From positions 79,764 to 143,763 of the forward strand of contig CAJKAR010000001.1 of the NCBI GenBank assembly GCA_905197955.1: a DNA stretch of 64,000 nucleotides, in the 5' to 3' direction. This document shows positions 1 through 64,000 of the stretch, one piece after another (positions within the stretch are counted from its first letter, which is position 1; the number at the start of each line of letters is the position of its first letter). Below the pieces are notes generated by a model, which worked only from the letters and a program-made list of their open reading frames with translations, was not told the DNA's origin and ran no database searches. Origin of the DNA: an uncultured Lentisphaeria bacterium. Lineage in GTDB: Bacteria > Verrucomicrobiota > Lentisphaeria > Victivallales > UBA1829. A program made the translations under genes and the position numbers.

Positions 1-2
1 TT

Positions 3-1394
3 TCCGGAGATTACTGCGATCCCCCGATCCATTCCGATCTTCAATGGCAGCCATCGCTGCTCAATGATCGTGATGAGACGCTGTTCTGCGCATGGTGCGA
101 CACTGGAAGCGGAGAGACTTTTATTGCCTCCACCACAGATGGGATCCATTGGAAAAACCGTAGAATTCCTCAACCGCCCCTCTTCTCCTCCGCAGAAGGA
201 ATCGTCGCATTCCCGACCAATCATGGACTGGCGGCGCAGGATGGATCACTCTACTTCCCGGTCAGTTTCCGGGTCCCGGACTACGAGTCCACCCGATATG
301 CCGGAGTCCTGATCAGCCGGGACCGGGGAAAAAGCTGGTACTGGAGCAAACCGGTCGAAGCAGTGACCTGGGAAACGCTGGGGATCATGCCGGAGCCTGG
401 ACTCATGGAACGCCCGTCTCTCTGGGAACCAATCGTCTACGAATATGACAAGGACACTCTCGGACTGCTCGTCCGCAACAACACCAACACCCGGAATCAT
501 CCAGCCATTCAACCGGAACATCTGCTTCTGTTCAGCCAAAGTCCGGATGGAGGAGAGAGCTGGACACCATGCCGCCCAGTCGAACTGGAAACCGTTGTCT
601 CGCGCTGTTATGCGGAGAGGACAGCGTCCAGTTTTCTGATGGTCATGAACGACTGGATCCGCGGAATCCCCGGTCATATTCCCCAAGACCGTCTCCATCT
701 TTCACTTTTCTGCGGGACCTCCCGTAATCCGGATCTGCTTCTTCCCGGCCCTGTTGTTCAGCCGCAGGGCGGAAGAGCATTCTATCCAAACGGATTCACC
801 TTCGACGGCAAACTGTATCTGGTCTACACCTATCCGGACTGCATCGGTGCCACGATCGTACACGATCTGCCCGATGGAACACATCCCTATCTTCTTCCCC
901 GCGGCGGACGCGACGGGCTCCGAATCAATTCCGATACCGTTGAACTGCTTCAACCGCAGGCGACCCTCGGACTTGTTCTGCCGGAATCCTTCCTCGAAAA
1001 GGAACTCATTACTCTGGAATTTGCCTTCTCTGCCGAAGTCCGCAGCGAAGCCGATTTTCCGCTTCTCTCGCTTGGAGGCAAAACAAAATGCGGAGCACGC
1101 CTGCTCCTCCGGTTCGATGCGGATTCAAACCGGGATATTCTGATTCTCGCCGACAACAGCGGATCGGAAATCCCGGCGGGTTCTGTTCCCTTCCGCTCTT
1201 CCGTCAGACTCCGACTGAACTTGTTCCGGGATAGAATCGAACTCTTTCATGGAACGCAAACAATCTGTCTCAAAGGTTCCGTTCTGCGGAAGATCGCATT
1301 CGGAGGTCTCTATGAACCACCCGTCTACCCCCTCCTCAGCTGTGCGGTCCGCGATAAAATCCGGATTCCGATCGACAGCATTCATCCGGAATAA
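3..1394 (+). CDS. BNR/Asp-box repeat sialidase-like glycosidase (5' end off window)
   Basis: Frame 3 is open from nt 3, so the listed ORF 363..1394 is only the Met-started tail. Three Asp-box motifs (S-x-D-x-G-x-x-W) read directly: STTDGIHW 129..152, SRDRGKSW 315..338, SPDGGESW 540..563. Confidence 0.7.
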   Translation, partial: SGDYCDPPIHSDLQWQPSLLNDRDETLFCAWCDTGSGETFIASTTDGIHWKNRRIPQPPLFSSAEGIVAFPTNHGLAAQDGSLYFPVSFRVPDYESTRYAGVLISRDRGKSWYWSKPVEAVTWETLGIMPEPGLMERPSLWEPIVYEYDKDTLGLLVRNNTNTRNHPAIQPEHLLLFSQSPDGGESWTPCRPVELETVVSRCYAERTASSFLMVMNDWIRGIPGHIPQDRLHLSLFCGTSRNPDLLLPGPVVQPQGGRAFYPNGFTFDGKLYLVYTYPDCIGATIVHDLPDGTHPYLLPRGGRDGLRINSDTVELLQPQATLGLVLPESFLEKELITLEFAFSAEVRSEADFPLLSLGGKTKCGARLLLRFDADSNRDILILADNSGSEIPAGSVPFRSSVRLRLNLFRDRIELFHGTQTICLKGSVLRKIAFGGLYEPPVYPLLSCAVRDKIRIPIDSIHPE

Positions 1395-1512
1395 GCGGAA
1401 GAGCGACTTCTCCTCCACACCACACAAAGGAGTCAACAAAAAAAGGGGGAGCCTCCAAAAAACGGAGCTCTTCCCTGAAAAGCTGTTTTCTTTCCGCAAT
1501 ACCAATCAGGCA

Positions 1513-4500
1513 TCACTTCTTCGCCCACTCCAGCACCAGCGGAAGCCGGATTTCCGGATCACGGCAGGGAAGAATCCCATCCAACGCCAGAAACGGCGCA
1601 AACATACAGCCGAGATTCATCTCAGGCGGGAATGCTGTGTAACGATAAAAAAGGGTTCCGTCGTCAAAAAGCAGATCATTCCCCTCCAGACGCACCCCGA
1701 GCCAGAACGGAGTCTCAATTCCGCGCATCAGGATTCCCCGTTCCAGCGGAGTCTTCCAGGAGGGAAGACGGGCTCCGAACAATACGGCATTTTTCCGGGC
1801 TGTCCGGTAATCCACCAGCACGGGTATGGATAGATAGTATCTGCCGTTGATTTCGGTGGCTAGCGCGCGCAGACCGGATATATCCTTCTCCTCATACGCG
1901 ATCAACGCCCGCAGAGACTTCCGCAGCGAATTCGTATCATCGGGAAGAGTCTCCAGAAAAGCCTTCCAGTTTTCCAGCGTCCAGGATTCATTCCCGAAGA
2001 TAAAGTGTCTGGGAGGAAGCCGCAGAAACTCTCCGAACTTCTCCACATGCGTATCTGCCGCATAAAGCTTATTCAGTTTCAACTTCTCCAGACTCTTCAG
2101 CGAACGGATCGGATTCTCCGAACAGTTCAGCTCCCGGAGCTGAGAAAGACGGCTCAATGGACGAAGCGACTCAATCCGATTGCCGGAAACCGAAAGAGTT
2201 CGAAGATTCACACACTTCTTCAATGGTTCCAGAGAATCAATCCGGTTGAAATCCAGATAAAGCTGATTCAGCTTCACGAGCGCGGCACAGGCACCTGGAT
2301 CTGAAATCCGGTTGTGAATCAGCATCAGTTTCTGAAGACCCGGAGAAGATTTCAGAGGATCAATCGAAAGAATTCTGTTGAAATTCAAATCCAGAGTTGT
2401 CAGCGGCATTCCGCGCAGAGGGGAGAGATCCTCAATCCTGTTTCCCGATGCGGTGAGGATAGCAAGCTTCTTTTCCCGAAGAGGTTCCAGAGAAATAATC
2501 CGGTTTTCCGCAATGTTCAGTTCCGTCAGCGGCATTCCGCGCAGAGGGTCCAGCGACTCCACCCGGTTGCAGGCAACATTCAGTTTTTTCAGCGGCATTG
2601 TCTTCAATGGCGAAAGATCACGAATGCCGTTGCGGGAAACATCCAGCGATTCCAAAGTCAGATGCCGGAGAAATTCCAGCGATTCCAATCCGCAGTTCAC
2701 CAGAGCCAGACGCTTCAGGGTCGGAGATCTCCATTCCGGAAAAAATTTCACAGGAAGCGAATCCAGACGCAGGGAACGGAGATTCATCTCCTCCAGCGGA
2801 GAAAAATCGGAAACATCGCAGCGGATCAGAGACAATTTCCGAAGGTTCGATTTCCGAAGCGGATCCAGAGTCCGGATGCCGGCATCCGAAAGCACCAGAG
2901 TCGAAAGCGGCATATCCCGCAGAACGGAAAGATCGTCAATCATCTTTCCGGATGCCGTCAGAGCAAACCCCTGCGGCTCTATGCCGATGGAAATCGAGGC
3001 GCCGGGCCAGACCTGCGCCAGACGCGCATTCCATTCGGGAATCCTGCTCTTGTAGTTGGCAAGAAGTCGGGAAAGATGCAGTCCCTGTGCGGCAAGCATT
3101 CGCCGATCCGGGGAGGAGGCGGATTCCTCCGCTTCAATGTAAAGTTCTTTCGCCACATCATAATTCCCCTTGCGGAGCTGACGCGAGGCAATGTCAAGCA
3201 GATCAACTTTGATCGGAGTTCCCAGGGTCATCAGCTTCACGCTGCGCAGCGTCAGAGAGGATTTTGTAAACGACATCACACAAGGAGCGACATCTCCGGA
3301 CACGACCCCCTGTCCGCCAAAATCATGATAATTAATCAGCTCCTGACCGTTGAAACTCATTTTCAAGGTAATTCCCCGGCTCTCCGGCAGAAGGATCATA
3401 TCGAATTTGCAGATCTCGCTCTTTTTCAGATCAATGGAATGCTCCGCCAGAATCTCATGGTTCGATCCCCGCATGACCGCCATATAAGGATCCTCTCCCG
3501 GGATCACAGCAAACAGATAGCCGGACTCGAAATTATCGTTGTTCAGACTCACCATCATGATACTGCCCTGCCTGAACTCCTCCCAGGAAAGCTCCATCAG
3601 AAGACGCATTTCGCTGCCCGCCAGATTCTCGCGGAAAATCATATTCAATCCCCCCGAACCGGAAAAGATCCGGATTCCTCCGGGAATCGTTTTCACATAG
3701 CGTTTCGCCTGATTCATGGAAAGATATGCATCTCTCCCGAAGAAAAATCCCCAGCGGTCATACAGATACGCATCGGAAAAGACATCTTCAAACTTGAGCT
3801 TCCATTCACTGGCGGACTCCTTATGGATCCTCTCCTCCAGTCCGGCGATTGTCCGCTCCGCCGCAATGCGGGCGCGAACCACGGGACCGTATACCAGCTT
3901 CTCCTGCTGGCGGTAGTACAGGTGTGTTCCGAGAAATGCCGCAGAAATCAGAATTGTCAGCACAAGCGAACAGACCACGTAGATCTGCACTTTCTTCCGT
4001 TTCAGCCAGAGCAGCAGATTTGTAAAGAATCCGGCATCTTCCGCCACGGTCGCATATCCGTTCATATAGGATACCACATCGGCCTTCAGATCCGCAACCG
4101 AGGCGTATCGGCGGGAAGGACTGCGCTCCATCGCCTTGTAAATCACAAACTCAAGCGCCTGCGGAATATGACGGTCCCCGGAGGCGAATGTATGCGGCGG
4201 AATAATATTCCCGTCCAGCACGTTCCGGATGATCTCCCGGGCATTTTCCCCCGCAAACGGCTTGTTCAGAGTCAGCATGGAATAGAGAATTGCTCCCAGA
4301 GAGTAGATATCGGTCCGGCGTCCGCGGCGACTGTTCCTCCCGGCTGCCTGTTCCGGAGCCATGTATTCCGGGGTTCCCTTGACGATGCCGTCCATCGTCA
4401 TGCGGGTGGCTTTCAGAAGGGGTATTTCCGGAGTTTCATCGCCATCGGACTGAACTTCGTCGATCTTTCTGGCAAGCCCCCAGTCCAGAACGAGCACCTC

Positions 4501-4977
4501 GCCGTAATCGCCGACCTGAATGTTGTCCGGCTTCAAATCCAGATGAATGATTCCTTTTGAATGAGCAAATGCGATTCCGTCGCAAACCTTGAGAAAAATC
4601 TCCAGCAGGGTGCGGAGCGGATACTTCCGCACATATACGGGATCTTTCTCCTTGAGTTTCTTCAGAATATGCTCCAGCGTGCAGCCATGCACCAGTTTCA
4701 TGGTAAAATAAGGCGCGCCGGTTTTGCTGGTGCCGATTTCATGAACGGGAACAATGTTCGGGTGCTCCAGAGAAGCGGTGATCCGGGCTTCATTCAGGAA
4801 GCGTTCGTAACTCTCTTCCGAGGATTCTTTCGAAATTGCCATGGCGACTTCACGGCAGGCGTTGATATCATCCGACTGGATGACCACTTTCATTCCGCCC
4901 GCCCCCAGAATATTGTGCGCGCGATATTTTTCCGGAGCGGAAAAGAGATTTTTCTGACTGGGTATTTTCTCTGTCAC
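1513..4977 (-). CDS. Membrane receptor Ser/Thr protein kinase with extracytoplasmic leucine-rich repeats and a lectin-like C-terminus
   Basis: 1154-aa ORF. N-terminal Hanks-type kinase motifs are present (HLDLKPDN catalytic loop, DWG, TPEYMAPE). One hydrophobic span (IYVVCSLVLTILISAAFLGTHLYY) is followed by ~14 tandem ~22-aa LRRs (LxxLxLxxNxIxDLSPL) and a C-terminal lectin-like tail. Confidence 0.85.
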   Translation of the reverse strand: MTEKIPSQKNLFSAPEKYRAHNILGAGGMKVVIQSDDINACREVAMAISKESSEESYERFLNEARITASLEHPNIVPVHEIGTSKTGAPYFTMKLVHGCTLEHILKKLKEKDPVYVRKYPLRTLLEIFLKVCDGIAFAHSKGIIHLDLKPDNIQVGDYGEVLVLDWGLARKIDEVQSDGDETPEIPLLKATRMTMDGIVKGTPEYMAPEQAAGRNSRRGRRTDIYSLGAILYSMLTLNKPFAGENAREIIRNVLDGNIIPPHTFASGDRHIPQALEFVIYKAMERSPSRRYASVADLKADVVSYMNGYATVAEDAGFFTNLLLWLKRKKVQIYVVCSLVLTILISAAFLGTHLYYRQQEKLVYGPVVRARIAAERTIAGLEERIHKESASEWKLKFEDVFSDAYLYDRWGFFFGRDAYLSMNQAKRYVKTIPGGIRIFSGSGGLNMIFRENLAGSEMRLLMELSWEEFRQGSIMMVSLNNDNFESGYLFAVIPGEDPYMAVMRGSNHEILAEHSIDLKKSEICKFDMILLPESRGITLKMSFNGQELINYHDFGGQGVVSGDVAPCVMSFTKSSLTLRSVKLMTLGTPIKVDLLDIASRQLRKGNYDVAKELYIEAEESASSPDRRMLAAQGLHLSRLLANYKSRIPEWNARLAQVWPGASISIGIEPQGFALTASGKMIDDLSVLRDMPLSTLVLSDAGIRTLDPLRKSNLRKLSLIRCDVSDFSPLEEMNLRSLRLDSLPVKFFPEWRSPTLKRLALVNCGLESLEFLRHLTLESLDVSRNGIRDLSPLKTMPLKKLNVACNRVESLDPLRGMPLTELNIAENRIISLEPLREKKLAILTASGNRIEDLSPLRGMPLTTLDLNFNRILSIDPLKSSPGLQKLMLIHNRISDPGACAALVKLNQLYLDFNRIDSLEPLKKCVNLRTLSVSGNRIESLRPLSRLSQLRELNCSENPIRSLKSLEKLKLNKLYAADTHVEKFGEFLRLPPRHFIFGNESWTLENWKAFLETLPDDTNSLRKSLRALIAYEEKDISGLRALATEINGRYYLSIPVLVDYRTARKNAVLFGARLPSWKTPLERGILMRGIETPFWLGVRLEGNDLLFDDGTLFYRYTAFPPEMNLGCMFAPFLALDGILPCRDPEIRLPLVLEWAKK
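1950..2910 (-). repeat. Tandem ~66-nt coding repeats (LRR units) inside the kinase gene
   Basis: Periodic LxxLxLxxNRIxDLSPLxxMP units in the translation. Coordinates are approximate. Confidence 0.7.
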
Positions 4978-5153
4978 CGCCTCTGCTCCGCGTCTTTGCC
5001 GATCACTCCGCTCATGATTCTTTCACTCCCGTAAACGACTTGTACAATAGCCGTTTACGCAGGAAGATACAAGCGGGAAATGAAAAATATTTCACCCCAA
5101 GTCTCAGCAGCAGACGTATGCAGAAGAGCGGACGCTCAAATTTTCTTTTCTCT

Positions 5154-6572
5154 TCACTCTGCGGAGCGCGGAATCAGATTCCGTTCAATCACGCTCATTT
5201 TCCGCCATTTTCCCTGACGGAAGCGGAGATAGAACACCGCCGCAACCACAAAGGTATAAAGCACCAGAACGCTCCAGAAAAACGAGACCGGCGCACGCAG
5301 TTTGATCGCAATCAGACTGGGCACAATCCAGACGAGCCAGCCGGTCAGCACGCTGCCCCACATCGCAAAAGCCGTATCGCCCGCCCCCTTGATCGCGGAA
5401 ACATACAGCATCTGAATGCCGTCAAGGAACGTGAATGCGGCTATGAATTTCAGGAAATAGCGGGCCATCTCCATCGTTTCGATCTGTCCGGGATCTCCTT
5501 CGCGATAGAACAGCGCCATTGCCGGATCGGGCCAGAATGCAAAAAACAACGTCATGAGCCCCATGTACCACATCACAAGGAAACGGGCGTTGGCGACTGC
5601 GCGACGGGCCGCTGCGGGGACTCCGGCACCAACCGATTGACCAACCAGAATGGAAACGGTCTGTCCCAGTCCAAGCATTGGAATAAAGGCCATCGCATTC
5701 AGGGAGAACGCGATCGTTGCCGCCTCCTGAATGCGCATGTTTTCCACATCGCTCCCCCCCACATTTCCCAGCAGGACAATGAAAATATTGAACGAGGAAA
5801 TCTCAATGAGAAGCTGAATTCCGTTCGGAGTCCCATACCGGACCAGCCGTTTCCAGAGATCCCATTCGAACTTCGGCGGCCATGTGGCATACCGTCTGCG
5901 GTTTTCCCTGCGGAAGAACAGAAGCAGGAACAAACTCAGGCCGATCAGTCCGGAAAGCAGCGTTCCGTAGGCGGCTCCGCGAATCCCCAGCTCGGGCGAT
6001 CCCCAGTTGCCGTAAATGAACATATAGTTCAACGGAATATTGCTGGAAACCATGATGAAATTGATGATCATGACCGCCAGAGTCTTTCCCCGTCCGCTCC
6101 AGAACGCGCTGAACGCCCCGATGCAGAGCGGAATCCATGCGCCGAGAGCCAGCACCCGGAAATAGATGCACTCCTGCCGATAGACATTTTCCGCATGATT
6201 GAACAGCTTCAGCAGCGAATCGCCCCAGAACCACCCGCTTGCAAGCAGCAGTCCGCCGACCAGAGCAACTCCGGCAGCCTGCCAGATGGACACTCCCACC
6301 CTTTTCTCCGCCCCCGCCCCTGTATACTGCGCCACAAAGGTGTTCGCATATCCGACGATTCCCACAAAAATGCAGGAAATGGAAAAACTGGTCATTCCCG
6401 CTGGCATTGCCGCGCTGACCGCCTCTGCCGAATACCGAGCCAGCATCACTCTGTCGCTGAACAGATTGACCGCATGTCCCGCGGCCGCCATAATCAGAGG
6501 AAATGCCACCTGCAGAACATGCTTCATTCCGCAGTTCTTGACCGAATCCAAACGAGTGCTTTGAGAATCCAT
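5154..6572 (-). CDS. MATE family efflux transporter
   Basis: 472-aa polytopic hydrophobic ORF with a NorM/MATE-like N-terminus and roughly 12 hydrophobic spans. Confidence 0.7.
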   Translation of the reverse strand: MDSQSTRLDSVKNCGMKHVLQVAFPLIMAAAGHAVNLFSDRVMLARYSAEAVSAAMPAGMTSFSISCIFVGIVGYANTFVAQYTGAGAEKRVGVSIWQAAGVALVGGLLLASGWFWGDSLLKLFNHAENVYRQECIYFRVLALGAWIPLCIGAFSAFWSGRGKTLAVMIINFIMVSSNIPLNYMFIYGNWGSPELGIRGAAYGTLLSGLIGLSLFLLLFFRRENRRRYATWPPKFEWDLWKRLVRYGTPNGIQLLIEISSFNIFIVLLGNVGGSDVENMRIQEAATIAFSLNAMAFIPMLGLGQTVSILVGQSVGAGVPAAARRAVANARFLVMWYMGLMTLFFAFWPDPAMALFYREGDPGQIETMEMARYFLKFIAAFTFLDGIQMLYVSAIKGAGDTAFAMWGSVLTGWLVWIVPSLIAIKLRAPVSFFWSVLVLYTFVVAAVFYLRFRQGKWRKMSVIERNLIPRSAE

Positions 6573-6611
6573 AAAAAACCAGATCTGTTTTCTCGTATTT
6601 GCCGAACAGGA

Positions 6612-7085
6612 TCACGAATACCGCGCAACGGAACGGCGCGTATCCATCTCATCCTGCTTTTTCCGCAGAGTTTCCCGTTTGTCGCCGAACGTCTTGCCTT
6701 TCGCAAGTCCAAGCTCCATTTTGACGCGCCGGTTCTTCAAATACAGTTTCAAAGGCACCAGCGCAATCCCCCGCTCCTTGACTTTCTGAGAGATCTTCAG
6801 GATCTCCTTCTTGTGCAGGAGCAGACGCCGCGTTCTCAACGGCATATGATTGAAACGGTTTCCTTCCGTATAGGGCGCTATGTGCATCCCGTAGACGAAC
6901 ACCTGCCCCCGGTCGATTTTTGCAAACGACTCACCCAGAGACACCGCATGGGCACGGCAGCTTTTCACTTCCGTGCCCACCAGTTCCACTCCGGCTTCGA
7001 TCGAATCAATGATTTCGTAATCGTGCCATGCCTTCCGGTTTCTGGCAAGCGGTTCGTCTTCGCTGAATTTCTCTTTTTTTGCCAT
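6612..7085 (-). CDS. smpB: SsrA-binding protein SmpB
   Basis: 157 aa. Hallmark NRKAWHDYEI...EAGVELVGTEVKS motif and a basic C-terminal tail. Confidence 0.95.
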   Translation of the reverse strand: MAKKEKFSEDEPLARNRKAWHDYEIIDSIEAGVELVGTEVKSCRAHAVSLGESFAKIDRGQVFVYGMHIAPYTEGNRFNHMPLRTRRLLLHKKEILKISQKVKERGIALVPLKLYLKNRRVKMELGLAKGKTFGDKRETLRKKQDEMDTRRSVARYS

Positions 7086-7090
7086 TCTGC

Positions 7091-8275
7091 TTACGCCATG
7101 TACTGTTTTGCCTTAGCCTCGAATTCCGCAATCATCGGATGGTTGGCCGAAGTCAGGGAATCGTTGAAATACGTCAGCAGATCCTTCTGCTGCCTGGTCA
7201 GATTGGCGGGAGTTTCCACATGCAGCTTCACCAGCTGATCGCCTTTTCCGCCGCCTTTCAGCGCGGGAAAGCCTTTGCCTTTGATACGCAGTGTCGCGCC
7301 GCTCTGAGTTCCTTCCGGGACTTTCATCCGGACCTTCGTCCCCGCCATTGTCGGAACCGTGACAACTCCGCCGGAAACCGCGGTTGCCAGCGTAATCGGC
7401 AGCTCGCAGATCAGATTGAGCCCGTCCCGCTTGAAAACCGGATGAGCCCGAAGCTGAATAATGACATAAAGATCGCCCTGCGCTCCGCCGTTTGTTCCAG
7501 CTTCGCCCTCATGAGCGATCCGGAGTTTGGAGCCGTTGTCAACGCCAGCCGGAATACGGACCTTCAGTTCCCGTTCCACACGGACACGCCCCTGCCCGCC
7601 GCACGCCTTGCAGGCGGCCTGCGACACCTGACCGCTGCCGCCGCACTGCGGACAAGTCTGCGTCATACCGAACAGACCGGTCTGCACCTGTCCCTGTCCG
7701 CCGCACTGCGGACAAGTCTTTTTCGGCACCGATGGATCCGCTCCGCTTCCACCGCATGCGCCGCAGGGATCAAGCTTTGCGATTTTAAATGTTTTTTCCG
7801 TCCCGGTAAACGCCTCGTCCAGCGAGATTTCAAGCGTGTACTGCAAATTCGCTCCAGGTTGTCCATGCGCTCTTGCGCGCCGGGATCTGCCGCGTCCTCC
7901 GAGCATATCCTCGAAGAAGCTGGCGCCGCCGGCTCCGCCCGCGCCGCCGAACATCTGACTGAACATCTCATACGGATCACGGAAATTCTGAGCTCCGCCC
8001 GCGCCGCCGAATCCACCAGGACCTCCGGCTCCGCCCGCGCCGCCGGCACGGAAGTAATCGGAACCGAACTGATCGTAATCAGCACGTTTTTTCGGATCGC
8101 TGAGCACCTCGTATGCTTCGGAGACTTTCTTGAATTTCTCCTCAGCCGCCTTGTTTCCCGGATTTTTGTCAGGATGATACTTCACGGCAAGCTTACGGTA
8201 TGCCTTCTTGATTTCATCGGCTGTTGCGGACTTGTTCAGTCCAAGTATTTTATAATAATCTTCGTTTCCTGCCAT
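7091..8275 (-). CDS. dnaJ: Molecular chaperone DnaJ
   Basis: J-domain (YYKILGL...[10 protein letters not shown]), Gly/Phe-rich linker and four CxxCxGxG zinc motifs ([32 protein letters not shown]). Confidence 0.97.
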
Positions 8276-8304
8276 AGTTTTCCTATCCCCGTTTCTGTTC
8301 CGGA

Positions 8305-9024
8305 TTATTCATCCGCCTTCTGCTGCGGCCCGGAACTGACCACAACCATTGCCGGTTTCAGCAGACGCTTCGGAGTTTTGTAGCCAAGACTCCACTGGCG
8401 GATCACCTTCCCGGCCGGCACCGTATCGGATGCCTCCTGCGAAACGGCCTCATGCAGATTCGGATCGAAATCCTTTCCGACCGCATCAATCTTCTCGACT
8501 CCCAGCTCCGAAAACGCCTTGTCGAATTCATTCTGAATCATCTTCATACCGTCCAGAAGCGACTTCAGATTGTTCGACGCGGAAGATGCCGCAACCGCCA
8601 TCGAAAAGTGATCAAATACCTGAAGAAACGGAGTAATCGTATCCATCATAACGTTCAAACGGAGTGTTTCCATCTCCTTTGCCGTTCTTTTGCGGGTATT
8701 GTCCATTTCAGCAACGGCGCGCAGATATTTATCGTCGGCGTCCTTGAGCTTTGTCTCCAGCTCCTTTATTTTCGCTTCACATTCCGCTTCCGGAAAATTG
8801 GGAGCGGGTTCCGTATTTTTCGCACCGTCCGCAGGCTCCGCCGCCTGTTCACCGTTCTTTTCCCCGGGGGCACGGCGGGGGGGCTGCGCCTTTGCGTTCA
8901 TTTTCTCATCTTTGCCGGATGCCTTCGCTGACTTTTCTTTTTCTGCGGATGCCATTTCCTCACCGTTCTTCTTTTTCAAATTTCCGGCGTCTCCGCCGTT
9001 CTGTGTTTCATTTGCCATATTCAA
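8305..9024 (-). CDS. grpE: Nucleotide exchange factor GrpE
   Basis: 239 aa with an acidic/Lys-rich N-terminal extension, a coiled-coil region ([29 protein letters not shown]) and a GrpE-like C-terminus. It lies between clpB and dnaJ. Confidence 0.85.
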
Positions 9025-9077
9025 CCTCTAATTTAGCGTTTCAAACCGATTTTTCAATCGGTCAAGGGGGAAAATCC

Positions 9078-9111
9078 TCTTTGCGGGAGCTGTTTCCCTC
9101 TCCCGCAAAGA
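9078..9111 (-). terminator. Hairpin between clpB and grpE (terminator or attenuator)
   Basis: A 12-bp stem (9078..9089 pairs with 9100..9111) lies 14 nt downstream of the clpB stop. Confidence 0.5.
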
Positions 9112-9124
9112 AAAGGCCGAGCCA

Positions 9125-11725
9125 TTATCCTTTGACAATATCGAACTTGAGGCTGCCTTTGGCGGCATCGATCTTCAGGGTTGATCCTTCGGCGAGCTCC
9201 CCGCCGACGATCAGTTTCGAAACAGGTGTTTCGATTTCCTTCACGATCACCCGTTTCAGCGGACGGGCACCGTAAAGCGGATCGTATCCCTCTTTCGCCA
9301 GAAGCTCCTTCGCCGCCTTGCCGAGTTCGACTTTGATGCCGAGCCCTTCCATTCTCGCGCCGAGGTTTTTCATCTGGATGTCGAGAATCTTTTCGATATC
9401 CTTCAGAGTCAGGGCATGGAACATCAGCGTCTCATCGATTCGGTTCAGGAACTCGGGACGGAAGTTCTGCTTCATCAGCTCCATCACCTGTTCCCGTACC
9501 TTTGCCGTGTCGAGTTCGCCTTTTGCGGCGGCATCCAGCAGGATGTCGCTTCCGAGGTTCGATGTCATGATGATGATCGTGTTCTTGAAATCGACCCTTC
9601 TTCCGCGCGAATCGGTCAAAGCTCCATCGTCAAGGATCTGAAGGAAGATGTTGAACACATCATGATGCGCCTTTTCGATTTCATCGAACAGAATCACCGA
9701 GTACGGGCGCCGGCGGACGGCTTCTGTGAGCTGTCCCCCTTCATCATATCCGACATATCCCGGAGGCGCGCCGACAAGACGCGATACACTGTGTTTCTCC
9801 ATGTATTCCGACATATCTATCCGGATCATCGCGCGTTCATCATCGAACAGATCCTCCGCAAGCGCCTTCGCCAGTTCGGTCTTTCCAACACCGGTCGGCC
9901 CCAGGAAGATGAACGATGCAATCGGGCGTTTCGGATCCTTCAGTCCCGCACGAGCACGCAGAACCGAATCGGCGACCGCATCGACCGCCTCATCCTGTCC
10001 CACCACACGCTCATGCAGTTTTTCCGGCAGGGCAAGCAGTTTCTCCCGTTCGCCCTGAACCAGTTTGCTGACCGGAATGTGGGTCCAGCGGGAGACGATC
10101 TCGGCGATGTCCTCCTCATCAACCTGCTCTTTCAGCAGACGCTTTTCGGACTGCATCTTGATCTTCTCTTCCATCGCGGCGATCTGTTTCTGGATTCCGG
10201 GGATCGTACCGTGCTGCAATTTTGCGGCGGTCTCCAGATCATACGTCCGTTCGGCTTTCGCCAGTTCGGCTTTTGCCACTTCCAGGCTTTCACGCAGGGT
10301 GCGGATCTCGGAGATCGAATTCTTTTCCGCATCCCATTCGCTTTTCAGCAGCGCGGCCTGCTCCTTGACCTCAGCGAGTTCCTTTTCGATATCCTCGCGA
10401 CGGGCGACGGATGCCGGATCGGTCTCCTTCTTCAACGCAGCCTGCTCAATTTCCAGACGCATTCTTTTGCGTTCCAGTTCATCGATCTCGACAGGGCAGG
10501 AGTCGATTTCCGTCCGCAGTTTTGCGGCCGCTTCGTCGATGAGGTCGATTGCCTTGTCGGGCAGGAACCGGTCCGCGATGTACTTGTCGGAAAGCGTCGC
10601 AGCGGCAATGATCGCGGAGTCCTTGATCTTCACGCCATGATGCACTTCATAACGCTCTTTCAGACCACGCAGAATGGAAATCGTATCCTCCACGCTCGGC
10701 TGGGGAACCAGAACCGCCTGGAAACGACGCTCCAGCGCGGGATCTTTTTCAATATATTTCCGATACTCGTCCAGCGTCGTTGCACCGATGCAGTGCAGTT
10801 CGCCGCGCGCCAGAAGAGGCTTCAGCAGATTGCCCGCATCCATAGCCCCTTCGCCGCCGGCTCCTGCGCCGACCACCGTGTGCAGTTCGTCGATGAACAG
10901 AATGATCTTTCCTTCCGAAGAGGTCACTTCCTTGAGAACCGCTTTCAAACGTTCCTCGAATTCGCCTCTGTATTTTGCTCCTGCGATCAGGGCGCCCATG
11001 TCAAGCGCGACCAGTTTTTTCTCTTTCAGTCCTTCCGGTACATCGCCGCTCATAATACGGATAGCGAGGCCCTCCACGATGGCGGTCTTGCCGACACCCG
11101 GCTCACCGATCAGCACCGGATTGTTCTTCGTTCTGCGGGAAAGAATCTGAATCGCACGACGGATCTCGTCGTCTCTTCCGATCACCGGATCGAGCTTGTT
11201 CTGCGCTGCCGCGGCGGTCAGGTCGCGACCATATTTTTCCAGCGCCTCGAAGGTCGATTCCGGAGAATCGTTCGTGACACGCTGATTTCCGCGCACCGCC
11301 TTCAGAGCATTCAGCACATTCGCCTCGTTCACACCGAGATCCGAAAGCAGTTTCGCGCACCTTTTATCCACATTCAGCAAAGCAAGGAACAAGTGCTCCA
11401 CGCTGATGTAATCATCTTTCATGCGTTCGGCAATGTTCTTCGCCTCAACCAGAGTCTGGCTGAAGTCACGCGACGTATAGGACTGCTGCGCTCCCGGTCC
11501 GCTCACGGACGGAATCGACCGCAGTTCCTGCTCGATCGCCAGACTCAAACGGCCGTAATCAACATTCATTTTCTTCATCAGAGAGGGGATCAATCCGCCT
11601 TCCTGATCGACCAGAGCCTTCAACAGGTGAATCGGCCGGATCTCCTGATGACCGTATTCCGCCGCAATGTTCTGCGACGCAATCATAGCTTCTCTGGATT
11701 TCGTTGTCAGTTTTTCCATATCCAT
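9125..11725 (-). CDS. clpB: ATP-dependent chaperone/disaggregase ClpB
   Basis: 866 aa with two AAA+ modules (Walker A GEPGVGKT and GPTGVGKT), a long middle coiled-coil and a Clp N-domain. Confidence 0.98.
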
Positions 11726-11895
11726 AGATGTTTCTCCTTTTTTTCTGTCGGAATAAGCATATTCCTTGCCAATCTGGAATGTCCCCTGTCCGCGCCTTCG
11801 GAAAGCACTTGACGGGAGTCATTTCCGGCGGGACCGCCCTCCTCCACGGCCCCGATTGCCTTGAAAATGTCTCATTTTCCGCCCAAACTGCGACA

Positions 11896-13271
11896 TTATG
11901 ACACAGCAGGAGAATCTTCTCTTTCCCGTTTTGAGCGCAGAACGCGCCAGACAGCCACCGCCAGTCCAAACATGATCCATTTCGACACCGGCACCGCGGC
12001 CCACACTCCCGACAACCCGAAAAAGTACGGCAGCACAAACAATGCCAGAGGGAACATCACGCAGAAATCCCCATAAATCAGGGTGGAAGCCAGCGTACTG
12101 CGTCCCTCGGCCTGGAAATAGGCGCAGAAAATCTGAAAGATCGCAAGCGGAATCAGCGACAGGGAAGTTATGACCAGAGCCGGATCTGTCACACGGATCA
12201 GCGACGGCGTCGCATGAAAGGCCTCCGGAATCACGCTGTTTCCGAACAGAAGCGCCAGCGCGAACAGCACTCCGACTCCCCCGGAAAACAGCAGTCCGTA
12301 ACGGAGAAATCTCCGTTTCCGGTTCTCCGCCCCGCAGCCATGATGATAACTGACCGGCGGCTGAATCCCCAGTCCGATTCCTTCCGAAAGCATCATCAGC
12401 GGGGTCGTGACATAGGAGATAATCGCATAGGCCGCCACAGCGACCAGTCCGCCGTAACGCTGCGCCTGAATATTGTGCAGGAGAATCAGCATGGCACCCA
12501 TCATCTGGAGTCCGAACGAAGGCAGTCCGGTCAGCACGATCGTGCCGAGAATGGAGCCATACGGACGCAGATGCCTGATCCGGAACGCAAAATCGAATTT
12601 CCCTCTGATAAAATAGATCACAGCAAGCAGAGCCGTCAGGAACTGCGCCGCAACGGTTGCCCATGCGGACCCCTTCACCCCGAACGGATATACCAGAACC
12701 AGAAGATAATCCAGAACAATATTGGCGATCAGACCGGCAAGCATGATGAACATGGCACGGAACTGCTTGCGATCATGACGCATCACTGCCAGCAGGGAGG
12801 AGGTGATGATCTGGAACAGGCATCCCATCCCGACGATCCGCGCATAATCCTCCGCCATGCCGACAATCTTTACATCCGCTCCCATCCACCCGACCAGTCC
12901 ACTGTAAAGCGGAGCCGCCAGAGTCAGAGGAACTCCCAGCGGAATCATCGCCGAAATCAGATTTCCAAAAAAAGTCCAGCAGTCAGCGGCTTGCCGCGTC
13001 CGCGGCAGTAGGCGATCGTAATCCCCGTCCCGTTGCCGAGCATCTCGCCAAGCCCCAGGAAAAAACAATAAAACGGAAACGCCACATTGATGGCGGCAAG
13101 AGCATCATCCCCGGCTCCCCAGCCGACAAACAAGCCGTCCACTACCGTATAGATTCCGGCAAGGAGCATGCCTACCGTCGCGGGAACGGAATAGCCGATG
13201 AAACTACGGAAATCCGAATTCTTCTGCAAAAATAAACTCTTCATAACAACACCTGAACTCTCCGACGGCAA
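11896..13271 (-). pseudogene. MATE family efflux transporter interrupted by a frameshift
   Basis: The N-terminal 104-aa ORF (12957..13271) and the 390-aa ORF (11896..13068) are consecutive parts of one MATE protein in different frames. Adding one T to the T7 run (A7 on + strand, 12967..12973) joins them as ...GKPLTAGLFFGNLISAMIPLG... Confidence 0.75.
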
Positions 13272-13591
13272 AACACGCCGTCTTTACCGCAGACAGCCTC
13301 TGAGCCGGTCGCAACCGCACAAGCCGTCCTGCGAAACAAATCCGCATAACTGCGTCTTCTGAATACGGGGGATTTTTTTCAAGGGGGAAGAGTGGCGTTT
13401 GTCCTATAAGGCAAGTCCCGCAAATCCTGAACGGGTAACAGATGAATAACAGACGCCACCAAATATCCATCCCCCGTAATCGCGAGTCACGGCAAACGGA
13501 TCGGATACCGTCGTAAAGGACAGTCCCGCTGTATGGATCGTCTTGTTTTCTGTTTTCATCATCGGTTCACTTTCTTGCGGTTCTCTTTCTG

Positions 13592-13619
13592 ACCTTAGCA
13601 CATTTTTTAAAAAAGTCAA
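13592..13619 (-). promoter_or_regulatory. Candidate sigma70 promoter for the MATE leader transcript
   Basis: On the minus strand: TTGACT (13614..13619), 16-nt spacer, TAAGGT (13592..13597). It lies about 330 nt upstream of the MATE start. Confidence 0.4.
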
Positions 13620-13758
13620 ATTTCCCACAGATCCCCCTCCCCTTCTGCACTCCTCTCCCCCCTGCCGGAACGGAATTGAAATCTCCTCATTGAAAATCCT
13701 GCCCGCTGAGGGATTCTCCCCATTCAGAAGCGTTTTCCGAAAAAAATCCGGACCCGAT

Positions 13759-13787
13759 TTGATTTTTTCAATTATGAATGATATATT
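13759..13787 (+). promoter_or_regulatory. Candidate sigma70 promoter for the IclR/FAD-oxidoreductase operon
   Basis: TTGATT (13759..13764), 17-nt spacer, TATATT (13782..13787). Confidence 0.45.
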
Positions 13788-13941
13788 TTTCAATAAGAGA
13801 GAATATTTTTATCATTAATAAAAACATGCAGGGATTTCGTGCTTAGTCCGACCTGTGCATCGGCGCCGGATTGCGACAGGAGCACCGCCCTTGACCGGGG
13901 AAAGATACCGGTGCATTTTCCGTATCACAAAAGGGAAGATC

Positions 13942-14685
13942 ATGGTTCAATCGGTGGAACGCTGTGCTGGGATTCTGAACTGTGTTGCAGAACATCCGGA
14001 AGGAATGACTCTGGGCAGAGTGGCGGAGGAGATGGGACTGAAATATCCAACCGTCTACAATCTGGTCATGAGTCTGACGGAATGCGGGCTTCTGGAAAAG
14101 GATGCGGAGAATATTCTTTATCCGGGCAGACAGCTTGGAGTGCTGAACGCCTGCCGTCTGCGTTCCGCATATATCCGGCAGCTGAAACGGATGGCATCGG
14201 ATCTTGCGGGATATCCGCAAGAACACACGATCGCGTTTTCCATCATCCGCGACCACCGCATGGAGGGAATCGCGCACAAAGGACTCCGGGAAAAACAGTT
14301 GAAGTTCGGGCGCTATGATTTTCATCTGTTCGACACGGTGGCGGGTATCGTTTTTTTCGCCTTTCTGCCGGAGAAGGAGCAGAAGGAACTGATGAAATGG
14401 AACAAGGATGCTCCGGAATTCAAACAGTACTGGGGAACAGAGGAACGCCTGTGGAAAGCGGTGGAACGCTGTCGGAAGAACGGATATTCGCTGCATCCGA
14501 TGGACAATCCGGAGTTTGCCAGAATCGGCGTGCCAGTCTTTGCCGACGGCAGGCTTTTCGGAGCTTTGACCTGGGGATGGAATCCTCCGGGGAAACAGGA
14601 GATCGAAAGAGTCATCCGGCGTCTTCGGAACCTGCCGGAGCTCTCCGCGGAAATCACGCTTGAACCGACTCCGATTCAGGCTTAA
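13942..14685 (+). CDS. IclR family transcriptional regulator
   Basis: Start chosen at MVQSVERCAGIL, preceded by AAGGGAAG. N-terminal wHTH (MTLGRVAEEMGLKYPTVYNLVMSL) plus an IclR-type effector domain. Confidence 0.7.
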   Translation: MVQSVERCAGILNCVAEHPEGMTLGRVAEEMGLKYPTVYNLVMSLTECGLLEKDAENILYPGRQLGVLNACRLRSAYIRQLKRMASDLAGYPQEHTIAFSIIRDHRMEGIAHKGLREKQLKFGRYDFHLFDTVAGIVFFAFLPEKEQKELMKWNKDAPEFKQYWGTEERLWKAVERCRKNGYSLHPMDNPEFARIGVPVFADGRLFGALTWGWNPPGKQEIERVIRRLRNLPELSAEITLEPTPIQA

Positions 14686-14713
14686 AAACAGACAGGATGA
14701 AAAGGGTACAGAA

Positions 14714-15952
14714 ATGGATTTTGATGTGAAGTATGATGTTGCCGTGATCGGCGGCGGCATTGCGGGTGTCGCGGCGGCATTGCAGGCGGCGCGGTCGGGA
14801 AAGAAAACGGTTCTTGTGGAAAAGACGATTCTCCTCGGCGGACTCGCCACAAGCGGACTGGTCTACATCTATCTGCCTCTCTGCGATGGAAACGGACATC
14901 AGGTGACTTTCGGGCTCTGTGAAGAACTCATCCGCAAGAGCATTCAGTACGGTCCGGGCAAGATTCCGGAACACTGGCAGGATGGGAAAAACGCCAGAGA
15001 GGAAGAACGCTTCCGCTGTATCTTTTCGCCGGCGGCATTCATGCTGGCTCTGGATGAGGCGGTGCAGGAGGCGGGAATCGATGTCTGGTTCGACACTCTT
15101 GTCTGCGGAGCGGAAGTCAGCGGAAACCGCCTCACCGGGGCGATCGTGGAAAACGAAAGCGGACGCGGTGTCATTCATGCAAAACGCTTTGTGGATGCCA
15201 GCGGAAGTTCCATTCTGGCGCGTCGCGCAGGAGTCCCCTGTCTGGATGAGAACAATTACCTTTCCATCTGGGCGATCGAATATCGGAAAGATGCCAATCC
15301 GGAAGGGGAAAATCTTGGAAAAAACGTTGCCGTCTGTGCCTGCGGAGCATGGGCGAACGGAGGAACAAGCATGTCCGATCGCGAACTCGCCAGAGCCGGA
15401 CTCACACGCGAAATGCTGCGTCAGGCGCCGTACCGGGGAATCTCCGGCAGAAAAGTTTCGGAATATGTCCTGCGTACACGCAACTGCCTCCGCGAGCATT
15501 TCCTGACCAACTATGAATCCGGAAAATACGATCGCAATTCCAACTACGCTTTGAAACTGCCGGTCATGCCGCAGTTCCGTAAAATTTACTGCATCAAGGG
15601 CGAATACGTCCTCAAGGAGAACGAGCATGCAACGTTCTTCGAGGACTCCATCGGACTGCTTGCTGACTGGAGAAAAGCCGGTTTCGTCTGGGAAATCCCC
15701 TACCGGACTCTCTATCCGGAAAACAGGCTCGGCGGACTGCTCGCCGCAGGACGCTGTTCCGCAGCCAGCGGCGATGCGTGGGAAGTCACCCGGGTCATCC
15801 CCTCGGCCGCCATGACCGGACAGGTCGCAGGACTTGCGGCTGCTCTCTCCATCGACGAAAATGTCGAACCGACGGATCTGAATGTTCCGCTTCTTCAGAC
15901 AGAACTCCGGAAACTCGGATTTCCGCTTCATCTTGCAGATGTCGGTCTCTGA
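14714..15952 (+). CDS. FAD-dependent oxidoreductase
   Basis: Start at MDFDVKYDVAVIGGGIAGVAAALQAARSGKKTVLVEK, a GxGxxG dinucleotide fold followed by a conserved acidic residue. Confidence 0.75.
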   Translation: MDFDVKYDVAVIGGGIAGVAAALQAARSGKKTVLVEKTILLGGLATSGLVYIYLPLCDGNGHQVTFGLCEELIRKSIQYGPGKIPEHWQDGKNAREEERFRCIFSPAAFMLALDEAVQEAGIDVWFDTLVCGAEVSGNRLTGAIVENESGRGVIHAKRFVDASGSSILARRAGVPCLDENNYLSIWAIEYRKDANPEGENLGKNVAVCACGAWANGGTSMSDRELARAGLTREMLRQAPYRGISGRKVSEYVLRTRNCLREHFLTNYESGKYDRNSNYALKLPVMPQFRKIYCIKGEYVLKENEHATFFEDSIGLLADWRKAGFVWEIPYRTLYPENRLGGLLAAGRCSAASGDAWEVTRVIPSAAMTGQVAGLAAALSIDENVEPTDLNVPLLQTELRKLGFPLHLADVGL

Positions 15953-15967
15953 GAGTCTGCCCTCTAC

Positions 15968-16005
15968 GCCCCGTCCCCTGCGTCGCGTTGCGCAGGGGAC
16001 GGGGC
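15968..16005 (+). terminator. Strong GC-rich hairpin after the FAD oxidoreductase
   Basis: Perfect 15-bp stem (15968..15982 pairs with 15991..16005) with an 8-nt loop, 16 nt after the stop codon. There is no clear U-tract. Confidence 0.6.
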
Positions 16006-16186
16006 TGTAATTTCCCGTAAAAGTACGTTTGATTTTTTCTTCTTTTTCCAATTTTCTCCCCTCTACCATCCCCTTCCGGATCCCCTTGCGGCAAAATAGA
16101 GAATCTGTACTGATTTTTCCATTTCTCTTCCGACTTCTCCTCTTTTTCCGGAAAAAAATTCATTTTTTTGCATTTTTCACTTGCAA

Positions 16187-16256
16187 ACCTGTAAATTCCA
16201 GTTTAATTTAGTTTACAGAAAAAATATTCGGGGGTCCGGACCTGCAAATTCCAGGT
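16187..16256 (+). promoter_or_regulatory. Repeated palindromic motif upstream of lexA (candidate operators)
   Basis: ACCTGTAAATTCCAG (16187..16201) and ACCTGCAAATTCCAGGT (16240..16256) are a 15-nt direct repeat with one mismatch. The second copy is ACCTG-N7-CAGGT. A CTGTAAA-N16-TTTACAG inverted repeat spans 16189..16218. A TTGCAA -35-like hexamer sits at 16181..16186. Confidence 0.45.
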
Positions 16257-16302
16257 GCCGGGGATGAAGGAGCAAACAAACATCCGGGAGGGGGGAACCG
16301 CC

Positions 16303-16923
16303 ATGAAGGGGCTGACCGCAAAACAGCACGATATTCTTGATTTTATCGAAGGATTCATCCGTACAGAGAAAATGTCTCCGACCGTTTATGAAATCGCGGA
16401 ACATTTCAAAATCAAAACATCCACCGTATTTGCCCATCTGCGGGCTCTCCAGAAAAAGAACCATATCAGCCGGAGTTCCAAAGCGCGGAGCATTGTTCTG
16501 ACCGGGTTAAAAAGAAAATGGCGTCATCCGGCGGGGCTGCGAGCCATTCCGGTCTACGATGAAGGAATCGACAGCAGACTCTGCTCAGACCCACAGAAAG
16601 AACTTTACTGCGATTCCTCGCTCTTCGAAAAAACGCTCCATACAGACAGCCGCAATCTCTATGCGCTTCGTGTCCACGGCAGCGGAATGAAGGAGTTCGG
16701 AATCCTTGACGGTGATATTGCGATCGTAAAACGGCATCCCGATTCCGTCAAGAAAGGCGATATCCTCGTTACCGATGAGAACGGGGAATCCATTCTGAAA
16801 AGCTGTACGGATGTGGAAAACGATCATCTTTTGCTTCTGGATGCGAACGGGAAACGGGAGGAACAATCCATCAAGGATCTTCTTCTCAAGGGGGTTGTTG
16901 TCGGAGTTCAGAGAGCGCTTTGA
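16303..16923 (+). CDS. lexA: LexA-like repressor (wHTH + S24 peptidase fold) with atypical catalytic and cleavage motifs
   Basis: Start at MKGLTAKQHDILDFIEGFIR, preceded by GGGAGGGGGG. The N-terminus is LexA-type (MSPTVYEIAEHFKIKTSTVFAHLRALQKKNHI). The C-terminus is S24-like (VHGSGMKEFGILDGDIAIV). Confidence 0.75.
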   Translation: MKGLTAKQHDILDFIEGFIRTEKMSPTVYEIAEHFKIKTSTVFAHLRALQKKNHISRSSKARSIVLTGLKRKWRHPAGLRAIPVYDEGIDSRLCSDPQKELYCDSSLFEKTLHTDSRNLYALRVHGSGMKEFGILDGDIAIVKRHPDSVKKGDILVTDENGESILKSCTDVENDHLLLLDANGKREEQSIKDLLLKGVVVGVQRAL

Positions 16924-16977
16924 ATGGAAAACACCCTCTTTCAACGAATGAGGAAAAGCCGGACGGCACTGTACCGC

Positions 16978-18024
16978 TCAGCTTTCCTGCAATGGCACTT
17001 TGATCGGGATCTGTTCCGGAGGCAGAGTTTTATCGTTTATCAGGGCGAACACTCTGTTCACGCCGGCTGCGGTATACTCCCGAATCGGGGGATCATAAGA
17101 CCATCCGCCGGGAACCGGAATGTTTTCCCGGTAAATGCCATTGTTGACAAGACGGCACTTCTCCTTCCGGTCAGCCCCAAGCGAATCGAAAATATTCAAT
17201 ACCTTGTCAACGAGGAACAAGGGATTCACCACGGCATCCACGGGAACACCGAGTTCCAGAAATTCTTTCAGTCTGGCAAGACTGCTTTCGCATCCGGAAA
17301 GAAAGAGTTTTTCATTCAGCGGCTGTCCGGCCTCCGCGAAAGTGCGGAGAAGAGAATCGCGCGCGGCGTTCCATGGTCTGCGGTCCGCCAGAAAAACAAC
17401 GTTCCGGCGGTGCTCCGCAAGAAGGCGGTTTGCGATTTCCGTTCCCAGCGCGTCCATGTCAAAATAGACACAATCGCAGCCGGGCATCGGTTCGCTTTTC
17501 ATCACGACCACAGGCAGGCCGTGCCGACGCAGAGCCAGAATGGTTTTTGCATCGACAGTCGGCCCCTCCCAGATCAGTCCATCGAGATCCTCCGCCAGAA
17601 TCTCCTTTACAATTTTCTCCCGATTTGTGGAAGTCAGGTTGATTATGTGGAGAACCGCGGGCCGATGAATCACCTGTTCCAGCGCCTGGGCAAGCACAGC
17701 TCCGAAAAAGATCTCGTAATGCACGACCATCCCGTCACCGAAAATAATGCCGATAATCGGCATTCCGTCCATATTCCCCCCCTTCTGACTGCCCTCGATA
17801 TTGGGGTTGATGAACGAACCGATTCCGGGACGACCGATGACGTAGCCGTCATCGGTCAAAGTTTTCATCGCCTTGCTGACGGTGGGCCGACTGCACCCGA
17901 ACTGCTTTGCCAGTTCCTGAGCCGTCGGCAGCTGGAGAGCCTTTCCACCCGCCCGGTGAATCCGATTCAGCACATAGCGCCGAATCTTCATATATTCTGC
18001 TGAAAAAACTGTTCTTTCTGCCAT
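16978..18024 (-). CDS. AraR-type chimeric regulator (GntR wHTH + LacI/GalR-type sugar-binding domain)
   Basis: N-terminal GntR-like HTH (LPTAQELAKQFGCSRPTVSKAMKTLTDDGYV) followed by a ~270-aa periplasmic-binding-protein-like domain. Confidence 0.7.
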   Translation of the reverse strand: MAERTVFSAEYMKIRRYVLNRIHRAGGKALQLPTAQELAKQFGCSRPTVSKAMKTLTDDGYVIGRPGIGSFINPNIEGSQKGGNMDGMPIIGIIFGDGMVVHYEIFFGAVLAQALEQVIHRPAVLHIINLTSTNREKIVKEILAEDLDGLIWEGPTVDAKTILALRRHGLPVVVMKSEPMPGCDCVYFDMDALGTEIANRLLAEHRRNVVFLADRRPWNAARDSLLRTFAEAGQPLNEKLFLSGCESSLARLKEFLELGVPVDAVVNPLFLVDKVLNIFDSLGADRKEKCRLVNNGIYRENIPVPGGWSYDPPIREYTAAGVNRVFALINDKTLPPEQIPIKVPLQES

Positions 18025-18106
18025 AATCCATCAGTTTCCACAAAACCTGTTTTCTCTTATGCGGTGATAAGATAAAACCGGGATTTTATTTTGCAAGCAT
18101 CAATCC

Positions 18107-21100
18107 TCATTTTTCTGCGATTTCGAAAAAGAGTGCCGGGCCGCCGGGCAGTTTCGCCGTATCCGCGCGGAGATAGAGAACGCCATCTTTTGCAGTTACG
18201 GGAATCTCACCCTGCCGTCTGCCGTTGAGATCGACGGCAAATGCCTTCATGCGGGCAGCATTCTTGTTTTTGACCGCAACGGAAAACACACCTGTCTCAT
18301 AGAGGATCGGCGTCTGTCCGAGTTTCTGCATCACGCGGCGCGTGGAGTCGTTGAAGACCATGCCGGTATTCAGAGCATCGGTAGCGTAGACAACCATCAG
18401 ATGCTTCGAGTTTTCCAGATCGGGCGCATTGTCGATCGACACAACCGCGAGATTTCCGTTCCGGCTCATCTCTTTGATTTCAAACGACGGCAGCTTCACC
18501 GTGGTTCCCGCCAGAGCACAGACGCCCTGGAGACGTTTCGTATTGATGCTCATGAAACACTTTTTCGCATTCAGGAAAAGTTCTCCCGTGGTACTTTCGA
18601 AAATTTCCTCCGCCGCATTGGTCCGGTTGGAAGCAGGAATCACGCCGCGTTTTTTCAGATCGCGCACAAGAGCATCCAGATCGAACACCGATTTCCCGCC
18701 ATCAATGATGCTGGAGAATCCGGCCGTACCGAGTGCGGAGGTCAGAACCGCACTGCCGCCGGTCCGTTTCAGGATCAGCTCGTTTTTGCGGACAGGGAAA
18801 ACCGGTTTTCCATCTTTGGAGTTCTCAACACGGAAGCGGCCCAGAAGCAGAAGACGCGTCTGTTCAGATCCCAATCCCCAGCGATAAGCATAGTTTTCCA
18901 GGACCTCCGGTTCGTTCAAGACGACTCGCCAGGTCACATCGCCCTCACGGACATCCCCGCGGGCATAGATAAAGTAGGCCAGGAACTCGCTGGCATACAT
19001 CACCGGGTCGTGCGTTCCACCAAACGGATGAAGTTTTGATCCGTGCGGCGCATACACCTGACTGATGAACGAGGTGATTCCATCCACTCCCTGAAGCGCG
19101 CCATACCCATCGGTCACAAACGCCTGTTCATAGCGATAGCGGTTCCAGAAGACATGCCCGTGTTCCGTAATGACATAGGGCTTGCCGGGCATCTGGTACG
19201 CATAGAAGCCGCGGGCGACATTTGCGGAAGTGAAGATGGAACTGCTCTGATCAATCGTCGAACCCGGCTGAATATAGTTGCTCGGATGCGCATGATACGA
19301 GTTCATGGCAATGAACTCCGCAGGCTCTCTCGCCATCACATACTGGATGGATTTGCCCATATTGAAGTTCGTGACCGGTCCCTTCCAGCCGATCTCGCGC
19401 AGATAGGAATGATAGAAATCAAAGATTTCGCGTTCCATCATACGGGTGAACTCATAGGAGTCGCGTCCGCGGGGAGAGGTTTCCATCATGTCGGTACCGC
19501 GGAAAACAGGAAGATCATCGAAATCCTTCCAGTCGTTTTTCACGTTCCATGCCGCCTTCAGCTTTTCGAACGATCCGTATTTTTTCCGGAGGAATTCCTT
19601 CCAGCGCGGCATCGCCTGCGGAATCTGTTTCGAGGTGCTGAAAATAAACTCCTGCTCATTGAAGCCGACAAGACACACCAGGACAGGATCGTCAATCAGA
19701 CGCATCTTCGTATAAGGATTCACGGTCAGAAGAACTTTCCGGGCACCCGCCTTCCAGTTTTCCTTGATATCATCATCGAAATAGATGAATTTCTTTGCAT
19801 CCTTATGATCTTTGCGCCAGGTCCAGTCCGCCCATGTGATGCCGGGATAGTATCCAAGATGGCTGGCGGCAACGTCAAGATTCAGATAAATTCCGTTGTC
19901 CTTCATGCATTTGATTGCATAGAAGAAGTTGTCGAACACATCCTCGGGGAAATCCAGTCCCTTCTGTTCCGCAAGTTCCCCTTCGATCATGTGCATACGC
20001 AGCATGTTGTAGCCTTTGTGGCGGAATGTGAGGACCATGTCGCGGATTCTTTCTTTATGATCCCGGGGAGTCTTGGAATACAGGAAATCGTAGTAGACCC
20101 GTTTTCCACCGCTGCTGTTCGGCTGAATAAAGGTGTTCGGGAAGAGTGCGGAGAAGAAACGAACCGGTTTTGCCGGATCCTTTTCAAAAGCAAACCGGCC
20201 ATCCTTGTTGACGATTACACGGCCGAAGGCCCCGGCGACTTCCCGCTTTGCCATTCCAAGATCCAATGCGGACCCCGGAATCACGCCAAAATATTTCGGG
20301 AAGGGAAAATTCTTCCAGATCGCATTTTCCTGCATGGTCTCGATTTCCGCCTTCGGAAATTCGTAGGCATTGAAAGAGAGAGTCGCAGCAAGAACGATCC
20401 AGACAGAGGTTTCCGAACGGGGAACAAAACGAATGGAACGAATGGTCCCGATTTCCGGCTTCAGCGGAAACACGGAGGCAAACACGCCGACGATTCCGCC
20501 GCTGGCATTCGTCCAGACCGACGCAGGATGAGCATTCGATCCCGGTTTCGCCATCCACCAGTCGTTGACATCCCGTCCGCCTTTGACCTCAAAGACCTGC
20601 TTCTGCCCATTTTTTCCCGTGACTTCGACGGTACCGATCACACCCTCGGACCCATAGGTCATCGTATGAAGAAGATAAAGGTACCGGCCTTCCGCGGACA
20701 TGCTCTCCAGATTCAGGAGAGCTTCCGGAAGACCATTCTGAAAGTTGCTGGATTTGAACGCCATCACGCTTTTTCCGTTGTTCTTCGACGGATCCACCGC
20801 CTTGAACGGAACATTCGCATAGCGATTCTGGGAGAAGACAAATTTGCGGGCATCGTTGTCAGGCCCCTGATCGGACCAGCCGCCTTTGCCGTCGCCGGCT
20901 TTCGGATCGGCATAGCCCATGTTCATCAGAGAGGCAAGATCCAGAAGTGTGTCAAGGATTTCCACCTTCAGATTCCGGAACAGAATAGTCCCGGCTGCGC
21001 GTTCGATTCCAAGAACGAAATCCGCTTTGTCGCAATCGCGCGGCACGGTGTATTCAAAGGAAAAGGTCTTCCAGTCATAAGTACCGGTTTCCGGATTCTG

Positions 21101-21922
21101 CTGCGGATAGAAGGTCTCCTTCGGGGTCCGGAGAGTAAACATGAACTTGCCGCCGGTTTTCGTGTCGCCGACAGGCTGGAGGTTTTCCGCCTTCGCCTCA
21201 ACCGAGACGCGTACGCGCTTCCTCTGAAGAGGTTTCGCCGGGATTCCCCGAATCACACCACGGTAATTGCCTTTTGCCGCTTTCGGTGCAGTAATCTCAA
21301 TTCCTGTTCCAACCAGGGCTTTTGCCTTTGTTCCAGGAGCAACCCACCAGTTTTCCAGAGAATTCGTCCGGTTCAGCGGATTGAAATAGTGCGCATCGAC
21401 TTTCGGGGACGATGCCAGAATTTCCACTTTAAGATTCCGGAACAGAATCTTGCCGGAAGCATGCTCAATTCCCAGTCCGAAATCGACCTTGTCGCAATTC
21501 TGGGGAACATCAAAATCCAGAGAATAGGTTTTCCAGTTATAACTTCCGAGATCCGGATTCTTCTGCGGATAGAAGGTCTCTTTCGGAGTCCGTACCGTAA
21601 ACATGAATTTACCGCCGGTTTTCGTATCGCCGACAGGCTGAAGGTTTTCCGCCTTCGCCTCGACCGAAACTCTCACGAACTTTCCGCGCAGAGGTTCTGC
21701 CGGAATTCCACGGACCACTCCCTGAAATTTTCCTTTGGCCTCTTTGGAAGCAATGATTTCAATGCCGTTTCCGGGCAGAGCCTTCGCTGCGGTTCCAGGA
21801 GCAACCCACCAATGCTTCAGCGAATCCGCCTGATTCAGGGGATTCGCATAGTGCACATCGGCGGCCGATACGCAGACACCCAACGCGCATAGTGCCGTCA
21901 GACAAAACAATTTCATACACAA
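18107..21922 (-). CDS. Secreted multidomain glycoside-hydrolase-like protein with two tandem CBM-like modules
   Basis: 1271 aa with a signal peptide (MCMKLFCLTALCALGVCVSA). Two ~150-aa paralogous beta-sandwich modules are followed by a TIM-barrel-like region (GYNMLRMHMIEGE...). Confidence 0.6.
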   Translation of the reverse strand: MCMKLFCLTALCALGVCVSAADVHYANPLNQADSLKHWWVAPGTAAKALPGNGIEIIASKEAKGKFQGVVRGIPAEPLRGKFVRVSVEAKAENLQPVGDTKTGGKFMFTVRTPKETFYPQKNPDLGSYNWKTYSLDFDVPQNCDKVDFGLGIEHASGKILFRNLKVEILASSPKVDAHYFNPLNRTNSLENWWVAPGTKAKALVGTGIEITAPKAAKGNYRGVIRGIPAKPLQRKRVRVSVEAKAENLQPVGDTKTGGKFMFTLRTPKETFYPQQNPETGTYDWKTFSFEYTVPRDCDKADFVLGIERAAGTILFRNLKVEILDTLLDLASLMNMGYADPKAGDGKGGWSDQGPDNDARKFVFSQNRYANVPFKAVDPSKNNGKSVMAFKSSNFQNGLPEALLNLESMSAEGRYLYLLHTMTYGSEGVIGTVEVTGKNGQKQVFEVKGGRDVNDWWMAKPGSNAHPASVWTNASGGIVGVFASVFPLKPEIGTIRSIRFVPRSETSVWIVLAATLSFNAYEFPKAEIETMQENAIWKNFPFPKYFGVIPGSALDLGMAKREVAGAFGRVIVNKDGRFAFEKDPAKPVRFFSALFPNTFIQPNSSGGKRVYYDFLYSKTPRDHKERIRDMVLTFRHKGYNMLRMHMIEGELAEQKGLDFPEDVFDNFFYAIKCMKDNGIYLNLDVAASHLGYYPGITWADWTWRKDHKDAKKFIYFDDDIKENWKAGARKVLLTVNPYTKMRLIDDPVLVCLVGFNEQEFIFSTSKQIPQAMPRWKEFLRKKYGSFEKLKAAWNVKNDWKDFDDLPVFRGTDMMETSPRGRDSYEFTRMMEREIFDFYHSYLREIGWKGPVTNFNMGKSIQYVMAREPAEFIAMNSYHAHPSNYIQPGSTIDQSSSIFTSANVARGFYAYQMPGKPYVITEHGHVFWNRYRYEQAFVTDGYGALQGVDGITSFISQVYAPHGSKLHPFGGTHDPVMYASEFLAYFIYARGDVREGDVTWRVVLNEPEVLENYAYRWGLGSEQTRLLLLGRFRVENSKDGKPVFPVRKNELILKRTGGSAVLTSALGTAGFSSIIDGGKSVFDLDALVRDLKKRGVIPASNRTNAAEEIFESTTGELFLNAKKCFMSINTKRLQGVCALAGTTVKLPSFEIKEMSRNGNLAVVSIDNAPDLENSKHLMVVYATDALNTGMVFNDSTRRVMQKLGQTPILYETGVFSVAVKNKNAARMKAFAVDLNGRRQGEIPVTAKDGVLYLRADTAKLPGGPALFFEIAEK
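20948..21862 (-). repeat. Tandem duplication (~460 nt x 2) encoding the two CBM-like modules
   Basis: aa 21-171 and aa ~175-325 align throughout. They share the block VRVSVEAKAENLQPVGDTKTGGKFMFT, then RTPKETFYPQ after one substituted residue (V/L). The DNA of the shared core (e.g. 21121..21215 vs 21583..21680) is visibly similar. Confidence 0.85.
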
Positions 21923-21936
21923 CTCCTTTCTATTGA

Positions 21937-22692
21937 TTAATTATCGTATGCAACATACTGTCTCATATTCAAATTGCCACTGCCCCACATATTCGCGGAA
22001 TTATACGGATTCAACGTTGCAGCAGTCTTGGTTTCGACATGACCGTCAAAGAAAGTAACATTGGAAGCCATGTTGTTCTGATGACGGTACGCAATGACAT
22101 GCGCACTCGGATTCAGATTGGAAAAATCATAGGAAAGATAAGAAGACGGCAGGAAATCATCTTCTACCCAGAGTCCCGGCACCTCACCCCCGCAAACACC
22201 TTCCATGAAGATAATCTTCCGTGAAGCATTCCGGATTTTCGGCAATTTATAACAGTTTACCGAAAGATCAAAACTCATATTCATCATAGCATAGGTCTGA
22301 CCGGCGTCCTTGAATTGTCCACCCAGGCGGACATTCCGTGTCAGCGTCTCCGGACAAAGGAATGAAGACTGCCAGAAGGAAAGTCCCCAGGGAAACTCTT
22401 CCGCTCCACGGTGTTTTACTCCAACAGCAGAGAGAAAGTGCTGATTCAGATACCAGCGATGATTGGAATTCTCAGGAATGGACATCACAAACGGTACCCA
22501 CTGATCGTCGCTGTCCGAAGCATAGGTCAGTCCCCCCAGCCCCAGCTGCTTCATGGAACTGGTACACGAAATCTGACGCGCTTTCCCTCTCGCTGAATTC
22601 AGCGCAGGAAGAAGCATTCCTGCCAGAATTGCAATGATCGCAATTACGACCAAGAGCTCTATTAATGTGAAACTCTGCTTCCTTCGATTCAT
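21937..22692 (-). CDS. Pilin-like DUF1559 / H-X9-DG family protein (prepilin-type N-terminal helix)
   Basis: Start chosen at [36 protein letters not shown]-terminal FFDGHV motif. The stop is 14 nt from the start of the downstream CAZyme gene. Confidence 0.85.
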
Positions 22693-22755
22693 TTTTATAG
22701 CCCTCCTGTTTACAATAGTTATCATATGTTCTGTTGGTTTTACATTTCGTAATAT

Positions 22756-22784
22756 ATTATACAACATTCGACTTTTTTTGTCAA
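22756..22784 (-). promoter_or_regulatory. Consensus sigma70 promoter for the pilin-like/CAZyme/regulator operon
   Basis: On the minus strand: TTGACA (22779..22784), 17-nt spacer, TATAAT (22756..22761). AGGAGGG RBS before the ATG at 22692. Confidence 0.65.
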
Positions 22785-22927
22785 TCCCCCCTTTTCCGGA
22801 AAAAAGCAAAATATCTGGAAATTTCCCCATCCATATTCTAAAGCAAACATTTCATTTTTTCCATATTCCGGCAGATGCCTGATCCTTTTCCAGAACGAAA
22901 TTTTCAAAAAAAATTCATCTCAGCCTC

Positions 22928-22956
22928 TTGCCAAAAACAGAAAAATATGCTATAAT
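22928..22956 (+). promoter_or_regulatory. Near-consensus sigma70 promoter for the LacI-led glycan locus
   Basis: TTGCCA (22928..22933), 17-nt spacer, TATAAT (22951..22956). Confidence 0.65.
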
Positions 22957-22960
22957 ATTT

Positions 22961-22980
22961 TTGTTCAAACGTTTTAACAA
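22961..22980. promoter_or_regulatory. LacI-family operator-like palindrome
   Basis: TTGTTCAAACGTTTTAACAA matches its own reverse complement at 18 of 20 positions and is centred on CG. It starts 5 nt downstream of the -10 box. Confidence 0.6.
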
Positions 22981-23016
22981 AATCAATAACGAACAAGAAA
23001 CCGCCGATTTTCAAAC

Positions 23017-24036
23017 ATGAGAGCTACGATTAAAGATATAGCAAAACGTGTGGGAGTTTCCTACTCTCTGGTCTCGCTGTACCTGAACAATCGTCCACTG
23101 GCGGCCCGGATTGCAGAATCGACCAAACGGAAAATTGATGAAGCGGTCAAGGAGCTGAACTATGCACCTTCCGCGACGGCACTGGCGCTGAAAAAAGGAA
23201 AAAGCAAAACACTCGGACTGGTCACGGCCGGTCTGTGCAGCGATTATGGAAGTTTCTTCGCACAGACCCTTCTGGATGAATGTTCCCGGTACGGTTATCA
23301 GCTGCTCATCGGAATCACCCATTACAATCCGGAAGAGGAACGACGGGTTCTTGCCAATCTGATCTCCCGGCAGGCAGATGGAATTTTTTATGGACTGCGT
23401 CTCTTTCCGGCGGATTTTTTGAAATCACTCGGACAGCAGAACTATCCGATTCTTCAACTGGGCTCCGCCTCTCCGGAGTTTCAGAGCGCGGGACTCGCAC
23501 TGGAAGAACAGCTCCGGCAATGTGCAGAAAAACTCCATGCCATCGGCTGCCGCCGTGTACTTATCGCACATGAATCCTGGGCAGAGTTTCTGGAAAAAGA
23601 GCTTGTAAAACATGGAATCGAAGTCGTTGGAGGACGACGCAGAACCGAAGCGGAAGATTTCTCCTATCTGACAGAAAATCTCCCTGACGCAGTCGCCGCC
23701 GATTCCAGCATCTACATCAAACTTCTGCGCAACCGATGCAGAGAACTTGGAATCCCGACTCCGTATCTCTGTTACAGCTACTCCCTGCCCTGCGATTTCA
23801 TTGACGATCCCCGGGTCGTTGCGGTAACGGTGACCGACTACAAAGTCAGACTTGCCGGAATCGTCCGCCGAATGATCCGGATGCTGGAAAATCCGAAGGA
23901 ACCGATCTGTCATCTGGAGGAACCGGTCCGTCTGATGAATCTTGAAGAGCTGCGGGAGTATCGTGCAACTCAGTTGAAAGATCCCTATTACGAGCCTTTT
24001 ATGACAAAATTAAAATACGAAGGGAAAGAATCATGA
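23017..24036 (+). CDS. LacI family transcriptional regulator
   Basis: N-terminal HTH ([25 protein letters not shown]...[17 protein letters not shown]) plus a sugar-binding domain. Confidence 0.9.
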
Positions 24037-24740
24037 AACGCGTCTGGAATTTTACATTGATAGAGCTTCTAGTCGTGATTGCAATTATTGCAATTCTTGC
24101 CGGACTTCTTCTTCCGGCCTTGAATTCTGCGCGAAAAACGGCAAAGAGCACCGCATGCAAGAACAATCTGAAACAACTGGGACTTGCCCTTTTCCAGTAT
24201 GACCAGACATTCGAGAGGCTTCCGGCCGGAGAAGACAAGGCGAATGGCTATCCTGAGAACCAGAAAATCTGGATGGGAAAACTCTGGGCGGCAAAACTGA
24301 TTTCCGTGGAAAAGGAAAGCACCAGCGGAGGAGCCAATTTCGGAAATGCCAAAATTCTCCGCTGCATGGATCCGCAGATCAGTTACGGGATGATCTCCAG
24401 TCTGGCACGTCTGGACGGGGTCACATCCGGCGGGGATCAGTATCAGAATTATGCCGATCACTATCTCAATACGGGCAGAGTGACCCGGCCGGCCAGCCGT
24501 TATCTGCTTGTGGAAAGCAACTGGGGCAGACCTGTCATACCTTCTTCGGACCGCCACTACTATCAGGTCCATGGACCTGGAGGAAGCACGGAGCTCCGCT
24601 CGGGCGGAGTCTGGTTGCCGGGGGGAAACTGCAATGTGGAATTTCTCGACGGGCACGTCGGAGAAATCTCCTATGCGATCAAAACCTCCACAGGTCCGGG
24701 ATGGCAAATCTACGGAGTCGGAATCGGCTGGCGGCAATAA
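24033..24740 (+). CDS. Pilin-like DUF1559 / H-X9-DG family protein
   Basis: [35 protein letters not shown]-terminal FLDGHV. ATGA overlap with the lacI-type gene. Confidence 0.85.
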
Positions 24741-24770
24741 ACAGAACTTGAAATCATGGAAGGAGATTTT

Positions 24771-27700
24771 ATGAAACGACATCTGCTCTTTGCCGGAGTC
24801 TTTTTCTGTACGGTACTGCTCTCCGCACAGGAACTGCTCTACACGCCGGGGCCGACCATGGGAATTGCTGTCAATCCAAAGGAGAACAATCTCTGGAAGA
24901 CCCGAATCATGGATGCATCACGGAAAATCCGGAACGAAGAACTCTTTGAAACGGCAGGCGATTTTTTCTCGATTCAATATGGGAAACCGTTTGTTTTCCA
25001 GTCGGATCTGTTCCGGGAATTCAAGATCAAGACTTCCGCGCCCTATCGGATCGCCGATGGAGCTCTTCAGTTCCGTACGGGAAAAAAAGGATGGAGCATG
25101 CTGTTCGGCGCCGAACCCGGCGATGAAAAAACACCCGCCATCCGTTTCGGCGCAGGATGGGGAAAGGATCGCTCCAATGCGTGGAGAATCGAACTGGAAA
25201 TCGAACAGGATGTCGAAAAGACAGACTGGATGATCTCCCGTTCCACCGGAGACTCCAAATTTTATACGAACAATCAGTTTTTCTCGGTCAAGGGAAAGGG
25301 TCCGCAGAAATTCATCCGGAAAATGGGCTGGATCGGCTATCCGGTTCCGCAGATCGCGCGGGGACTGAAAATCGAATGCCGCACACCCGGAGCCAATATC
25401 AGAATCCGTTCGATGCGGATCGTCCCCTTTTCCGGAAATCTGTTCTGGCGCAGGGAGATACAAATTCCGTTCCGCCCGATTGCCGCAAAACTCTCATGGA
25501 TGCACAAGACCGGGAATTACGATGTTTTCGTAAATGGAGTTAAAATCGCCGCGGGACAGCACATTCTCCGAACGGGCGTCGAAACGTTCGATCTGGAAAA
25601 ACAACTCAAACAGGGAAAGAACGTCATCGCCATCCGCGACCAGTTCTACGGCGGTCTCTCGCAGAACTCCTCCATCCAGCTTGAAGGAATTGTCATCGGG
25701 CGGAACGGAGAAACTCTGCGCATTCCCGGCGACCGGGAGTGGCGCTGGAGCTATCAGGCTCCGGAAGGATGGGAAAAAACAGACTTCGCCGCCACGACCT
25801 GGAAACCTCCCGTTCTCCGCCCCGCCGGAATCTCGTATCTGCCGAACAAAACGCAGATCTCCAGTGGATTTGCGCCCGATCACATGGGAATGCTCGATGT
25901 CCGCACGGAGGCAGTCAAATATCCCGTCTTCGACTATGACAAGGAGATTGCATGGCGTGTCCGTGTGCCGGCCGGAGTTCAGAACCCGGCACTGAAACTG
26001 GAAATCCGGGAAGCGGACAGCAATCAGCTTCAGGAGACTCTGATTCTGAAGGAGTCACATGTCAACGGAGATTTCCGGGAGTTCACAGTGCGTCCGAAGC
26101 TCCGCAAAACGGGAGCCTACCGCACCTTCTGGACACTGACCGCCGGCGGAAAAACACTCGACACCTGCCGGGGAGAAATGATTATCGCCGGACCGATCCA
26201 GCAGGATACCTTTGCGCTCAAGGATTTTGAACAGGAACTGGAAAAGCGTCTTCAGCTGGTTCAGAAGATCGACTGCACCGATCCGAATCCCGCGCCGGAC
26301 ACCTTTCTGGATCACACAGGCAAGTATACCAAACCGATCCTCAATCCGGGAAAAGTCGTCACCCGGAACGGCATGACGTATCGGGAAACCGGCAGCGGAC
26401 TGTTGGATTATTTCTGCTATAAACTCAATCTGCCCGCCACCGGAGAAGCGATGATCGCGGAACTGGTCATCCCCGACGATGCGGACCGCTATATCTACAG
26501 CGCTGTTCTGGAAACGATTCCGGCCGGCATGGAACACAACACTCCGCCGCTCGGAAGCAAGGCGTGGCCGAACGCCAGCGGAACCGTCTCCACAGGAGAC
26601 CTGTATCCGCTGAGCAACGGAAAGAAAAAATTCCGCTACGTCTTCTTCCCCGGGACAAAAAACACAACGCTGATCGTTCAGAACGGACGCGCCGGAATTC
26701 CGGCGGCAGTCTGCGAAATCAACATCTACGCGGTCAAAGGCGGACTTCCCGCTCTCAGAATTCCGGAGACCGACCGGACATACGGGAATCATAACGAACG
26801 ACTCATCTTTACTGCATGGGGATCGTACCGGGACGCGCTCGCCTACGGAACGGAAGCGCATCTGGTGCAGTACTACGACGGCGCCTGGCTCAACGCCTAT
26901 CGGGCGATTGCGCGGAAAATTCAGTTTCTCCGTTTTCAGGGACACAATGCCAGTGTCGAAGGGGCTTTCATGTACGAGAAGGGAGTCTTCTCTCCGCGGC
27001 ACTCCCAGATTGTGCTGAACAACGACCGCTTTGATTACTATTACGCTCTTCTGAAACTTTACAGGCATAACGGTATCAAAACCTTTGTCGGATTCGAATA
27101 TATGCGTTCCTCGGCCCTCGACGCAATGGGAGCGTTCGACACCAGCGATGCACAGGTACATTCGGGGGAAAAACGTTCCGTCTACATGATCGACCGTTTC
27201 GGGCGGCAGGTGGTCGGCTACCTCGGCATGGGACTCAACTGTATGAATCCGGTGGTCTGGGGCACGGTCACGGACCTGCTGAAAGAGCTCTATGAGCGCT
27301 ATGACGGAATCGGCAGCGTGGAAGGACTCGTCACTCTGAACGGAAGCTGGTGGCTGCCCGGTTTCCCTTCGTACAGCGGAATGGAAGCTTCGGAAGTCGG
27401 ATACGATGACGATTTCGTGGAACAGTTCGAACATGACACAGGAATCCGTCTCAACCTTCCCCGCACCGGAGCGAACCGCTTTGCCGCTCGCTATGAACTC
27501 CTGACCGGAAAATACAAACACCAATGGTTCGAATGGCGCGGAAAAAAGATTCGGGAAAAACTGCTCGAAATGCGGAAAACAATCAGTTCCGGCAAGCAGA
27601 AATGGAAACTCTTCTCCTGGCCGGCCAAAGCCACGGCGGAACGGAACGCATTCAACACATCCGGCATCCGTCCGGAAGTCCGCGATGAATACATGGAACG

Positions 27701-29090
27701 GATTCAGAAAGAGGCCGGGTTCCCGCAGGAACTCTACGGAAAAGAGAAAAAAGACGGTGTCATCCTCATCGCCACAGCGAATACCGCAAGAAGACTCGAA
27801 AACAACGCCGACCTCTATCTCTATGGACGCAACACCAACCGCGGCTCTCAGGAGCTTTACCGGAAAAACGATGCACTCGCCCTCAACTGCGCGGGACTCA
27901 ATGAGAATATCGGCACGCATGCAAAAGCGGCGAAACGGTGGTGGTGGCGCGTCAACAACGTCACCGTCTACGACCGCAAACCGATCGGCGACTTCGGCTA
28001 CGCGGACCTGATCCACCTCATCCGCAAACACGTTCCGAAGCACGTTTTCCACACATGGAACGACATCAATCTGCCGACGGCCCACGGGGAGCAGGCGCGC
28101 CGTTTCCTCAAAGCATTCTACTGCGTCCCGACCGGAGAATCGCTGCAGCAGAACTCGGTAAAAGGAATCGATGCCCGTTATCTCGGAAACCGTCTGATTC
28201 TGGTCAACGCAACCCCCTTCCCGCTGAACGGAACTCTGGAGTATCCGGGAACCTTCCAGGATCTCGTTTACGACGGGACCTTTCAGGGGAAACAGACTTT
28301 GACGATCCGTCCGTTCTCACTCCTTGTCTGGCACTCGGAAGGCGGAGCGGAGAATTTCAAAGGATCCTTCCGCTTCCGTCCGGAAGACGAACAGGACATT
28401 CTTCTGATGGGAAAACAGATTCTTCAGGAACGCTCCCTCACCCGGAAAATTCCGAAAGAAAATCTCAAACGGATCGCGGACGCCGTGAAAAAACAGGACT
28501 GCTACACTCTGAAAAAAGAGATGGATGACTTCGAAGTTCTCTACTACGCCAAACGGTTCTTTGAAAGCAAAGCGCAGATGGAAAAACAGCAGCAGCTTCT
28601 CCGGGAACTGAACCGTCGCGGAGTTGTCCGAATCAACTGCGGAGCACCGGAGGATCTGACCGACTCCAAAGGCAACCACTGGTTCGCCGATCAGCTCTAC
28701 ACCGGATTCAACGCCTACGGATGCGAATACGGGACATTCGTTTCCCGCGGGAAAATCACCGTGAAAAACACGGATTTCCCCGAAATCTTCACAACCGAGG
28801 CCTACGGAGCGCAGATGTTCTACCAGATTCCTCTTCCGAACGGACGCTATACCGTGAAGATTCATTTTGCGGAAACGTATGAACCGAATCGGGAGAACGG
28901 CCGGACCTTCGATCTTCAAGTCGGCGGAACGAGCAGGAAAAATCTGAATCCGGTACATCTGGGAGGCGGCTTCCAGTCCGCCGCATCGGTGACATGGGAG
29001 GAGGTGGAGGTCAAGCGGGGACTGCTGACCATCAAGGCAAGCGGCAATCCAGCCATCAACGGAATCGAAATTTTCAAGGAGGACAAATAA
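24771..29090 (+). CDS. Giant secreted carbohydrate-active protein with a C-terminal malectin domain
   Basis: Start at MKRHLLFAGVFFCTVLLSAQ (signal peptide). A galactose-binding-like region (NVIAIRDQFYGG...WKPP) is present. The C-terminal ~160 aa is malectin-like (GNHWFADQLY...YTVKIHFAETY...INGIEIF). Confidence 0.6.
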   Translation: MKRHLLFAGVFFCTVLLSAQELLYTPGPTMGIAVNPKENNLWKTRIMDASRKIRNEELFETAGDFFSIQYGKPFVFQSDLFREFKIKTSAPYRIADGALQFRTGKKGWSMLFGAEPGDEKTPAIRFGAGWGKDRSNAWRIELEIEQDVEKTDWMISRSTGDSKFYTNNQFFSVKGKGPQKFIRKMGWIGYPVPQIARGLKIECRTPGANIRIRSMRIVPFSGNLFWRREIQIPFRPIAAKLSWMHKTGNYDVFVNGVKIAAGQHILRTGVETFDLEKQLKQGKNVIAIRDQFYGGLSQNSSIQLEGIVIGRNGETLRIPGDREWRWSYQAPEGWEKTDFAATTWKPPVLRPAGISYLPNKTQISSGFAPDHMGMLDVRTEAVKYPVFDYDKEIAWRVRVPAGVQNPALKLEIREADSNQLQETLILKESHVNGDFREFTVRPKLRKTGAYRTFWTLTAGGKTLDTCRGEMIIAGPIQQDTFALKDFEQELEKRLQLVQKIDCTDPNPAPDTFLDHTGKYTKPILNPGKVVTRNGMTYRETGSGLLDYFCYKLNLPATGEAMIAELVIPDDADRYIYSAVLETIPAGMEHNTPPLGSKAWPNASGTVSTGDLYPLSNGKKKFRYVFFPGTKNTTLIVQNGRAGIPAAVCEINIYAVKGGLPALRIPETDRTYGNHNERLIFTAWGSYRDALAYGTEAHLVQYYDGAWLNAYRAIARKIQFLRFQGHNASVEGAFMYEKGVFSPRHSQIVLNNDRFDYYYALLKLYRHNGIKTFVGFEYMRSSALDAMGAFDTSDAQVHSGEKRSVYMIDRFGRQVVGYLGMGLNCMNPVVWGTVTDLLKELYERYDGIGSVEGLVTLNGSWWLPGFPSYSGMEASEVGYDDDFVEQFEHDTGIRLNLPRTGANRFAARYELLTGKYKHQWFEWRGKKIREKLLEMRKTISSGKQKWKLFSWPAKATAERNAFNTSGIRPEVRDEYMERIQKEAGFPQELYGKEKKDGVILIATANTARRLENNADLYLYGRNTNRGSQELYRKNDALALNCAGLNENIGTHAKAAKRWWWRVNNVTVYDRKPIGDFGYADLIHLIRKHVPKHVFHTWNDINLPTAHGEQARRFLKAFYCVPTGESLQQNSVKGIDARYLGNRLILVNATPFPLNGTLEYPGTFQDLVYDGTFQGKQTLTIRPFSLLVWHSEGGAENFKGSFRFRPEDEQDILLMGKQILQERSLTRKIPKENLKRIADAVKKQDCYTLKKEMDDFEVLYYAKRFFESKAQMEKQQQLLRELNRRGVVRINCGAPEDLTDSKGNHWFADQLYTGFNAYGCEYGTFVSRGKITVKNTDFPEIFTTEAYGAQMFYQIPLPNGRYTVKIHFAETYEPNRENGRTFDLQVGGTSRKNLNPVHLGGGFQSAASVTWEEVEVKRGLLTIKASGNPAINGIEIFKEDK

Positions 29091-29848
29091 TGAACACAAA
29101 ACTTCAAATGATCGCCGGAGCTCTATGCGCAGCAGTGCTTCTTTCCGCAGACACGCTTCTGGACGTGGAACCGGGAACGGTTCTTCAGGATCGCTGGAAC
29201 AGAAAACTGCATAAGAATTTCTCATCCGGATCCAGCAAAACCGGAGTCAAAGCCATTCAGGAGAAGGGAAAAACGATCGCCCGTTACCAGTCCGGCTCCA
29301 GCACGCTGTATCAGATTTCGGGAAGCGAATCGTGCGGAACGGAGAATCTGACATTCACGGTTCTGGCGCGTGCGGAAGGAAAATCGGGAGAGGGATATCT
29401 CCTTTATGCCGGAGCGGGAAGTCTTGCAAAACCCGGACTCCGTCTCGGCCTGCGCGCAGAAAAGGATGGTCTGCAGGCTTACGGACTGCTGGTTGCGGCA
29501 TCCTCCAGCGAAAAAGAAAAAAAATTCGCCTCCGTCCGGATGAAAAAGGATCTCCGGATCGAACCGGGCAAGTGGACCGTTTTCACGCTTGCGGCCAACC
29601 GATCCGGTGATCTTCAGCTTTTTGTAAACGGGGAACTGGCAGCGGCAAAATCAATCCGCCAGTTTGAAAAGGAGAATCTTTACCCGAAGCAGCCGCTCTT
29701 TTCCACACTTCTTCCCAAAGGAAAAGAGAATGCGGAACAGCCGATCCGAATCGATATTGCTGGCATCATCATCCGCAATGAACTCATGAGTTCCGCGGAA
29801 ATCCTCCGGGAAGCGGAAGATTTGCTGGATGAAATGGAGAAAAAATAA
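29090..29848 (+). CDS. Secreted LamG/concanavalin-like domain protein
   Basis: TAATG overlap with the upstream gene. Signal peptide MNTKLQMIAGALCAAVLLSA. LamG-like pattern (WTVFTLAANRSGDLQLFVNGEL). Confidence 0.5.
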   Translation: MNTKLQMIAGALCAAVLLSADTLLDVEPGTVLQDRWNRKLHKNFSSGSSKTGVKAIQEKGKTIARYQSGSSTLYQISGSESCGTENLTFTVLARAEGKSGEGYLLYAGAGSLAKPGLRLGLRAEKDGLQAYGLLVAASSSEKEKKFASVRMKKDLRIEPGKWTVFTLAANRSGDLQLFVNGELAAAKSIRQFEKENLYPKQPLFSTLLPKGKENAEQPIRIDIAGIIIRNELMSSAEILREAEDLLDEMEKK

Positions 29849-29851
29849 TTT

Positions 29852-31285
29852 ATGCGAACGGCGATCCGGCTTCTGTTTTTTGCGTTGACTCTGCTCTGCG
29901 GTGCGGAAGAGATCGGTCTGGACACCCTCCCCTGGACCGATGCCGCCTACAGCTGGACTCCCGATGGGCCGGCCCTCCCGCAGATCAATCGGAATCTGAG
30001 CGGAAAAGGACCGATCCGGATCGGCGGAAAAACTTTTTCCAGAGGAATCTGCGGGCATACGGGATTCAGCATCGTTTATCGTCTGGACCGGACGGCAGAT
30101 TCCTTTTCCGCCTGGTTCGGGATCGACGAGGAACAACATCCAAAGGATCGCCCGGAAAAAACCGATGTCCGTTTCATCATTCTCGCCGACCACCGGAAGG
30201 TGCTGGACCGGACCCTGCCGCTCGGAGCGAAAGCGGAAAAGGCGGAAATCGATCTGCGCGGAGTTCATCAGCTGGAGCTGCGGGGAGAATACGGATGCGG
30301 ATTCCGTCTTCAGCGGGTTGCCTGGGCGGAACCGGTATTCCGAACGCGGACACCGGAAAAACTCCGGGCGGCACTGAAGAGAAACCGTCTGGAACACGAA
30401 CGGAAACTGGCGTTCATCCCGGAGTATCCCTCCGCGCCGGACTGGAAAAACAAGCAGATCAGAAAGGTTCGCTGGAACGGATTCGAAAACGCATGGCGCA
30501 TCGAATGGAGCTCCTTCGAAGCCCTGCTCCTGCCCGAATACGGTGGAAGAATCATGGAATTCCGGAAAAAAGGAGGAGAAAATCTGCTGAAAACAACCGT
30601 TTTTCCAGGACCGGAAAGGCTGCTGCGGGGGAAAACTCCAGACCGGAGCGGTGGGCATTTCATGCGTTTTCATCCATCGCCGGCCTTCTATCCGAATGAC
30701 CCGCTGCTGAAGCATGCGCCATATACAATCGCATTTCCAGCGGAGGGTGAGATCGTCATGACCTCGCCGGAAAGCACGCTTTTCCGCATCATTTTTGAGT
30801 ACCGTCTAAAGCTCGAACCGGACGGGCTTTCCATCGAAAACCGGATCATCAACAAGGCGCCGTACCGGAGAGAACTCGGCATCTGGAGCATCACCCGTCT
30901 GGAGACCTCCTCCCTTGCCCGTCTTCTCCTTCCGCCGGAACGGAGGAATCCTCCGGCAAAGCTCCTTCTCGAACAACGGGGGAATCTTCTGAATCTGATC
31001 CGGACTCCGGAACGGATGATTCTGGATCTTTCCACCGATCCGCCGGAACGCTTCTCCTTTGCACAGCTCCGCTGCTGGAGCGATCCGCCGGAAATCCGGA
31101 CAGAGGGAAGAAATGGTACCAGGATGCGCATCCGATATCAGACTCCGGCAGAGGATCTGAACGGAGAGTATCCGGTTCATATTTTCATCAACAGCGCACT
31201 GACCGAGGAGGAGTCGCACTCTCAGACTCTTCCCCGAGAAACGGGAGAAGCTCTCTCCTTCCGGGAACACTGGAGCATAGAATGA
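29852..31285 (+). CDS. Secreted NPCBM/NEW2 domain protein with a beta-sandwich C-terminal region
   Basis: N-terminal NPCBM-like block (IRIGGKTFSRGICGHTGFSIVYRL...FIILADHRKVL...LRGVHQLELR). Confidence 0.55.
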   Translation: MRTAIRLLFFALTLLCGAEEIGLDTLPWTDAAYSWTPDGPALPQINRNLSGKGPIRIGGKTFSRGICGHTGFSIVYRLDRTADSFSAWFGIDEEQHPKDRPEKTDVRFIILADHRKVLDRTLPLGAKAEKAEIDLRGVHQLELRGEYGCGFRLQRVAWAEPVFRTRTPEKLRAALKRNRLEHERKLAFIPEYPSAPDWKNKQIRKVRWNGFENAWRIEWSSFEALLLPEYGGRIMEFRKKGGENLLKTTVFPGPERLLRGKTPDRSGGHFMRFHPSPAFYPNDPLLKHAPYTIAFPAEGEIVMTSPESTLFRIIFEYRLKLEPDGLSIENRIINKAPYRRELGIWSITRLETSSLARLLLPPERRNPPAKLLLEQRGNLLNLIRTPERMILDLSTDPPERFSFAQLRCWSDPPEIRTEGRNGTRMRIRYQTPAEDLNGEYPVHIFINSALTEEESHSQTLPRETGEALSFREHWSIE

Positions 31286-31301
31286 CAAACGGAGGATCGG
31301 A

Positions 31302-32513
31302 ATGACCAATCTGAACAAACTCTCCCAACGGGTGGAAGAGGAACTGAAAAAACGTTTTCTCTCTCCGGACGGCATCCTTTATGACTACGCTGGCCCCAAC
31401 GGTGAAGTGGAACTGCCGGAACCGGAAGAGTGCCGCATCAATTTTCCCAATCCTTTCGGCTGGTGGACTCCGATTGAAAACGGAGCGTTCTTCACCGGAG
31501 ATTATCTGCTTGGGGTCCTGCGCAATCCATGGTCTGTGCGGACACCGGAACGGGAGGAATGGATCCGCACGCTTCTTCACGGACTTTTCCGACTTCAGGA
31601 TGAATCTCAGTGTGACGGATGCATTCTGCGCGGAATCGGTTCCGATGGAAAATGTCATTATCCGGCAAGCTCCTGCGATCAGGTTGTTCCCTGGCTGCTT
31701 GCGCTGTATGAGTTTCGGCGCCATCCGACGGCATCGGAACAGGAAAAAACGGAATGCCGGAAACGTATGCTCCGGCTCCTGAGTGCATTGAAAGAGCGGA
31801 ACTGGACCATTCCCGGCGATGCCCCCGGATATGAGCGCGGAAGTTTTCTCTCAGGAGAAACACCCGAAGCGGCAGTCGTTTCCTCCGTCAATCTTCTTCT
31901 GGCGACCGCTCTGGCCGCCGATCTGACCGGAGGGGAAGCGGAACAGAAACTGCACACTCATGCCGCACTCGAAGCTCTTTCGTTCGGACAAAACCGTTTG
32001 CAGATTCTTTCCGCCGGCCTTGCCGGACACCCCCTCTGGATGGGATGGTTCCTCGCCCACACAATTTATGCAATGCGGCTGCTGACAGAACTTTCTCCTC
32101 TGCCGGAAGTCCGGATGGCCGCGCAAAAAGGAATCGAACGTTCCGCACACAATTTTGCTGACGCTCTTCCGGAGTGGAAAAAATATCGGAAGAATCTTGC
32201 CTTCTCCCCCGACTGGAGAATCTGCGGACAGGAATGGCAGGTGCATTCAAGCTGTGCCGAAGGAGAGAAAATCGCCCTCCGGGAACTTCCGCTCTGGAAT
32301 AAGCGATCCCCACGCATCAAGGAGGAAAAAAATACGATCCGGCATACGCTTTCCGCCGCATGGATCGTCCAGCTTTCCGGAGATCCGGAGCTGAAACGGA
32401 GGGCTCAGAAAGAGATATCACAACTCATGGACAGCCTGCCGCTTTCGGAACTGTGTGATGTCTCCTTCTTTCTTCTGGAAAATGTGATTGCCGAATGGCA
32501 GCCTTCCCTCTGA
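31302..32513 (+). CDS. Hypothetical protein, alpha-helical (possible six-hairpin glycosidase-like)
   Basis: 403-aa ORF in the operon with no signal peptide. The call rests only on helical-repeat character and context. Confidence 0.3.
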   Translation: MTNLNKLSQRVEEELKKRFLSPDGILYDYAGPNGEVELPEPEECRINFPNPFGWWTPIENGAFFTGDYLLGVLRNPWSVRTPEREEWIRTLLHGLFRLQDESQCDGCILRGIGSDGKCHYPASSCDQVVPWLLALYEFRRHPTASEQEKTECRKRMLRLLSALKERNWTIPGDAPGYERGSFLSGETPEAAVVSSVNLLLATALAADLTGGEAEQKLHTHAALEALSFGQNRLQILSAGLAGHPLWMGWFLAHTIYAMRLLTELSPLPEVRMAAQKGIERSAHNFADALPEWKKYRKNLAFSPDWRICGQEWQVHSSCAEGEKIALRELPLWNKRSPRIKEEKNTIRHTLSAAWIVQLSGDPELKRRAQKEISQLMDSLPLSELCDVSFFLLENVIAEWQPSL

Positions 32514-32865
32514 AAAATCAGCGTCCCGACCGGCAGTACGGTACGGCGGGAGCTGCAAGAATGTTTTCTCCCCCCGCGGCCTCCCGCAGAACCGCACCGA
32601 ATTTCGACAGGAACAGTTGAAAAATAGATTGGAATGCGTTAGAGTACGGGAAATGGAGCTTCCCGATGCGGATTGATGACAGAAGATGCTGACTCCGTGT
32701 TTTCTTCAGGAAAGGAATGCTGTTCCGAATGACGACACGGACAAGAATCTCTGGCGGGAAAAATGTCAACGCATTTTGCTGTTTTGAGTCTCCCGCCATC
32801 CCGCATCGGCGCGCAGCTCCCCCGCAGAAACAACACGGACTGAAGGAAAGAAAGACAGAGAACTT

Positions 32866-34845
32866 ATGATTCATACGTTCAAGAATCATCTGCCCTGTGC
32901 GGAGAATGGATTCGGATTGGATTTCAACCATTACGTCTCAGGCAGAATCGCGGCGGATGTGGTCAGACACGGAGGCATCGCCGGAGTGTATTATGTCGGA
33001 AAACAGGGATTCCGCCGTGCCGGAATCCTTTCGGGATCGCAGGAATCCGCTTTTGCCAAGGTCGGACGGATTCAAATCATCATCAACGGCCGAAACTACT
33101 ATCCGGAATTCCATCATACGACCCACTACTCTTTCGGATTCCGCTCGGAATGTGAACTGGAAGGAGTCCGTATCCGTCATGAGCTTCTGCTGGACCAGAA
33201 TACACTCTACCAGCAGATTCGCGTTCTCGACAATCCGGAAGGGAAAAGCATCCGCGCCCGGGCGCTTCTGCACGGACATGTTTTCACCCGTCTGCCCGAC
33301 CGGAACACGGAAAACTGGACGATCCTGCCGGATGGCTCCATGCAGACTCGAATACATGATCCATCCGGATCGGTTTTCCTCCGTTTTCTCTGTTCCGTAC
33401 CTTGTACGACAGTCTCCCGGCATGAACCTTTCAAGTATTATATGGAGGCCAAAGATCCCGGAGAACTCTTTGCTTTTGCCTTCCAGTTCGACTCCACGGA
33501 TGCGCCGGATTTTGCAGCGGCGGCGGAACGGATCGATCTCTGGGAAAAACAGTTCCGGGAAGGAGTGCGCTTCCAGACGGGGAATTCAGCGGTTGATTCC
33601 GCATTGAACAATGTGATTCCGTCCTTGAAATCCCTTGTTGTAGCAGGAAAACCGGGGGCACTCCGGGCATCGCAATCCTACTGGATCTGGGGATGGGACA
33701 GCATGGTCCATGCGGAGGCTCTTCTCTGGAGCGGCAATGCCGGAATTGTCCGAGACATGCTCCGCTTCTACCGGGAAACAGCCGATCCGGTCAAAGGCAT
33801 CGCCCACTGCATGGATGACGCCTTCCGGCCCGAAACCTGCATGCCGCCGTGTTCCCAGGGACTCTATATCGTCATGCTCGCCAATTACTGTGCGGCGACC
33901 GGCGATCTGGAAACAGGACGGGAATTCTATGACTTCGCCAAATGGATTCTGGAATCATCCGGACATGATAGAAGTCCGCATTGTTCTCTGGGAACAGCCA
34001 TCGGCTTCTTCCCGGATTTTCCCGGTCTGCTCGAACAGAAAGAGTGCGATATCAGCCTCATCAACAACTCTCTCTATCTGCAGGCATTGAAATCCATTGC
34101 CGCGCTGGAAACGGCGCTGGGAATGGAGGAGGAATCGCTGCGCCACAGCCGCGAAGCCAGACAGCTTCAAACGGATATGGAATCCATTCTCTGGGATGAA
34201 AAGGCCGGATACTGGTGCGATTCCGCCGACGGGAATACACTCCGTCCGCGCCCCTATTATCCGCTCTACGGCCAGCTTTACACCTCCCCCTTCGGAGATG
34301 ATCCGCATACTGAAAGCCGTCGGCGGATCGCAGACTTTCTCAAACAGCATTTCCGTTTTGCTCAAGGTCTCTACATGTTCCCGCCCGACAATGCGGCATT
34401 CATGGCCGACGGCAACCAGCTCGGAGCCTACTATCCTCCCGTTGACCGCTATTTCTGGAATATGATGAACCGCTCCGGCGATGCGGAATCCGTCGTCTAC
34501 TTCCATCAGATCGTGGAACACTACTGGGCATATCACGCCTATCCGGAAGGGCTGACGCACGAAACCGAAAACATGGATCCCACCATCGACAATCCGGGAT
34601 GCAAACAGGCATTTTCCATGAAGGGATGGTTCTGCGATGCCCTGGAACTTCATCTCGGGCTCAAAGTGTTCATGGATGGATTCACACTGAATCCATTGAA
34701 AACAGGAGAATCATTCCGGGTGGAAAATCTGATCCTGCGCGGCAAAAAACTTTCTCTGGAGCGGCTTCCAGACGGAACCGTTCTTCTGAACGGAAAGCCG
34801 GCTCCTGCGGGAAAAATCACCTGGAAAATGTTCGCAGAACTCTGA
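32866..34845 (+). CDS. (alpha/alpha)6-barrel glycoside hydrolase-like protein (GH15/GH63/GDE-type)
   Basis: 659 aa. QSYWIWGWDSMVHAEALL and downstream helical repeats resemble six-hairpin glycosidases. Confidence 0.5.
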   Translation: MIHTFKNHLPCAENGFGLDFNHYVSGRIAADVVRHGGIAGVYYVGKQGFRRAGILSGSQESAFAKVGRIQIIINGRNYYPEFHHTTHYSFGFRSECELEGVRIRHELLLDQNTLYQQIRVLDNPEGKSIRARALLHGHVFTRLPDRNTENWTILPDGSMQTRIHDPSGSVFLRFLCSVPCTTVSRHEPFKYYMEAKDPGELFAFAFQFDSTDAPDFAAAAERIDLWEKQFREGVRFQTGNSAVDSALNNVIPSLKSLVVAGKPGALRASQSYWIWGWDSMVHAEALLWSGNAGIVRDMLRFYRETADPVKGIAHCMDDAFRPETCMPPCSQGLYIVMLANYCAATGDLETGREFYDFAKWILESSGHDRSPHCSLGTAIGFFPDFPGLLEQKECDISLINNSLYLQALKSIAALETALGMEEESLRHSREARQLQTDMESILWDEKAGYWCDSADGNTLRPRPYYPLYGQLYTSPFGDDPHTESRRRIADFLKQHFRFAQGLYMFPPDNAAFMADGNQLGAYYPPVDRYFWNMMNRSGDAESVVYFHQIVEHYWAYHAYPEGLTHETENMDPTIDNPGCKQAFSMKGWFCDALELHLGLKVFMDGFTLNPLKTGESFRVENLILRGKKLSLERLPDGTVLLNGKPAPAGKITWKMFAEL

Positions 34846-34852
34846 CCATCAA

Positions 34853-34885
34853 GGGAAGCACGGAACCCCGTGCTTCCCGTTTTTT
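34853..34885 (+). terminator. Rho-independent terminator
   Basis: 10-bp stem (GGGAAGCACG 34853..34862 pairs with CGTGCTTCCC 34869..34878) followed by GTTTTTT. Confidence 0.85.
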
Positions 34886-34909
34886 CTCAAAAATAATGAC
34901 AGAGACCTC

Positions 34910-34937
34910 TTGACTTTTCATATTTTTCTGGTATAAT
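34910..34937 (+). promoter_or_regulatory. Sigma70 promoter with extended -10
   Basis: TTGACT (34910..34915), 16-nt spacer, TGgTATAAT (-10 at 34932..34937). It is followed by the palindrome TTTACTGGTAAA (34937..34948), a GntR-type GT..AC operator candidate. Confidence 0.65.
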
Positions 34938-34980
34938 TTACTGGTAAAACATCCATAATCTCAGTCATAAAAGAAAAATT

Positions 34981-36054
34981 ATGAGAAAAGAGAAATTCAA
35001 AGATATATTCGAGGATCTGTACCGGAAAATTACAAATGGAGAGCTTGTCGCCGGGACACAGCTGCCGTCGCTGCCGGCCCTGTCGGAACAATACGCAACC
35101 AGCCGTCCCACGATCCGAAAAGCACTGCAGCTTCTGGAAAAGCAGGGACTCGTCTCCTGCCGGAATGGAATCGGAGTAATGGTTTCCGATCCATCGAACC
35201 GGACAATGACTTCCAGAAAAAAACGTATTGAAATTGCCGCGGATCTGTTCCCTGGAGAAAACAATTATTTCAATTATATGACGCCTATTCTGAACGGACT
35301 TTCCAAGGCCAGTGAAAAACTCGGCTTTCATCTGAGTTTGCTCCAGAGATCGGAAATCGAGCACTGGAAAGAGGCGGAGGAACTGCCGGACGGACTCATT
35401 TTTCATGCACTTCCGGAACAGAAGTTGTCGCGGCATCTCATAGAAACCATTACGGGAAAAAATGTCCCGCTGATTCTGCTTAACCGGACAATCGAACATC
35501 CGGGAGTCGGCACGCTGTCTGTCGATTACCGCCAGGAAACCCGCCGTGCAGTATCCTGCATGATCCGGAACGGAGCAAAGCGCATCGTTCTCTACAAGAA
35601 TCCCGGCAGTTTGGAAAACGCTCTTCACCTCCGGGTTCTCGGCTGGCGTGATGCCTATCAGGAAAATGCTCTCCCCGTTCCGGAGGAACTCTGTATCACG
35701 GCGTCCTGCTACGAAGACGCCAACCATCAGCTCTCCACCATTCTGAAACGGGAACGCCCGGACATGATCTTCATTACAAACGGAACCTGTTTTTATCAGG
35801 TTTGCATCACCCTTGCCAGCCACAATTTTTCCGTTCCGGAAGATATCGCTCTGCTCTGTTTCGATGACATAGGAGCCCTTCAGGAAGAGTTCGGCATTCC
35901 GGCAAGCTACATCCGCATGCCGCTGGAACGCATGGGCATTGAAGCGGCAGAAAGTATCATAGCAATGAAAAACAATCCCTCTGCAACACTTCCGAGAAAG
36001 ATTTTCAACGCGGAACTGATCGTCAAGGGATGCCGGTATTTATTACAGAACTGA
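34981..36054 (+). CDS. AraR-type chimeric regulator (GntR wHTH + LacI/GalR-type domain)
   Basis: LPSLPALSEQYATSRPTIRKALQLLEKQGLVSCRNGIGV, then a periplasmic-binding-protein-like domain. Confidence 0.7.
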   Translation: MRKEKFKDIFEDLYRKITNGELVAGTQLPSLPALSEQYATSRPTIRKALQLLEKQGLVSCRNGIGVMVSDPSNRTMTSRKKRIEIAADLFPGENNYFNYMTPILNGLSKASEKLGFHLSLLQRSEIEHWKEAEELPDGLIFHALPEQKLSRHLIETITGKNVPLILLNRTIEHPGVGTLSVDYRQETRRAVSCMIRNGAKRIVLYKNPGSLENALHLRVLGWRDAYQENALPVPEELCITASCYEDANHQLSTILKRERPDMIFITNGTCFYQVCITLASHNFSVPEDIALLCFDDIGALQEEFGIPASYIRMPLERMGIEAAESIIAMKNNPSATLPRKIFNAELIVKGCRYLLQN

Positions 36055-36063
36055 GAGGGAATT

Positions 36064-36870
36064 ATGAGAAAGACTTTTTTTACACTGATAGAACTTCTTG
36101 TCGTTATTGCAATCATTGCAATTCTTACATCAATCCTGCTTCCTGGATTGCAGAAAGCAAGAAAATCGGCACAGGGTATTGCCTGTATGAACAATCTCAG
36201 CCAGATTGGAAAGGCCTCAGCCTCCTACAGTGGGGATAACGATGACTGGATCGTCCCGGGAATCTCCGACTGGGGCAACAATTCCACAAAATACTGGTTT
36301 GCAAAACTCTCCGGCACAGGAAACATCACACCGGGATACGGAACTATTTATTCAACAAAAAAAACGGGAAGTTCGGAAACCCCAGTCCATAGTGGCACAT
36401 TCATCTGCAATACCGACATCCGGAAGCTGACCGGCGATAAAAACACCGGCTTTGCCTACTCCATGTTCGGCGGCAACTGGTGCCTGATGGGAGATTTCAC
36501 CTCCACATCGAAATGGCGCGCATTCCTGCATAAAACCAGCACGATGCGCACCCCCTCCGCCGTCATTGTGGCAGGAGACAGCAATCAGGTTCAGAACGCT
36601 CTGCTGGATGGACCGACCGAATTCAGTTTCCGTCACGGAGGCATGGATATGCGTTCGACCGTGGAAACGCTGAATTCTCCGGTCCTTTCCAAGGGACGGG
36701 CTCAGATTATCTTTGGAGACGGTCATGCAGGAAGTCTTTCCTATGCTGCTTTTCTCATCCGCAGACTCGCGGAAAGCGATCGTTCCATCTATTTCCCCGG
36801 AGGAAATCCAGATTACGATCCGCTCATGTTCGGCTTCCGCTTCGACAACGGCGTCGCACCTGCGCTTTGA
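36064..36870 (+). CDS. Pilin-like DUF1559 / H-X9-DG family protein
   Basis: [34 protein letters not shown]-terminal FGDGHA. Confidence 0.85.
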
Positions 36871-36886
36871 GCAGAAGGAGGTCCGG

Positions 36887-37549
36887 ATGTTTCTGTATGA
36901 TGTTCATGTTCATACGTCGGAAGCGAGCAAATGCTCCCCCCAGTCCGCTGCTGAAATGGTGGAGGAATACCATGCGAAAGGGTATAGGGGAATTATTGTC
37001 ACCGATCATTTCCTGAACGGCAACACACGGGTTCCCGCCGATCTGCCCTGGAAGGAACGCATCCGTCTTTTCTGCCTCGGATACGAGCATGCGGCAGAAC
37101 GGGGCAAACAGATCGGTCTGGATGTATTCTTCGGATGGGAAGCCAGTTTTCAAGGAAACGATTTTCTGACCTACGGACTGGATCGGCAATGGCTGGAGAA
37201 TCATCCGGATCTGCTTTCGCTCTCTCTGACGGAGTATCTGAAATTCATACGGGAAGAAGGCGGGACAGTCGTTCATGCGCATCCGTTCCGTCAGGCGGCA
37301 TATATCCCGTTCATCCGTCTGAATCCGAATCTGGTGGACGGAGTGGAAGTCCGCAATCACAACCGCCCCGATGCGGAAAACCATCGGAATTACTGGTATG
37401 CCGAAACATTTGATCTGCCTCAGACTGCGGGCTCGGATGCCCATAAGTGTTCCCAGATACCGCCGCGGGTTCTCGGTTCGGAAACGCGATGGAAAAGCGT
37501 TGCGGATTATACAGAGGCCCTGCGCCGGCGCACGTTGAGTATTTTTTAA
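36887..37549 (+). CDS. PHP-domain metal-dependent phosphoesterase
   Basis: Start at MFLYDVHVHTSEASKCS, preceded by GGAGG. Later His clusters (VVHAHPFR, GSDAH) fit the PHP fold. Confidence 0.7.
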   Translation: MFLYDVHVHTSEASKCSPQSAAEMVEEYHAKGYRGIIVTDHFLNGNTRVPADLPWKERIRLFCLGYEHAAERGKQIGLDVFFGWEASFQGNDFLTYGLDRQWLENHPDLLSLSLTEYLKFIREEGGTVVHAHPFRQAAYIPFIRLNPNLVDGVEVRNHNRPDAENHRNYWYAETFDLPQTAGSDAHKCSQIPPRVLGSETRWKSVADYTEALRRRTLSIF

Positions 37550-37574
37550 CATCAAATGATAAGGAGATGGAGGA

Positions 37575-40500
37575 ATGAACCGATTTGCAAGTATTGTTTT
37601 ACCGGGATTTCTGGCATTTGCCGTCATGGGGCAGAATGCGGAACTGCCGGGAGAACGCATTCTCCGCATGAAACCGGAGGAACTGCGGAAACAGGCTTCG
37701 GATGAAGCCATGAAAAAATGGAAAAAACCGCTGACGGACGCGGAATTTCAGAAGCTTGAGAATCAATCCGAACGGCGGTACGGAATTGAAACGGATGCGG
37801 AAATTGTTTCGAATGTTCCCGCATCAATTGCTCCGTATGCGCGTCTTCGGGATACCCCCCGGCCGGAGATCCGTCCATGGGCGCACTGGATCGGACATTT
37901 CACACAGGATCAACTCGACAGTTACCATGCTCTGATCTCCTACTGTCCCTTCTGCGACTCGCGGGCGCTCACGATCCGCTTTGACCCGAAGAATCCCGAA
38001 CACGCCCAGACCACCTGCTGCAAAAAAGATCTGTACCGGAAAAACGCTCCGGCCGGATACGATCTTGCCCCCGATTCATTCGCGGTCATCCGATATCTGG
38101 ACGACTCGCTGCGGAAGATTCCCTGCAAGCTCTACAAGGATGCCAAAGGACGAGTCTGGCAGCTGTTTGTCGCAAATCTTTTCAACAAACGGGACTGGAG
38201 TGAATACATCCGCACGCTCGCCCGACTCTCCGTGCTCTACCTCCGCACGGGCAATCCGCTGTATCCTTACAAAGCGGCGGTGATCCTCGACCGGATGGCC
38301 GAATCCTACTACGCCCTCCCCCTTTCGCTGAACAATCTTGATCCGGCAGGCAAAGACGGACTCGGTCTTTCCCGATCGGAATGGGAAGCGCTCCCACGAC
38401 CAAACATCTGGGCGAAAATGCCGGCTATCGGCTGGTGGAATCGGAATAATCCCACCTTTGCTCGTGGATGGATGGTTCTCGGACGCGAAGGTGCCGCGAT
38501 CTATGAGTATGCGCTTCTCCACCATCATCCGGCATTTCGCTATTATTCAAAAAAGAAGTATGGAGATCCCGCAAAAATTGATGAACTTGTCCGGACAAAA
38601 CTGGCGCGGGAGATCAATCTCGGCTACACCTCTGTCTGCATGAACGGACTCATTCAGAATTATCAGGCGGCGAATTCGGCACACATGCTTGCCAGCGCGA
38701 TGATCGGCGGAGACAAAACGCTTCTGGATTTTGCCGCGGCAAATCACGACTGCATCGTTTACAATCATCATTATGCGGACGGCATCAACGGCGAGGGATC
38801 GGTCGGCTATCAGGGAATGCTCCGCCGTCAGTTCTATCCGTACATGCTGGAAAAGACCGGCTGGCGGACCATTGATCCCGCGTTTCTTGCAAAGAATCCG
38901 TTTTTCAAGACGGCTGCGTGCGAATCCGGAAAGCAAATCACGGCACGCGGACTTCTTTTTGAACACGGAGATCTTTATGAAATGATCCATGAAACGCCGA
39001 ACAATCGGGTTCTCGGCAATCTGGATACGGCGGAAAAACCGGAGAAATCGAATCTGCCCAGTCAGATCTGGCCCTCGTGGGGCGTTGGTGTAATCCGGGT
39101 GGGAGCCCCCGGGGAACGGCTCGAAACGATTCTGAATTTTTCACGTCCGAGCGGGCACGGCGGACTCATGATGGGACTCGCAGGGTGGTTTGACGGGATC
39201 CCCGCTCTGCGGATGCACGGATATGCGCCGCCCTGGGGAAATACCTCTCTGAAAACAGTCAAAGACATCAACGACCTGAACTTCCCGCGCAAAGCCATTT
39301 ACGTTCCCAAGGCAAAACCGAGTGTACATGAATCGTGGAACAGGCTGCTGGCGCAGTCGGCGATCGGCCAGAACACGGTGACGGTCGATGAAGTTGCCTC
39401 CGTCAAGCGCGGTCTGAGCGAACCGCTGTTCTTCAAAGGCGGAGAACCTGCGGACTCTCCCGCCTCCAAGTTCCAGATTCTGGAAGTGAACACGCTCGGA
39501 GAGTTCCGGAAGATGGGCGTGAACAGTGTTGAAAAATACCGCCGTGCTCTGATCGGTGTCGAAACGCCCTCCGGACGAGCCTATGCTCTTGACATCGTGC
39601 CTCTGAAAGGCGGAAAAACGCAGACGATCTGGTACTCTGTCTGGGGCGACCGCATCGGACAGAACGGTCTCGGAGAAGCCATCGGGAAAAATAATCTGAC
39701 CAAAGCCATTTTCAGCGGGAAACCTCCGGTTCGCAACCGCTTTTTCTCTCCTGCAATCCTCTACAAGTGGGTCTATGGGATCTACGACCATGTCACAGAT
39801 GTGGAAACCCGTACGGAACAGAGCCTTCCGTGGGCGGTGGATTACAGAACCGATTATTATGCATACTTCCGAGACAAGAGCGGGCAAGAGTACGGCAGAC
39901 CGCGTCCGGGATTCGGTATCGTGAATTTCCGGATCGCAAGTGCGCCGGTGGAACCGTATGCGGTCTGGCAGGCAAAAGCTCCGTGGTCGCCGCTCTCCGC
40001 GAATCTGCTGACCCGCTCCGGAGCGAAAATCGAAAATCAGACCATCACATTCGATAAAGCATTTGATGTCCTCGCGCTCCGGAGAACGTCAAAAAACAAC
40101 CAGATTCTCGACTCCTGTTTCGTGACACTTCTGGAAGGACGGCATCCCGGAAAAGCTCCGGTTGTCTCCTCCATGAAGACCCTGGCAGCAGGCAGTGCCC
40201 GTGCTGTGGAGCTCAAGCTCAGTGAAGGCGGAAAGGATCTCGTTTTCTATCAGGAAACAAATGAGCTCCGGAAACTTGCCGGAATTGAAACGGATGCACG
40301 TTTTGCGCTTGTCCGGTTCAACAAGGCAGGTCGGGTAGTCCGCCTTGACATGGCTCAGGGGACTATTCTACGCGCTGGCGGAAAAGAACTGCGCTCTCCC
40401 GCCGCGGAAGATACAGGAACGATCATTGAAATCACAGGAGATCTTACAGGCAAACCGGAAAAATCGGAACTGCGGATCCGTCCGGATAAGCCCTGGAATC

Positions 40501-40925
40501 CGGCGGCGGCACCTGGTCGGATGTTGATACTCCATCAAACACGAAAGGGTAGTTTCGCAAACAGGGAAGGATATATTGTGCAGAATGCGGAACAAATGTC
40601 TGATGGGACTGTAAAAGTTTCGCTTCGCGGACCGGCTCCGTTTATTATCAGCTACCATCAGGCGTTTTTCGTAGATGGAAAACTCAAGGTGAACCGGCCA
40701 ATCCAGAAGTTCGACGGATTGGACTACTACCCCGGAATTCAGGTAACATTCCCACGCATCGGCAGGACTTTTACTGTCAGGAATGCCTCCATCGACTCCA
40801 TGGAAACAGATACCGATCTGCAGAAAGCCGGAGTCCGGAACGGTGACTGGTTCTATTTCCATGCAATCACCCCCGGCCAGAAAGTTTCCATTCCGCGCTT
40901 TACCGCACAAATTTTTGAAGAATAA
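37575..40925 (+). CDS. Giant secreted protein, heparinase II/III- or alginate-lyase-like (tentative)
   Basis: 1116 aa with a signal peptide (MNRFASIVLPGFLAFAVMGQNA). It has a Cys cluster (CPFCDSRAL...TTCCKKD), a helical toroid-like region (LSVLYLRTGNPLYPYKAAVILDRMAE) and a SGHGGLMMGLAGWFDG motif. Confidence 0.4.
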   Translation: MNRFASIVLPGFLAFAVMGQNAELPGERILRMKPEELRKQASDEAMKKWKKPLTDAEFQKLENQSERRYGIETDAEIVSNVPASIAPYARLRDTPRPEIRPWAHWIGHFTQDQLDSYHALISYCPFCDSRALTIRFDPKNPEHAQTTCCKKDLYRKNAPAGYDLAPDSFAVIRYLDDSLRKIPCKLYKDAKGRVWQLFVANLFNKRDWSEYIRTLARLSVLYLRTGNPLYPYKAAVILDRMAESYYALPLSLNNLDPAGKDGLGLSRSEWEALPRPNIWAKMPAIGWWNRNNPTFARGWMVLGREGAAIYEYALLHHHPAFRYYSKKKYGDPAKIDELVRTKLAREINLGYTSVCMNGLIQNYQAANSAHMLASAMIGGDKTLLDFAAANHDCIVYNHHYADGINGEGSVGYQGMLRRQFYPYMLEKTGWRTIDPAFLAKNPFFKTAACESGKQITARGLLFEHGDLYEMIHETPNNRVLGNLDTAEKPEKSNLPSQIWPSWGVGVIRVGAPGERLETILNFSRPSGHGGLMMGLAGWFDGIPALRMHGYAPPWGNTSLKTVKDINDLNFPRKAIYVPKAKPSVHESWNRLLAQSAIGQNTVTVDEVASVKRGLSEPLFFKGGEPADSPASKFQILEVNTLGEFRKMGVNSVEKYRRALIGVETPSGRAYALDIVPLKGGKTQTIWYSVWGDRIGQNGLGEAIGKNNLTKAIFSGKPPVRNRFFSPAILYKWVYGIYDHVTDVETRTEQSLPWAVDYRTDYYAYFRDKSGQEYGRPRPGFGIVNFRIASAPVEPYAVWQAKAPWSPLSANLLTRSGAKIENQTITFDKAFDVLALRRTSKNNQILDSCFVTLLEGRHPGKAPVVSSMKTLAAGSARAVELKLSEGGKDLVFYQETNELRKLAGIETDARFALVRFNKAGRVVRLDMAQGTILRAGGKELRSPAAEDTGTIIEITGDLTGKPEKSELRIRPDKPWNPAAAPGRMLILHQTRKGSFANREGYIVQNAEQMSDGTVKVSLRGPAPFIISYHQAFFVDGKLKVNRPIQKFDGLDYYPGIQVTFPRIGRTFTVRNASIDSMETDTDLQKAGVRNGDWFYFHAITPGQKVSIPRFTAQIFEE

Positions 40926-41071
40926 AACGGATTCCCGAATCCATTTCAAAATACGGAAAAATGCACAAGCATTTTTCTCGGGTCAAGGACTGTGTCCTTG
41001 TCGCGGTCCAGCGGCGAGACGCTGGTCGTGCATAGCACGAAACGCTTTTTATAAAAAATGCGAGAGGAGCA

Positions 41072-41091
41072 AACCGCTTTGAAAAGCGGTT
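41072..41091 (+). terminator. Hairpin AACCGCTT-TGAA-AAGCGGTT
   Basis: Perfect 8-bp stem nested inside an outer 9-bp pairing, GAGAGGAGC with GCTCCTCTC. Confidence 0.5.
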
Positions 41092-41133
41092 CTTCTCCCC
41101 TCGCGCTCCTCTCTTTCCCCAAACTTTCTCCAC

Positions 41134-41156
41134 GCCTTTGCGCTTCCCGCAAAGGC
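41134..41156 (+). terminator. Hairpin GCCTTTGCG-CTTCC-CGCAAAGGC
   Basis: Perfect 9-bp stem. A T-rich tract follows ~20 nt later. Confidence 0.45.
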
Positions 41157-41270
41157 TCACGGGAATCGGTCTCTTTTTTATTCAAGTGATATTCGTATGA
41201 ATCAACTCTTTCTTCCGCAGCTGGCTACTCGGTATTTTCTCCTTTTTTACCAGAAAAATCATTTTGGGGA

Positions 41271-41299
41271 TTGACATTCTTTCTGTCTTATGTTATAAT
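41271..41299 (+). promoter_or_regulatory. Perfect-consensus sigma70 promoter
   Basis: TTGACA (41271..41276), 17-nt spacer, TATAAT (41294..41299). Downstream direct repeats ATATAACAAA lie at 41313..41322 and 41325..41334. Confidence 0.7.
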
Positions 41300-41343
41300 T
41301 AAGAAGAAAATAATATAACAAAATATATAACAAAGAAAAAAGA

Positions 41344-42417
41344 ATGGAAACGAAACAGGATCGCGTAGTAGAAGAGCTGCTGGATGAGATTGCATCCGGA
41401 CGTCACGGCTCGTTTGGAGAAGTCTTTATGACGACACGGGATCTTGCTGCTTACAAGAATGTTTCGCTGAAAACGGCTTTTTCCATTCTGAACCGGCTCC
41501 GGGAGAGAGGAGTGCTGGAAAAATCCGGGAAACGATATCTGATTCACAATGCGGTTCCCGTGCGTGCGGAGAGTTCCGGAAAACGTCTTCTGATCGGGCT
41601 GGTGGTCACATCGCTGGACAGTCCTTACTTTGCGCGTCTGGCACGGTATGCCGAAGAATTTGCCCATTCGATCGGTGCTGGTCTGCTGATTGCTTCCAGC
41701 AATTATGATTTTTCCATTGAACGGGAACGGCTTGAGATGTTCTGTCAGCAGGGAGCCTCCGGACTGCTTATATGTCCGTGGGCAGACGGGGATGAGGAAA
41801 ACTTCTATCCAACTCTTCCGATCCCGTATGTCATGATCGGCCGCTGTCTGAAAACGCTGAAAGCGGATACGGTTCTGGTAAACAATCAGCTGGCGGCGCA
41901 GAAAGTGGCGGAACATCTGGCAAGCCAAGGATATCGCGAGTTTGCCTATATCGGGCAGTCGGGTACGCCGCAGGATCCCCGTCTTTCCGGCTTCCGGTTC
42001 GGATTGATGGAATGCGGATGTTCCCTGCCGGAAAAAAATATCTTACGGATCAACTACGGCGACACAGAGGCGTTGAACAATGGAATCGAAACGCTACTGA
42101 AAAATCGAACCTCTCCGCTGGGATTATTCTGTTATCACGATCTGTTTGCATCGGCGGCTGTCAGTGCGTGTCTCCGGCGCGGAGTGAAGATTCCGGAAGA
42201 GGTCGGGATCGCCGGATTCGACGATCTGCCAATCGCCGCGGAACTCTATCCGCCGCTGACCTCAGTCCGTTATCCGCTGAAGGATATGGCAAGACTTGCA
42301 TGCGAGACGCTTTTTGCACGTATCAATCTCGGCTCGCGGAAAGAAGAGGGAATCAGACGCTATCTGGATTCCGAGCTGGTCATCCGGGAATCTACCGCTC
42401 GATCCGGGAAAAAATGA
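41344..42417 (+). CDS. AraR-type chimeric regulator (GntR wHTH + LacI/GalR-type domain)
   Basis: TTRDLAAYKNVSLKTAFSILNRLRERGVLEKSGKRYLI, then a sugar-binding-like domain. Confidence 0.7.
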   Translation: METKQDRVVEELLDEIASGRHGSFGEVFMTTRDLAAYKNVSLKTAFSILNRLRERGVLEKSGKRYLIHNAVPVRAESSGKRLLIGLVVTSLDSPYFARLARYAEEFAHSIGAGLLIASSNYDFSIERERLEMFCQQGASGLLICPWADGDEENFYPTLPIPYVMIGRCLKTLKADTVLVNNQLAAQKVAEHLASQGYREFAYIGQSGTPQDPRLSGFRFGLMECGCSLPEKNILRINYGDTEALNNGIETLLKNRTSPLGLFCYHDLFASAAVSACLRRGVKIPEEVGIAGFDDLPIAAELYPPLTSVRYPLKDMARLACETLFARINLGSRKEEGIRRYLDSELVIRESTARSGKK

Positions 42418-42433
42418 GGGGAATCCTTTTTAT

Positions 42434-42461
42434 TTGAATATATCGAATTTTTAGATAGTAT
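42434..42461 (+). promoter_or_regulatory. Candidate sigma70 promoter for the 42491-47616 operon
   Basis: TTGAAT (42434..42439), 16-nt spacer, TAGTAT (42456..42461). Confidence 0.4.
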
Positions 42462-42490
42462 TGCAATAATTCTTAAAATAGGAGTTTTCA

Positions 42491-43534
42491 ATGGCGATCA
42501 AACAGACAGCGGTCAGTTATTACGGACTGAATTATGTCGAACATGCGGAACGGGATTTTCGTGAAATCCGGGATCACGGATGTACGACGGTGATTCTGGC
42601 TGTGACAGAATTCGATTTTGACTTCTGGCGTCCGAATATTCCGAAAATCGTTAACAAGGCGCATGAACTTGGTTTGCGCGTTGTGATTGATCCGTGGGGC
42701 AATGGAAAGTATTTCGGCGGAGAACAGGTCAGCAAGTTTTTGCAGGACAATATTGAAAACAGGCAGGTTTCCGCGCTCACGGGAGAAAAACTTCCATATG
42801 CCTGCTTCAACACGAACAGCTATCGCGACTATTTCCGTAATTTCTGCGTAACGCTGGCACGCGAGACCGATGCAGATGGTTTTTTCTGGGATGAACCGCA
42901 TTATGCGTTTCCAAAGGGGATCGCCTCCATCACCGGCGGGGTCGCGGATGACTGGACCTGTTTCTGTCCGGTCTGCCGGAAACGATTTGCAGACTATTAC
43001 GGCTATGAGATGCCGCGCTATATGACCAATGACGTCAAACAGTTCCGATGGCGTGAAGCGCTGGTCGTGCTTGCAGAGACATCAAAAGCGCTCAAGGAGA
43101 TCAATCCGGAACTGGAAATCACATGCTGTGTCCATGCCACGCAGAACGGGTACTATGTTTCCGAATACCGGGGATATGACAACTGGGATATGGTGGCGGC
43201 GTGTCCGTATTTCGACGTATTTTCCACAACGATCGTCAACTGGGCACTTCCGGAGGAGTTTTATCGCGACATCACCGAACGAACCGTTGCAATCGCGAAA
43301 AAATACAACAAGAAATCCGAACGCTGGCTCATGGGGTATTACCGGCAGCCGAAAGAGTGGAATCAGATCGACAGATGGGTGGATATTGCAGAGAAAACCG
43401 GAGTGGATCGTCTTGCAGCATGGACCTATCGAGGGGGATATGGAACGGTTGTCGCCGCACCCGATGCGCTCAAACTCTGGGACACCATCGGAGAAAACTA
43501 CAAACGCGTACTCGTTCGCGAAAACGGAAAATAA
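42491..43534 (+). CDS. Cytoplasmic TIM-barrel glycosidase-like hypothetical protein
   Basis: 347 aa with no signal peptide. Alternating beta/alpha pattern (TTVILAVTEFDF...GLRVVIDPWGNG...DGFFWDEPHY) and a CFCPVC motif. Confidence 0.35.
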   Translation: MAIKQTAVSYYGLNYVEHAERDFREIRDHGCTTVILAVTEFDFDFWRPNIPKIVNKAHELGLRVVIDPWGNGKYFGGEQVSKFLQDNIENRQVSALTGEKLPYACFNTNSYRDYFRNFCVTLARETDADGFFWDEPHYAFPKGIASITGGVADDWTCFCPVCRKRFADYYGYEMPRYMTNDVKQFRWREALVVLAETSKALKEINPELEITCCVHATQNGYYVSEYRGYDNWDMVAACPYFDVFSTTIVNWALPEEFYRDITERTVAIAKKYNKKSERWLMGYYRQPKEWNQIDRWVDIAEKTGVDRLAAWTYRGGYGTVVAAPDALKLWDTIGENYKRVLVRENGK

Positions 43535-43547
43535 AGGAGATTTCTAC

Positions 43548-44300
43548 ATGCAGAACGATTTCGGATATCTGGAAAAGATCATTGCCAATCTGGAAAAAGT
43601 CAAACAGGAACAGGGCGAAAACATCCACAAGGCGGCAGCGCTGATGGCAGACGCCATTCAAAACGATAAACTCATTCACGTTTACGCCGGCGGCGGCCAC
43701 ACCACGCTGGCAATGGGCGAGATGTTCTTCCGCGCCGGAGGCCTGGCAAACATCAATCCACTCATGGAAACGGCGCTCTCGGTTTTCAATCAGGCGTTGA
43801 AGTATCTGGAACTGGAGCGGACCGTGAATTTCGGCGCATCAATCATCCGTTACTATGATCTCAAACCGGGCGATCTGCTGATTATCTTCCACAACATCGG
43901 CATCAATCCGGCAACGATCGATGCGGCAATGGAGGCGAAGAAACAGGGCGCCTCCATCATTGCCGTGGCAAGTTCGCTCTGGCAGAAGGAAATGCCGAAA
44001 GATCACTTCATCCGCCACCCCTCAGGAAAGAATCTCTTCGATTTCGCCGATGTCTGCATCGACGACTATAATCCGGTGGGCGATGCTGTCGTTCACATTC
44101 CGGGATTTGACACCCCGATCGCACCGATCTCCAACGTGGTCGATTTCACCATCGCGCACTGGCTGGAAATCGAAACAGTAAACCTCTGTATGGAACGTGG
44201 AGTTATCCCCCCGGTCTGGAACAGCGCGAACGCGCCCGGCGGCGATGAGAAAAACAAGGCATATCTGGAACGATACAAGTCCAGAATCAAAGCGTTGTAA
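43548..44300 (+). CDS. SIS (sugar isomerase) domain protein, UPF0309-like
   Basis: Start at MQNDFGYLEKI, preceded by AAGGAG. LIHVYAGGGHTTLAMGEMF and LLIIFHNIGINPATIDAAMEAKKQGASIIAV are typical SIS blocks. Confidence 0.7.
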   Translation: MQNDFGYLEKIIANLEKVKQEQGENIHKAAALMADAIQNDKLIHVYAGGGHTTLAMGEMFFRAGGLANINPLMETALSVFNQALKYLELERTVNFGASIIRYYDLKPGDLLIIFHNIGINPATIDAAMEAKKQGASIIAVASSLWQKEMPKDHFIRHPSGKNLFDFADVCIDDYNPVGDAVVHIPGFDTPIAPISNVVDFTIAHWLEIETVNLCMERGVIPPVWNSANAPGGDEKNKAYLERYKSRIKAL

Positions 44301-44310
44301 GGAGAGTGAA

Positions 44311-45048
44311 ATGAATATTGAGGCTATGAATGAAGGACTCCGTCGCCTTCTGGAAAAATATCTTCCGGGAAAAACAGCGGAGCTGGAAACGGATTCGGAA
44401 ATCGGCTGTGGAGCGGTTCTGAAAAAAGAGGGGGAATGCATCAAACTGCTGCCGTGGCGCGTTGAACGCCGTTTCACGGAACTGAAAAATCTGACGGAGA
44501 ACGGCACTCTAGAAGAGATTTCCACCCTTCGATTTGCGGTCATGAACGCGGAAGAATCTCTCCGGAATCTGCTCTACCGGGAACTGGATCTCTGCGAATT
44601 CCTCGGCGGATCGGAAATTCGGAGCGCTTTTGCCGTCCTTGCAGGGAACAGAATTGCGAACGTGCTGATCAAGCTAGCCGACGGGAAAAGCGTCAGCATT
44701 GAGTGTTCCGCCGCACTGCCGGGAAAAACAGCGCCGCTGGACCGCCATGAGATCATCGCCCGGCGGGGAATCGCCTGCGATCGGGTCGTAGATACACAGG
44801 TGCCGCAGTCTTCGATCTATCTTTTCCGAATCGGGAAAGAGACTCGATACACGGATGTTGATTCAGAACTTTACGGACTCGAAAACCAGGAAATCTGGAT
44901 TGTCCGAGCGGCATTCGCCATCATCAAAACACCGGGCCTTGCCGCTCAATGGAATCGAACAGACCGCATTCTCCGCCGGAACGTGGAGAGCATTCTGAAC
45001 ACGGCGGAAAGTGGAAAACCGGTCTTTTTTCAGGAGGAACACGCATGA
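44311..45048 (+). CDS. Hypothetical protein resembling a Gfo/Idh/MocA C-terminal domain without a Rossmann fold
   Basis: 245 aa starting at MNIEAMNEGL, preceded by GGAGAG. No GxGxxG motif. ATGA overlap with the downstream oxidoreductase gene. Confidence 0.35.
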   Translation: MNIEAMNEGLRRLLEKYLPGKTAELETDSEIGCGAVLKKEGECIKLLPWRVERRFTELKNLTENGTLEEISTLRFAVMNAEESLRNLLYRELDLCEFLGGSEIRSAFAVLAGNRIANVLIKLADGKSVSIECSAALPGKTAPLDRHEIIARRGIACDRVVDTQVPQSSIYLFRIGKETRYTDVDSELYGLENQEIWIVRAAFAIIKTPGLAAQWNRTDRILRRNVESILNTAESGKPVFFQEEHA

Positions 45049-46139
45049 AACCCGTTAAAATCGCCATGGTCTCTCTGACCCATGGGCATACGAGAAAATA
45101 TTATCAGACTCTTCTTGACAATGAAAAACTCGACTGGGTTGCATCCTGTGCCGCAGATCCAAGAGCCAGAGAAGTCTATGCCCTGTACAAGACTGGAGTC
45201 CCCTGCTATTCCAGCATGGAAGAGATGTTCGAAAAACATCCCGATATCGAAGCGGTCGTTCTTGCTTCCGCCAACGATCAGCATCTGGAGGAGATGAGGG
45301 AATGCGCCCGGCGGGGAGTTCATATCCTCTCCATGAAAATTCCGACTTTCGATATGGCGGAATATGATGAAATGATCCGGCTTGTGGATCAAGCTGGAAT
45401 TGTCTGCCAGATCGAACTGGAAATGCACTACAATCCGGTGGTCCGGCGCCTGAAGGAGCTGATCGCCTCCGGAGCCGTCGGAAAGATTCTTTCGATGCAG
45501 GCGACGAATATCACGCTCTCGCCAGTCTGGGCGTTTCCGTGGCAGGGCGTGCCGGAAGCCAGCTACGGCAGACGAATCCCGCTGAAGGAAGGCGATCCGC
45601 GTTTCCGCGGCGGCGCGCTCTGCGATCATCCGCACATCTTCGACCTGATCCGTCATCTGACCGGTTCCGACTTCGAGCGTGTCTATTCAGTGGTGGCTCC
45701 GAATCTCCGGAAGGAGCTGGAGGTGGAGGATATGATTCTCTGCAACGGCACGATGAAAAACGGGGTGACGTTCCTGTTTGATCCCTCCTGGTCGCGCATG
45801 GAGGAGCGCCTGAAAGTTCCAGCTCCCGGATGGGAAGTATTCCCGAAACGGATGCAGGTGGATGTGACAATCACAGGAGAAGAGGGGACCATTGTCTGCG
45901 ACTGCTTCGGACCGAACGTCTACCACAACGGCGCACCGAACGACCGCTACACGGTGCAGTACACCTACTTCGACGAATGGATCGGACTCGTTGACGAATT
46001 CGTGGACTGCATCCGGAATCAAAAAATTCCGAAAATCAACTTGAAATGGCACCGTCAGACGATAGAGTGTATGAATGCCTGCTACGAAAGCGTCCGGAGT
46101 GGACTGCCTGTAACACTTGAAGAACAGAAGAGAGGTTGA
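45045..46139 (+). CDS. Gfo/Idh/MocA family oxidoreductase
   Basis: MKPVKIAMVSLTHGHTRKYY...DIEAVVLASANDQHLEEMRECARRGVHILSMKIP, with a characteristic EKP-like position and C-terminal domain. Confidence 0.7.
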   Translation: MKPVKIAMVSLTHGHTRKYYQTLLDNEKLDWVASCAADPRAREVYALYKTGVPCYSSMEEMFEKHPDIEAVVLASANDQHLEEMRECARRGVHILSMKIPTFDMAEYDEMIRLVDQAGIVCQIELEMHYNPVVRRLKELIASGAVGKILSMQATNITLSPVWAFPWQGVPEASYGRRIPLKEGDPRFRGGALCDHPHIFDLIRHLTGSDFERVYSVVAPNLRKELEVEDMILCNGTMKNGVTFLFDPSWSRMEERLKVPAPGWEVFPKRMQVDVTITGEEGTIVCDCFGPNVYHNGAPNDRYTVQYTYFDEWIGLVDEFVDCIRNQKIPKINLKWHRQTIECMNACYESVRSGLPVTLEEQKRG

Positions 46140-46140
46140 A

Positions 46141-47616
46141 ATGATTGGAATTCCCAGAGAACAATATCTGACCGAATCGACCCTGCCGGCGGTTCAGGAA
46201 CTCTCGCTGCAAAACGGAATCTTCCGCATTGCAGACGGCTCCCGCTTTGTCCTGCGCGGAGCATTGGAGGAATCTTCCGCCGCGGCACTCGCCTCGGAAC
46301 GCATCCGTCAGTACTGGAACTGCGAAGGAAGCATCTCTTTCCTCGCAGAATCCGCATCGCTGGGAGCGGAAGAGTATTTTGCCGACATCTCGCCGGAACG
46401 CATTGAAATCCGTGCCGATACACCTGCCGCTTTGCGGTATGCGTTTTCGACCCTTCGCCAGCTTTCGGAATCGGAGCGGGGTGTGCTGAAAAGTTCCGCC
46501 TTCCAAATTTCCGCACTGAAAGTGCATGATTTTCCGGCGCTTTCTTTCCGCGGGATCCATCTCTGCTGGTTTCCGGAAAGCTCAGAAACCGATCTCGAAA
46601 AATGGATTCGCATGGCGGCTTACTGCAAATTCAACTATGCCGTGCTGGAACCGTGGGGAGTGTTTCCGTACCGGAGCCATCCGGAATTCGGATGGGAGGA
46701 GAAAAAAGTACCGCGGGAAACCTTCCGCCGACTGGTGAATCTGGGAAAGGAATTGGGAATCCGCCTGATCCCGCAGGTGAACCTGTTCGGACACGCGGCA
46801 ATGTCCCGCTGCGGAACCGGAAAACATGCTGTTCTGAACCGCCATCCGGAATTTGCTCCGCTCTTTGAGCCCGATGGCTGGACCTGGTGTCTTGCCAATC
46901 CTGAAACCAGAAAAGTTCTGACGGATCTCTGTCTGGAAATCTATGAGGTTTTCGATTCCCCGGAGTTCTTCCATGTCGGCTGCGACGAAGCGTACAACGC
47001 AGGCACCTGCTCCCTCTGTGCACAGGCCGATTATCCGAAACTTTTTGCCGATCATCTGCGTTTTTTCCACGATCTGCTTGGAAGCCGCGGCGCCAGAATC
47101 ATGATGTGGCACGACATGCTGCTCGACCGGGAGGATCCTCGCTGGAACGGATTCATCTGCTGCGGAGGAAAAACGTTAAGCTGTCTCTATAAAACGCTTC
47201 CGAAAGACATCGTGATCTGTGACTGGCAGTACGGCTGGGCTCGCGGACCGAAAGAACCTGATCGCGACGACTGGATCACATCCGAATTCTTCCAAAACGC
47301 CGGATTCGATACGCTGACCTGTCCATGGAATCTGCATGATCAGATTCTCAGCGTCGGTCGGCATGCCGCTGAACACGGACAGTTCGGAGTACTCCAGACC
47401 GTCTGGCACAAAGAACATGACAACACCTTCCAGTTCTTTGCTCCCGGAAGTTCCGCAGCCTGGAATCCAGAAGCCGGATCAAAAGGAAAAGCCACCTGCA
47501 TCCAGGAGTGCTTCAACCGCTATCTGCGTGACATCACACACGATATGCATCTGACAAACTATACCGATTTCGGGCACCATCAGTATCAGGTAATCCCGGA
47601 GTCGAACCAGGACTGA
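46141..47616 (+). CDS. GH20-like beta-N-acetylhexosaminidase family protein (cytoplasmic)
   Basis: FRGIHLCWFPE..., IPQVNLFGHA and FHVGCDEAYN (a catalytic D-E pair context) match GH20 TIM-barrel landmarks. No signal peptide. Confidence 0.55.
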   Translation: MIGIPREQYLTESTLPAVQELSLQNGIFRIADGSRFVLRGALEESSAAALASERIRQYWNCEGSISFLAESASLGAEEYFADISPERIEIRADTPAALRYAFSTLRQLSESERGVLKSSAFQISALKVHDFPALSFRGIHLCWFPESSETDLEKWIRMAAYCKFNYAVLEPWGVFPYRSHPEFGWEEKKVPRETFRRLVNLGKELGIRLIPQVNLFGHAAMSRCGTGKHAVLNRHPEFAPLFEPDGWTWCLANPETRKVLTDLCLEIYEVFDSPEFFHVGCDEAYNAGTCSLCAQADYPKLFADHLRFFHDLLGSRGARIMMWHDMLLDREDPRWNGFICCGGKTLSCLYKTLPKDIVICDWQYGWARGPKEPDRDDWITSEFFQNAGFDTLTCPWNLHDQILSVGRHAAEHGQFGVLQTVWHKEHDNTFQFFAPGSSAAWNPEAGSKGKATCIQECFNRYLRDITHDMHLTNYTDFGHHQYQVIPESNQD

Positions 47617-47625
47617 ACAGTCTGT

Positions 47626-47690
47626 TTCCAATCCCCCTCTCCTGCGAAAAAACTTTTCAAAAGAGAGGGGAATTTTCCAATCCCCCTCTC
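47626..47690. terminator. Bidirectional terminator region between convergent genes (three-segment alternative hairpin)
   Basis: TTCCAATCCCCCTCTC occurs twice (47626..47641 and 47675..47690). The GAGAGGGG between them (47663..47670) is complementary to either copy. Confidence 0.5.
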
Positions 47691-47865
47691 TCTCGCCCTC
47701 CTTCTCCACATACGTTTTCCGTCCGGAGAGATCCACGAAAAAAGATTTCATCCGGAAATCAAACGCCCCCGGAAGAATCATGCAATGCTTTTTCCTTTTT
47801 CCGCACAAAATTACATTCCGGACAGGGGAACAGCTCCAAGCATCCTATCCACCGGAACGGCGACA

Positions 47866-49824
47866 TTACTCCTCCAGACAGACCAGAGACTCCGGATGTT
47901 TCAGAGTCAAAACGCCATCTTTCCAGGAGGCTTCGATGGGGCCTTCGGGTGTAGGAACTGTGCAGCAGAAGTTTCCAAAATTCCTGACGGGACGGCAATG
48001 GAAGGTCTTCCACCCATCTTCCACGGGAACCAGCCCCATCAGAACGCGCGGCAGCAGAAACACCGGTCCTGAAGACCAGGCATGACAGAGACTGGCTCCA
48101 TAAGGACGTCCATAAAAAGCGCAGTAGTCTTTTTCGGAGGCATATTTTCCACAACCTTCCCAGAAAGTCGTAGCCCCCTGATCGAGCATGTAGCCCCAGA
48201 CATCTTCCAGTTTTTTCCGGAAAAACTCCAGTCTTCCGGCCTCCGCTGCCGCCAGCAGTTCCCATCCCTGAAGGAAGGGGGTTCCGACTCCCGGAAGCGC
48301 CTCCCCGCAAATGGCATCCAGCAAGCCGCGACGATCCTTCTCCTCCGCCAGTCCGGAAAGCAGAGCGAACAAATTCGCATGACGCGTATATTCTTCGCTT
48401 CCATCGAGTCCAGCACGGAAAAGCCCCTTTTCCTCCGAAAAACATCTTTCATAAATCGAACATTTCAACCGGGAAGCAAACGTGTTCCATCGTTCCGCAT
48501 CGGCTGCAACGTTCAGGCGATCCGCAAGGCGCGCCGCGGAACGGAGCGACATGTAAAACAAAATCTGAAGCGCCGACAGTTTGTTCCCCGGAGCCCAGTC
48601 AATAAAGATCCAGTTCAGCTCCCGTGCAAGGAAGCCGTCGGAATCACAGCGGGAAATCAGCGAATCCACCCGGGAACGGATGCTCTCCCAGGAACGGCGC
48701 AGAAACTCCGGATCACGAAAATATTGCTGATACAACTCGTGACAGATTGTCAGCCAGCAGGAAAAGTCCACACAACCATTCACATCCCCGAATTCGGGAC
48801 CGCTGCATCCAAGCACCGTCAGAGTCCGACGGACAATCGACGCATCGGCAAACACACAGGCATTCGACAGCAGACTGAGCGAAAGATCCCCCGCCCACGG
48901 CATCCTGTCACGTTTGATCCCATCGAGCAGGAAGTTGTACATGCAGAGACGCAGCGTATAAGCTGACCGCATCCAGAGATCGCTCAAACGCCCCTCCCCT
49001 GCAAACGCCCCCCGGTAGCGGACCGGATGAAACAGCAGACGACAGCGGACATTCTCCGGTTCCGCACCACCGGTAAAACGAAAATAACGGAACGCAATCG
49101 GACTCCGGGAACGGACTTTCCCCTCTCCCACGGCAATCATGCCGAGATCCTGTTCGGACAGTTCCGGATTTTCATTTTCCGCCTCATAGCGCGACTCCCC
49201 GGCACAAAGGAGAGGCACCTCCATGGAATCCGCTTCAATCCAGCCGAACACCTCACGTCCAGCATCATATCCTCCATCCGGCAGTCTCTCCGGAGACAGC
49301 ATGAACTCCGGAACCTCTTCCCGCTGCGGAGGCATCCCCGATTTCATCCGGGGCAGACGTTCCGCCGCGACCTCTGTACCATTCCCGCGGAAAATCCGCC
49401 ACTCCAGCGGAGAACCAAGCGCAGGAATCTCATTGCTTTCCAGCGTAATATAAACCGTTCCAGCACCGGGAATTTCACAGGACCTTGAACCATCCTCCTG
49501 CGTATGCACCTTCAGAGGAACACCGTTCAGCTCCGCCGAACAGCTTCCGGAAGATTGGAAGACAATCGAAGCGGGAGATTCAAACTTCCGGGAGAAAACA
49601 ACTCTTGATGCGATCGGGCGGAATTTTCCATACCAGCCGACATTGCGTTTCTCGCGAATAAAACACAATCTCATCTTTTCCAGATAAAACAATTCCAGAT
49701 CGCCCGGAGCATAATGCCAGAAGGGTTTCTCATCGGCAAAAAGCGAAGGCGGAGAGAGTTTCTCGACGGAATAGGAAGGATCAATCACGGAAGACTGCGA
49801 CAAACGATGGGCCTCGGAAATCAT
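47866..49824 (-). CDS. GH78-like alpha-L-rhamnosidase family protein
   Basis: DGIKRDRMPWAGDLSLS and TFWEGCG...SLCHAWSSGPV match the six-hairpin rhamnosidase domain signature. Confidence 0.7.
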   Translation of the reverse strand: MISEAHRLSQSSVIDPSYSVEKLSPPSLFADEKPFWHYAPGDLELFYLEKMRLCFIREKRNVGWYGKFRPIASRVVFSRKFESPASIVFQSSGSCSAELNGVPLKVHTQEDGSRSCEIPGAGTVYITLESNEIPALGSPLEWRIFRGNGTEVAAERLPRMKSGMPPQREEVPEFMLSPERLPDGGYDAGREVFGWIEADSMEVPLLCAGESRYEAENENPELSEQDLGMIAVGEGKVRSRSPIAFRYFRFTGGAEPENVRCRLLFHPVRYRGAFAGEGRLSDLWMRSAYTLRLCMYNFLLDGIKRDRMPWAGDLSLSLLSNACVFADASIVRRTLTVLGCSGPEFGDVNGCVDFSCWLTICHELYQQYFRDPEFLRRSWESIRSRVDSLISRCDSDGFLARELNWIFIDWAPGNKLSALQILFYMSLRSAARLADRLNVAADAERWNTFASRLKCSIYERCFSEEKGLFRAGLDGSEEYTRHANLFALLSGLAEEKDRRGLLDAICGEALPGVGTPFLQGWELLAAAEAGRLEFFRKKLEDVWGYMLDQGATTFWEGCGKYASEKDYCAFYGRPYGASLCHAWSSGPVFLLPRVLMGLVPVEDGWKTFHCRPVRNFGNFCCTVPTPEGPIEASWKDGVLTLKHPESLVCLEE

Positions 49825-50035
49825 ATTTCAACCTTTCTCTGTATTTCTATCGACAGATACTATAACGGGTCCTCATAAGAACATCAAACTGCTCTCTCAG
49901 AAAAACAAGGAAAAGAGAAAATATCGGATTCTCCAAGCTCCTATTTTCCTGATCCGAATACGCATCCGGCTTCCGTTCAGAATAAAATTCTCGCATATTA
50001 TTCGAATATTTTTATCTTTTTTTTGGTTTTACCTC

Positions 50036-50063
50036 TTGTTTTTATTCCAAAATAATGTATAAT
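50036..50063 (+). promoter_or_regulatory. Sigma70 promoter for the LacI-led locus
   Basis: TTGTTT (50036..50041), 16-nt spacer, TATAAT (50058..50063). The palindrome TATTCGAATA lies at 49999..50008 in the divergent intergenic region. Confidence 0.55.
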
Positions 50064-50088
50064 TAAAATAGATTCAGGAGTAGGATGC

Positions 50089-51108
50089 ATGGCAAATGAA
50101 CGTAAAAAAATCACAATGATTGATATCGCCAGAGAAGCAAATGTTTCTCAGAGCACGGTCTCTCGCGTCATTAACCAACAGCCCGGCATCAATGAAGCCA
50201 AATACCGGAAAGTCATGGAAGCCATGAAACGGCTTGGTTATGCACCTCCACAATCCGCAGGCTCTCCCCGCAAGACCATCTGTCTTGTCATCTGCCCGCT
50301 GCCGGAACAGAAAGATATTCTGGAAATGAGTTTCAATATCCAGATGCAGGAGGGTGTGCGAGCGGTTCTGAACGCTCATGATGCGGATTTCATGCTTCTA
50401 GTCAAACCGTACGGAACCGAAACGCTGGATCTGCCTCCGGAAAAAATGCGTCAGATTTCCGGTTTTATTCTTCTGCTGGGTTCTCTTGACTCACCGAAAC
50501 TGCGGAAAGAGCTGGAACATGCGGGAATACCTTATGTGATTGCTCTGGGGGGTACTCTGGCTCGCTTTCCTGCCGCCTGCGACATTATTTGTCCGGACGA
50601 ATTCAATGCAGCTCATCAGATATGTGATTATCTCGAAGCAAATGGCAGAAAACGCATCGGTTTTCTGCTTTCCAGGATCTTTGCCCATCGTCTCGACGGA
50701 TTCCGGCTGGAAGTCATGAAACGCAACTCCCTGGAACTGCGCGAAAGCGACATTGTCCTGCTGGAAACAACCGATAACAAAGACCACATCGAAGCAGCCT
50801 ATCACTATCTTCAGCGAGGGGATCTGCCCGATGCCCTGATCGTCAGTTTTCACGGAGCTGCCGTCCTGATTCGTTCCATTTTCAGCTTCAACGGCATCCG
50901 AGTTCCCGAGGATGTCACGATCGTTTCCTATGCACATACAAAAGAGCAGGATCAGATTCCCTGCATTCTCCAGCGCGCCTATCTGCTCGGAACCAAATCT
51001 GCAAGAAGAATTCTGGAAAAACTCGAAGAACCGGATGATGTGCCGGATACCATACTCATCCCTTCAGAACTCATCAATACAAAAAGAAAGCAGGAGGCAT
51101 TGTCATGA
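50089..51108 (+). CDS. LacI family transcriptional regulator
   Basis: [47 protein letters not shown]. Confidence 0.9.
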
Positions 51109-51839
51109 AATCAGGCATTCATAGATTCACTTTAATCGAACTTCTAGTTGTCATTGCAATTATTGCAATTCTTGCCGGAATTCTTCTTCCGGCCTTGAAC
51201 AGTGCCAGAAGCAAAGCGCAGGCGATTGCATGTCTCTCCAACCTGAGGCAAACAGGTCTTATCGTGCATCAGTACGCAGATGCCTTCCATGAGTTTTTCC
51301 CATTTGCCAACACATGGGGAACTGCACTGAACGGACAGCCAACCTGGAATCGACAGCTCTTCAATGCAGGACTTGTCGCAAAAAATAAAATCGGCAACTA
51401 TCCGGAAACCGAAATTCCTTATGGAATGAGTTCTCCCGGAGTTCCCGGCGGAATCTGGCGCTGTCCTTCTGTGGCGCCGCATCAGCACACTGGCAGCGGA
51501 ATGACTCACTACGGCATGAATTCCTCTTTTGAACCGAAAGAAAATCCGCCCTGGTTCATCAAGCGCAGTTCCTTTCCGCAGATCAGGCCGGGGATTCATC
51601 GTTCCGCTTCGGAATTTTTCCTGATGACGGACAATGATGCCATGCCGGACAACGACAATACTTTTGCGTATGTCGTTTATGCCGCGGAAACGCCAACCAT
51701 CGCAGACCCGACCGCCCGGAAAAAAACAATCGGCTACCGTCATCTGGGAGCGGCCAATGTCCTTTTTGCGGATGGACACGCGGCAGGATGGCGTTATGCA
51801 GGTTCCCTTGCACGGAAATACTGGGCGTACTACAACTGA
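51105..51839 (+). CDS. Pilin-like DUF1559 / H-X9-DG family protein
   Basis: [36 protein letters not shown]-terminal H-X9-DG reads directly ([13 protein letters not shown]). ATGA overlap with the lacI-type gene. Confidence 0.88.
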
Positions 51840-51851
51840 GGGCGAGACAAT

Positions 51852-54293
51852 ATGAAAAAACATACTCTTTCTGCAACACTCCTATCCCTCTCTCTTCCTT
51901 TTCTCGCCATATCGGAAAATAACGGGATCCTTTATAACTGTGAAGAATTCGATCCACATGGATATCCTCATGGATGGGGATTCTGGTGTGACAAGCAGTC
52001 TCGGAAACCAGACTGGAAAGTTGTTTCTGATGCCGCGGAAGGACGTCAGGCACTCCAGATCACCTTTCACGGCTGTAAAAAATTTCAGGGAGTTTCCATT
52101 AATCTACCGAGCCTGCCGCAGAATGCGGAGTCCTTCACGTTCTGGATCAAAAATATTTCCGGGAAACCGCCATCCAATCTGGAACTGGTTGAAGTAAGTG
52201 CTGACGGCAAAGGACGGGAGTTTTTTACAGCGTCCTTCCCCCTGCCGGAACCAGGCTTCTGGAAACAAATCACCGTCCCTCTCTCAGCGTTCCGCCATAC
52301 ACGATCCGAAAATATGCCAAATGGGAACCGGAAATTCGACCGGGAACGCAAAAGTATTCTCCGACTGATCGGTTATACCAGAGATGGCGGAACTCTGCTG
52401 ATGGATGATCTCCGCTGGAGCACATCTAACAAAACATCCTCAACCGTATCGCCCGGAGGAACCAGAGGACAAGCGGAGCGAAAAGGAAACCTGCTTCCGG
52501 GAGACAGCAGTTTTGAAACAGGAGCCGGACCATGGATGAATTTTTCCGGAGTCAGGCAACTCCATGCTAAAGAAGGAGATGGGTTCCACGGATGGAGCTG
52601 TCTGGAACTGCCTCCTCAAACAAGCATGGTCATGTGCAAATGGATCTGGAACCTGTTTCAAGAGGGGAAAACGTATGTATTCTCCTTCTATGCAAAAGGA
52701 GATCCGGGAGAGGTTTTAAATCTCTCGGTCATCACGCTCAAATGGCGCTGGCTGAAGAGTCAGACGTTCCAACTGTCGCCGGAATGGAAACGCTATTACG
52801 CGATCATTCCGCCGCAGAAGAACTGTGAGACCGCATACATCGGCTTCCGCAGATTTCATCCGAAAGGAAGCGTACGGATCGATGCTCTCCAACTGGAAGA
52901 GGGACTCAAACCGACTCCGTACAAGCCCTCGGAAGCACTCAGTCTCTTCAGCTCCATCGGGCATCCCGGCGAAATAGGAACCGAAGGCAAAGCAATCTCT
53001 CTGACAGTATCCGTCCGGAACAATTTCATTCCGAAAAATCTCCTTCCTCTCACCCTTCAGGCGGAACTTCCGGGAAAATGGCGGGAGAACCGGACTCTGC
53101 ATCTCCAGCCGGATCAGCTCCGGCGTCTGACCATTCCAATTCCATCCGCAAAAGAAACCGGATACTATCCGGTAAAACTGACTGTCAGAGATAAAAACGG
53201 GACTGTAATCAAACAGCAAACGTCTCCATTCGTCATTGCTCCTCCATTTCCTCCGGTTCAAAAAGACATCGGTTTTTTCGGCATTCAGGATAGTCCCGTT
53301 CCCAAAGAAGCGCTTCCCAAAATCGGAGTTTCCCGTCTCCGCAGCGGAGGTCCCCGATGGCTGGAATCAGAACCTTCGCCCGGCTCTTTCAGAAATATGG
53401 AAGAAGCCCAAAACAAAGACTTCCATGGCTTGAACGTCCAGTACTCCCTCGGAGACATCACACGGGTACCCGAATGGGCAAAACAGTCTGGAAGCAATAT
53501 GGCGAAACCATCTGCCATCCGTCCCTTTGCGGAAGCATTCATCCGGAACAAACCCGCGGTCGTCCGCTGCTGCGATTTCCAGAACGAACCGGATCTCACT
53601 CTTCTCCGCATGAAACAGATGACAACCGAAAAAGCCGTTCAATATTATACAGATCTGCTGAAAGAAATTCATCCGGTCATGAGGCAATACGGCACGAAAC
53701 TCATGATAAACTGCTCCGGAAATGGTGTGGAATTCGCAGCAAACGTTTTTGCAAAAGCAGCGGATTTCTTCGATATCTATGCCCCGCATCCATACACCTA
53801 TCCGCGTTCCATCGGTATGGACGGCCGTTACTGCGCTTCTCCGGAAAGCGGTGAACTCCTCCGAAAACTGAACGACGCAAAAGAACTCATCCGCAAATAC
53901 GGCAGGAACCAGACTCTTGCAATTGGAGAACTCGGCTGGGCGCTCGATGGAAGCGCTCCGTTCGATTCCCCGCAGGCAAAACAATCTGCGGCCTACCTTG
54001 CACGCACATTTCTACTGTCACGAACGGTTCCTGAGTGCTCCTGGCTGATCTGGTACTCCGGTCTGGGATGGCCGGAAAACGGAAATTATGAATATGGTCT
54101 CTGGCGAAATGACAATGGAATCCGTCCCCTTCCCTCTGCGGCGGCATACGCACAGGCTGCACGCGAAATGGAGGGCGGAACGGAATTCAGACTCGCCGCC
54201 GATGGAGATATCAAAATCGTCCGCTGGAAAAAGGATGGATTCGACAAAACCGCGGTATGGAATACAGATGAAAATATGCGAGAACTGCTGTAA
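51852..54293 (+). CDS. Secreted CBM + TIM-barrel glycoside-hydrolase-like protein, N-terminal 813 aa of an IS-interrupted gene
   Basis: Signal peptide MKKHTLSATLLSLSLPFLAIS. The stop codon TAA (54291..54293) abuts the IS terminal repeat. The same reading frame resumes at 55470. Confidence 0.65.
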   Translation: MKKHTLSATLLSLSLPFLAISENNGILYNCEEFDPHGYPHGWGFWCDKQSRKPDWKVVSDAAEGRQALQITFHGCKKFQGVSINLPSLPQNAESFTFWIKNISGKPPSNLELVEVSADGKGREFFTASFPLPEPGFWKQITVPLSAFRHTRSENMPNGNRKFDRERKSILRLIGYTRDGGTLLMDDLRWSTSNKTSSTVSPGGTRGQAERKGNLLPGDSSFETGAGPWMNFSGVRQLHAKEGDGFHGWSCLELPPQTSMVMCKWIWNLFQEGKTYVFSFYAKGDPGEVLNLSVITLKWRWLKSQTFQLSPEWKRYYAIIPPQKNCETAYIGFRRFHPKGSVRIDALQLEEGLKPTPYKPSEALSLFSSIGHPGEIGTEGKAISLTVSVRNNFIPKNLLPLTLQAELPGKWRENRTLHLQPDQLRRLTIPIPSAKETGYYPVKLTVRDKNGTVIKQQTSPFVIAPPFPPVQKDIGFFGIQDSPVPKEALPKIGVSRLRSGGPRWLESEPSPGSFRNMEEAQNKDFHGLNVQYSLGDITRVPEWAKQSGSNMAKPSAIRPFAEAFIRNKPAVVRCCDFQNEPDLTLLRMKQMTTEKAVQYYTDLLKEIHPVMRQYGTKLMINCSGNGVEFAANVFAKAADFFDIYAPHPYTYPRSIGMDGRYCASPESGELLRKLNDAKELIRKYGRNQTLAIGELGWALDGSAPFDSPQAKQSAAYLARTFLLSRTVPECSWLIWYSGLGWPENGNYEYGLWRNDNGIRPLPSAAAYAQAAREMEGGTEFRLAADGDIKIVRWKKDGFDKTAVWNTDENMRELL

Positions 54294-54386
54294 TGCCCCC
54301 CGTTTGTCAAGGGCGGCATTACGTAGAAGCAGTCAAAAAATGAGGATTTCATTTTCTGATAGACTTTTACGCCGCCCGATACTCTC

Positions 54387-55148
54387 TTATGCCGCCGAAG
54401 CATTGAACCACCTTTCATATTCATAAGGCGTCATATAGCCCAATGATGAGTGGGGAAAATCCTCATTGTATGCTTTTTGCCATTGCTTCAGTGCCGCCTC
54501 GAATTCAGCCACGGAATCAAATTCTTTTATCCAGACTAGATCCTCCTTGATTGTTCGGATCACCCGTTCTGTGTCAGCATTCCCTTTGGGATTGCTGTAA
54601 CTGGCGAATATTTGATGAATGCCAAGCTCGGAACAGGCTTTGAAGAAAGCTGTTGAAGTGGGCTGGCATCCATGATCGCTGACTAATTCCGGAAGATAAG
54701 ACGCTTCCCGGATTCCGTTCGGAAATTGGAAATTAACAGCTTCGTTTAAGGCCGCGATCCAATCCGCTGATTTGCTGGTCAAACTCATATGTGCGGATAA
54801 CAGTTTCTTCGTTCCCCAATCTATTACGACATGCAAATAAATCCAACCGAAAGTCGGAATCATCACCTTAGTCATGTCGATTCCCCAATACCGGTTCGGT
54901 TCAATCGTCCGCGGTTTATGCGTGACCGCTTTGCGTGGAGCCTTGAGCTTGCGGTTTTTCGGAACCTGCAGATTGTTTTGCTTCATAAGACGATGAATCC
55001 GCTTCTGATTGACCGGGAACTTCTCATGATATTTGAGATACGCCCAGATGCGGCGATACCCCCAATAGGGATGTTCCGCCTTAAACTGCCGGATTCGCTC
55101 CAATAATGCCTGATTTGCTGAACTGTTCATGCCATGCCGCCTTACCAA
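54387..55148 (-). CDS. IS3-family transposase OrfB (DDE integrase core), expressed as an OrfAB fusion
   Basis: DDE residues in context: YWGIDMT, LVSDHGCQ, GNADTERV. This frame is -1 relative to OrfA. Confidence 0.9.
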   Translation of the reverse strand: MVRRHGMNSSANQALLERIRQFKAEHPYWGYRRIWAYLKYHEKFPVNQKRIHRLMKQNNLQVPKNRKLKAPRKAVTHKPRTIEPNRYWGIDMTKVMIPTFGWIYLHVVIDWGTKKLLSAHMSLTSKSADWIAALNEAVNFQFPNGIREASYLPELVSDHGCQPTSTAFFKACSELGIHQIFASYSNPKGNADTERVIRTIKEDLVWIKEFDSVAEFEAALKQWQKAYNEDFPHSSLGYMTPYEYERWFNASAA

Positions 55149-55414
55149 TCGTTTTTTTTTAGCTCGACAGTCAACTCCCCAATGGTTTCTTTGAGCTTGC
55201 GGTTTTCGCGTTCCAGGCGTTCCCGGACATGATCCACTCCTCCTCGTTCAAACAGTTTGCATCCATCGGACAGCAACTGGTCACGCCACTTGTAGTACAT
55301 GCCTTGCGTAATGCCGTGCTCGTTGCACAACGTGCTGATACTGCAATCGCCTTTCAGACCTTGCAACACGATCGCAAGCTTTTCCTTACCGGTCCATTGT
55401 TTCTTTGCGCCCAT
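55142..55414 (-). CDS. IS3-family transposase OrfA (HTH)
   Basis: 90 aa. WTGKEKLAIVLQGLKGDCSISTLCNEHGITQGMYYKWRDQ plus a leucine-zipper-like tail. Confidence 0.9.
   Translation of the reverse strand: MGAKKQWTGKEKLAIVLQGLKGDCSISTLCNEHGITQGMYYKWRDQLLSDGCKLFERGGVDHVRERLERENRKLKETIGELTVELKKNDW
55152..55160 (-). other. Programmed -1 ribosomal frameshift site of the IS
   Basis: A9 run on the minus strand (CTAAAAAAAAACG). Slipping by -1 reads ...ELKKKRLVRRHGMN... into OrfB. Confidence 0.75.
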
Positions 55415-55469
55415 CGATGACTCCTTTCTAATACTCTCTTAATTTAGCACTCTTTTCAATGGGGGCAAT

Positions 55470-56516
55470 ATACTGCCTTTCGAGGTTCCTTCCGGAACTA
55501 TCATCCGTGATCTGTACGGGGCTCCGGTACAAGGCAACCGTTTTTCCCTCGGAGAAGCCCCATTTTATCTGAGCATCGCGGAGGGTAAAGGAGACGTTCT
55601 TCTTTCCACTCTGCTGAAAAGTATTGCAAAACAGATCCCCATACAGATTCATCCCTCTCTGAAAACTCTCTCGGAACTGCATCTTCTCGTCCGGAACAAC
55701 CTTCCGCATGAATGGAAAGGAACGTTTTCTGCGGAAATGGGAAAAAAACGCATGCTGAAACTCAACGCCAAGGAAATCAGCACTCTTGTTCTTCCCGTCG
55801 CCAAAGCAAAAGCGGGAGTTCCTTTCCGGACAACGCTTTCCATTTGCGACAGAGAAGGAAACATATTTCATGTTCCGATCACTCTTCCAGCACCTCTGGC
55901 AATCCGGAAAACCGAAATCAAAGACTGGAAAACCTTCGATTTCCAGAATGCGCGACCTCAGATCATCCTGAAAGACAGGTCCGATGTATATCCACCAGAT
56001 CCATTTATCCAGTGGAACGGTCCGAAAGATCTCTCTGCCAGAATTTTTCTCGCCTGGGACAGCAGATTCTTCTATCTGATGGCGGAAATCACGGATGACG
56101 ACCACTGCAATCCCGCCCGCAATGCCGATCTCTGGAGAGGCGATTCCATTCAGTTCGCATTCGACACCGAAAACGATGCGGTCTCCAATGCCGGATACGA
56201 CAATAACGATTACGAATTCGGAGTCGCTTTCGATTCCCCTCTCTGGTGCTGGCACACTCCGGCAGGAAAATCTCCTGGAGAAGTTCCCGGAGTCAAGCCG
56301 CTGATTGAAAAGTCCGGAAACAAGATGATTTACCGCCTCGCCATCCCGTGGAAAAATCTCGCGCCGCTTAAACCGGAAGCGGGACGAGTCTTCGGGTTCT
56401 CCCTTGTTGTTCACGATCGTGACGGTTCCGTCCGCAACTACTACATGGCATTCGGACAAGGAATCTCCAACGGGAAAAATCCCTCCACCTTCCGGAAACT
56501 GGTCCTGACCGATTGA
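55470..56516 (+). pseudogene. C-terminal fragment of the IS-interrupted CAZyme gene (beta-sandwich + CBM9-like module)
   Basis: The frame is open from the IS edge, with no stop between 55443 and 56516. It reads ILPFEVPSGTIIRDLYGAPVQGNRFSLGEAPFYL..., and the first ATG is only at 55737. CBM9-like block: RIFLAWDSRFFYLMAEITDD...GDSIQFAFD. Confidence 0.7.
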
Positions 56517-56752
56517 AAAAACAGAAAAAAACGACTCTAACAACTCAATGAAGAACTACGCAAAGCCTTCCTACCGACAAACAAAATATGAAAGGGAAAA
56601 TCATTTTAAAAACGATTTTTCGTCCAGGTATCGCACTACATTTTTTTCCGCCCCCATCCTCTGAGCAAAAGAGCAAATCTTCCGATTCAGAGATTGGAAA
56701 AAAGAGCAGCTCTGATTCAATATTCATACCATACATTCGATTGGGAAAAACG

Positions 56753-56782
56753 AAAAGCGGCAGGAATTTCCTGCCGCTTTTT
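56753..56782. terminator. Bidirectional rho-independent terminator
   Basis: AAAA-GCGGCAGGA-ATT-TCCTGCCGC-TTTTT. The 9-bp stem (56757..56765 pairs with 56769..56777) is flanked by A and T runs, 27 nt downstream of the guaA stop. Confidence 0.85.
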
Positions 56783-56808
56783 CAACTGAGGTTCCACTTG
56801 CGGAACCA

Positions 56809-58086
56809 TCATTCCCATTCGATCGTTCCTGGAGGCTTGGAGGTGATGTCGTAAACGACACGGTTGACTCCTTCGACTTCGCGAATAATACGCTCCGTCA
56901 TGGTATCAAGCAGTTCCCACGGAAGACGAACCACCTGCGCCGTAACAGCATCCACACTGTTGATGGAGCGGATCGCAATCACATAATCGTAGGTACGCTT
57001 GTGGTTCTTCATGCCAACCGTTTTCACGGGAACAAAGATGGCAAAAGTCTGCCAGGTCTTGTGGTACCAGCCGGATTTCAGCAGTTCCTCTGTGACGATG
57101 GCATCGGCCTCGCGAAGAATCTTGAGCGTGCTTCTGTCAATCGCTCCAAGATGGCGGACTCCGAGGGAGGGACCAGGGAACGGATGACGGTCAATGAGTT
57201 CCGAAGGCAGTCCGAGAAGACGTCCCACCACACGCACTTCGTCCTTGAACAGACGTTCCACCGGTTCGACAAGCTTGAATTTCAGATCCTTGGGAAGTCC
57301 GCCGACATTGTGATGACTCTTGATGACCCCTGCCGGATTGCCATCCAGCGGAATACTTTCCAGAATATCCGGATAGATCGTTCCCTGTCCGAGGAAAGGT
57401 GCGTCGATCTTCGCTGCGGCTTCCGCAAACACATCAATGAACTCCTTGCCGATGATCTTGCGCTTCTGTTCCGGATCCTTGACTCCCTGAAGTTTATCAA
57501 GGAAGCGGTCGGAGGCATCAATGTAGCAGAGATTCATGTCGAAGTTTCTAGCAAAGACCTCCTGCACCATCTCCGGTTCATTTTTGCGGAGCAGACCATG
57601 ATTGACAAAGACACATGTGAGCTGCTTGCCGATCGCCTTGTGAATCAGGGCGGCAACAACAGAGGAATCGACTCCGCCGGAAAGTCCGAGCACGACCTTC
57701 TGATCTCCAACCTGTTCGCGGATGTCGCGGATCGCCTCGTCAATAAATTTTTCCATCGTCCAGGAACCGGTGCATCCGCACTGTTTCATGCAGAATTCAA
57801 CCGCTTCTTCGACACGGGCCTTCGGATCGGCATTCTTCTCCACAGTCAGATGAAAAACGGGCAGTCCGAGAGAGGTGAATTTCTTGAGTTCCTCCTCATG
57901 AGCGGGAGCATCGGCATCGGCACAGACGATGAGTCCGACCGGCTTCTCCTGCATGAGCCGCTCCGTACTGACTGTGTACGGCATGACCATCGTGTAAATG
58001 TGACGGTCACGGATGGCGCGTGCTATTTTCTGAATGTCGTCACAGACGAAATTCAGAAGCACGACTGTTTCCGGGGTTTGTTTCAT
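56809..58086 (-). CDS. guaA: GMP synthase, ATP-pyrophosphatase and dimerisation domains intact, glutamine amidotransferase domain degenerate
   Basis: SGGVDSS P-loop at aa 135-141, KRKIIG, NVGGLP and C-terminal VVYDITSKPPGTIEWE. The N-terminal region is only ~110 aa and lacks the G-x-C-x-G nucleophile elbow. Confidence 0.9.
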   Translation of the reverse strand: MKQTPETVVLLNFVCDDIQKIARAIRDRHIYTMVMPYTVSTERLMQEKPVGLIVCADADAPAHEEELKKFTSLGLPVFHLTVEKNADPKARVEEAVEFCMKQCGCTGSWTMEKFIDEAIRDIREQVGDQKVVLGLSGGVDSSVVAALIHKAIGKQLTCVFVNHGLLRKNEPEMVQEVFARNFDMNLCYIDASDRFLDKLQGVKDPEQKRKIIGKEFIDVFAEAAAKIDAPFLGQGTIYPDILESIPLDGNPAGVIKSHHNVGGLPKDLKFKLVEPVERLFKDEVRVVGRLLGLPSELIDRHPFPGPSLGVRHLGAIDRSTLKILREADAIVTEELLKSGWYHKTWQTFAIFVPVKTVGMKNHKRTYDYVIAIRSINSVDAVTAQVVRLPWELLDTMTERIIREVEGVNRVVYDITSKPPGTIEWE

Positions 58087-58175
58087 AGGCTACTACTCCA
58101 AAGTTCAAATTGAAATAAGTTGAACGCAAAATACACCGTTTTTTCCGATTCTTCAAATCGAAGGGAGGAATTTTC

Positions 58176-58199
58176 GGGAAAAATCTCGCGATTTTTCCC
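58176..58199 (-). terminator. Hairpin downstream of the DUF1846 gene
   Basis: Perfect 10-bp stem (GGGAAAAATC pairs with GATTTTTCCC) with a 4-nt loop, 35 nt after the stop. No clear U-tract. Confidence 0.45.
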
Positions 58200-58233
58200 A
58201 TTCTCCATAAAAGCGGAAATGCGGGCAGCCGGT

Positions 58234-59748
58234 TCAGTCGATAAAGAGATCGCGGCTGGCGAATTTCGCATCGGAAGTCAGATTGATCCCCAGCTTCCGG
58301 AGTCCCGCCTCATCCCCCGGAGTCGGCAGATGGGAGATGTGCATCTCGCATCCCGCCAGTTTCCGGAGCTGGCTCAACGCCAGTTTCGCGGTCGGATTGC
58401 TGTTCGCACTCACGCTCAGAGCAATCAGAGTCTCGTCCAGATCCAAACTCACACGGCGGCTCCGGAAGATGTTCTTTTTCAGAAGCCGGACAGAATCAAT
58501 CACACCGGGAGCAATCAACTGAAGCTCATCCGGCAGTTTCGCCACCATCTTGACCGCGTTCAAAATGCAGCTCGATGCAGCGTGCATCAGCGGAGAATTC
58601 GTTCCGGAAACAATAGTCCCATCGGGGAGTTCCAGTGCAGCGCCGCAGAAGAATCCATCGTTCCCCTTTCCTTTGGTCTGAGAGGCGCGGAGCGCCGCGG
58701 CCCGCGCAGGTTCCACAACCTTCCGATCCGTATCCTTCAAGCCCAGATTGTCCATCAGGACCTTGACGCGGTCAATGGTCTTGCGGTCGGCTCCGCCAAG
58801 CGTATATTCGCACTGATAGCGGAAGTACCGGCGGATAATCTCCTGCTTCGATGCCTCCCGGACGACTTCGTCATCGGAAATAGCAAACCCTACGCGGTTC
58901 ACGCCCATGTCAGTCGGAGATTTATAGCACTGTTCCGGCTTCATGATCCGTTCGCAGATACGGCGCACAACGGGGAATATTTCAATGTCGCGATTGTAAT
59001 TCACCGCCATTTTATGGTAATGTTCCAGATGGAAGGGATCCACCATGTTGATGTCGCCGATATCGGCAGTGGCGGCCTCATAGGCGATGTTGACCGGATG
59101 ATTCAGCGGAAGGTTCCAGACCGGAAAGGTTTCAAACTTTGCATATCCGGCGGGAATGCCGCGCTTGTGTTCGTGATAGACCTGCGAAAGACAGGTTGCC
59201 ATTTTTCCGCTGCTGGGACCGGGACCGGTGACGATCACAATCGGCTTGTCACTTTCGATGTACTCATTTGCGCCGTAGCCGCTGTCGCTCACGATCAGAT
59301 CGACATCGGCAGGATACCCTTTGATCGCGCGGTGCTTGTAAACCCGGATCCCGCGCCGCTCCAGACGGTTGATGAAATGATTGACCGCCGGATGATCATC
59401 GTAACGCGTTACAACAACGGCCTTTACGGAAATTCCCCATTCGCGGAGATTGTCGATAATCAGAAGCGTATCGGCATCATAGGCAATCCCGAAATCGGCG
59501 CGAATCTTCTTGCGCTCAATGTCGCCGGAATAGATGCAGATCACAACGTCGATTTCCTCTTTGAGTTTCTGCAGAAGTTGGAGTTTCACATTCGGATCGA
59601 ATCCCGGGAGAATTCGCGCCGCATGATAATCATACGCCAGTTTTCCCCCGAATTCCAGATACAGTTTGTTCCCGAAGGAGCGCGCCCGTTTCAGAATTTC
59701 TTCAGACTGTTCCTGAAGATACAACGCATTGTCAAAACCTGTTTTCAT
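58234..59748 (-). CDS. DUF1846 (UPF0371) family protein
   Basis: Start at MKTGFDNALYLQEQSEEILKR. GKLYLEFGGKL..D.HAARILPGF is the family N-terminal signature as I recall it. Confidence 0.7.
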   Translation of the reverse strand: MKTGFDNALYLQEQSEEILKRARSFGNKLYLEFGGKLAYDYHAARILPGFDPNVKLQLLQKLKEEIDVVICIYSGDIERKKIRADFGIAYDADTLLIIDNLREWGISVKAVVVTRYDDHPAVNHFINRLERRGIRVYKHRAIKGYPADVDLIVSDSGYGANEYIESDKPIVIVTGPGPSSGKMATCLSQVYHEHKRGIPAGYAKFETFPVWNLPLNHPVNIAYEAATADIGDINMVDPFHLEHYHKMAVNYNRDIEIFPVVRRICERIMKPEQCYKSPTDMGVNRVGFAISDDEVVREASKQEIIRRYFRYQCEYTLGGADRKTIDRVKVLMDNLGLKDTDRKVVEPARAAALRASQTKGKGNDGFFCGAALELPDGTIVSGTNSPLMHAASSCILNAVKMVAKLPDELQLIAPGVIDSVRLLKKNIFRSRRVSLDLDETLIALSVSANSNPTAKLALSQLRKLAGCEMHISHLPTPGDEAGLRKLGINLTSDAKFASRDLFID

Positions 59749-59883
59749 GTTTCTGTCGCCGGATAAGCTATTAAAAGTGTCACACAATTATGGAATAGGA
59801 TAATTTACCTCCGCAACAGTCAAAAACAAGTGGCGGAGGCAAAAAAGTCCATACGGAAATTCCGAAACGCGAAACAAAAAACA

Positions 59884-62541
59884 TCACAGATTCCGGAACG
59901 CAAGCCGGATGGTGGAGCCGTTGGAAGGAAAGGCAATCTTCAGCAGTGTGGTATAGCCTTTTCCTTTCGCGGGAATCAGCTCCGCATGGAGGAAAGAAGA
60001 GAACACGATCTCCGCTTTCCGGCCGTTTCGTTCACAGATCAGTCTGTCGCCGGAGAGCGTGAGCTTCGCATCCGGATGCACCTGGAACGGAAGAAGCAGA
60101 AACGCCGACTGCAAATTCGAATTCTTCAAAGAAACGCTCAGTTCCGTCTCCCGCTCCGCGAGCCGGTAATCCCAGCGGAGCGTCCCCGCGCCGTCAGGCA
60201 GGTTCCCGATGATCTCAATGTGGTTCTTCTGCGCGCGGAGCGTGTTACGCTCTCTGCCGGAAACAAACAAGGAACCATCCGAACGTGTCCCGCCGACGCT
60301 GCTCCATGTCACATCGGAAATTTCCGAAACGGCATTCTTTTTCGGACTTCTCATTCCACTGAGGAACCATCCCATGTCCTCGCTCCAGAGACCGAGAGGG
60401 CCTCCCGTGGTAATACCAGGAAGACGCCATTTCGCCCCCGTGACATCCGCAAAGACGATCCCGTAAATTCCGGCATTCTTCCATGCGGCAAATCCGGGAA
60501 GAGTCCAGAGACCTTTTTCCGCCTCATACGGGAGCTTGACTTTCTTTGCCTTCAGCGGACGAGTATACGCTTCGTAAAGTTCACGGGACCAGTGACTCCC
60601 CAAACCGCTCCACCGTTCCCCCTTGTGCGCGAGATCCCAGTTGATCAGCCGGAGCGCCCATTCATCGGAATTGACATGATGGGCAAATGTGCCGGCACTG
60701 CCGACTCCTTTTTCCGGCATTTTCTCCATCTGATGGTGCGTATAGGCAAGATCGAAATCATTCCGCGCCATGTAATGCCCCGGCCAGCTCGGAGAGCTGA
60801 TTCTTCCCCATGTCCGATTGTTGAGAGCACTCGGCGCCCCCTCCTCCGGAACCCAGAAGAATTTTTTGAACTCCAGATTCTTTTGGATCCCCTGTTTCAG
60901 CTTCTCCACGAGAACGGGATCGGCATCCTTCAGGGCCGAATACTTGTGCCAGATGGCTACGACGGAAAACATATTCAGATGATCGTAATTGCCGTCGGGC
61001 CCGCCCTCCTCCAGAAAATAGCCTGCGGGATGCTGACCGTGTTTGGAGGCCGGCGTAAACAGATTATCCAGATACGCATTCATCTGGAGCTCGAAATACC
61101 GGCGGAAGCGCGCTTCCCCCGTTGCCAGATAAACATAAAGATGACCGGAAATCATATCCGCCCACTGGTTCGACTCATACGCCATGTAGGAGGCGCTCTT
61201 GTCTCCGAGCGCCATCACGCCATCGCGCCAGATTTCCCGTGCCTCCGGATCCAGCAGATGCTGCATCTGATACAGCCCTTTGGCAAGCGCATCGTAAGCA
61301 AAAAACGTATGGGTGATCGGATAATTCGTCTTGCGGAAATCGCCCTCGCGCAGCAGGTCATCCCCCTGCATGAGAACAAAATTCGAAAACGCCGCAAGAA
61401 CCGCCCGGTTGATCAGTCCCCTGTTCTGATAAGCGATATTCATTTTCGCAGGAATCGAAACGGTTCCGCTGAGAGCGGAGGCGGCAAAATAAGCGCCCAG
61501 ACGATTTTCCAGGAAATTGCGCCGATTGGTCAATGCACTCCGTTTTTCCGGCGGAATCAGACAGCCGGCCTGGAGCTTCGACGGATCCACCAACTGTTCC
61601 CGGCACCCCCGGACCAGCATCCCAAGACTGCCGTATTTCCCAAACAGCAGACACTCCGTCTGCAGATTGCGCAAATTCTCCGGAGCCCGCGCCGGATACT
61701 TCAAATTAACTGCGAAATCCTCCGGTTTGAATTTCAGCTCATACCTTCTAGCCCGCGCCGGAAGCGGTCCGCTCAGAAGCGAACCAGCGACCGGAACAAG
61801 TCCTCCTTTGAGTTTCATTGCCGCCTCGGGAGTCGGACACAGCAGTCCGGGCATTCCGTCGATCGCCACCCCTCCCCCGTTTGCCAGCACAGAGGTATCC
61901 AGAGCAAGCACTTTTCCCGCGGGCAGATTCCCGATCACCGTGAAAAAACGTCGTTTGTTCGGCTGTTTCGCGTAATCGGCAAGATTCCTCTCTCCGTACA
62001 GAACCGGAAGACGGATCTTCCGATGGAAAGGCAATACCTCCACGATCAGTTTTTCCGAAGTCTCAGGCACATACAGATACATCTTCTCCGGGAACAGTTT
62101 CCCGAAGCCGAGCGCCATCTCGCCCCGAACTCCCCAGACATCCGTTTTAGGAAAGGAAAGCCGGTACCGGTCGTTCGAACCGTTGGAAACGGAAATCCGC
62201 CAGACTCCGCCCCTTCCGGCTGGAACCTTCAGCACGTATTCCTGCACCTGTTTTTTCTGCAGCCCCAGATCGGCATACGCTGCCAGACGACCATCCGGAT
62301 CGAACACCCGGAGAAGCGCAATATTCGGCCATCCGATCGCATATCCCGGCGGTGAAGCAAACTGTTTCGAATCGCGGACAAGACGGATCTCCCTGGGTCC
62401 GCCATCCGGATACTCCGCAAGCACTCCGAATCCGCGCACGTTTCCACCGAGCGGAACAATATGCGGATCCAGCGTAATCATCTCCGGAGCGCCGGATACG
62501 GTAAGAATCAGACAGAAAAAAAGCGCTGTCAGCAGTTTCAT
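59884..62541 (-). CDS. Large secreted hypothetical protein (polysaccharide lyase/hydrolase-like toroid + beta-sandwich, tentative)
   Basis: 885 aa with a signal peptide (MKLLTALFFCLILTVSGA). ATGA overlap with the upstream gene. Confidence 0.35.
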   Translation of the reverse strand: MKLLTALFFCLILTVSGAPEMITLDPHIVPLGGNVRGFGVLAEYPDGGPREIRLVRDSKQFASPPGYAIGWPNIALLRVFDPDGRLAAYADLGLQKKQVQEYVLKVPAGRGGVWRISVSNGSNDRYRLSFPKTDVWGVRGEMALGFGKLFPEKMYLYVPETSEKLIVEVLPFHRKIRLPVLYGERNLADYAKQPNKRRFFTVIGNLPAGKVLALDTSVLANGGGVAIDGMPGLLCPTPEAAMKLKGGLVPVAGSLLSGPLPARARRYELKFKPEDFAVNLKYPARAPENLRNLQTECLLFGKYGSLGMLVRGCREQLVDPSKLQAGCLIPPEKRSALTNRRNFLENRLGAYFAASALSGTVSIPAKMNIAYQNRGLINRAVLAAFSNFVLMQGDDLLREGDFRKTNYPITHTFFAYDALAKGLYQMQHLLDPEAREIWRDGVMALGDKSASYMAYESNQWADMISGHLYVYLATGEARFRRYFELQMNAYLDNLFTPASKHGQHPAGYFLEEGGPDGNYDHLNMFSVVAIWHKYSALKDADPVLVEKLKQGIQKNLEFKKFFWVPEEGAPSALNNRTWGRISSPSWPGHYMARNDFDLAYTHHQMEKMPEKGVGSAGTFAHHVNSDEWALRLINWDLAHKGERWSGLGSHWSRELYEAYTRPLKAKKVKLPYEAEKGLWTLPGFAAWKNAGIYGIVFADVTGAKWRLPGITTGGPLGLWSEDMGWFLSGMRSPKKNAVSEISDVTWSSVGGTRSDGSLFVSGRERNTLRAQKNHIEIIGNLPDGAGTLRWDYRLAERETELSVSLKNSNLQSAFLLLPFQVHPDAKLTLSGDRLICERNGRKAEIVFSSFLHAELIPAKGKGYTTLLKIAFPSNGSTIRLAFRNL

Positions 62542-64000
62542 TGTTTTTCTCCAGGTTCAATGGTATAGGCGAAGCGGATGACTTCGCCCTGTTTCAGTTT
62601 TGCAGGGAAACGCATCACGAACGATCCGCCGGAAGAGGCGATCGCACGATAGCGGAAGGGCGTCAGAAGACGGAAGTCATACGGCTTGTCAAATGTGATC
62701 CGCATGGTGGAACCGTTTTTGTCCTTCACAACGATCCGGTCGGCACGGAAGGGAGGATTGTTCCAGCGAACCGTCTCCAGAGAACGGGTCGGAGCTTTGG
62801 GACGGGTCGGAGTATCTACGGTTTTCGGCAGGGCCAGAGGAGCCGTCCTGTTGTCGAGAGCAATCGAAACGGTTTTATCATCGGCGGCGAACGGAATGGA
62901 GTGATTGAGTTCCTGGCAATCGAAATCCGCCAGGGCACGGATCTCTCCGCGAACGTGGATTTTTTCCCCGTCAAACTGGAGAGTTCTTGTCACATCCAGC
63001 GGAACAAGCGGAATCTTCTCGCGAATGACATAGCGTTTTTCATTCTCCCGGAAAGAGATCTCCGGCTGTGCGTAGCAGGAGGCAAAGACCTCAGGATTCA
63101 CATCCGCCTTGCGCCAGACACGGAAGAGCGGTTTGCGGGCGCGTCCCCACACGGTATTGGAATCGCCCACCGTGTGATTCTGTCCCAGAATCGCGACCCC
63201 GTACCCCTGCATGTAGACACCCGAAAGAGCGCCGGGCTTGGTTGCGCGATCATATCCGCCATATCCCATCGCGGCGGGACCGTCGAGATCCAGAGAGTTC
63301 GTGCCGCGCAAAACGATCTCCGACCAGTCGCACCAGGGCTGCAGACGCGGTCCCGTATACAGAATGGAATATGTCCGTCCCGATTTGATAAACAAATATT
63401 TCTCCGCAATCTTCCGAACGAAATCCCCCGGTTCCAGACACGGCCACGGTTTCGCGGGTGCCATCCCTTTCTCCCCCTTCCAGAGATCCAGATAAGTGAC
63501 GCGCCCGATCATCTCCGCCGGCTGTCCGTTCTTATGGGTCATGTAGCGAGTCCGGAAATTCAGGTCCGTGGGAGAACAGGTATGCGAGAAGGTGTTGAAA
63601 TTCTTTTCCTGTCCATCCCGCTTGAGCATGGTCAGATGAGTTTTCAGAATATTGAAGCGGTCGAACCAGCGAACCGTATCCTCGCAGGGGAACTGCTTCC
63701 AGATATCGCCCCAGAGCCAGGTCTGTTCGCAGGTATATTCGCCGTCGAATCCGAACTGTTCGGGCATGTATCCGGCATCGGTGAATCCGGCATCGGTATC
63801 TAGCTTGCCGATCCGGTCGTCGAAGGAAGTGCGGTCCGGTTCAATCCGTCCGTAGAGATTCGGAGAGGCGACAAGGCGCTGAGCTCGCTGAATCTCCATC
63901 TTCAAATCCGCATCGCCGAGCCAGTTGTAAATGCGGACCATGGAGCTCATATTGTATCCCCACTGATTCGATACTTCGGCAACATGCATGTTCTTGCGGC
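62538..64000 (-). CDS. Hypothetical protein (lyase-like beta-sandwich C-terminus), N-terminus off window
   Basis: The frame stays open upstream of the listed Met (…RKNMHVAEV) to the window edge. Confidence 0.35.
   Translation of the reverse strand, partial: RKNMHVAEVSNQWGYNMSSMVRIYNWLGDADLKMEIQRAQRLVASPNLYGRIEPDRTSFDDRIGKLDTDAGFTDAGYMPEQFGFDGEYTCEQTWLWGDIWKQFPCEDTVRWFDRFNILKTHLTMLKRDGQEKNFNTFSHTCSPTDLNFRTRYMTHKNGQPAEMIGRVTYLDLWKGEKGMAPAKPWPCLEPGDFVRKIAEKYLFIKSGRTYSILYTGPRLQPWCDWSEIVLRGTNSLDLDGPAAMGYGGYDRATKPGALSGVYMQGYGVAILGQNHTVGDSNTVWGRARKPLFRVWRKADVNPEVFASCYAQPEISFRENEKRYVIREKIPLVPLDVTRTLQFDGEKIHVRGEIRALADFDCQELNHSIPFAADDKTVSIALDNRTAPLALPKTVDTPTRPKAPTRSLETVRWNNPPFRADRIVVKDKNGSTMRITFDKPYDFRLLTPFRYRAIASSGGSFVMRFPAKLKQGEVIRFAYTIEPGEKQ

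Follow-up and report, generated by a model that had tools for sequence, protein, structure and literature searches.

Pseudopilin-like genes paired with genes for large exported proteins in four operons of an uncultured Lentisphaeria bacterium

Pilin-like proteins and polysaccharide use

In Ruminococcus, Fibrobacter and Caldicellulosiruptor, type IV pili attach to cellulose or xylan, and a fibre-associated route of dextran uptake has been proposed for Planctomycetes. The pilin-like family considered here, and its expansions, are already known. [quoted passage not shown] The core idea developed below, a pseudopilin-like protein serving a neighbouring exoenzyme, is therefore not wholly new.

Organization of the four cassettes

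The window, a 64-kb stretch of DNA from an uncultured, probably gut-derived Lentisphaeria bacterium, contains exactly four pilin-like open reading frames (ORFs) according to a six-frame motif search, all of them where the first-pass annotation had placed a fourfold repeat. The features of the four cassettes (A to D) are as follows.

16978..18024, minus strand: regulator A, GntR-type HTH, 348 aa (PF00392, 38.7 bits), last gene of cassette A
18107..21916, minus strand: enzyme A, ~1269 aa, exported (signal peptide MKLFCLTALCALGVCVSAADV)
21937..22692, minus strand: pilin-like gene A, 251 aa (N_methyl, 35.6 bits; TIGR02532), AGGAGG ribosome-binding site (RBS)
22756..22784, minus strand: promoter A, TTGACA-17-TATAAT, 12/12 consensus, the best of the region, 64 nt upstream of the pilin A start
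22928..22956, plus strand: promoter B, TTGCCA-17-TATAAT, extended TG, 11/12 match
22959..22982, unstranded: palindrome TTTTGTTCAAACGTTTTAACAAAA, 24 bp, candidate LacI operator, starting 3 nt past the -10 hexamer
23017..24036, plus strand: LacI-family regulator B (PF00356, 50.7 bits), its stop overlapping the pilin B start (ATGA)
24033..24740, plus strand: pilin-like gene B, 235 aa (DUF1559, 43.4 bits, profile positions 2-49; TIGR02532)
24771..29090, plus strand: enzyme B, 1439 aa, exported (signal peptide), C-terminal malectin domain (PF11721, E 5.5e-21)
29090..34845, plus strand: remainder of operon B, encoding LamG-like, NPCBM, 403-aa and 659-aa proteins
34853..34878, plus strand: intrinsic terminator of operon B, 11-bp stem with 8 GC pairs, T-run
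34910..34937, plus strand: promoter C, TTGACT-16-TATAAT, TG, 11/12 match
34981..36054, plus strand: regulator C, GntR HTH and LacI-type periplasmic-binding-protein fold, AraR-like (PF00392, 58.6 bits; PF13377, 52.2 bits)
36064..36870, plus strand: pilin-like gene C, 268 aa (TIGR02532, 21.1 bits)
36887..37549, plus strand: PHP-domain protein without signal peptide (weak PHP and PHP_C matches)
37575..40925, plus strand: protein C, 1116 aa, exported (signal peptide)
50089..51108, plus strand: LacI-family regulator D (PF00356, 58.3 bits; Peripla_BP)
51105..51839, plus strand: pilin-like gene D, 244 aa (TIGR02532; TIGR04294 H-X9-DG, 20.8 bits, cutoff 19)
51852..54293, plus strand: protein D, 813 aa, exported (signal peptide), CBM-like domains

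Each pilin-like gene in the window adjoins a gene for a LacI- or GntR/PBP-type regulator, and profile matches uphold the regulator families assigned earlier: two LacI, one AraR-like combination of GntR-HTH and Peripla_BP, and one GntR-HTH (regulator A, with weak LacI-type matches at its C-terminus). When gene order in the window is permuted, contact of all four pilin-like genes with a regulator has p=0.0014, and the joint p falls to 2e-5 if each must in addition lie no more than two genes from a protein of 800 aa or longer. The single regulator-led operon of the window that lacks a pilin-like gene (41344-47616) is also the single one that lacks an exported product.

Overlapping genes, short gaps and the use of one promoter and one terminator speak for co-transcription of pilin-like and enzyme genes. 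The ATGA overlaps between LacI and pilin-like genes are present at 24033-24036 and 51105-51108, gaps of 9-30 nt carry RBSs, and Shine-Dalgarno sequences precede all pilin and enzyme genes, such as GGAAGGAG before the ATG of enzyme B at 24771. From pilin-like gene to large-protein gene the gap is 12-30 nt in A, B and D, and in C one small gene lies between. The promoter regions are AT-rich as had been reported (intergenic 32-36% GC versus ~52% overall), but the claim of a near-consensus promoter for every cassette applies to A, B and C and not to D, where the best match upstream of the LacI gene is only 9/12 (50028-50056). The palindrome at promoter B may be the operator of the LacI-family regulator.

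Operon B continues with the LamG-like and NPCBM proteins, both exported (signal peptides), and with two proteins that lack signal peptides, one of 403 aa and an MGH1/trehalase-like six-hairpin protein of 659 aa, up to the predicted terminator at 34853, which is indeed a strong hairpin. The region had been drawn as extending to 56516, but cassette D stops at ~54322, because a hairpin of its own (54290-54322) closes the gene for protein D, followed by an IS3-family element (54387-55414) and a separate CBM9 ORF (55737-56516). Genes for T2SS or type IV pilus (T4P) machinery and for a prepilin peptidase were not found in the 64 kb, nor were genes for a transporter or outer-membrane receptor in any of the four cassettes.

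The partner of each pilin-like gene is a protein of 813-1439 aa, and Sec-type signal peptides are predicted in all four, in agreement with the export originally proposed. Their designation as giant CAZymes stands in part: enzyme A, for which the ATG at 21916 is a more likely start than the TTG at 21922 given previously, has a weak GH42 match (Pfam, E 7e-7) and a CBM-like stretch that matches endoglucanase 8ag9, whereas enzyme B has the malectin domain only, protein D has CBM4_9 (24.7 bits) and CBM11 (18.6 bits) matches that are each below their own cutoff, and protein C, formerly called lyase-like, is matched by no Pfam family and no PDB sequence. For three of the four giant proteins, catalytic identity is unproven. 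The DUF1559 label fits pilin B, above the Pfam threshold over positions 2-49 only, but pilins A (21.3 bits) and D (22.8 bits) fall just below the cutoff and pilin C has no Pfam match to this family; the H-X9-DG motif is complete in D but incomplete in A (H-X11-DGH), B and C. We propose that each cassette is a sugar-responsive operon with a pseudopilin-like gene as its first structural gene, the next large gene encoding a Sec-exported, glycan-active giant.

Conservation of the pairs in related genomes and across phyla

In related genomes the pilin-like gene again goes with the enzyme gene after it, which supports a specific and conserved partnership, the dedicated pairing suggested by the first-pass annotation: pairs are kept at 37-82% pilin identity while flanks and regulators change. 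Cassette B, with pilins 82% and 52% identical, is kept amid other flanking genes, and its LamG and NPCBM genes are syntenic in four loci (L002-L005). In a more distant locus (L086), a pilin 37% identical to pilin B precedes a 1468-aa malectin protein 34% identical to enzyme B over its full length, and a non-homologous GntR/PBP regulator takes the place of LacI, still overlapping the pilin gene by 4 nt. The counterpart of cassette A in L091 lies behind genes for an AraC regulator and a GH123 protein and has a pilin 50% identical to pilin A, followed by an enzyme 70% identical to enzyme A, and a pilin 67% identical to pilin C is followed directly by a 76%-identical protein C, the PHP gene being absent from this orthologous cassette (L088). 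The large proteins beside pilin C relatives at 38-39% identity are not related to enzyme C, so that resemblance between heads need not go with the same type of partner.

An independent sample of 80 PVC loci with 101 pilin-like genes was evaluated with a simple custom gene caller and signal-peptide heuristic, the loci being ascertained via a pilin-like gene; on this basis the downstream neighbour has at least 600 aa in 46% of cases versus 15% of controls (p=4e-6) and a signal-peptide-like N-terminus in 59% versus 21% (p=1.4e-6). Of the eight Pfam families with several members among downstream neighbours, seven are CAZyme-type (DUF4838, Laminin_G_3, Hepar_II_III_C, GH123, DUF4962, CBM9 and CBM4_9), the eighth being Peripla_BP_2, as against 0/12 multi-member families of 108 controls. 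Adjacency to regulators is also enriched relative to same-locus controls, but this part of the expected enrichment was seen only in Lentisphaerota: pilins lie directly downstream of a regulator in 6/38 cases there and in 0/60 in Verrucomicrobiota, Planctomycetota and Armatimonadota, so the description of the architecture as PVC-type fails as to the regulator. Even among Lentisphaerota, a LacI/GntR-PBP regulator lies near only 16-32% of the sampled pilin-like genes. Outside this phylum, partners include exported proteins that are not CAZymes (sulfatase, DUF1501, lamin-tail domain).

These adjacencies might instead reflect hitch-hiking or promoter sharing by a huge mobile family scattered in a CAZyme-rich genome, with no function specific to the neighbour. 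The size of the family (53,405 50%-identity clusters at E<=1e-30), the many members in the 80 loci that adjoin housekeeping genes (PGI, glutamate dehydrogenase, fatty-acid synthesis) and the minority that have a regulator beside them are in keeping with this explanation, which is nevertheless disfavoured and highly improbable in view of the joint permutation result, the enrichment of large neighbours, export signals and adjacent regulators over same-locus controls, the survival of pilin-enzyme pairs through regulator replacement and flank turnover, the translational coupling of the genes, and the low dN/dS given below.

Pilin sequence, prepilin site and possible roles

The near-invariant N-terminus described earlier is confirmed, F8-L23 being identical in all four window pilins, as is the divergence of the C-terminal domains (31-39% overall identity), which all end in F-x-DGH. 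Glu+5, within the N-terminal helix, is invariant among these paralogues, and the DNA encoding the N-termini differs at synonymous positions, so the conservation reflects selection on the protein and not recent gene conversion. Purifying selection acts on the pilin head (dN/dS 0.10 for the head of pilin B, versus 0.12 for its enzyme and 0.13 for LacI). An AF2 model of pilin B (pLDDT 83, pTM 0.80) matches type IV pilins only in Foldseek, with no lectin or CBM fold matched by the head, and the pilin heads match no carbohydrate-binding Pfam families.

Gly at position -1 of the prepilin cleavage site is required by canonical prepilin peptidases. The window pilins have S (pilin A), N, F and R at this position and Gly in none; it is missing from 35/38 Lentisphaerota homologues, whereas Gly or Ala is present in 58/63 homologues from other phyla. 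This puts processing in doubt, and with it the assembly of fibres. The prepilin site may have decayed in Lentisphaerota, so that the proteins stay uncleaved and bitopic in the inner membrane; their heads, on the periplasmic side, would then serve there as chaperone, anchor or activator of the giant enzyme, and no pilus machine would take part. The lack of pilus or T2SS genes nearby and the one-enzyme pairing expected of a dedicated partner agree with such a role. We consider it unlikely, since a plain anchor would not hold 16 consecutive residues and Glu+5 invariant in paralogues ~30% identical elsewhere, and since the phyla that keep Gly/Ala-1 use the same N-terminus and have homologous heads (hhalign probability 99.9%), which argues for a shared mechanism; moreover, the peptidase of this lineage may tolerate other residues at -1.

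A rather improbable alternative is that the pilin-like proteins form or cap a type IV-like filament, with heads that bind the cognate polysaccharide and either keep it in place or retract it cellward, a role likened to that of SusD or of the cellulose-binding pili of cellulolytic Firmicutes. The glycan-binding type IV pili and the dextran uptake cited at the outset speak for it, as do a distinct head for each glycan locus, co-expressed with the enzymes, the co-divergence of pilin head and enzyme type in the B lineage, and the aromatic residues W80 and Y118 conserved in the family alignment; furthermore, some uptake route is missing, the cassettes having no transporter or outer-membrane receptor, yet operon B having cytoplasmic glycosidase-like proteins. 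Against it stand the lack of any carbohydrate-binding match to the head, the exported partners outside Lentisphaerota without a glycan link (DUF1501, lamin-tail domain), the doubt that the missing Gly-1 casts on filament formation, and the position of the pilin gene, which adjoins the first exported enzyme specifically and not any place in the locus. Of the two mechanisms first suggested, a secretion or display adaptor fits the data better, and glycan capture is unsupported by the fold of the head.

As a tentative but plausible explanation, we prefer that the pseudopilin-like protein is specific to its operon and assists export or surface display of the exoenzyme encoded next to it. The alginate-linked pseudopilins of Verruconatronum alginivorum lend this reading outside support, whereas the absence of Gly-1 and of machinery genes in the 64 kb weighs against it. 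A breakdown product would free the LacI- or GntR/PBP-type repressor from the cassette, and pilin-like protein and enzyme would then be co-produced. The invariant N-terminal helix would put the pilin-like protein into the inner membrane and dock it to the cell's single type II secretion or type IV filament machine, encoded elsewhere; invariance of the helix and of Glu+5 is expected of docking to an assembly machine and not of a simple membrane anchor. The divergent head would recognise the partner enzyme, or an enzyme-substrate complex, so that the giant protein crosses the outer membrane or stays held there. If this adaptor reading is true, the pilin-like paralogues would constitute a library of cargo-specific adaptors.

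Operons pairing a pilin-like gene with a giant exported protein

Exactly four ORFs with a prepilin-type N-terminus were recovered by a six-frame motif search of the window, and a regulator gene touches each of them, pilin A being divergent from the LacI gene of cassette B. Downstream of every pilin-like gene is a gene whose very large product carries a Sec-type signal peptide, after a gap of 12-30 nt with a ribosome-binding site or, in cassette C, with one small PHP gene between the two.

Regulators, pilin-like proteins (pilins A-D) and giant exported proteins of cassettes A-D, in window coordinates
16978-18024, GntR-HTH regulator A, in the operon of pilin A
22692->21937, minus strand, pilin A
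giant A, about 1269 aa, weak GH42 match and a CBM-like stretch
23017-24036, LacI-family regulator B, ATGA overlap with the start of pilin B
24033-24740, pilin B
giant B, 1439 aa, C-terminal malectin domain
34981-36054, GntR-HTH/Peripla_BP (AraR-like) regulator C, ending 9 nt before pilin C
36064-36870, pilin C
giant C, 1116 aa, no Pfam or PDB match
50089-51108, LacI-family regulator D, ATGA overlap with the start of pilin D
51105-51839, pilin D
giant D, 813 aa, sub-threshold CBM matches

This recurring architecture is real and non-random: when gene order in the window was shuffled, the probability of a regulator adjoining all four pilins was p=0.0014, and with a protein of at least 800 aa also required within two genes the joint p was 2e-5. 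The cassette genes overlap or are separated by short gaps and have a common promoter, with a terminator in operon B (a strong one, at 34853). Near-consensus promoters in AT-rich gaps, which the first-pass annotation had placed before all four cassettes, were confirmed for A, B and C (12/12, 11/12 and 11/12 consensus positions), in the gaps where they were expected, but cassette D matches at only 9/12; the intergenic gaps have 32-36% GC. A near-perfect 24-bp palindrome, TTTTGTTCAAACGTTTTAACAAAA, at 22959-22982 begins 3 nt past the -10 hexamer of cassette B and is plausibly a LacI-type operator, and no comparable palindrome was found before cassettes C or D.

With sugar-type regulators (LacI or GntR/PBP) and partners bearing malectin, NPCBM, LamG-like, MGH1-like, weak GH42 and weak CBM4_9 matches, the cassettes are glycan-utilisation operons in the broad sense, their catalysis being predicted. 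Almost nothing matched in PDB sequence searches with the four giants; the label 'lyase-like' previously given to protein C is unsupported by Pfam or PDB searches, and 'GH' for giants B and D finds no support in any search run. No transporter or outer-membrane receptor is encoded in the four cassettes (16978-54322), and operon B also codes for two proteins that lack signal peptides and would depend on the import of oligosaccharides (31302-32513, and 32866-34845, which is MGH1/trehalase-like).

Opposite regulator A (16924-18003, plus strand), pilin B (24069-24782, minus strand), the pilin C/PHP junction (36824-37711, minus strand) and pilin D (51144-51863, minus strand) there are long antisense ORFs, which were treated as non-coding because of their lower codon-usage scores. 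Two further large genes in the window have no link to a pilin-like gene: 1513-4977 (minus strand), with a 1154-aa product in which a Ser/Thr protein kinase is joined to leucine-rich repeats, and 59884-62541 (minus strand), with an 885-aa product that has no Pfam match and an N-terminus resembling a signal peptide.

Cassette D had been drawn as extending to 56516, and its downstream limit required revision. The gene for protein D stops at 54293 and has its own hairpin. Beyond it is an IS3-family element (54387-55414) with orfA (55414-55142, HTH_Tnp_1) and orfB (55148-54387, rve). A direct repeat of 11 nt, ATACTCTCTTA, occurs at 54381-54391 and 55431-55441; because its left copy runs into the stop codon of orfB, the repeat is no ordinary target-site duplication. 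A separate CBM9 ORF (55737-56516), in a frame that is open back to 55443 at the boundary of the insertion sequence and with a product lacking a signal peptide, may be what is left of the 3' part of a gene that the insertion cut short. The possibility that the IS3 element had split the cassette D enzyme was ruled out, as the 813-aa ORF finishes with a stop codon and hairpin of its own, 94 nt ahead of the transposase ORF. The end of cassette D is therefore near 54322, and the remainder of the stretch once assigned to it consists of the IS3 element and the separate CBM9 ORF.

A fifth regulator-led operon (41344-47616), behind a 12/12 promoter at 41271-41299, encodes a Peripla_BP_3 regulator (41344-42417), a 347-aa protein, a SIS protein, a 245-aa protein, a GFO/IDH/MocA protein and a GH20 protein. 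It lacks a pilin-like gene, and signal peptides are absent from all its products, so that it provides a natural contrast to the four cassettes: within the window, the pilin-like gene goes with exported giants and not with regulators as such. [quoted passage not shown]

Sequence, predicted fold and cleavage site of the pilin-like proteins

All four pilins have short, basic leaders (N-termini include M(N)RRKQS, MRKTF and MKSGIHR, each before FTLIE) followed by Phe+1, Glu+5 (mature numbering) and about 20 hydrophobic residues. In their alignment, positions F8-L23 are invariant, a Cys after the helix is conserved and F-x-DGH occurs near every C-terminus; overall identity is 31-39%, and little else is common to the heads, the domains that follow the N-terminal helix. 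The coding DNA of the four N-termini differs at synonymous sites, which rules out recent gene conversion as the source of the identity and indicates that it is kept at the protein level.

All four pilins pass the cutoff of TIGR02532 (21.1-22.6 bits; cutoff 16.3), and their scores against PF07963 are 35.6 (A), 20.4 (B), 19.2 (C) and 21.1 (D) bits for a cutoff of 21.2. The first-pass annotation had described four DUF1559 proteins with an invariant N-terminus and a DGH ending; the four genes, the invariant block and the F-x-DGH motif stand, but the PF07596 (DUF1559) cutoff is passed by pilin B only (43.4 bits for a gathering score of 23.3, covering just positions 2-49 of the 268 in the profile). 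Pilins A and D score just below it (21.3 and 22.8 bits), and pilin C has no match to PF07596. Pilin D alone passes TIGR04294 (H-X9-DG; 20.8 bits, cutoff 19) and alone has the full H-X9-DG motif, which is H-X11-DG in A and reduced to DGH in B and C. Comparison by hhalign of head-only profiles, one from 77 relatives of pilin B and the other from 55 heads of pilin-like proteins outside Lentisphaerota (Verrucomicrobiota, Planctomycetota and Armatimonadota), gave a probability of 99.9% and an E value of 6e-35 over 168 columns, with N..F.DGH among the motifs common to both. The four pilins therefore belong to the DUF1559/H-X9-DG superfamily even where the thresholds of single models fail. A sequence search at E<=1e-30 put the size of the family at 53,405 clusters at 50% identity; in NCBIfam, no dedicated model underlies the database name 'DUF1559 family PulG-like putative transporter'. 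Homologues of the window proteins that carry names come from Victivallis, Victivallaceae and Lentisphaeria, and Victivallales MAGs give the best full-length genome matches; together with the residues at position -1 of the pilins, described below, the homologue names point to a probable Lentisphaerota (Victivallales-like) origin of the window.

An AlphaFold2 model built from a 77-sequence alignment (pLDDT 83, pTM 0.80) predicts a 52-residue N-terminal helix and a small head of a sheet plus helices. Foldseek matched this model to type IV pilins only in the PDB (best match 6xxd, probability 0.96, E 0.14), with no lectin or CBM fold among the matches; a PDB sequence search with the 77-member profile matched the N-terminal helix of pilins and GspG only, and returned nothing for the head. 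Invariant or near-invariant positions of the family are C42, C111, W80, Y118, H180, N201 and D206-G207-H208, of which C42 and C111 probably form a disulphide, and the His/Asp cluster might bind a metal in the way that GspG binds calcium.

In canonical prepilins, position -1 of the prepilin peptidase cleavage site is Gly or, in some cases, Ala. Pilins A-D have S, N, F and R there, respectively (within 22671-22692, 24033-24053, 36064-36081 and 51105-51128). Among homologues from 80 loci, Gly-1 was present in 3/38 from Lentisphaerota, whereas Gly or Ala occupied the position in 58/63 from Verrucomicrobiota, Planctomycetota and Armatimonadota; to judge from these residues, the canonical site seems to have been lost across the Lentisphaerota lineage. 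Either the peptidase of the lineage has relaxed specificity or the proteins are unprocessed. The missing Gly-1 would suit a membrane tether outside any filament, or a periplasmic partner, as the function of these proteins, but the invariant helix argues against such a role, which is unlikely. Strict retention of Phe+1, Glu+5 and the following 16 residues suggests instead that the pilin-like proteins still engage an assembly machine.

Persistence of the pairs and neighbours in other genomes

The gene order of cassette B (LacI, pilin, malectin giant, LamG, NPCBM) is retained in relatives at 82% and 52% pilin identity with different flanks. In a more distant locus (L086), a pilin 37% identical to pilin B (29% in the head) precedes a malectin protein of 1468 aa with 34% full-length identity to giant B, and the regulator is of the GntR/PBP type, without detectable similarity to LacI B, yet keeps a 4-nt overlap with the pilin gene. 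A relative of cassette A (L091) has a 50%-identical pilin and then a 70%-identical giant; the pair is preceded by a GH123 gene and a divergent AraC gene and, unlike cassette A, has no GntR regulator downstream. The relative of cassette C (L088) consists of a GntR/PBP regulator, a 67%-identical pilin and a 76%-identical giant; the PHP gene of the window (36887-37549) is absent, and the pilin directly precedes the giant. Thus the pilin-enzyme pair is the conserved core and the regulator is exchangeable. In a comparison of the window with the homologous locus L003, dN/dS came to 0.10 (pilin head), 0.12 (enzyme) and 0.13 (LacI). Further relatives of the pilins precede a GH2 protein of 1775 aa, a heparinase-like protein and other large proteins. 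Pairing is not absolute, as pilin C relatives at 38-39% identity adjoin large proteins unrelated to protein C; that pilin and neighbour have no specific relationship at all is highly improbable.

Neighbours were also compared in an independent sample of 80 loci centred on pilin-like genes, obtained by a pattern scan with one genome per species (29 loci from Lentisphaerota and 51 from other phyla), in which genes were called by our own codon-usage-scored ORF picker with 5' trimming, checked on the window. The comparison is of 101 pilin-like genes with 685 control genes from the same loci, which were ascertained via the pilin gene; gene caller and signal-peptide test are our own heuristics, and only one class of regulator is detected. 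A LacI/GntR-PBP regulator is the upstream same-strand neighbour of 6/98 pilin genes vs 6/625 controls (p=0.0025), and of the 13 regulators for which the locus contains a downstream gene, 6 are followed directly by a pilin gene. Downstream same-strand neighbours are at least 600 aa long in 46% of cases vs 15% for controls (p=4e-6), and the excess is stronger in Lentisphaerota (61% vs 18%) than elsewhere (32% vs 14%). A signal-peptide-like N-terminus is found on 59% of downstream neighbours vs 21% of controls (p=1.4e-6), and on 79% vs 29% among proteins of at least 600 aa. The regulator, pilin and exported enzyme had been proposed as an architecture of PVC bacteria in general; the excess of large neighbours does extend across phyla, but the regulator link is confined to Lentisphaerota (6/38 pilin genes; others 0/60). 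Related pairs in different loci were too few for a comparison of head similarity with neighbour similarity across the 80 loci to have power, and targeted look-ups of genomic context were used in its place.

Tandem pilin pairs or repeated units of a pilin followed by a giant occur in L006, L012, L017, L024, L038, L053, L059, L071, L075 and L089; in the last of these (1713-11084), a 225-aa pilin precedes a 1230-aa protein, and later a 251-aa pilin precedes a 770-aa protein. The window pilins are single copies only.

A Pfam scan of 54 neighbours found eight families with several members, seven of them of CAZyme type (DUF4838, Laminin_G_3, Hepar_II_III_C, GH123, DUF4962, CBM9 and CBM4_9) and the other Peripla_BP_2, and single members of others, including sulfatase, GH5 and rhamnosidase, as well as housekeeping and non-glycan exported proteins; among 108 control proteins there were no multi-member CAZyme families. 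The first-pass annotation had considered, besides a role in secretion, that the pilins might form a fibre for glycan capture. Such a fibre is quite unlikely: the lack of a transporter in the four cassettes speaks for it, but lectin-like features are absent from the pilins and their partners in other phyla include non-glycan proteins.

Relation to described systems and significance for the family

The DUF1559/H-X9-DG family and its expansions are already known: Rhodopirellula baltica has 74 copies and Planctopirus limnophila 68 (PMC2754498, PMC10632474), the published genome of Fimbriimonas has 79 PulG-type genes, and no demonstrated function is reported in the literature found on it. Its members in Planctomycetota, Verrucomicrobiota and Lentisphaerota have in common with the window pilins the N-terminal helix, the Cys after it and N..F.DGH; the window pilins differ in their shorter, divergent heads, in the replacement of Gly/Ala-1 and in being embedded in regulator-led operons. 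The basic association has recently been noticed elsewhere: in Verruconatronum alginivorum, a pulG-like pseudopilin gene, one of 67 paralogues, is in an operon reported to be upregulated on alginate together with exported lyases, another pseudopilin is over-expressed on this substrate, and T2SS export was suggested by the authors for the alginases (PMC13274419, 2026). That organism (Opitutales) is of another phylum than the window, and its pseudopilin is likened to the window pilins by description only; the gene has PL29 lyase genes on one side and an SSF transporter gene on the other, does not directly follow a regulator, and is mentioned in passing, without analysis of pairing, conservation or cleavage site. 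A planctomycete study found the T2SS up-regulated on fucoidan. Apart from PMC13274419, the literature found on DUF1559, H-X9-DG and PVC pseudopilins comprises passing mentions, and in the literature searched there was no description of the regulator-pilin-giant cassette of Lentisphaerota, of pilin-enzyme pairs persisting through regulator replacement, of quantitative enrichment for large exported neighbours or of lineage-wide loss of Gly-1.

The pseudopilins of T2SSs (GspG, major; GspH-K, minor) have the same class-III-like N-terminus with Glu+5 as the window pilins, whose N-terminal 45-78 residues align to TIGR01710 (GspG) and TIGR01708 (GspH), and 'type II secretion system protein' and 'GspH family' are among the names that their homologues bear in databases. 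Export of folded exoenzymes, the task of T2SSs, is also the role proposed for the window pilins. These are not GspG equivalogs: their scores of 25-37 bits fall far short of the TIGR01710 cutoff of 88.85, with alignment to positions 2-78 of 134 only, and they are outside any gsp operon; among the ORFs scanned across the 64-kb window there are no gsp operon genes (secretin, ATPase, platform), prepilin peptidase or assembly genes. Their head of about 190 aa is longer than that of GspG (about 100 aa), and they have many paralogues, each beside a cargo gene, whereas we know of no described T2SS of which cargo-linked pseudopilin genes are a feature.

Like the cassettes, Bacteroidota polysaccharide utilisation loci (PULs) are substrate-specific clusters that combine a regulator and exported glycan-active proteins with one paralogous signature component of the surface or envelope per locus, which is SusC/SusD in the PULs and the pilin-like protein in the cassettes. 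No TonB-dependent receptor, SusD or Plug domain was matched anywhere in the window, and the cassettes, being without SusC/D, are not PULs of the Bacteroidota type; their regulators are LacI or GntR/PBP, unlike the HTCS or ECF-anti-sigma systems of Bacteroidota PULs. Pili also accompany fibre degradation in cellulolytic Firmicutes, where type IV pilin genes are expressed together with fibre-degrading enzymes, as in Caldicellulosiruptor. For the extracellular proteome of Ruminococcus flavefaciens, type IV pili are reported alongside cellulosome components (PMC3672088). The pili of these bacteria derive from single canonical loci with their own assembly genes, in contrast to one pilin paralogue per enzyme operon in the window, and no sequence relationship of the window pilins to glycan-binding Firmicutes pili was found beyond the N-terminal helix.

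The proposal of an operon-specific pseudopilin-like export partner draws on operon structure, pairing, retention of the pair through regulator swaps, purifying selection, the modelled pilin fold and the export signals of the partners; it would entail processing and assembly of the pilin-like protein, contact with its enzyme and an effect on export. A broader proposition, speculative and rather doubtful, is that Lentisphaerota and, more loosely, other PVC bacteria possess interchangeable pseudopilin-like adaptors in a library numbering tens to hundreds, each encoded just before its own giant exoenzyme and induced with it. Between them, these adaptors would program a single type II secretion or type IV filament machine, so that cargo too large or diverse for generic recognition could be exported or mounted on the surface.

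DUF1559/H-X9-DG pilin-like proteins are among the largest uncharacterised paralogue expansions in bacteria (67-79 copies in published genomes), and PVC bacteria, which have an important part in breaking down complex glycans in guts and oceans, lack the SusC/D logic by which Bacteroidota loci are found and interpreted. Conserved one-to-one pairing of pilin and giant under a sugar regulator gives the family a testable role in cargo-specific export or display, and makes the pilin-like gene a practical genomic marker for glycan-utilisation operons in Lentisphaerota, and the missing Gly-1 raises a question of prepilin processing. If the adaptor library is real, loss of Gly-1 would imply a prepilin peptidase of unusual specificity or assembly independent of processing, and the pilin-like gene would be the PVC counterpart of SusC/D as a marker of glycan-utilisation loci.
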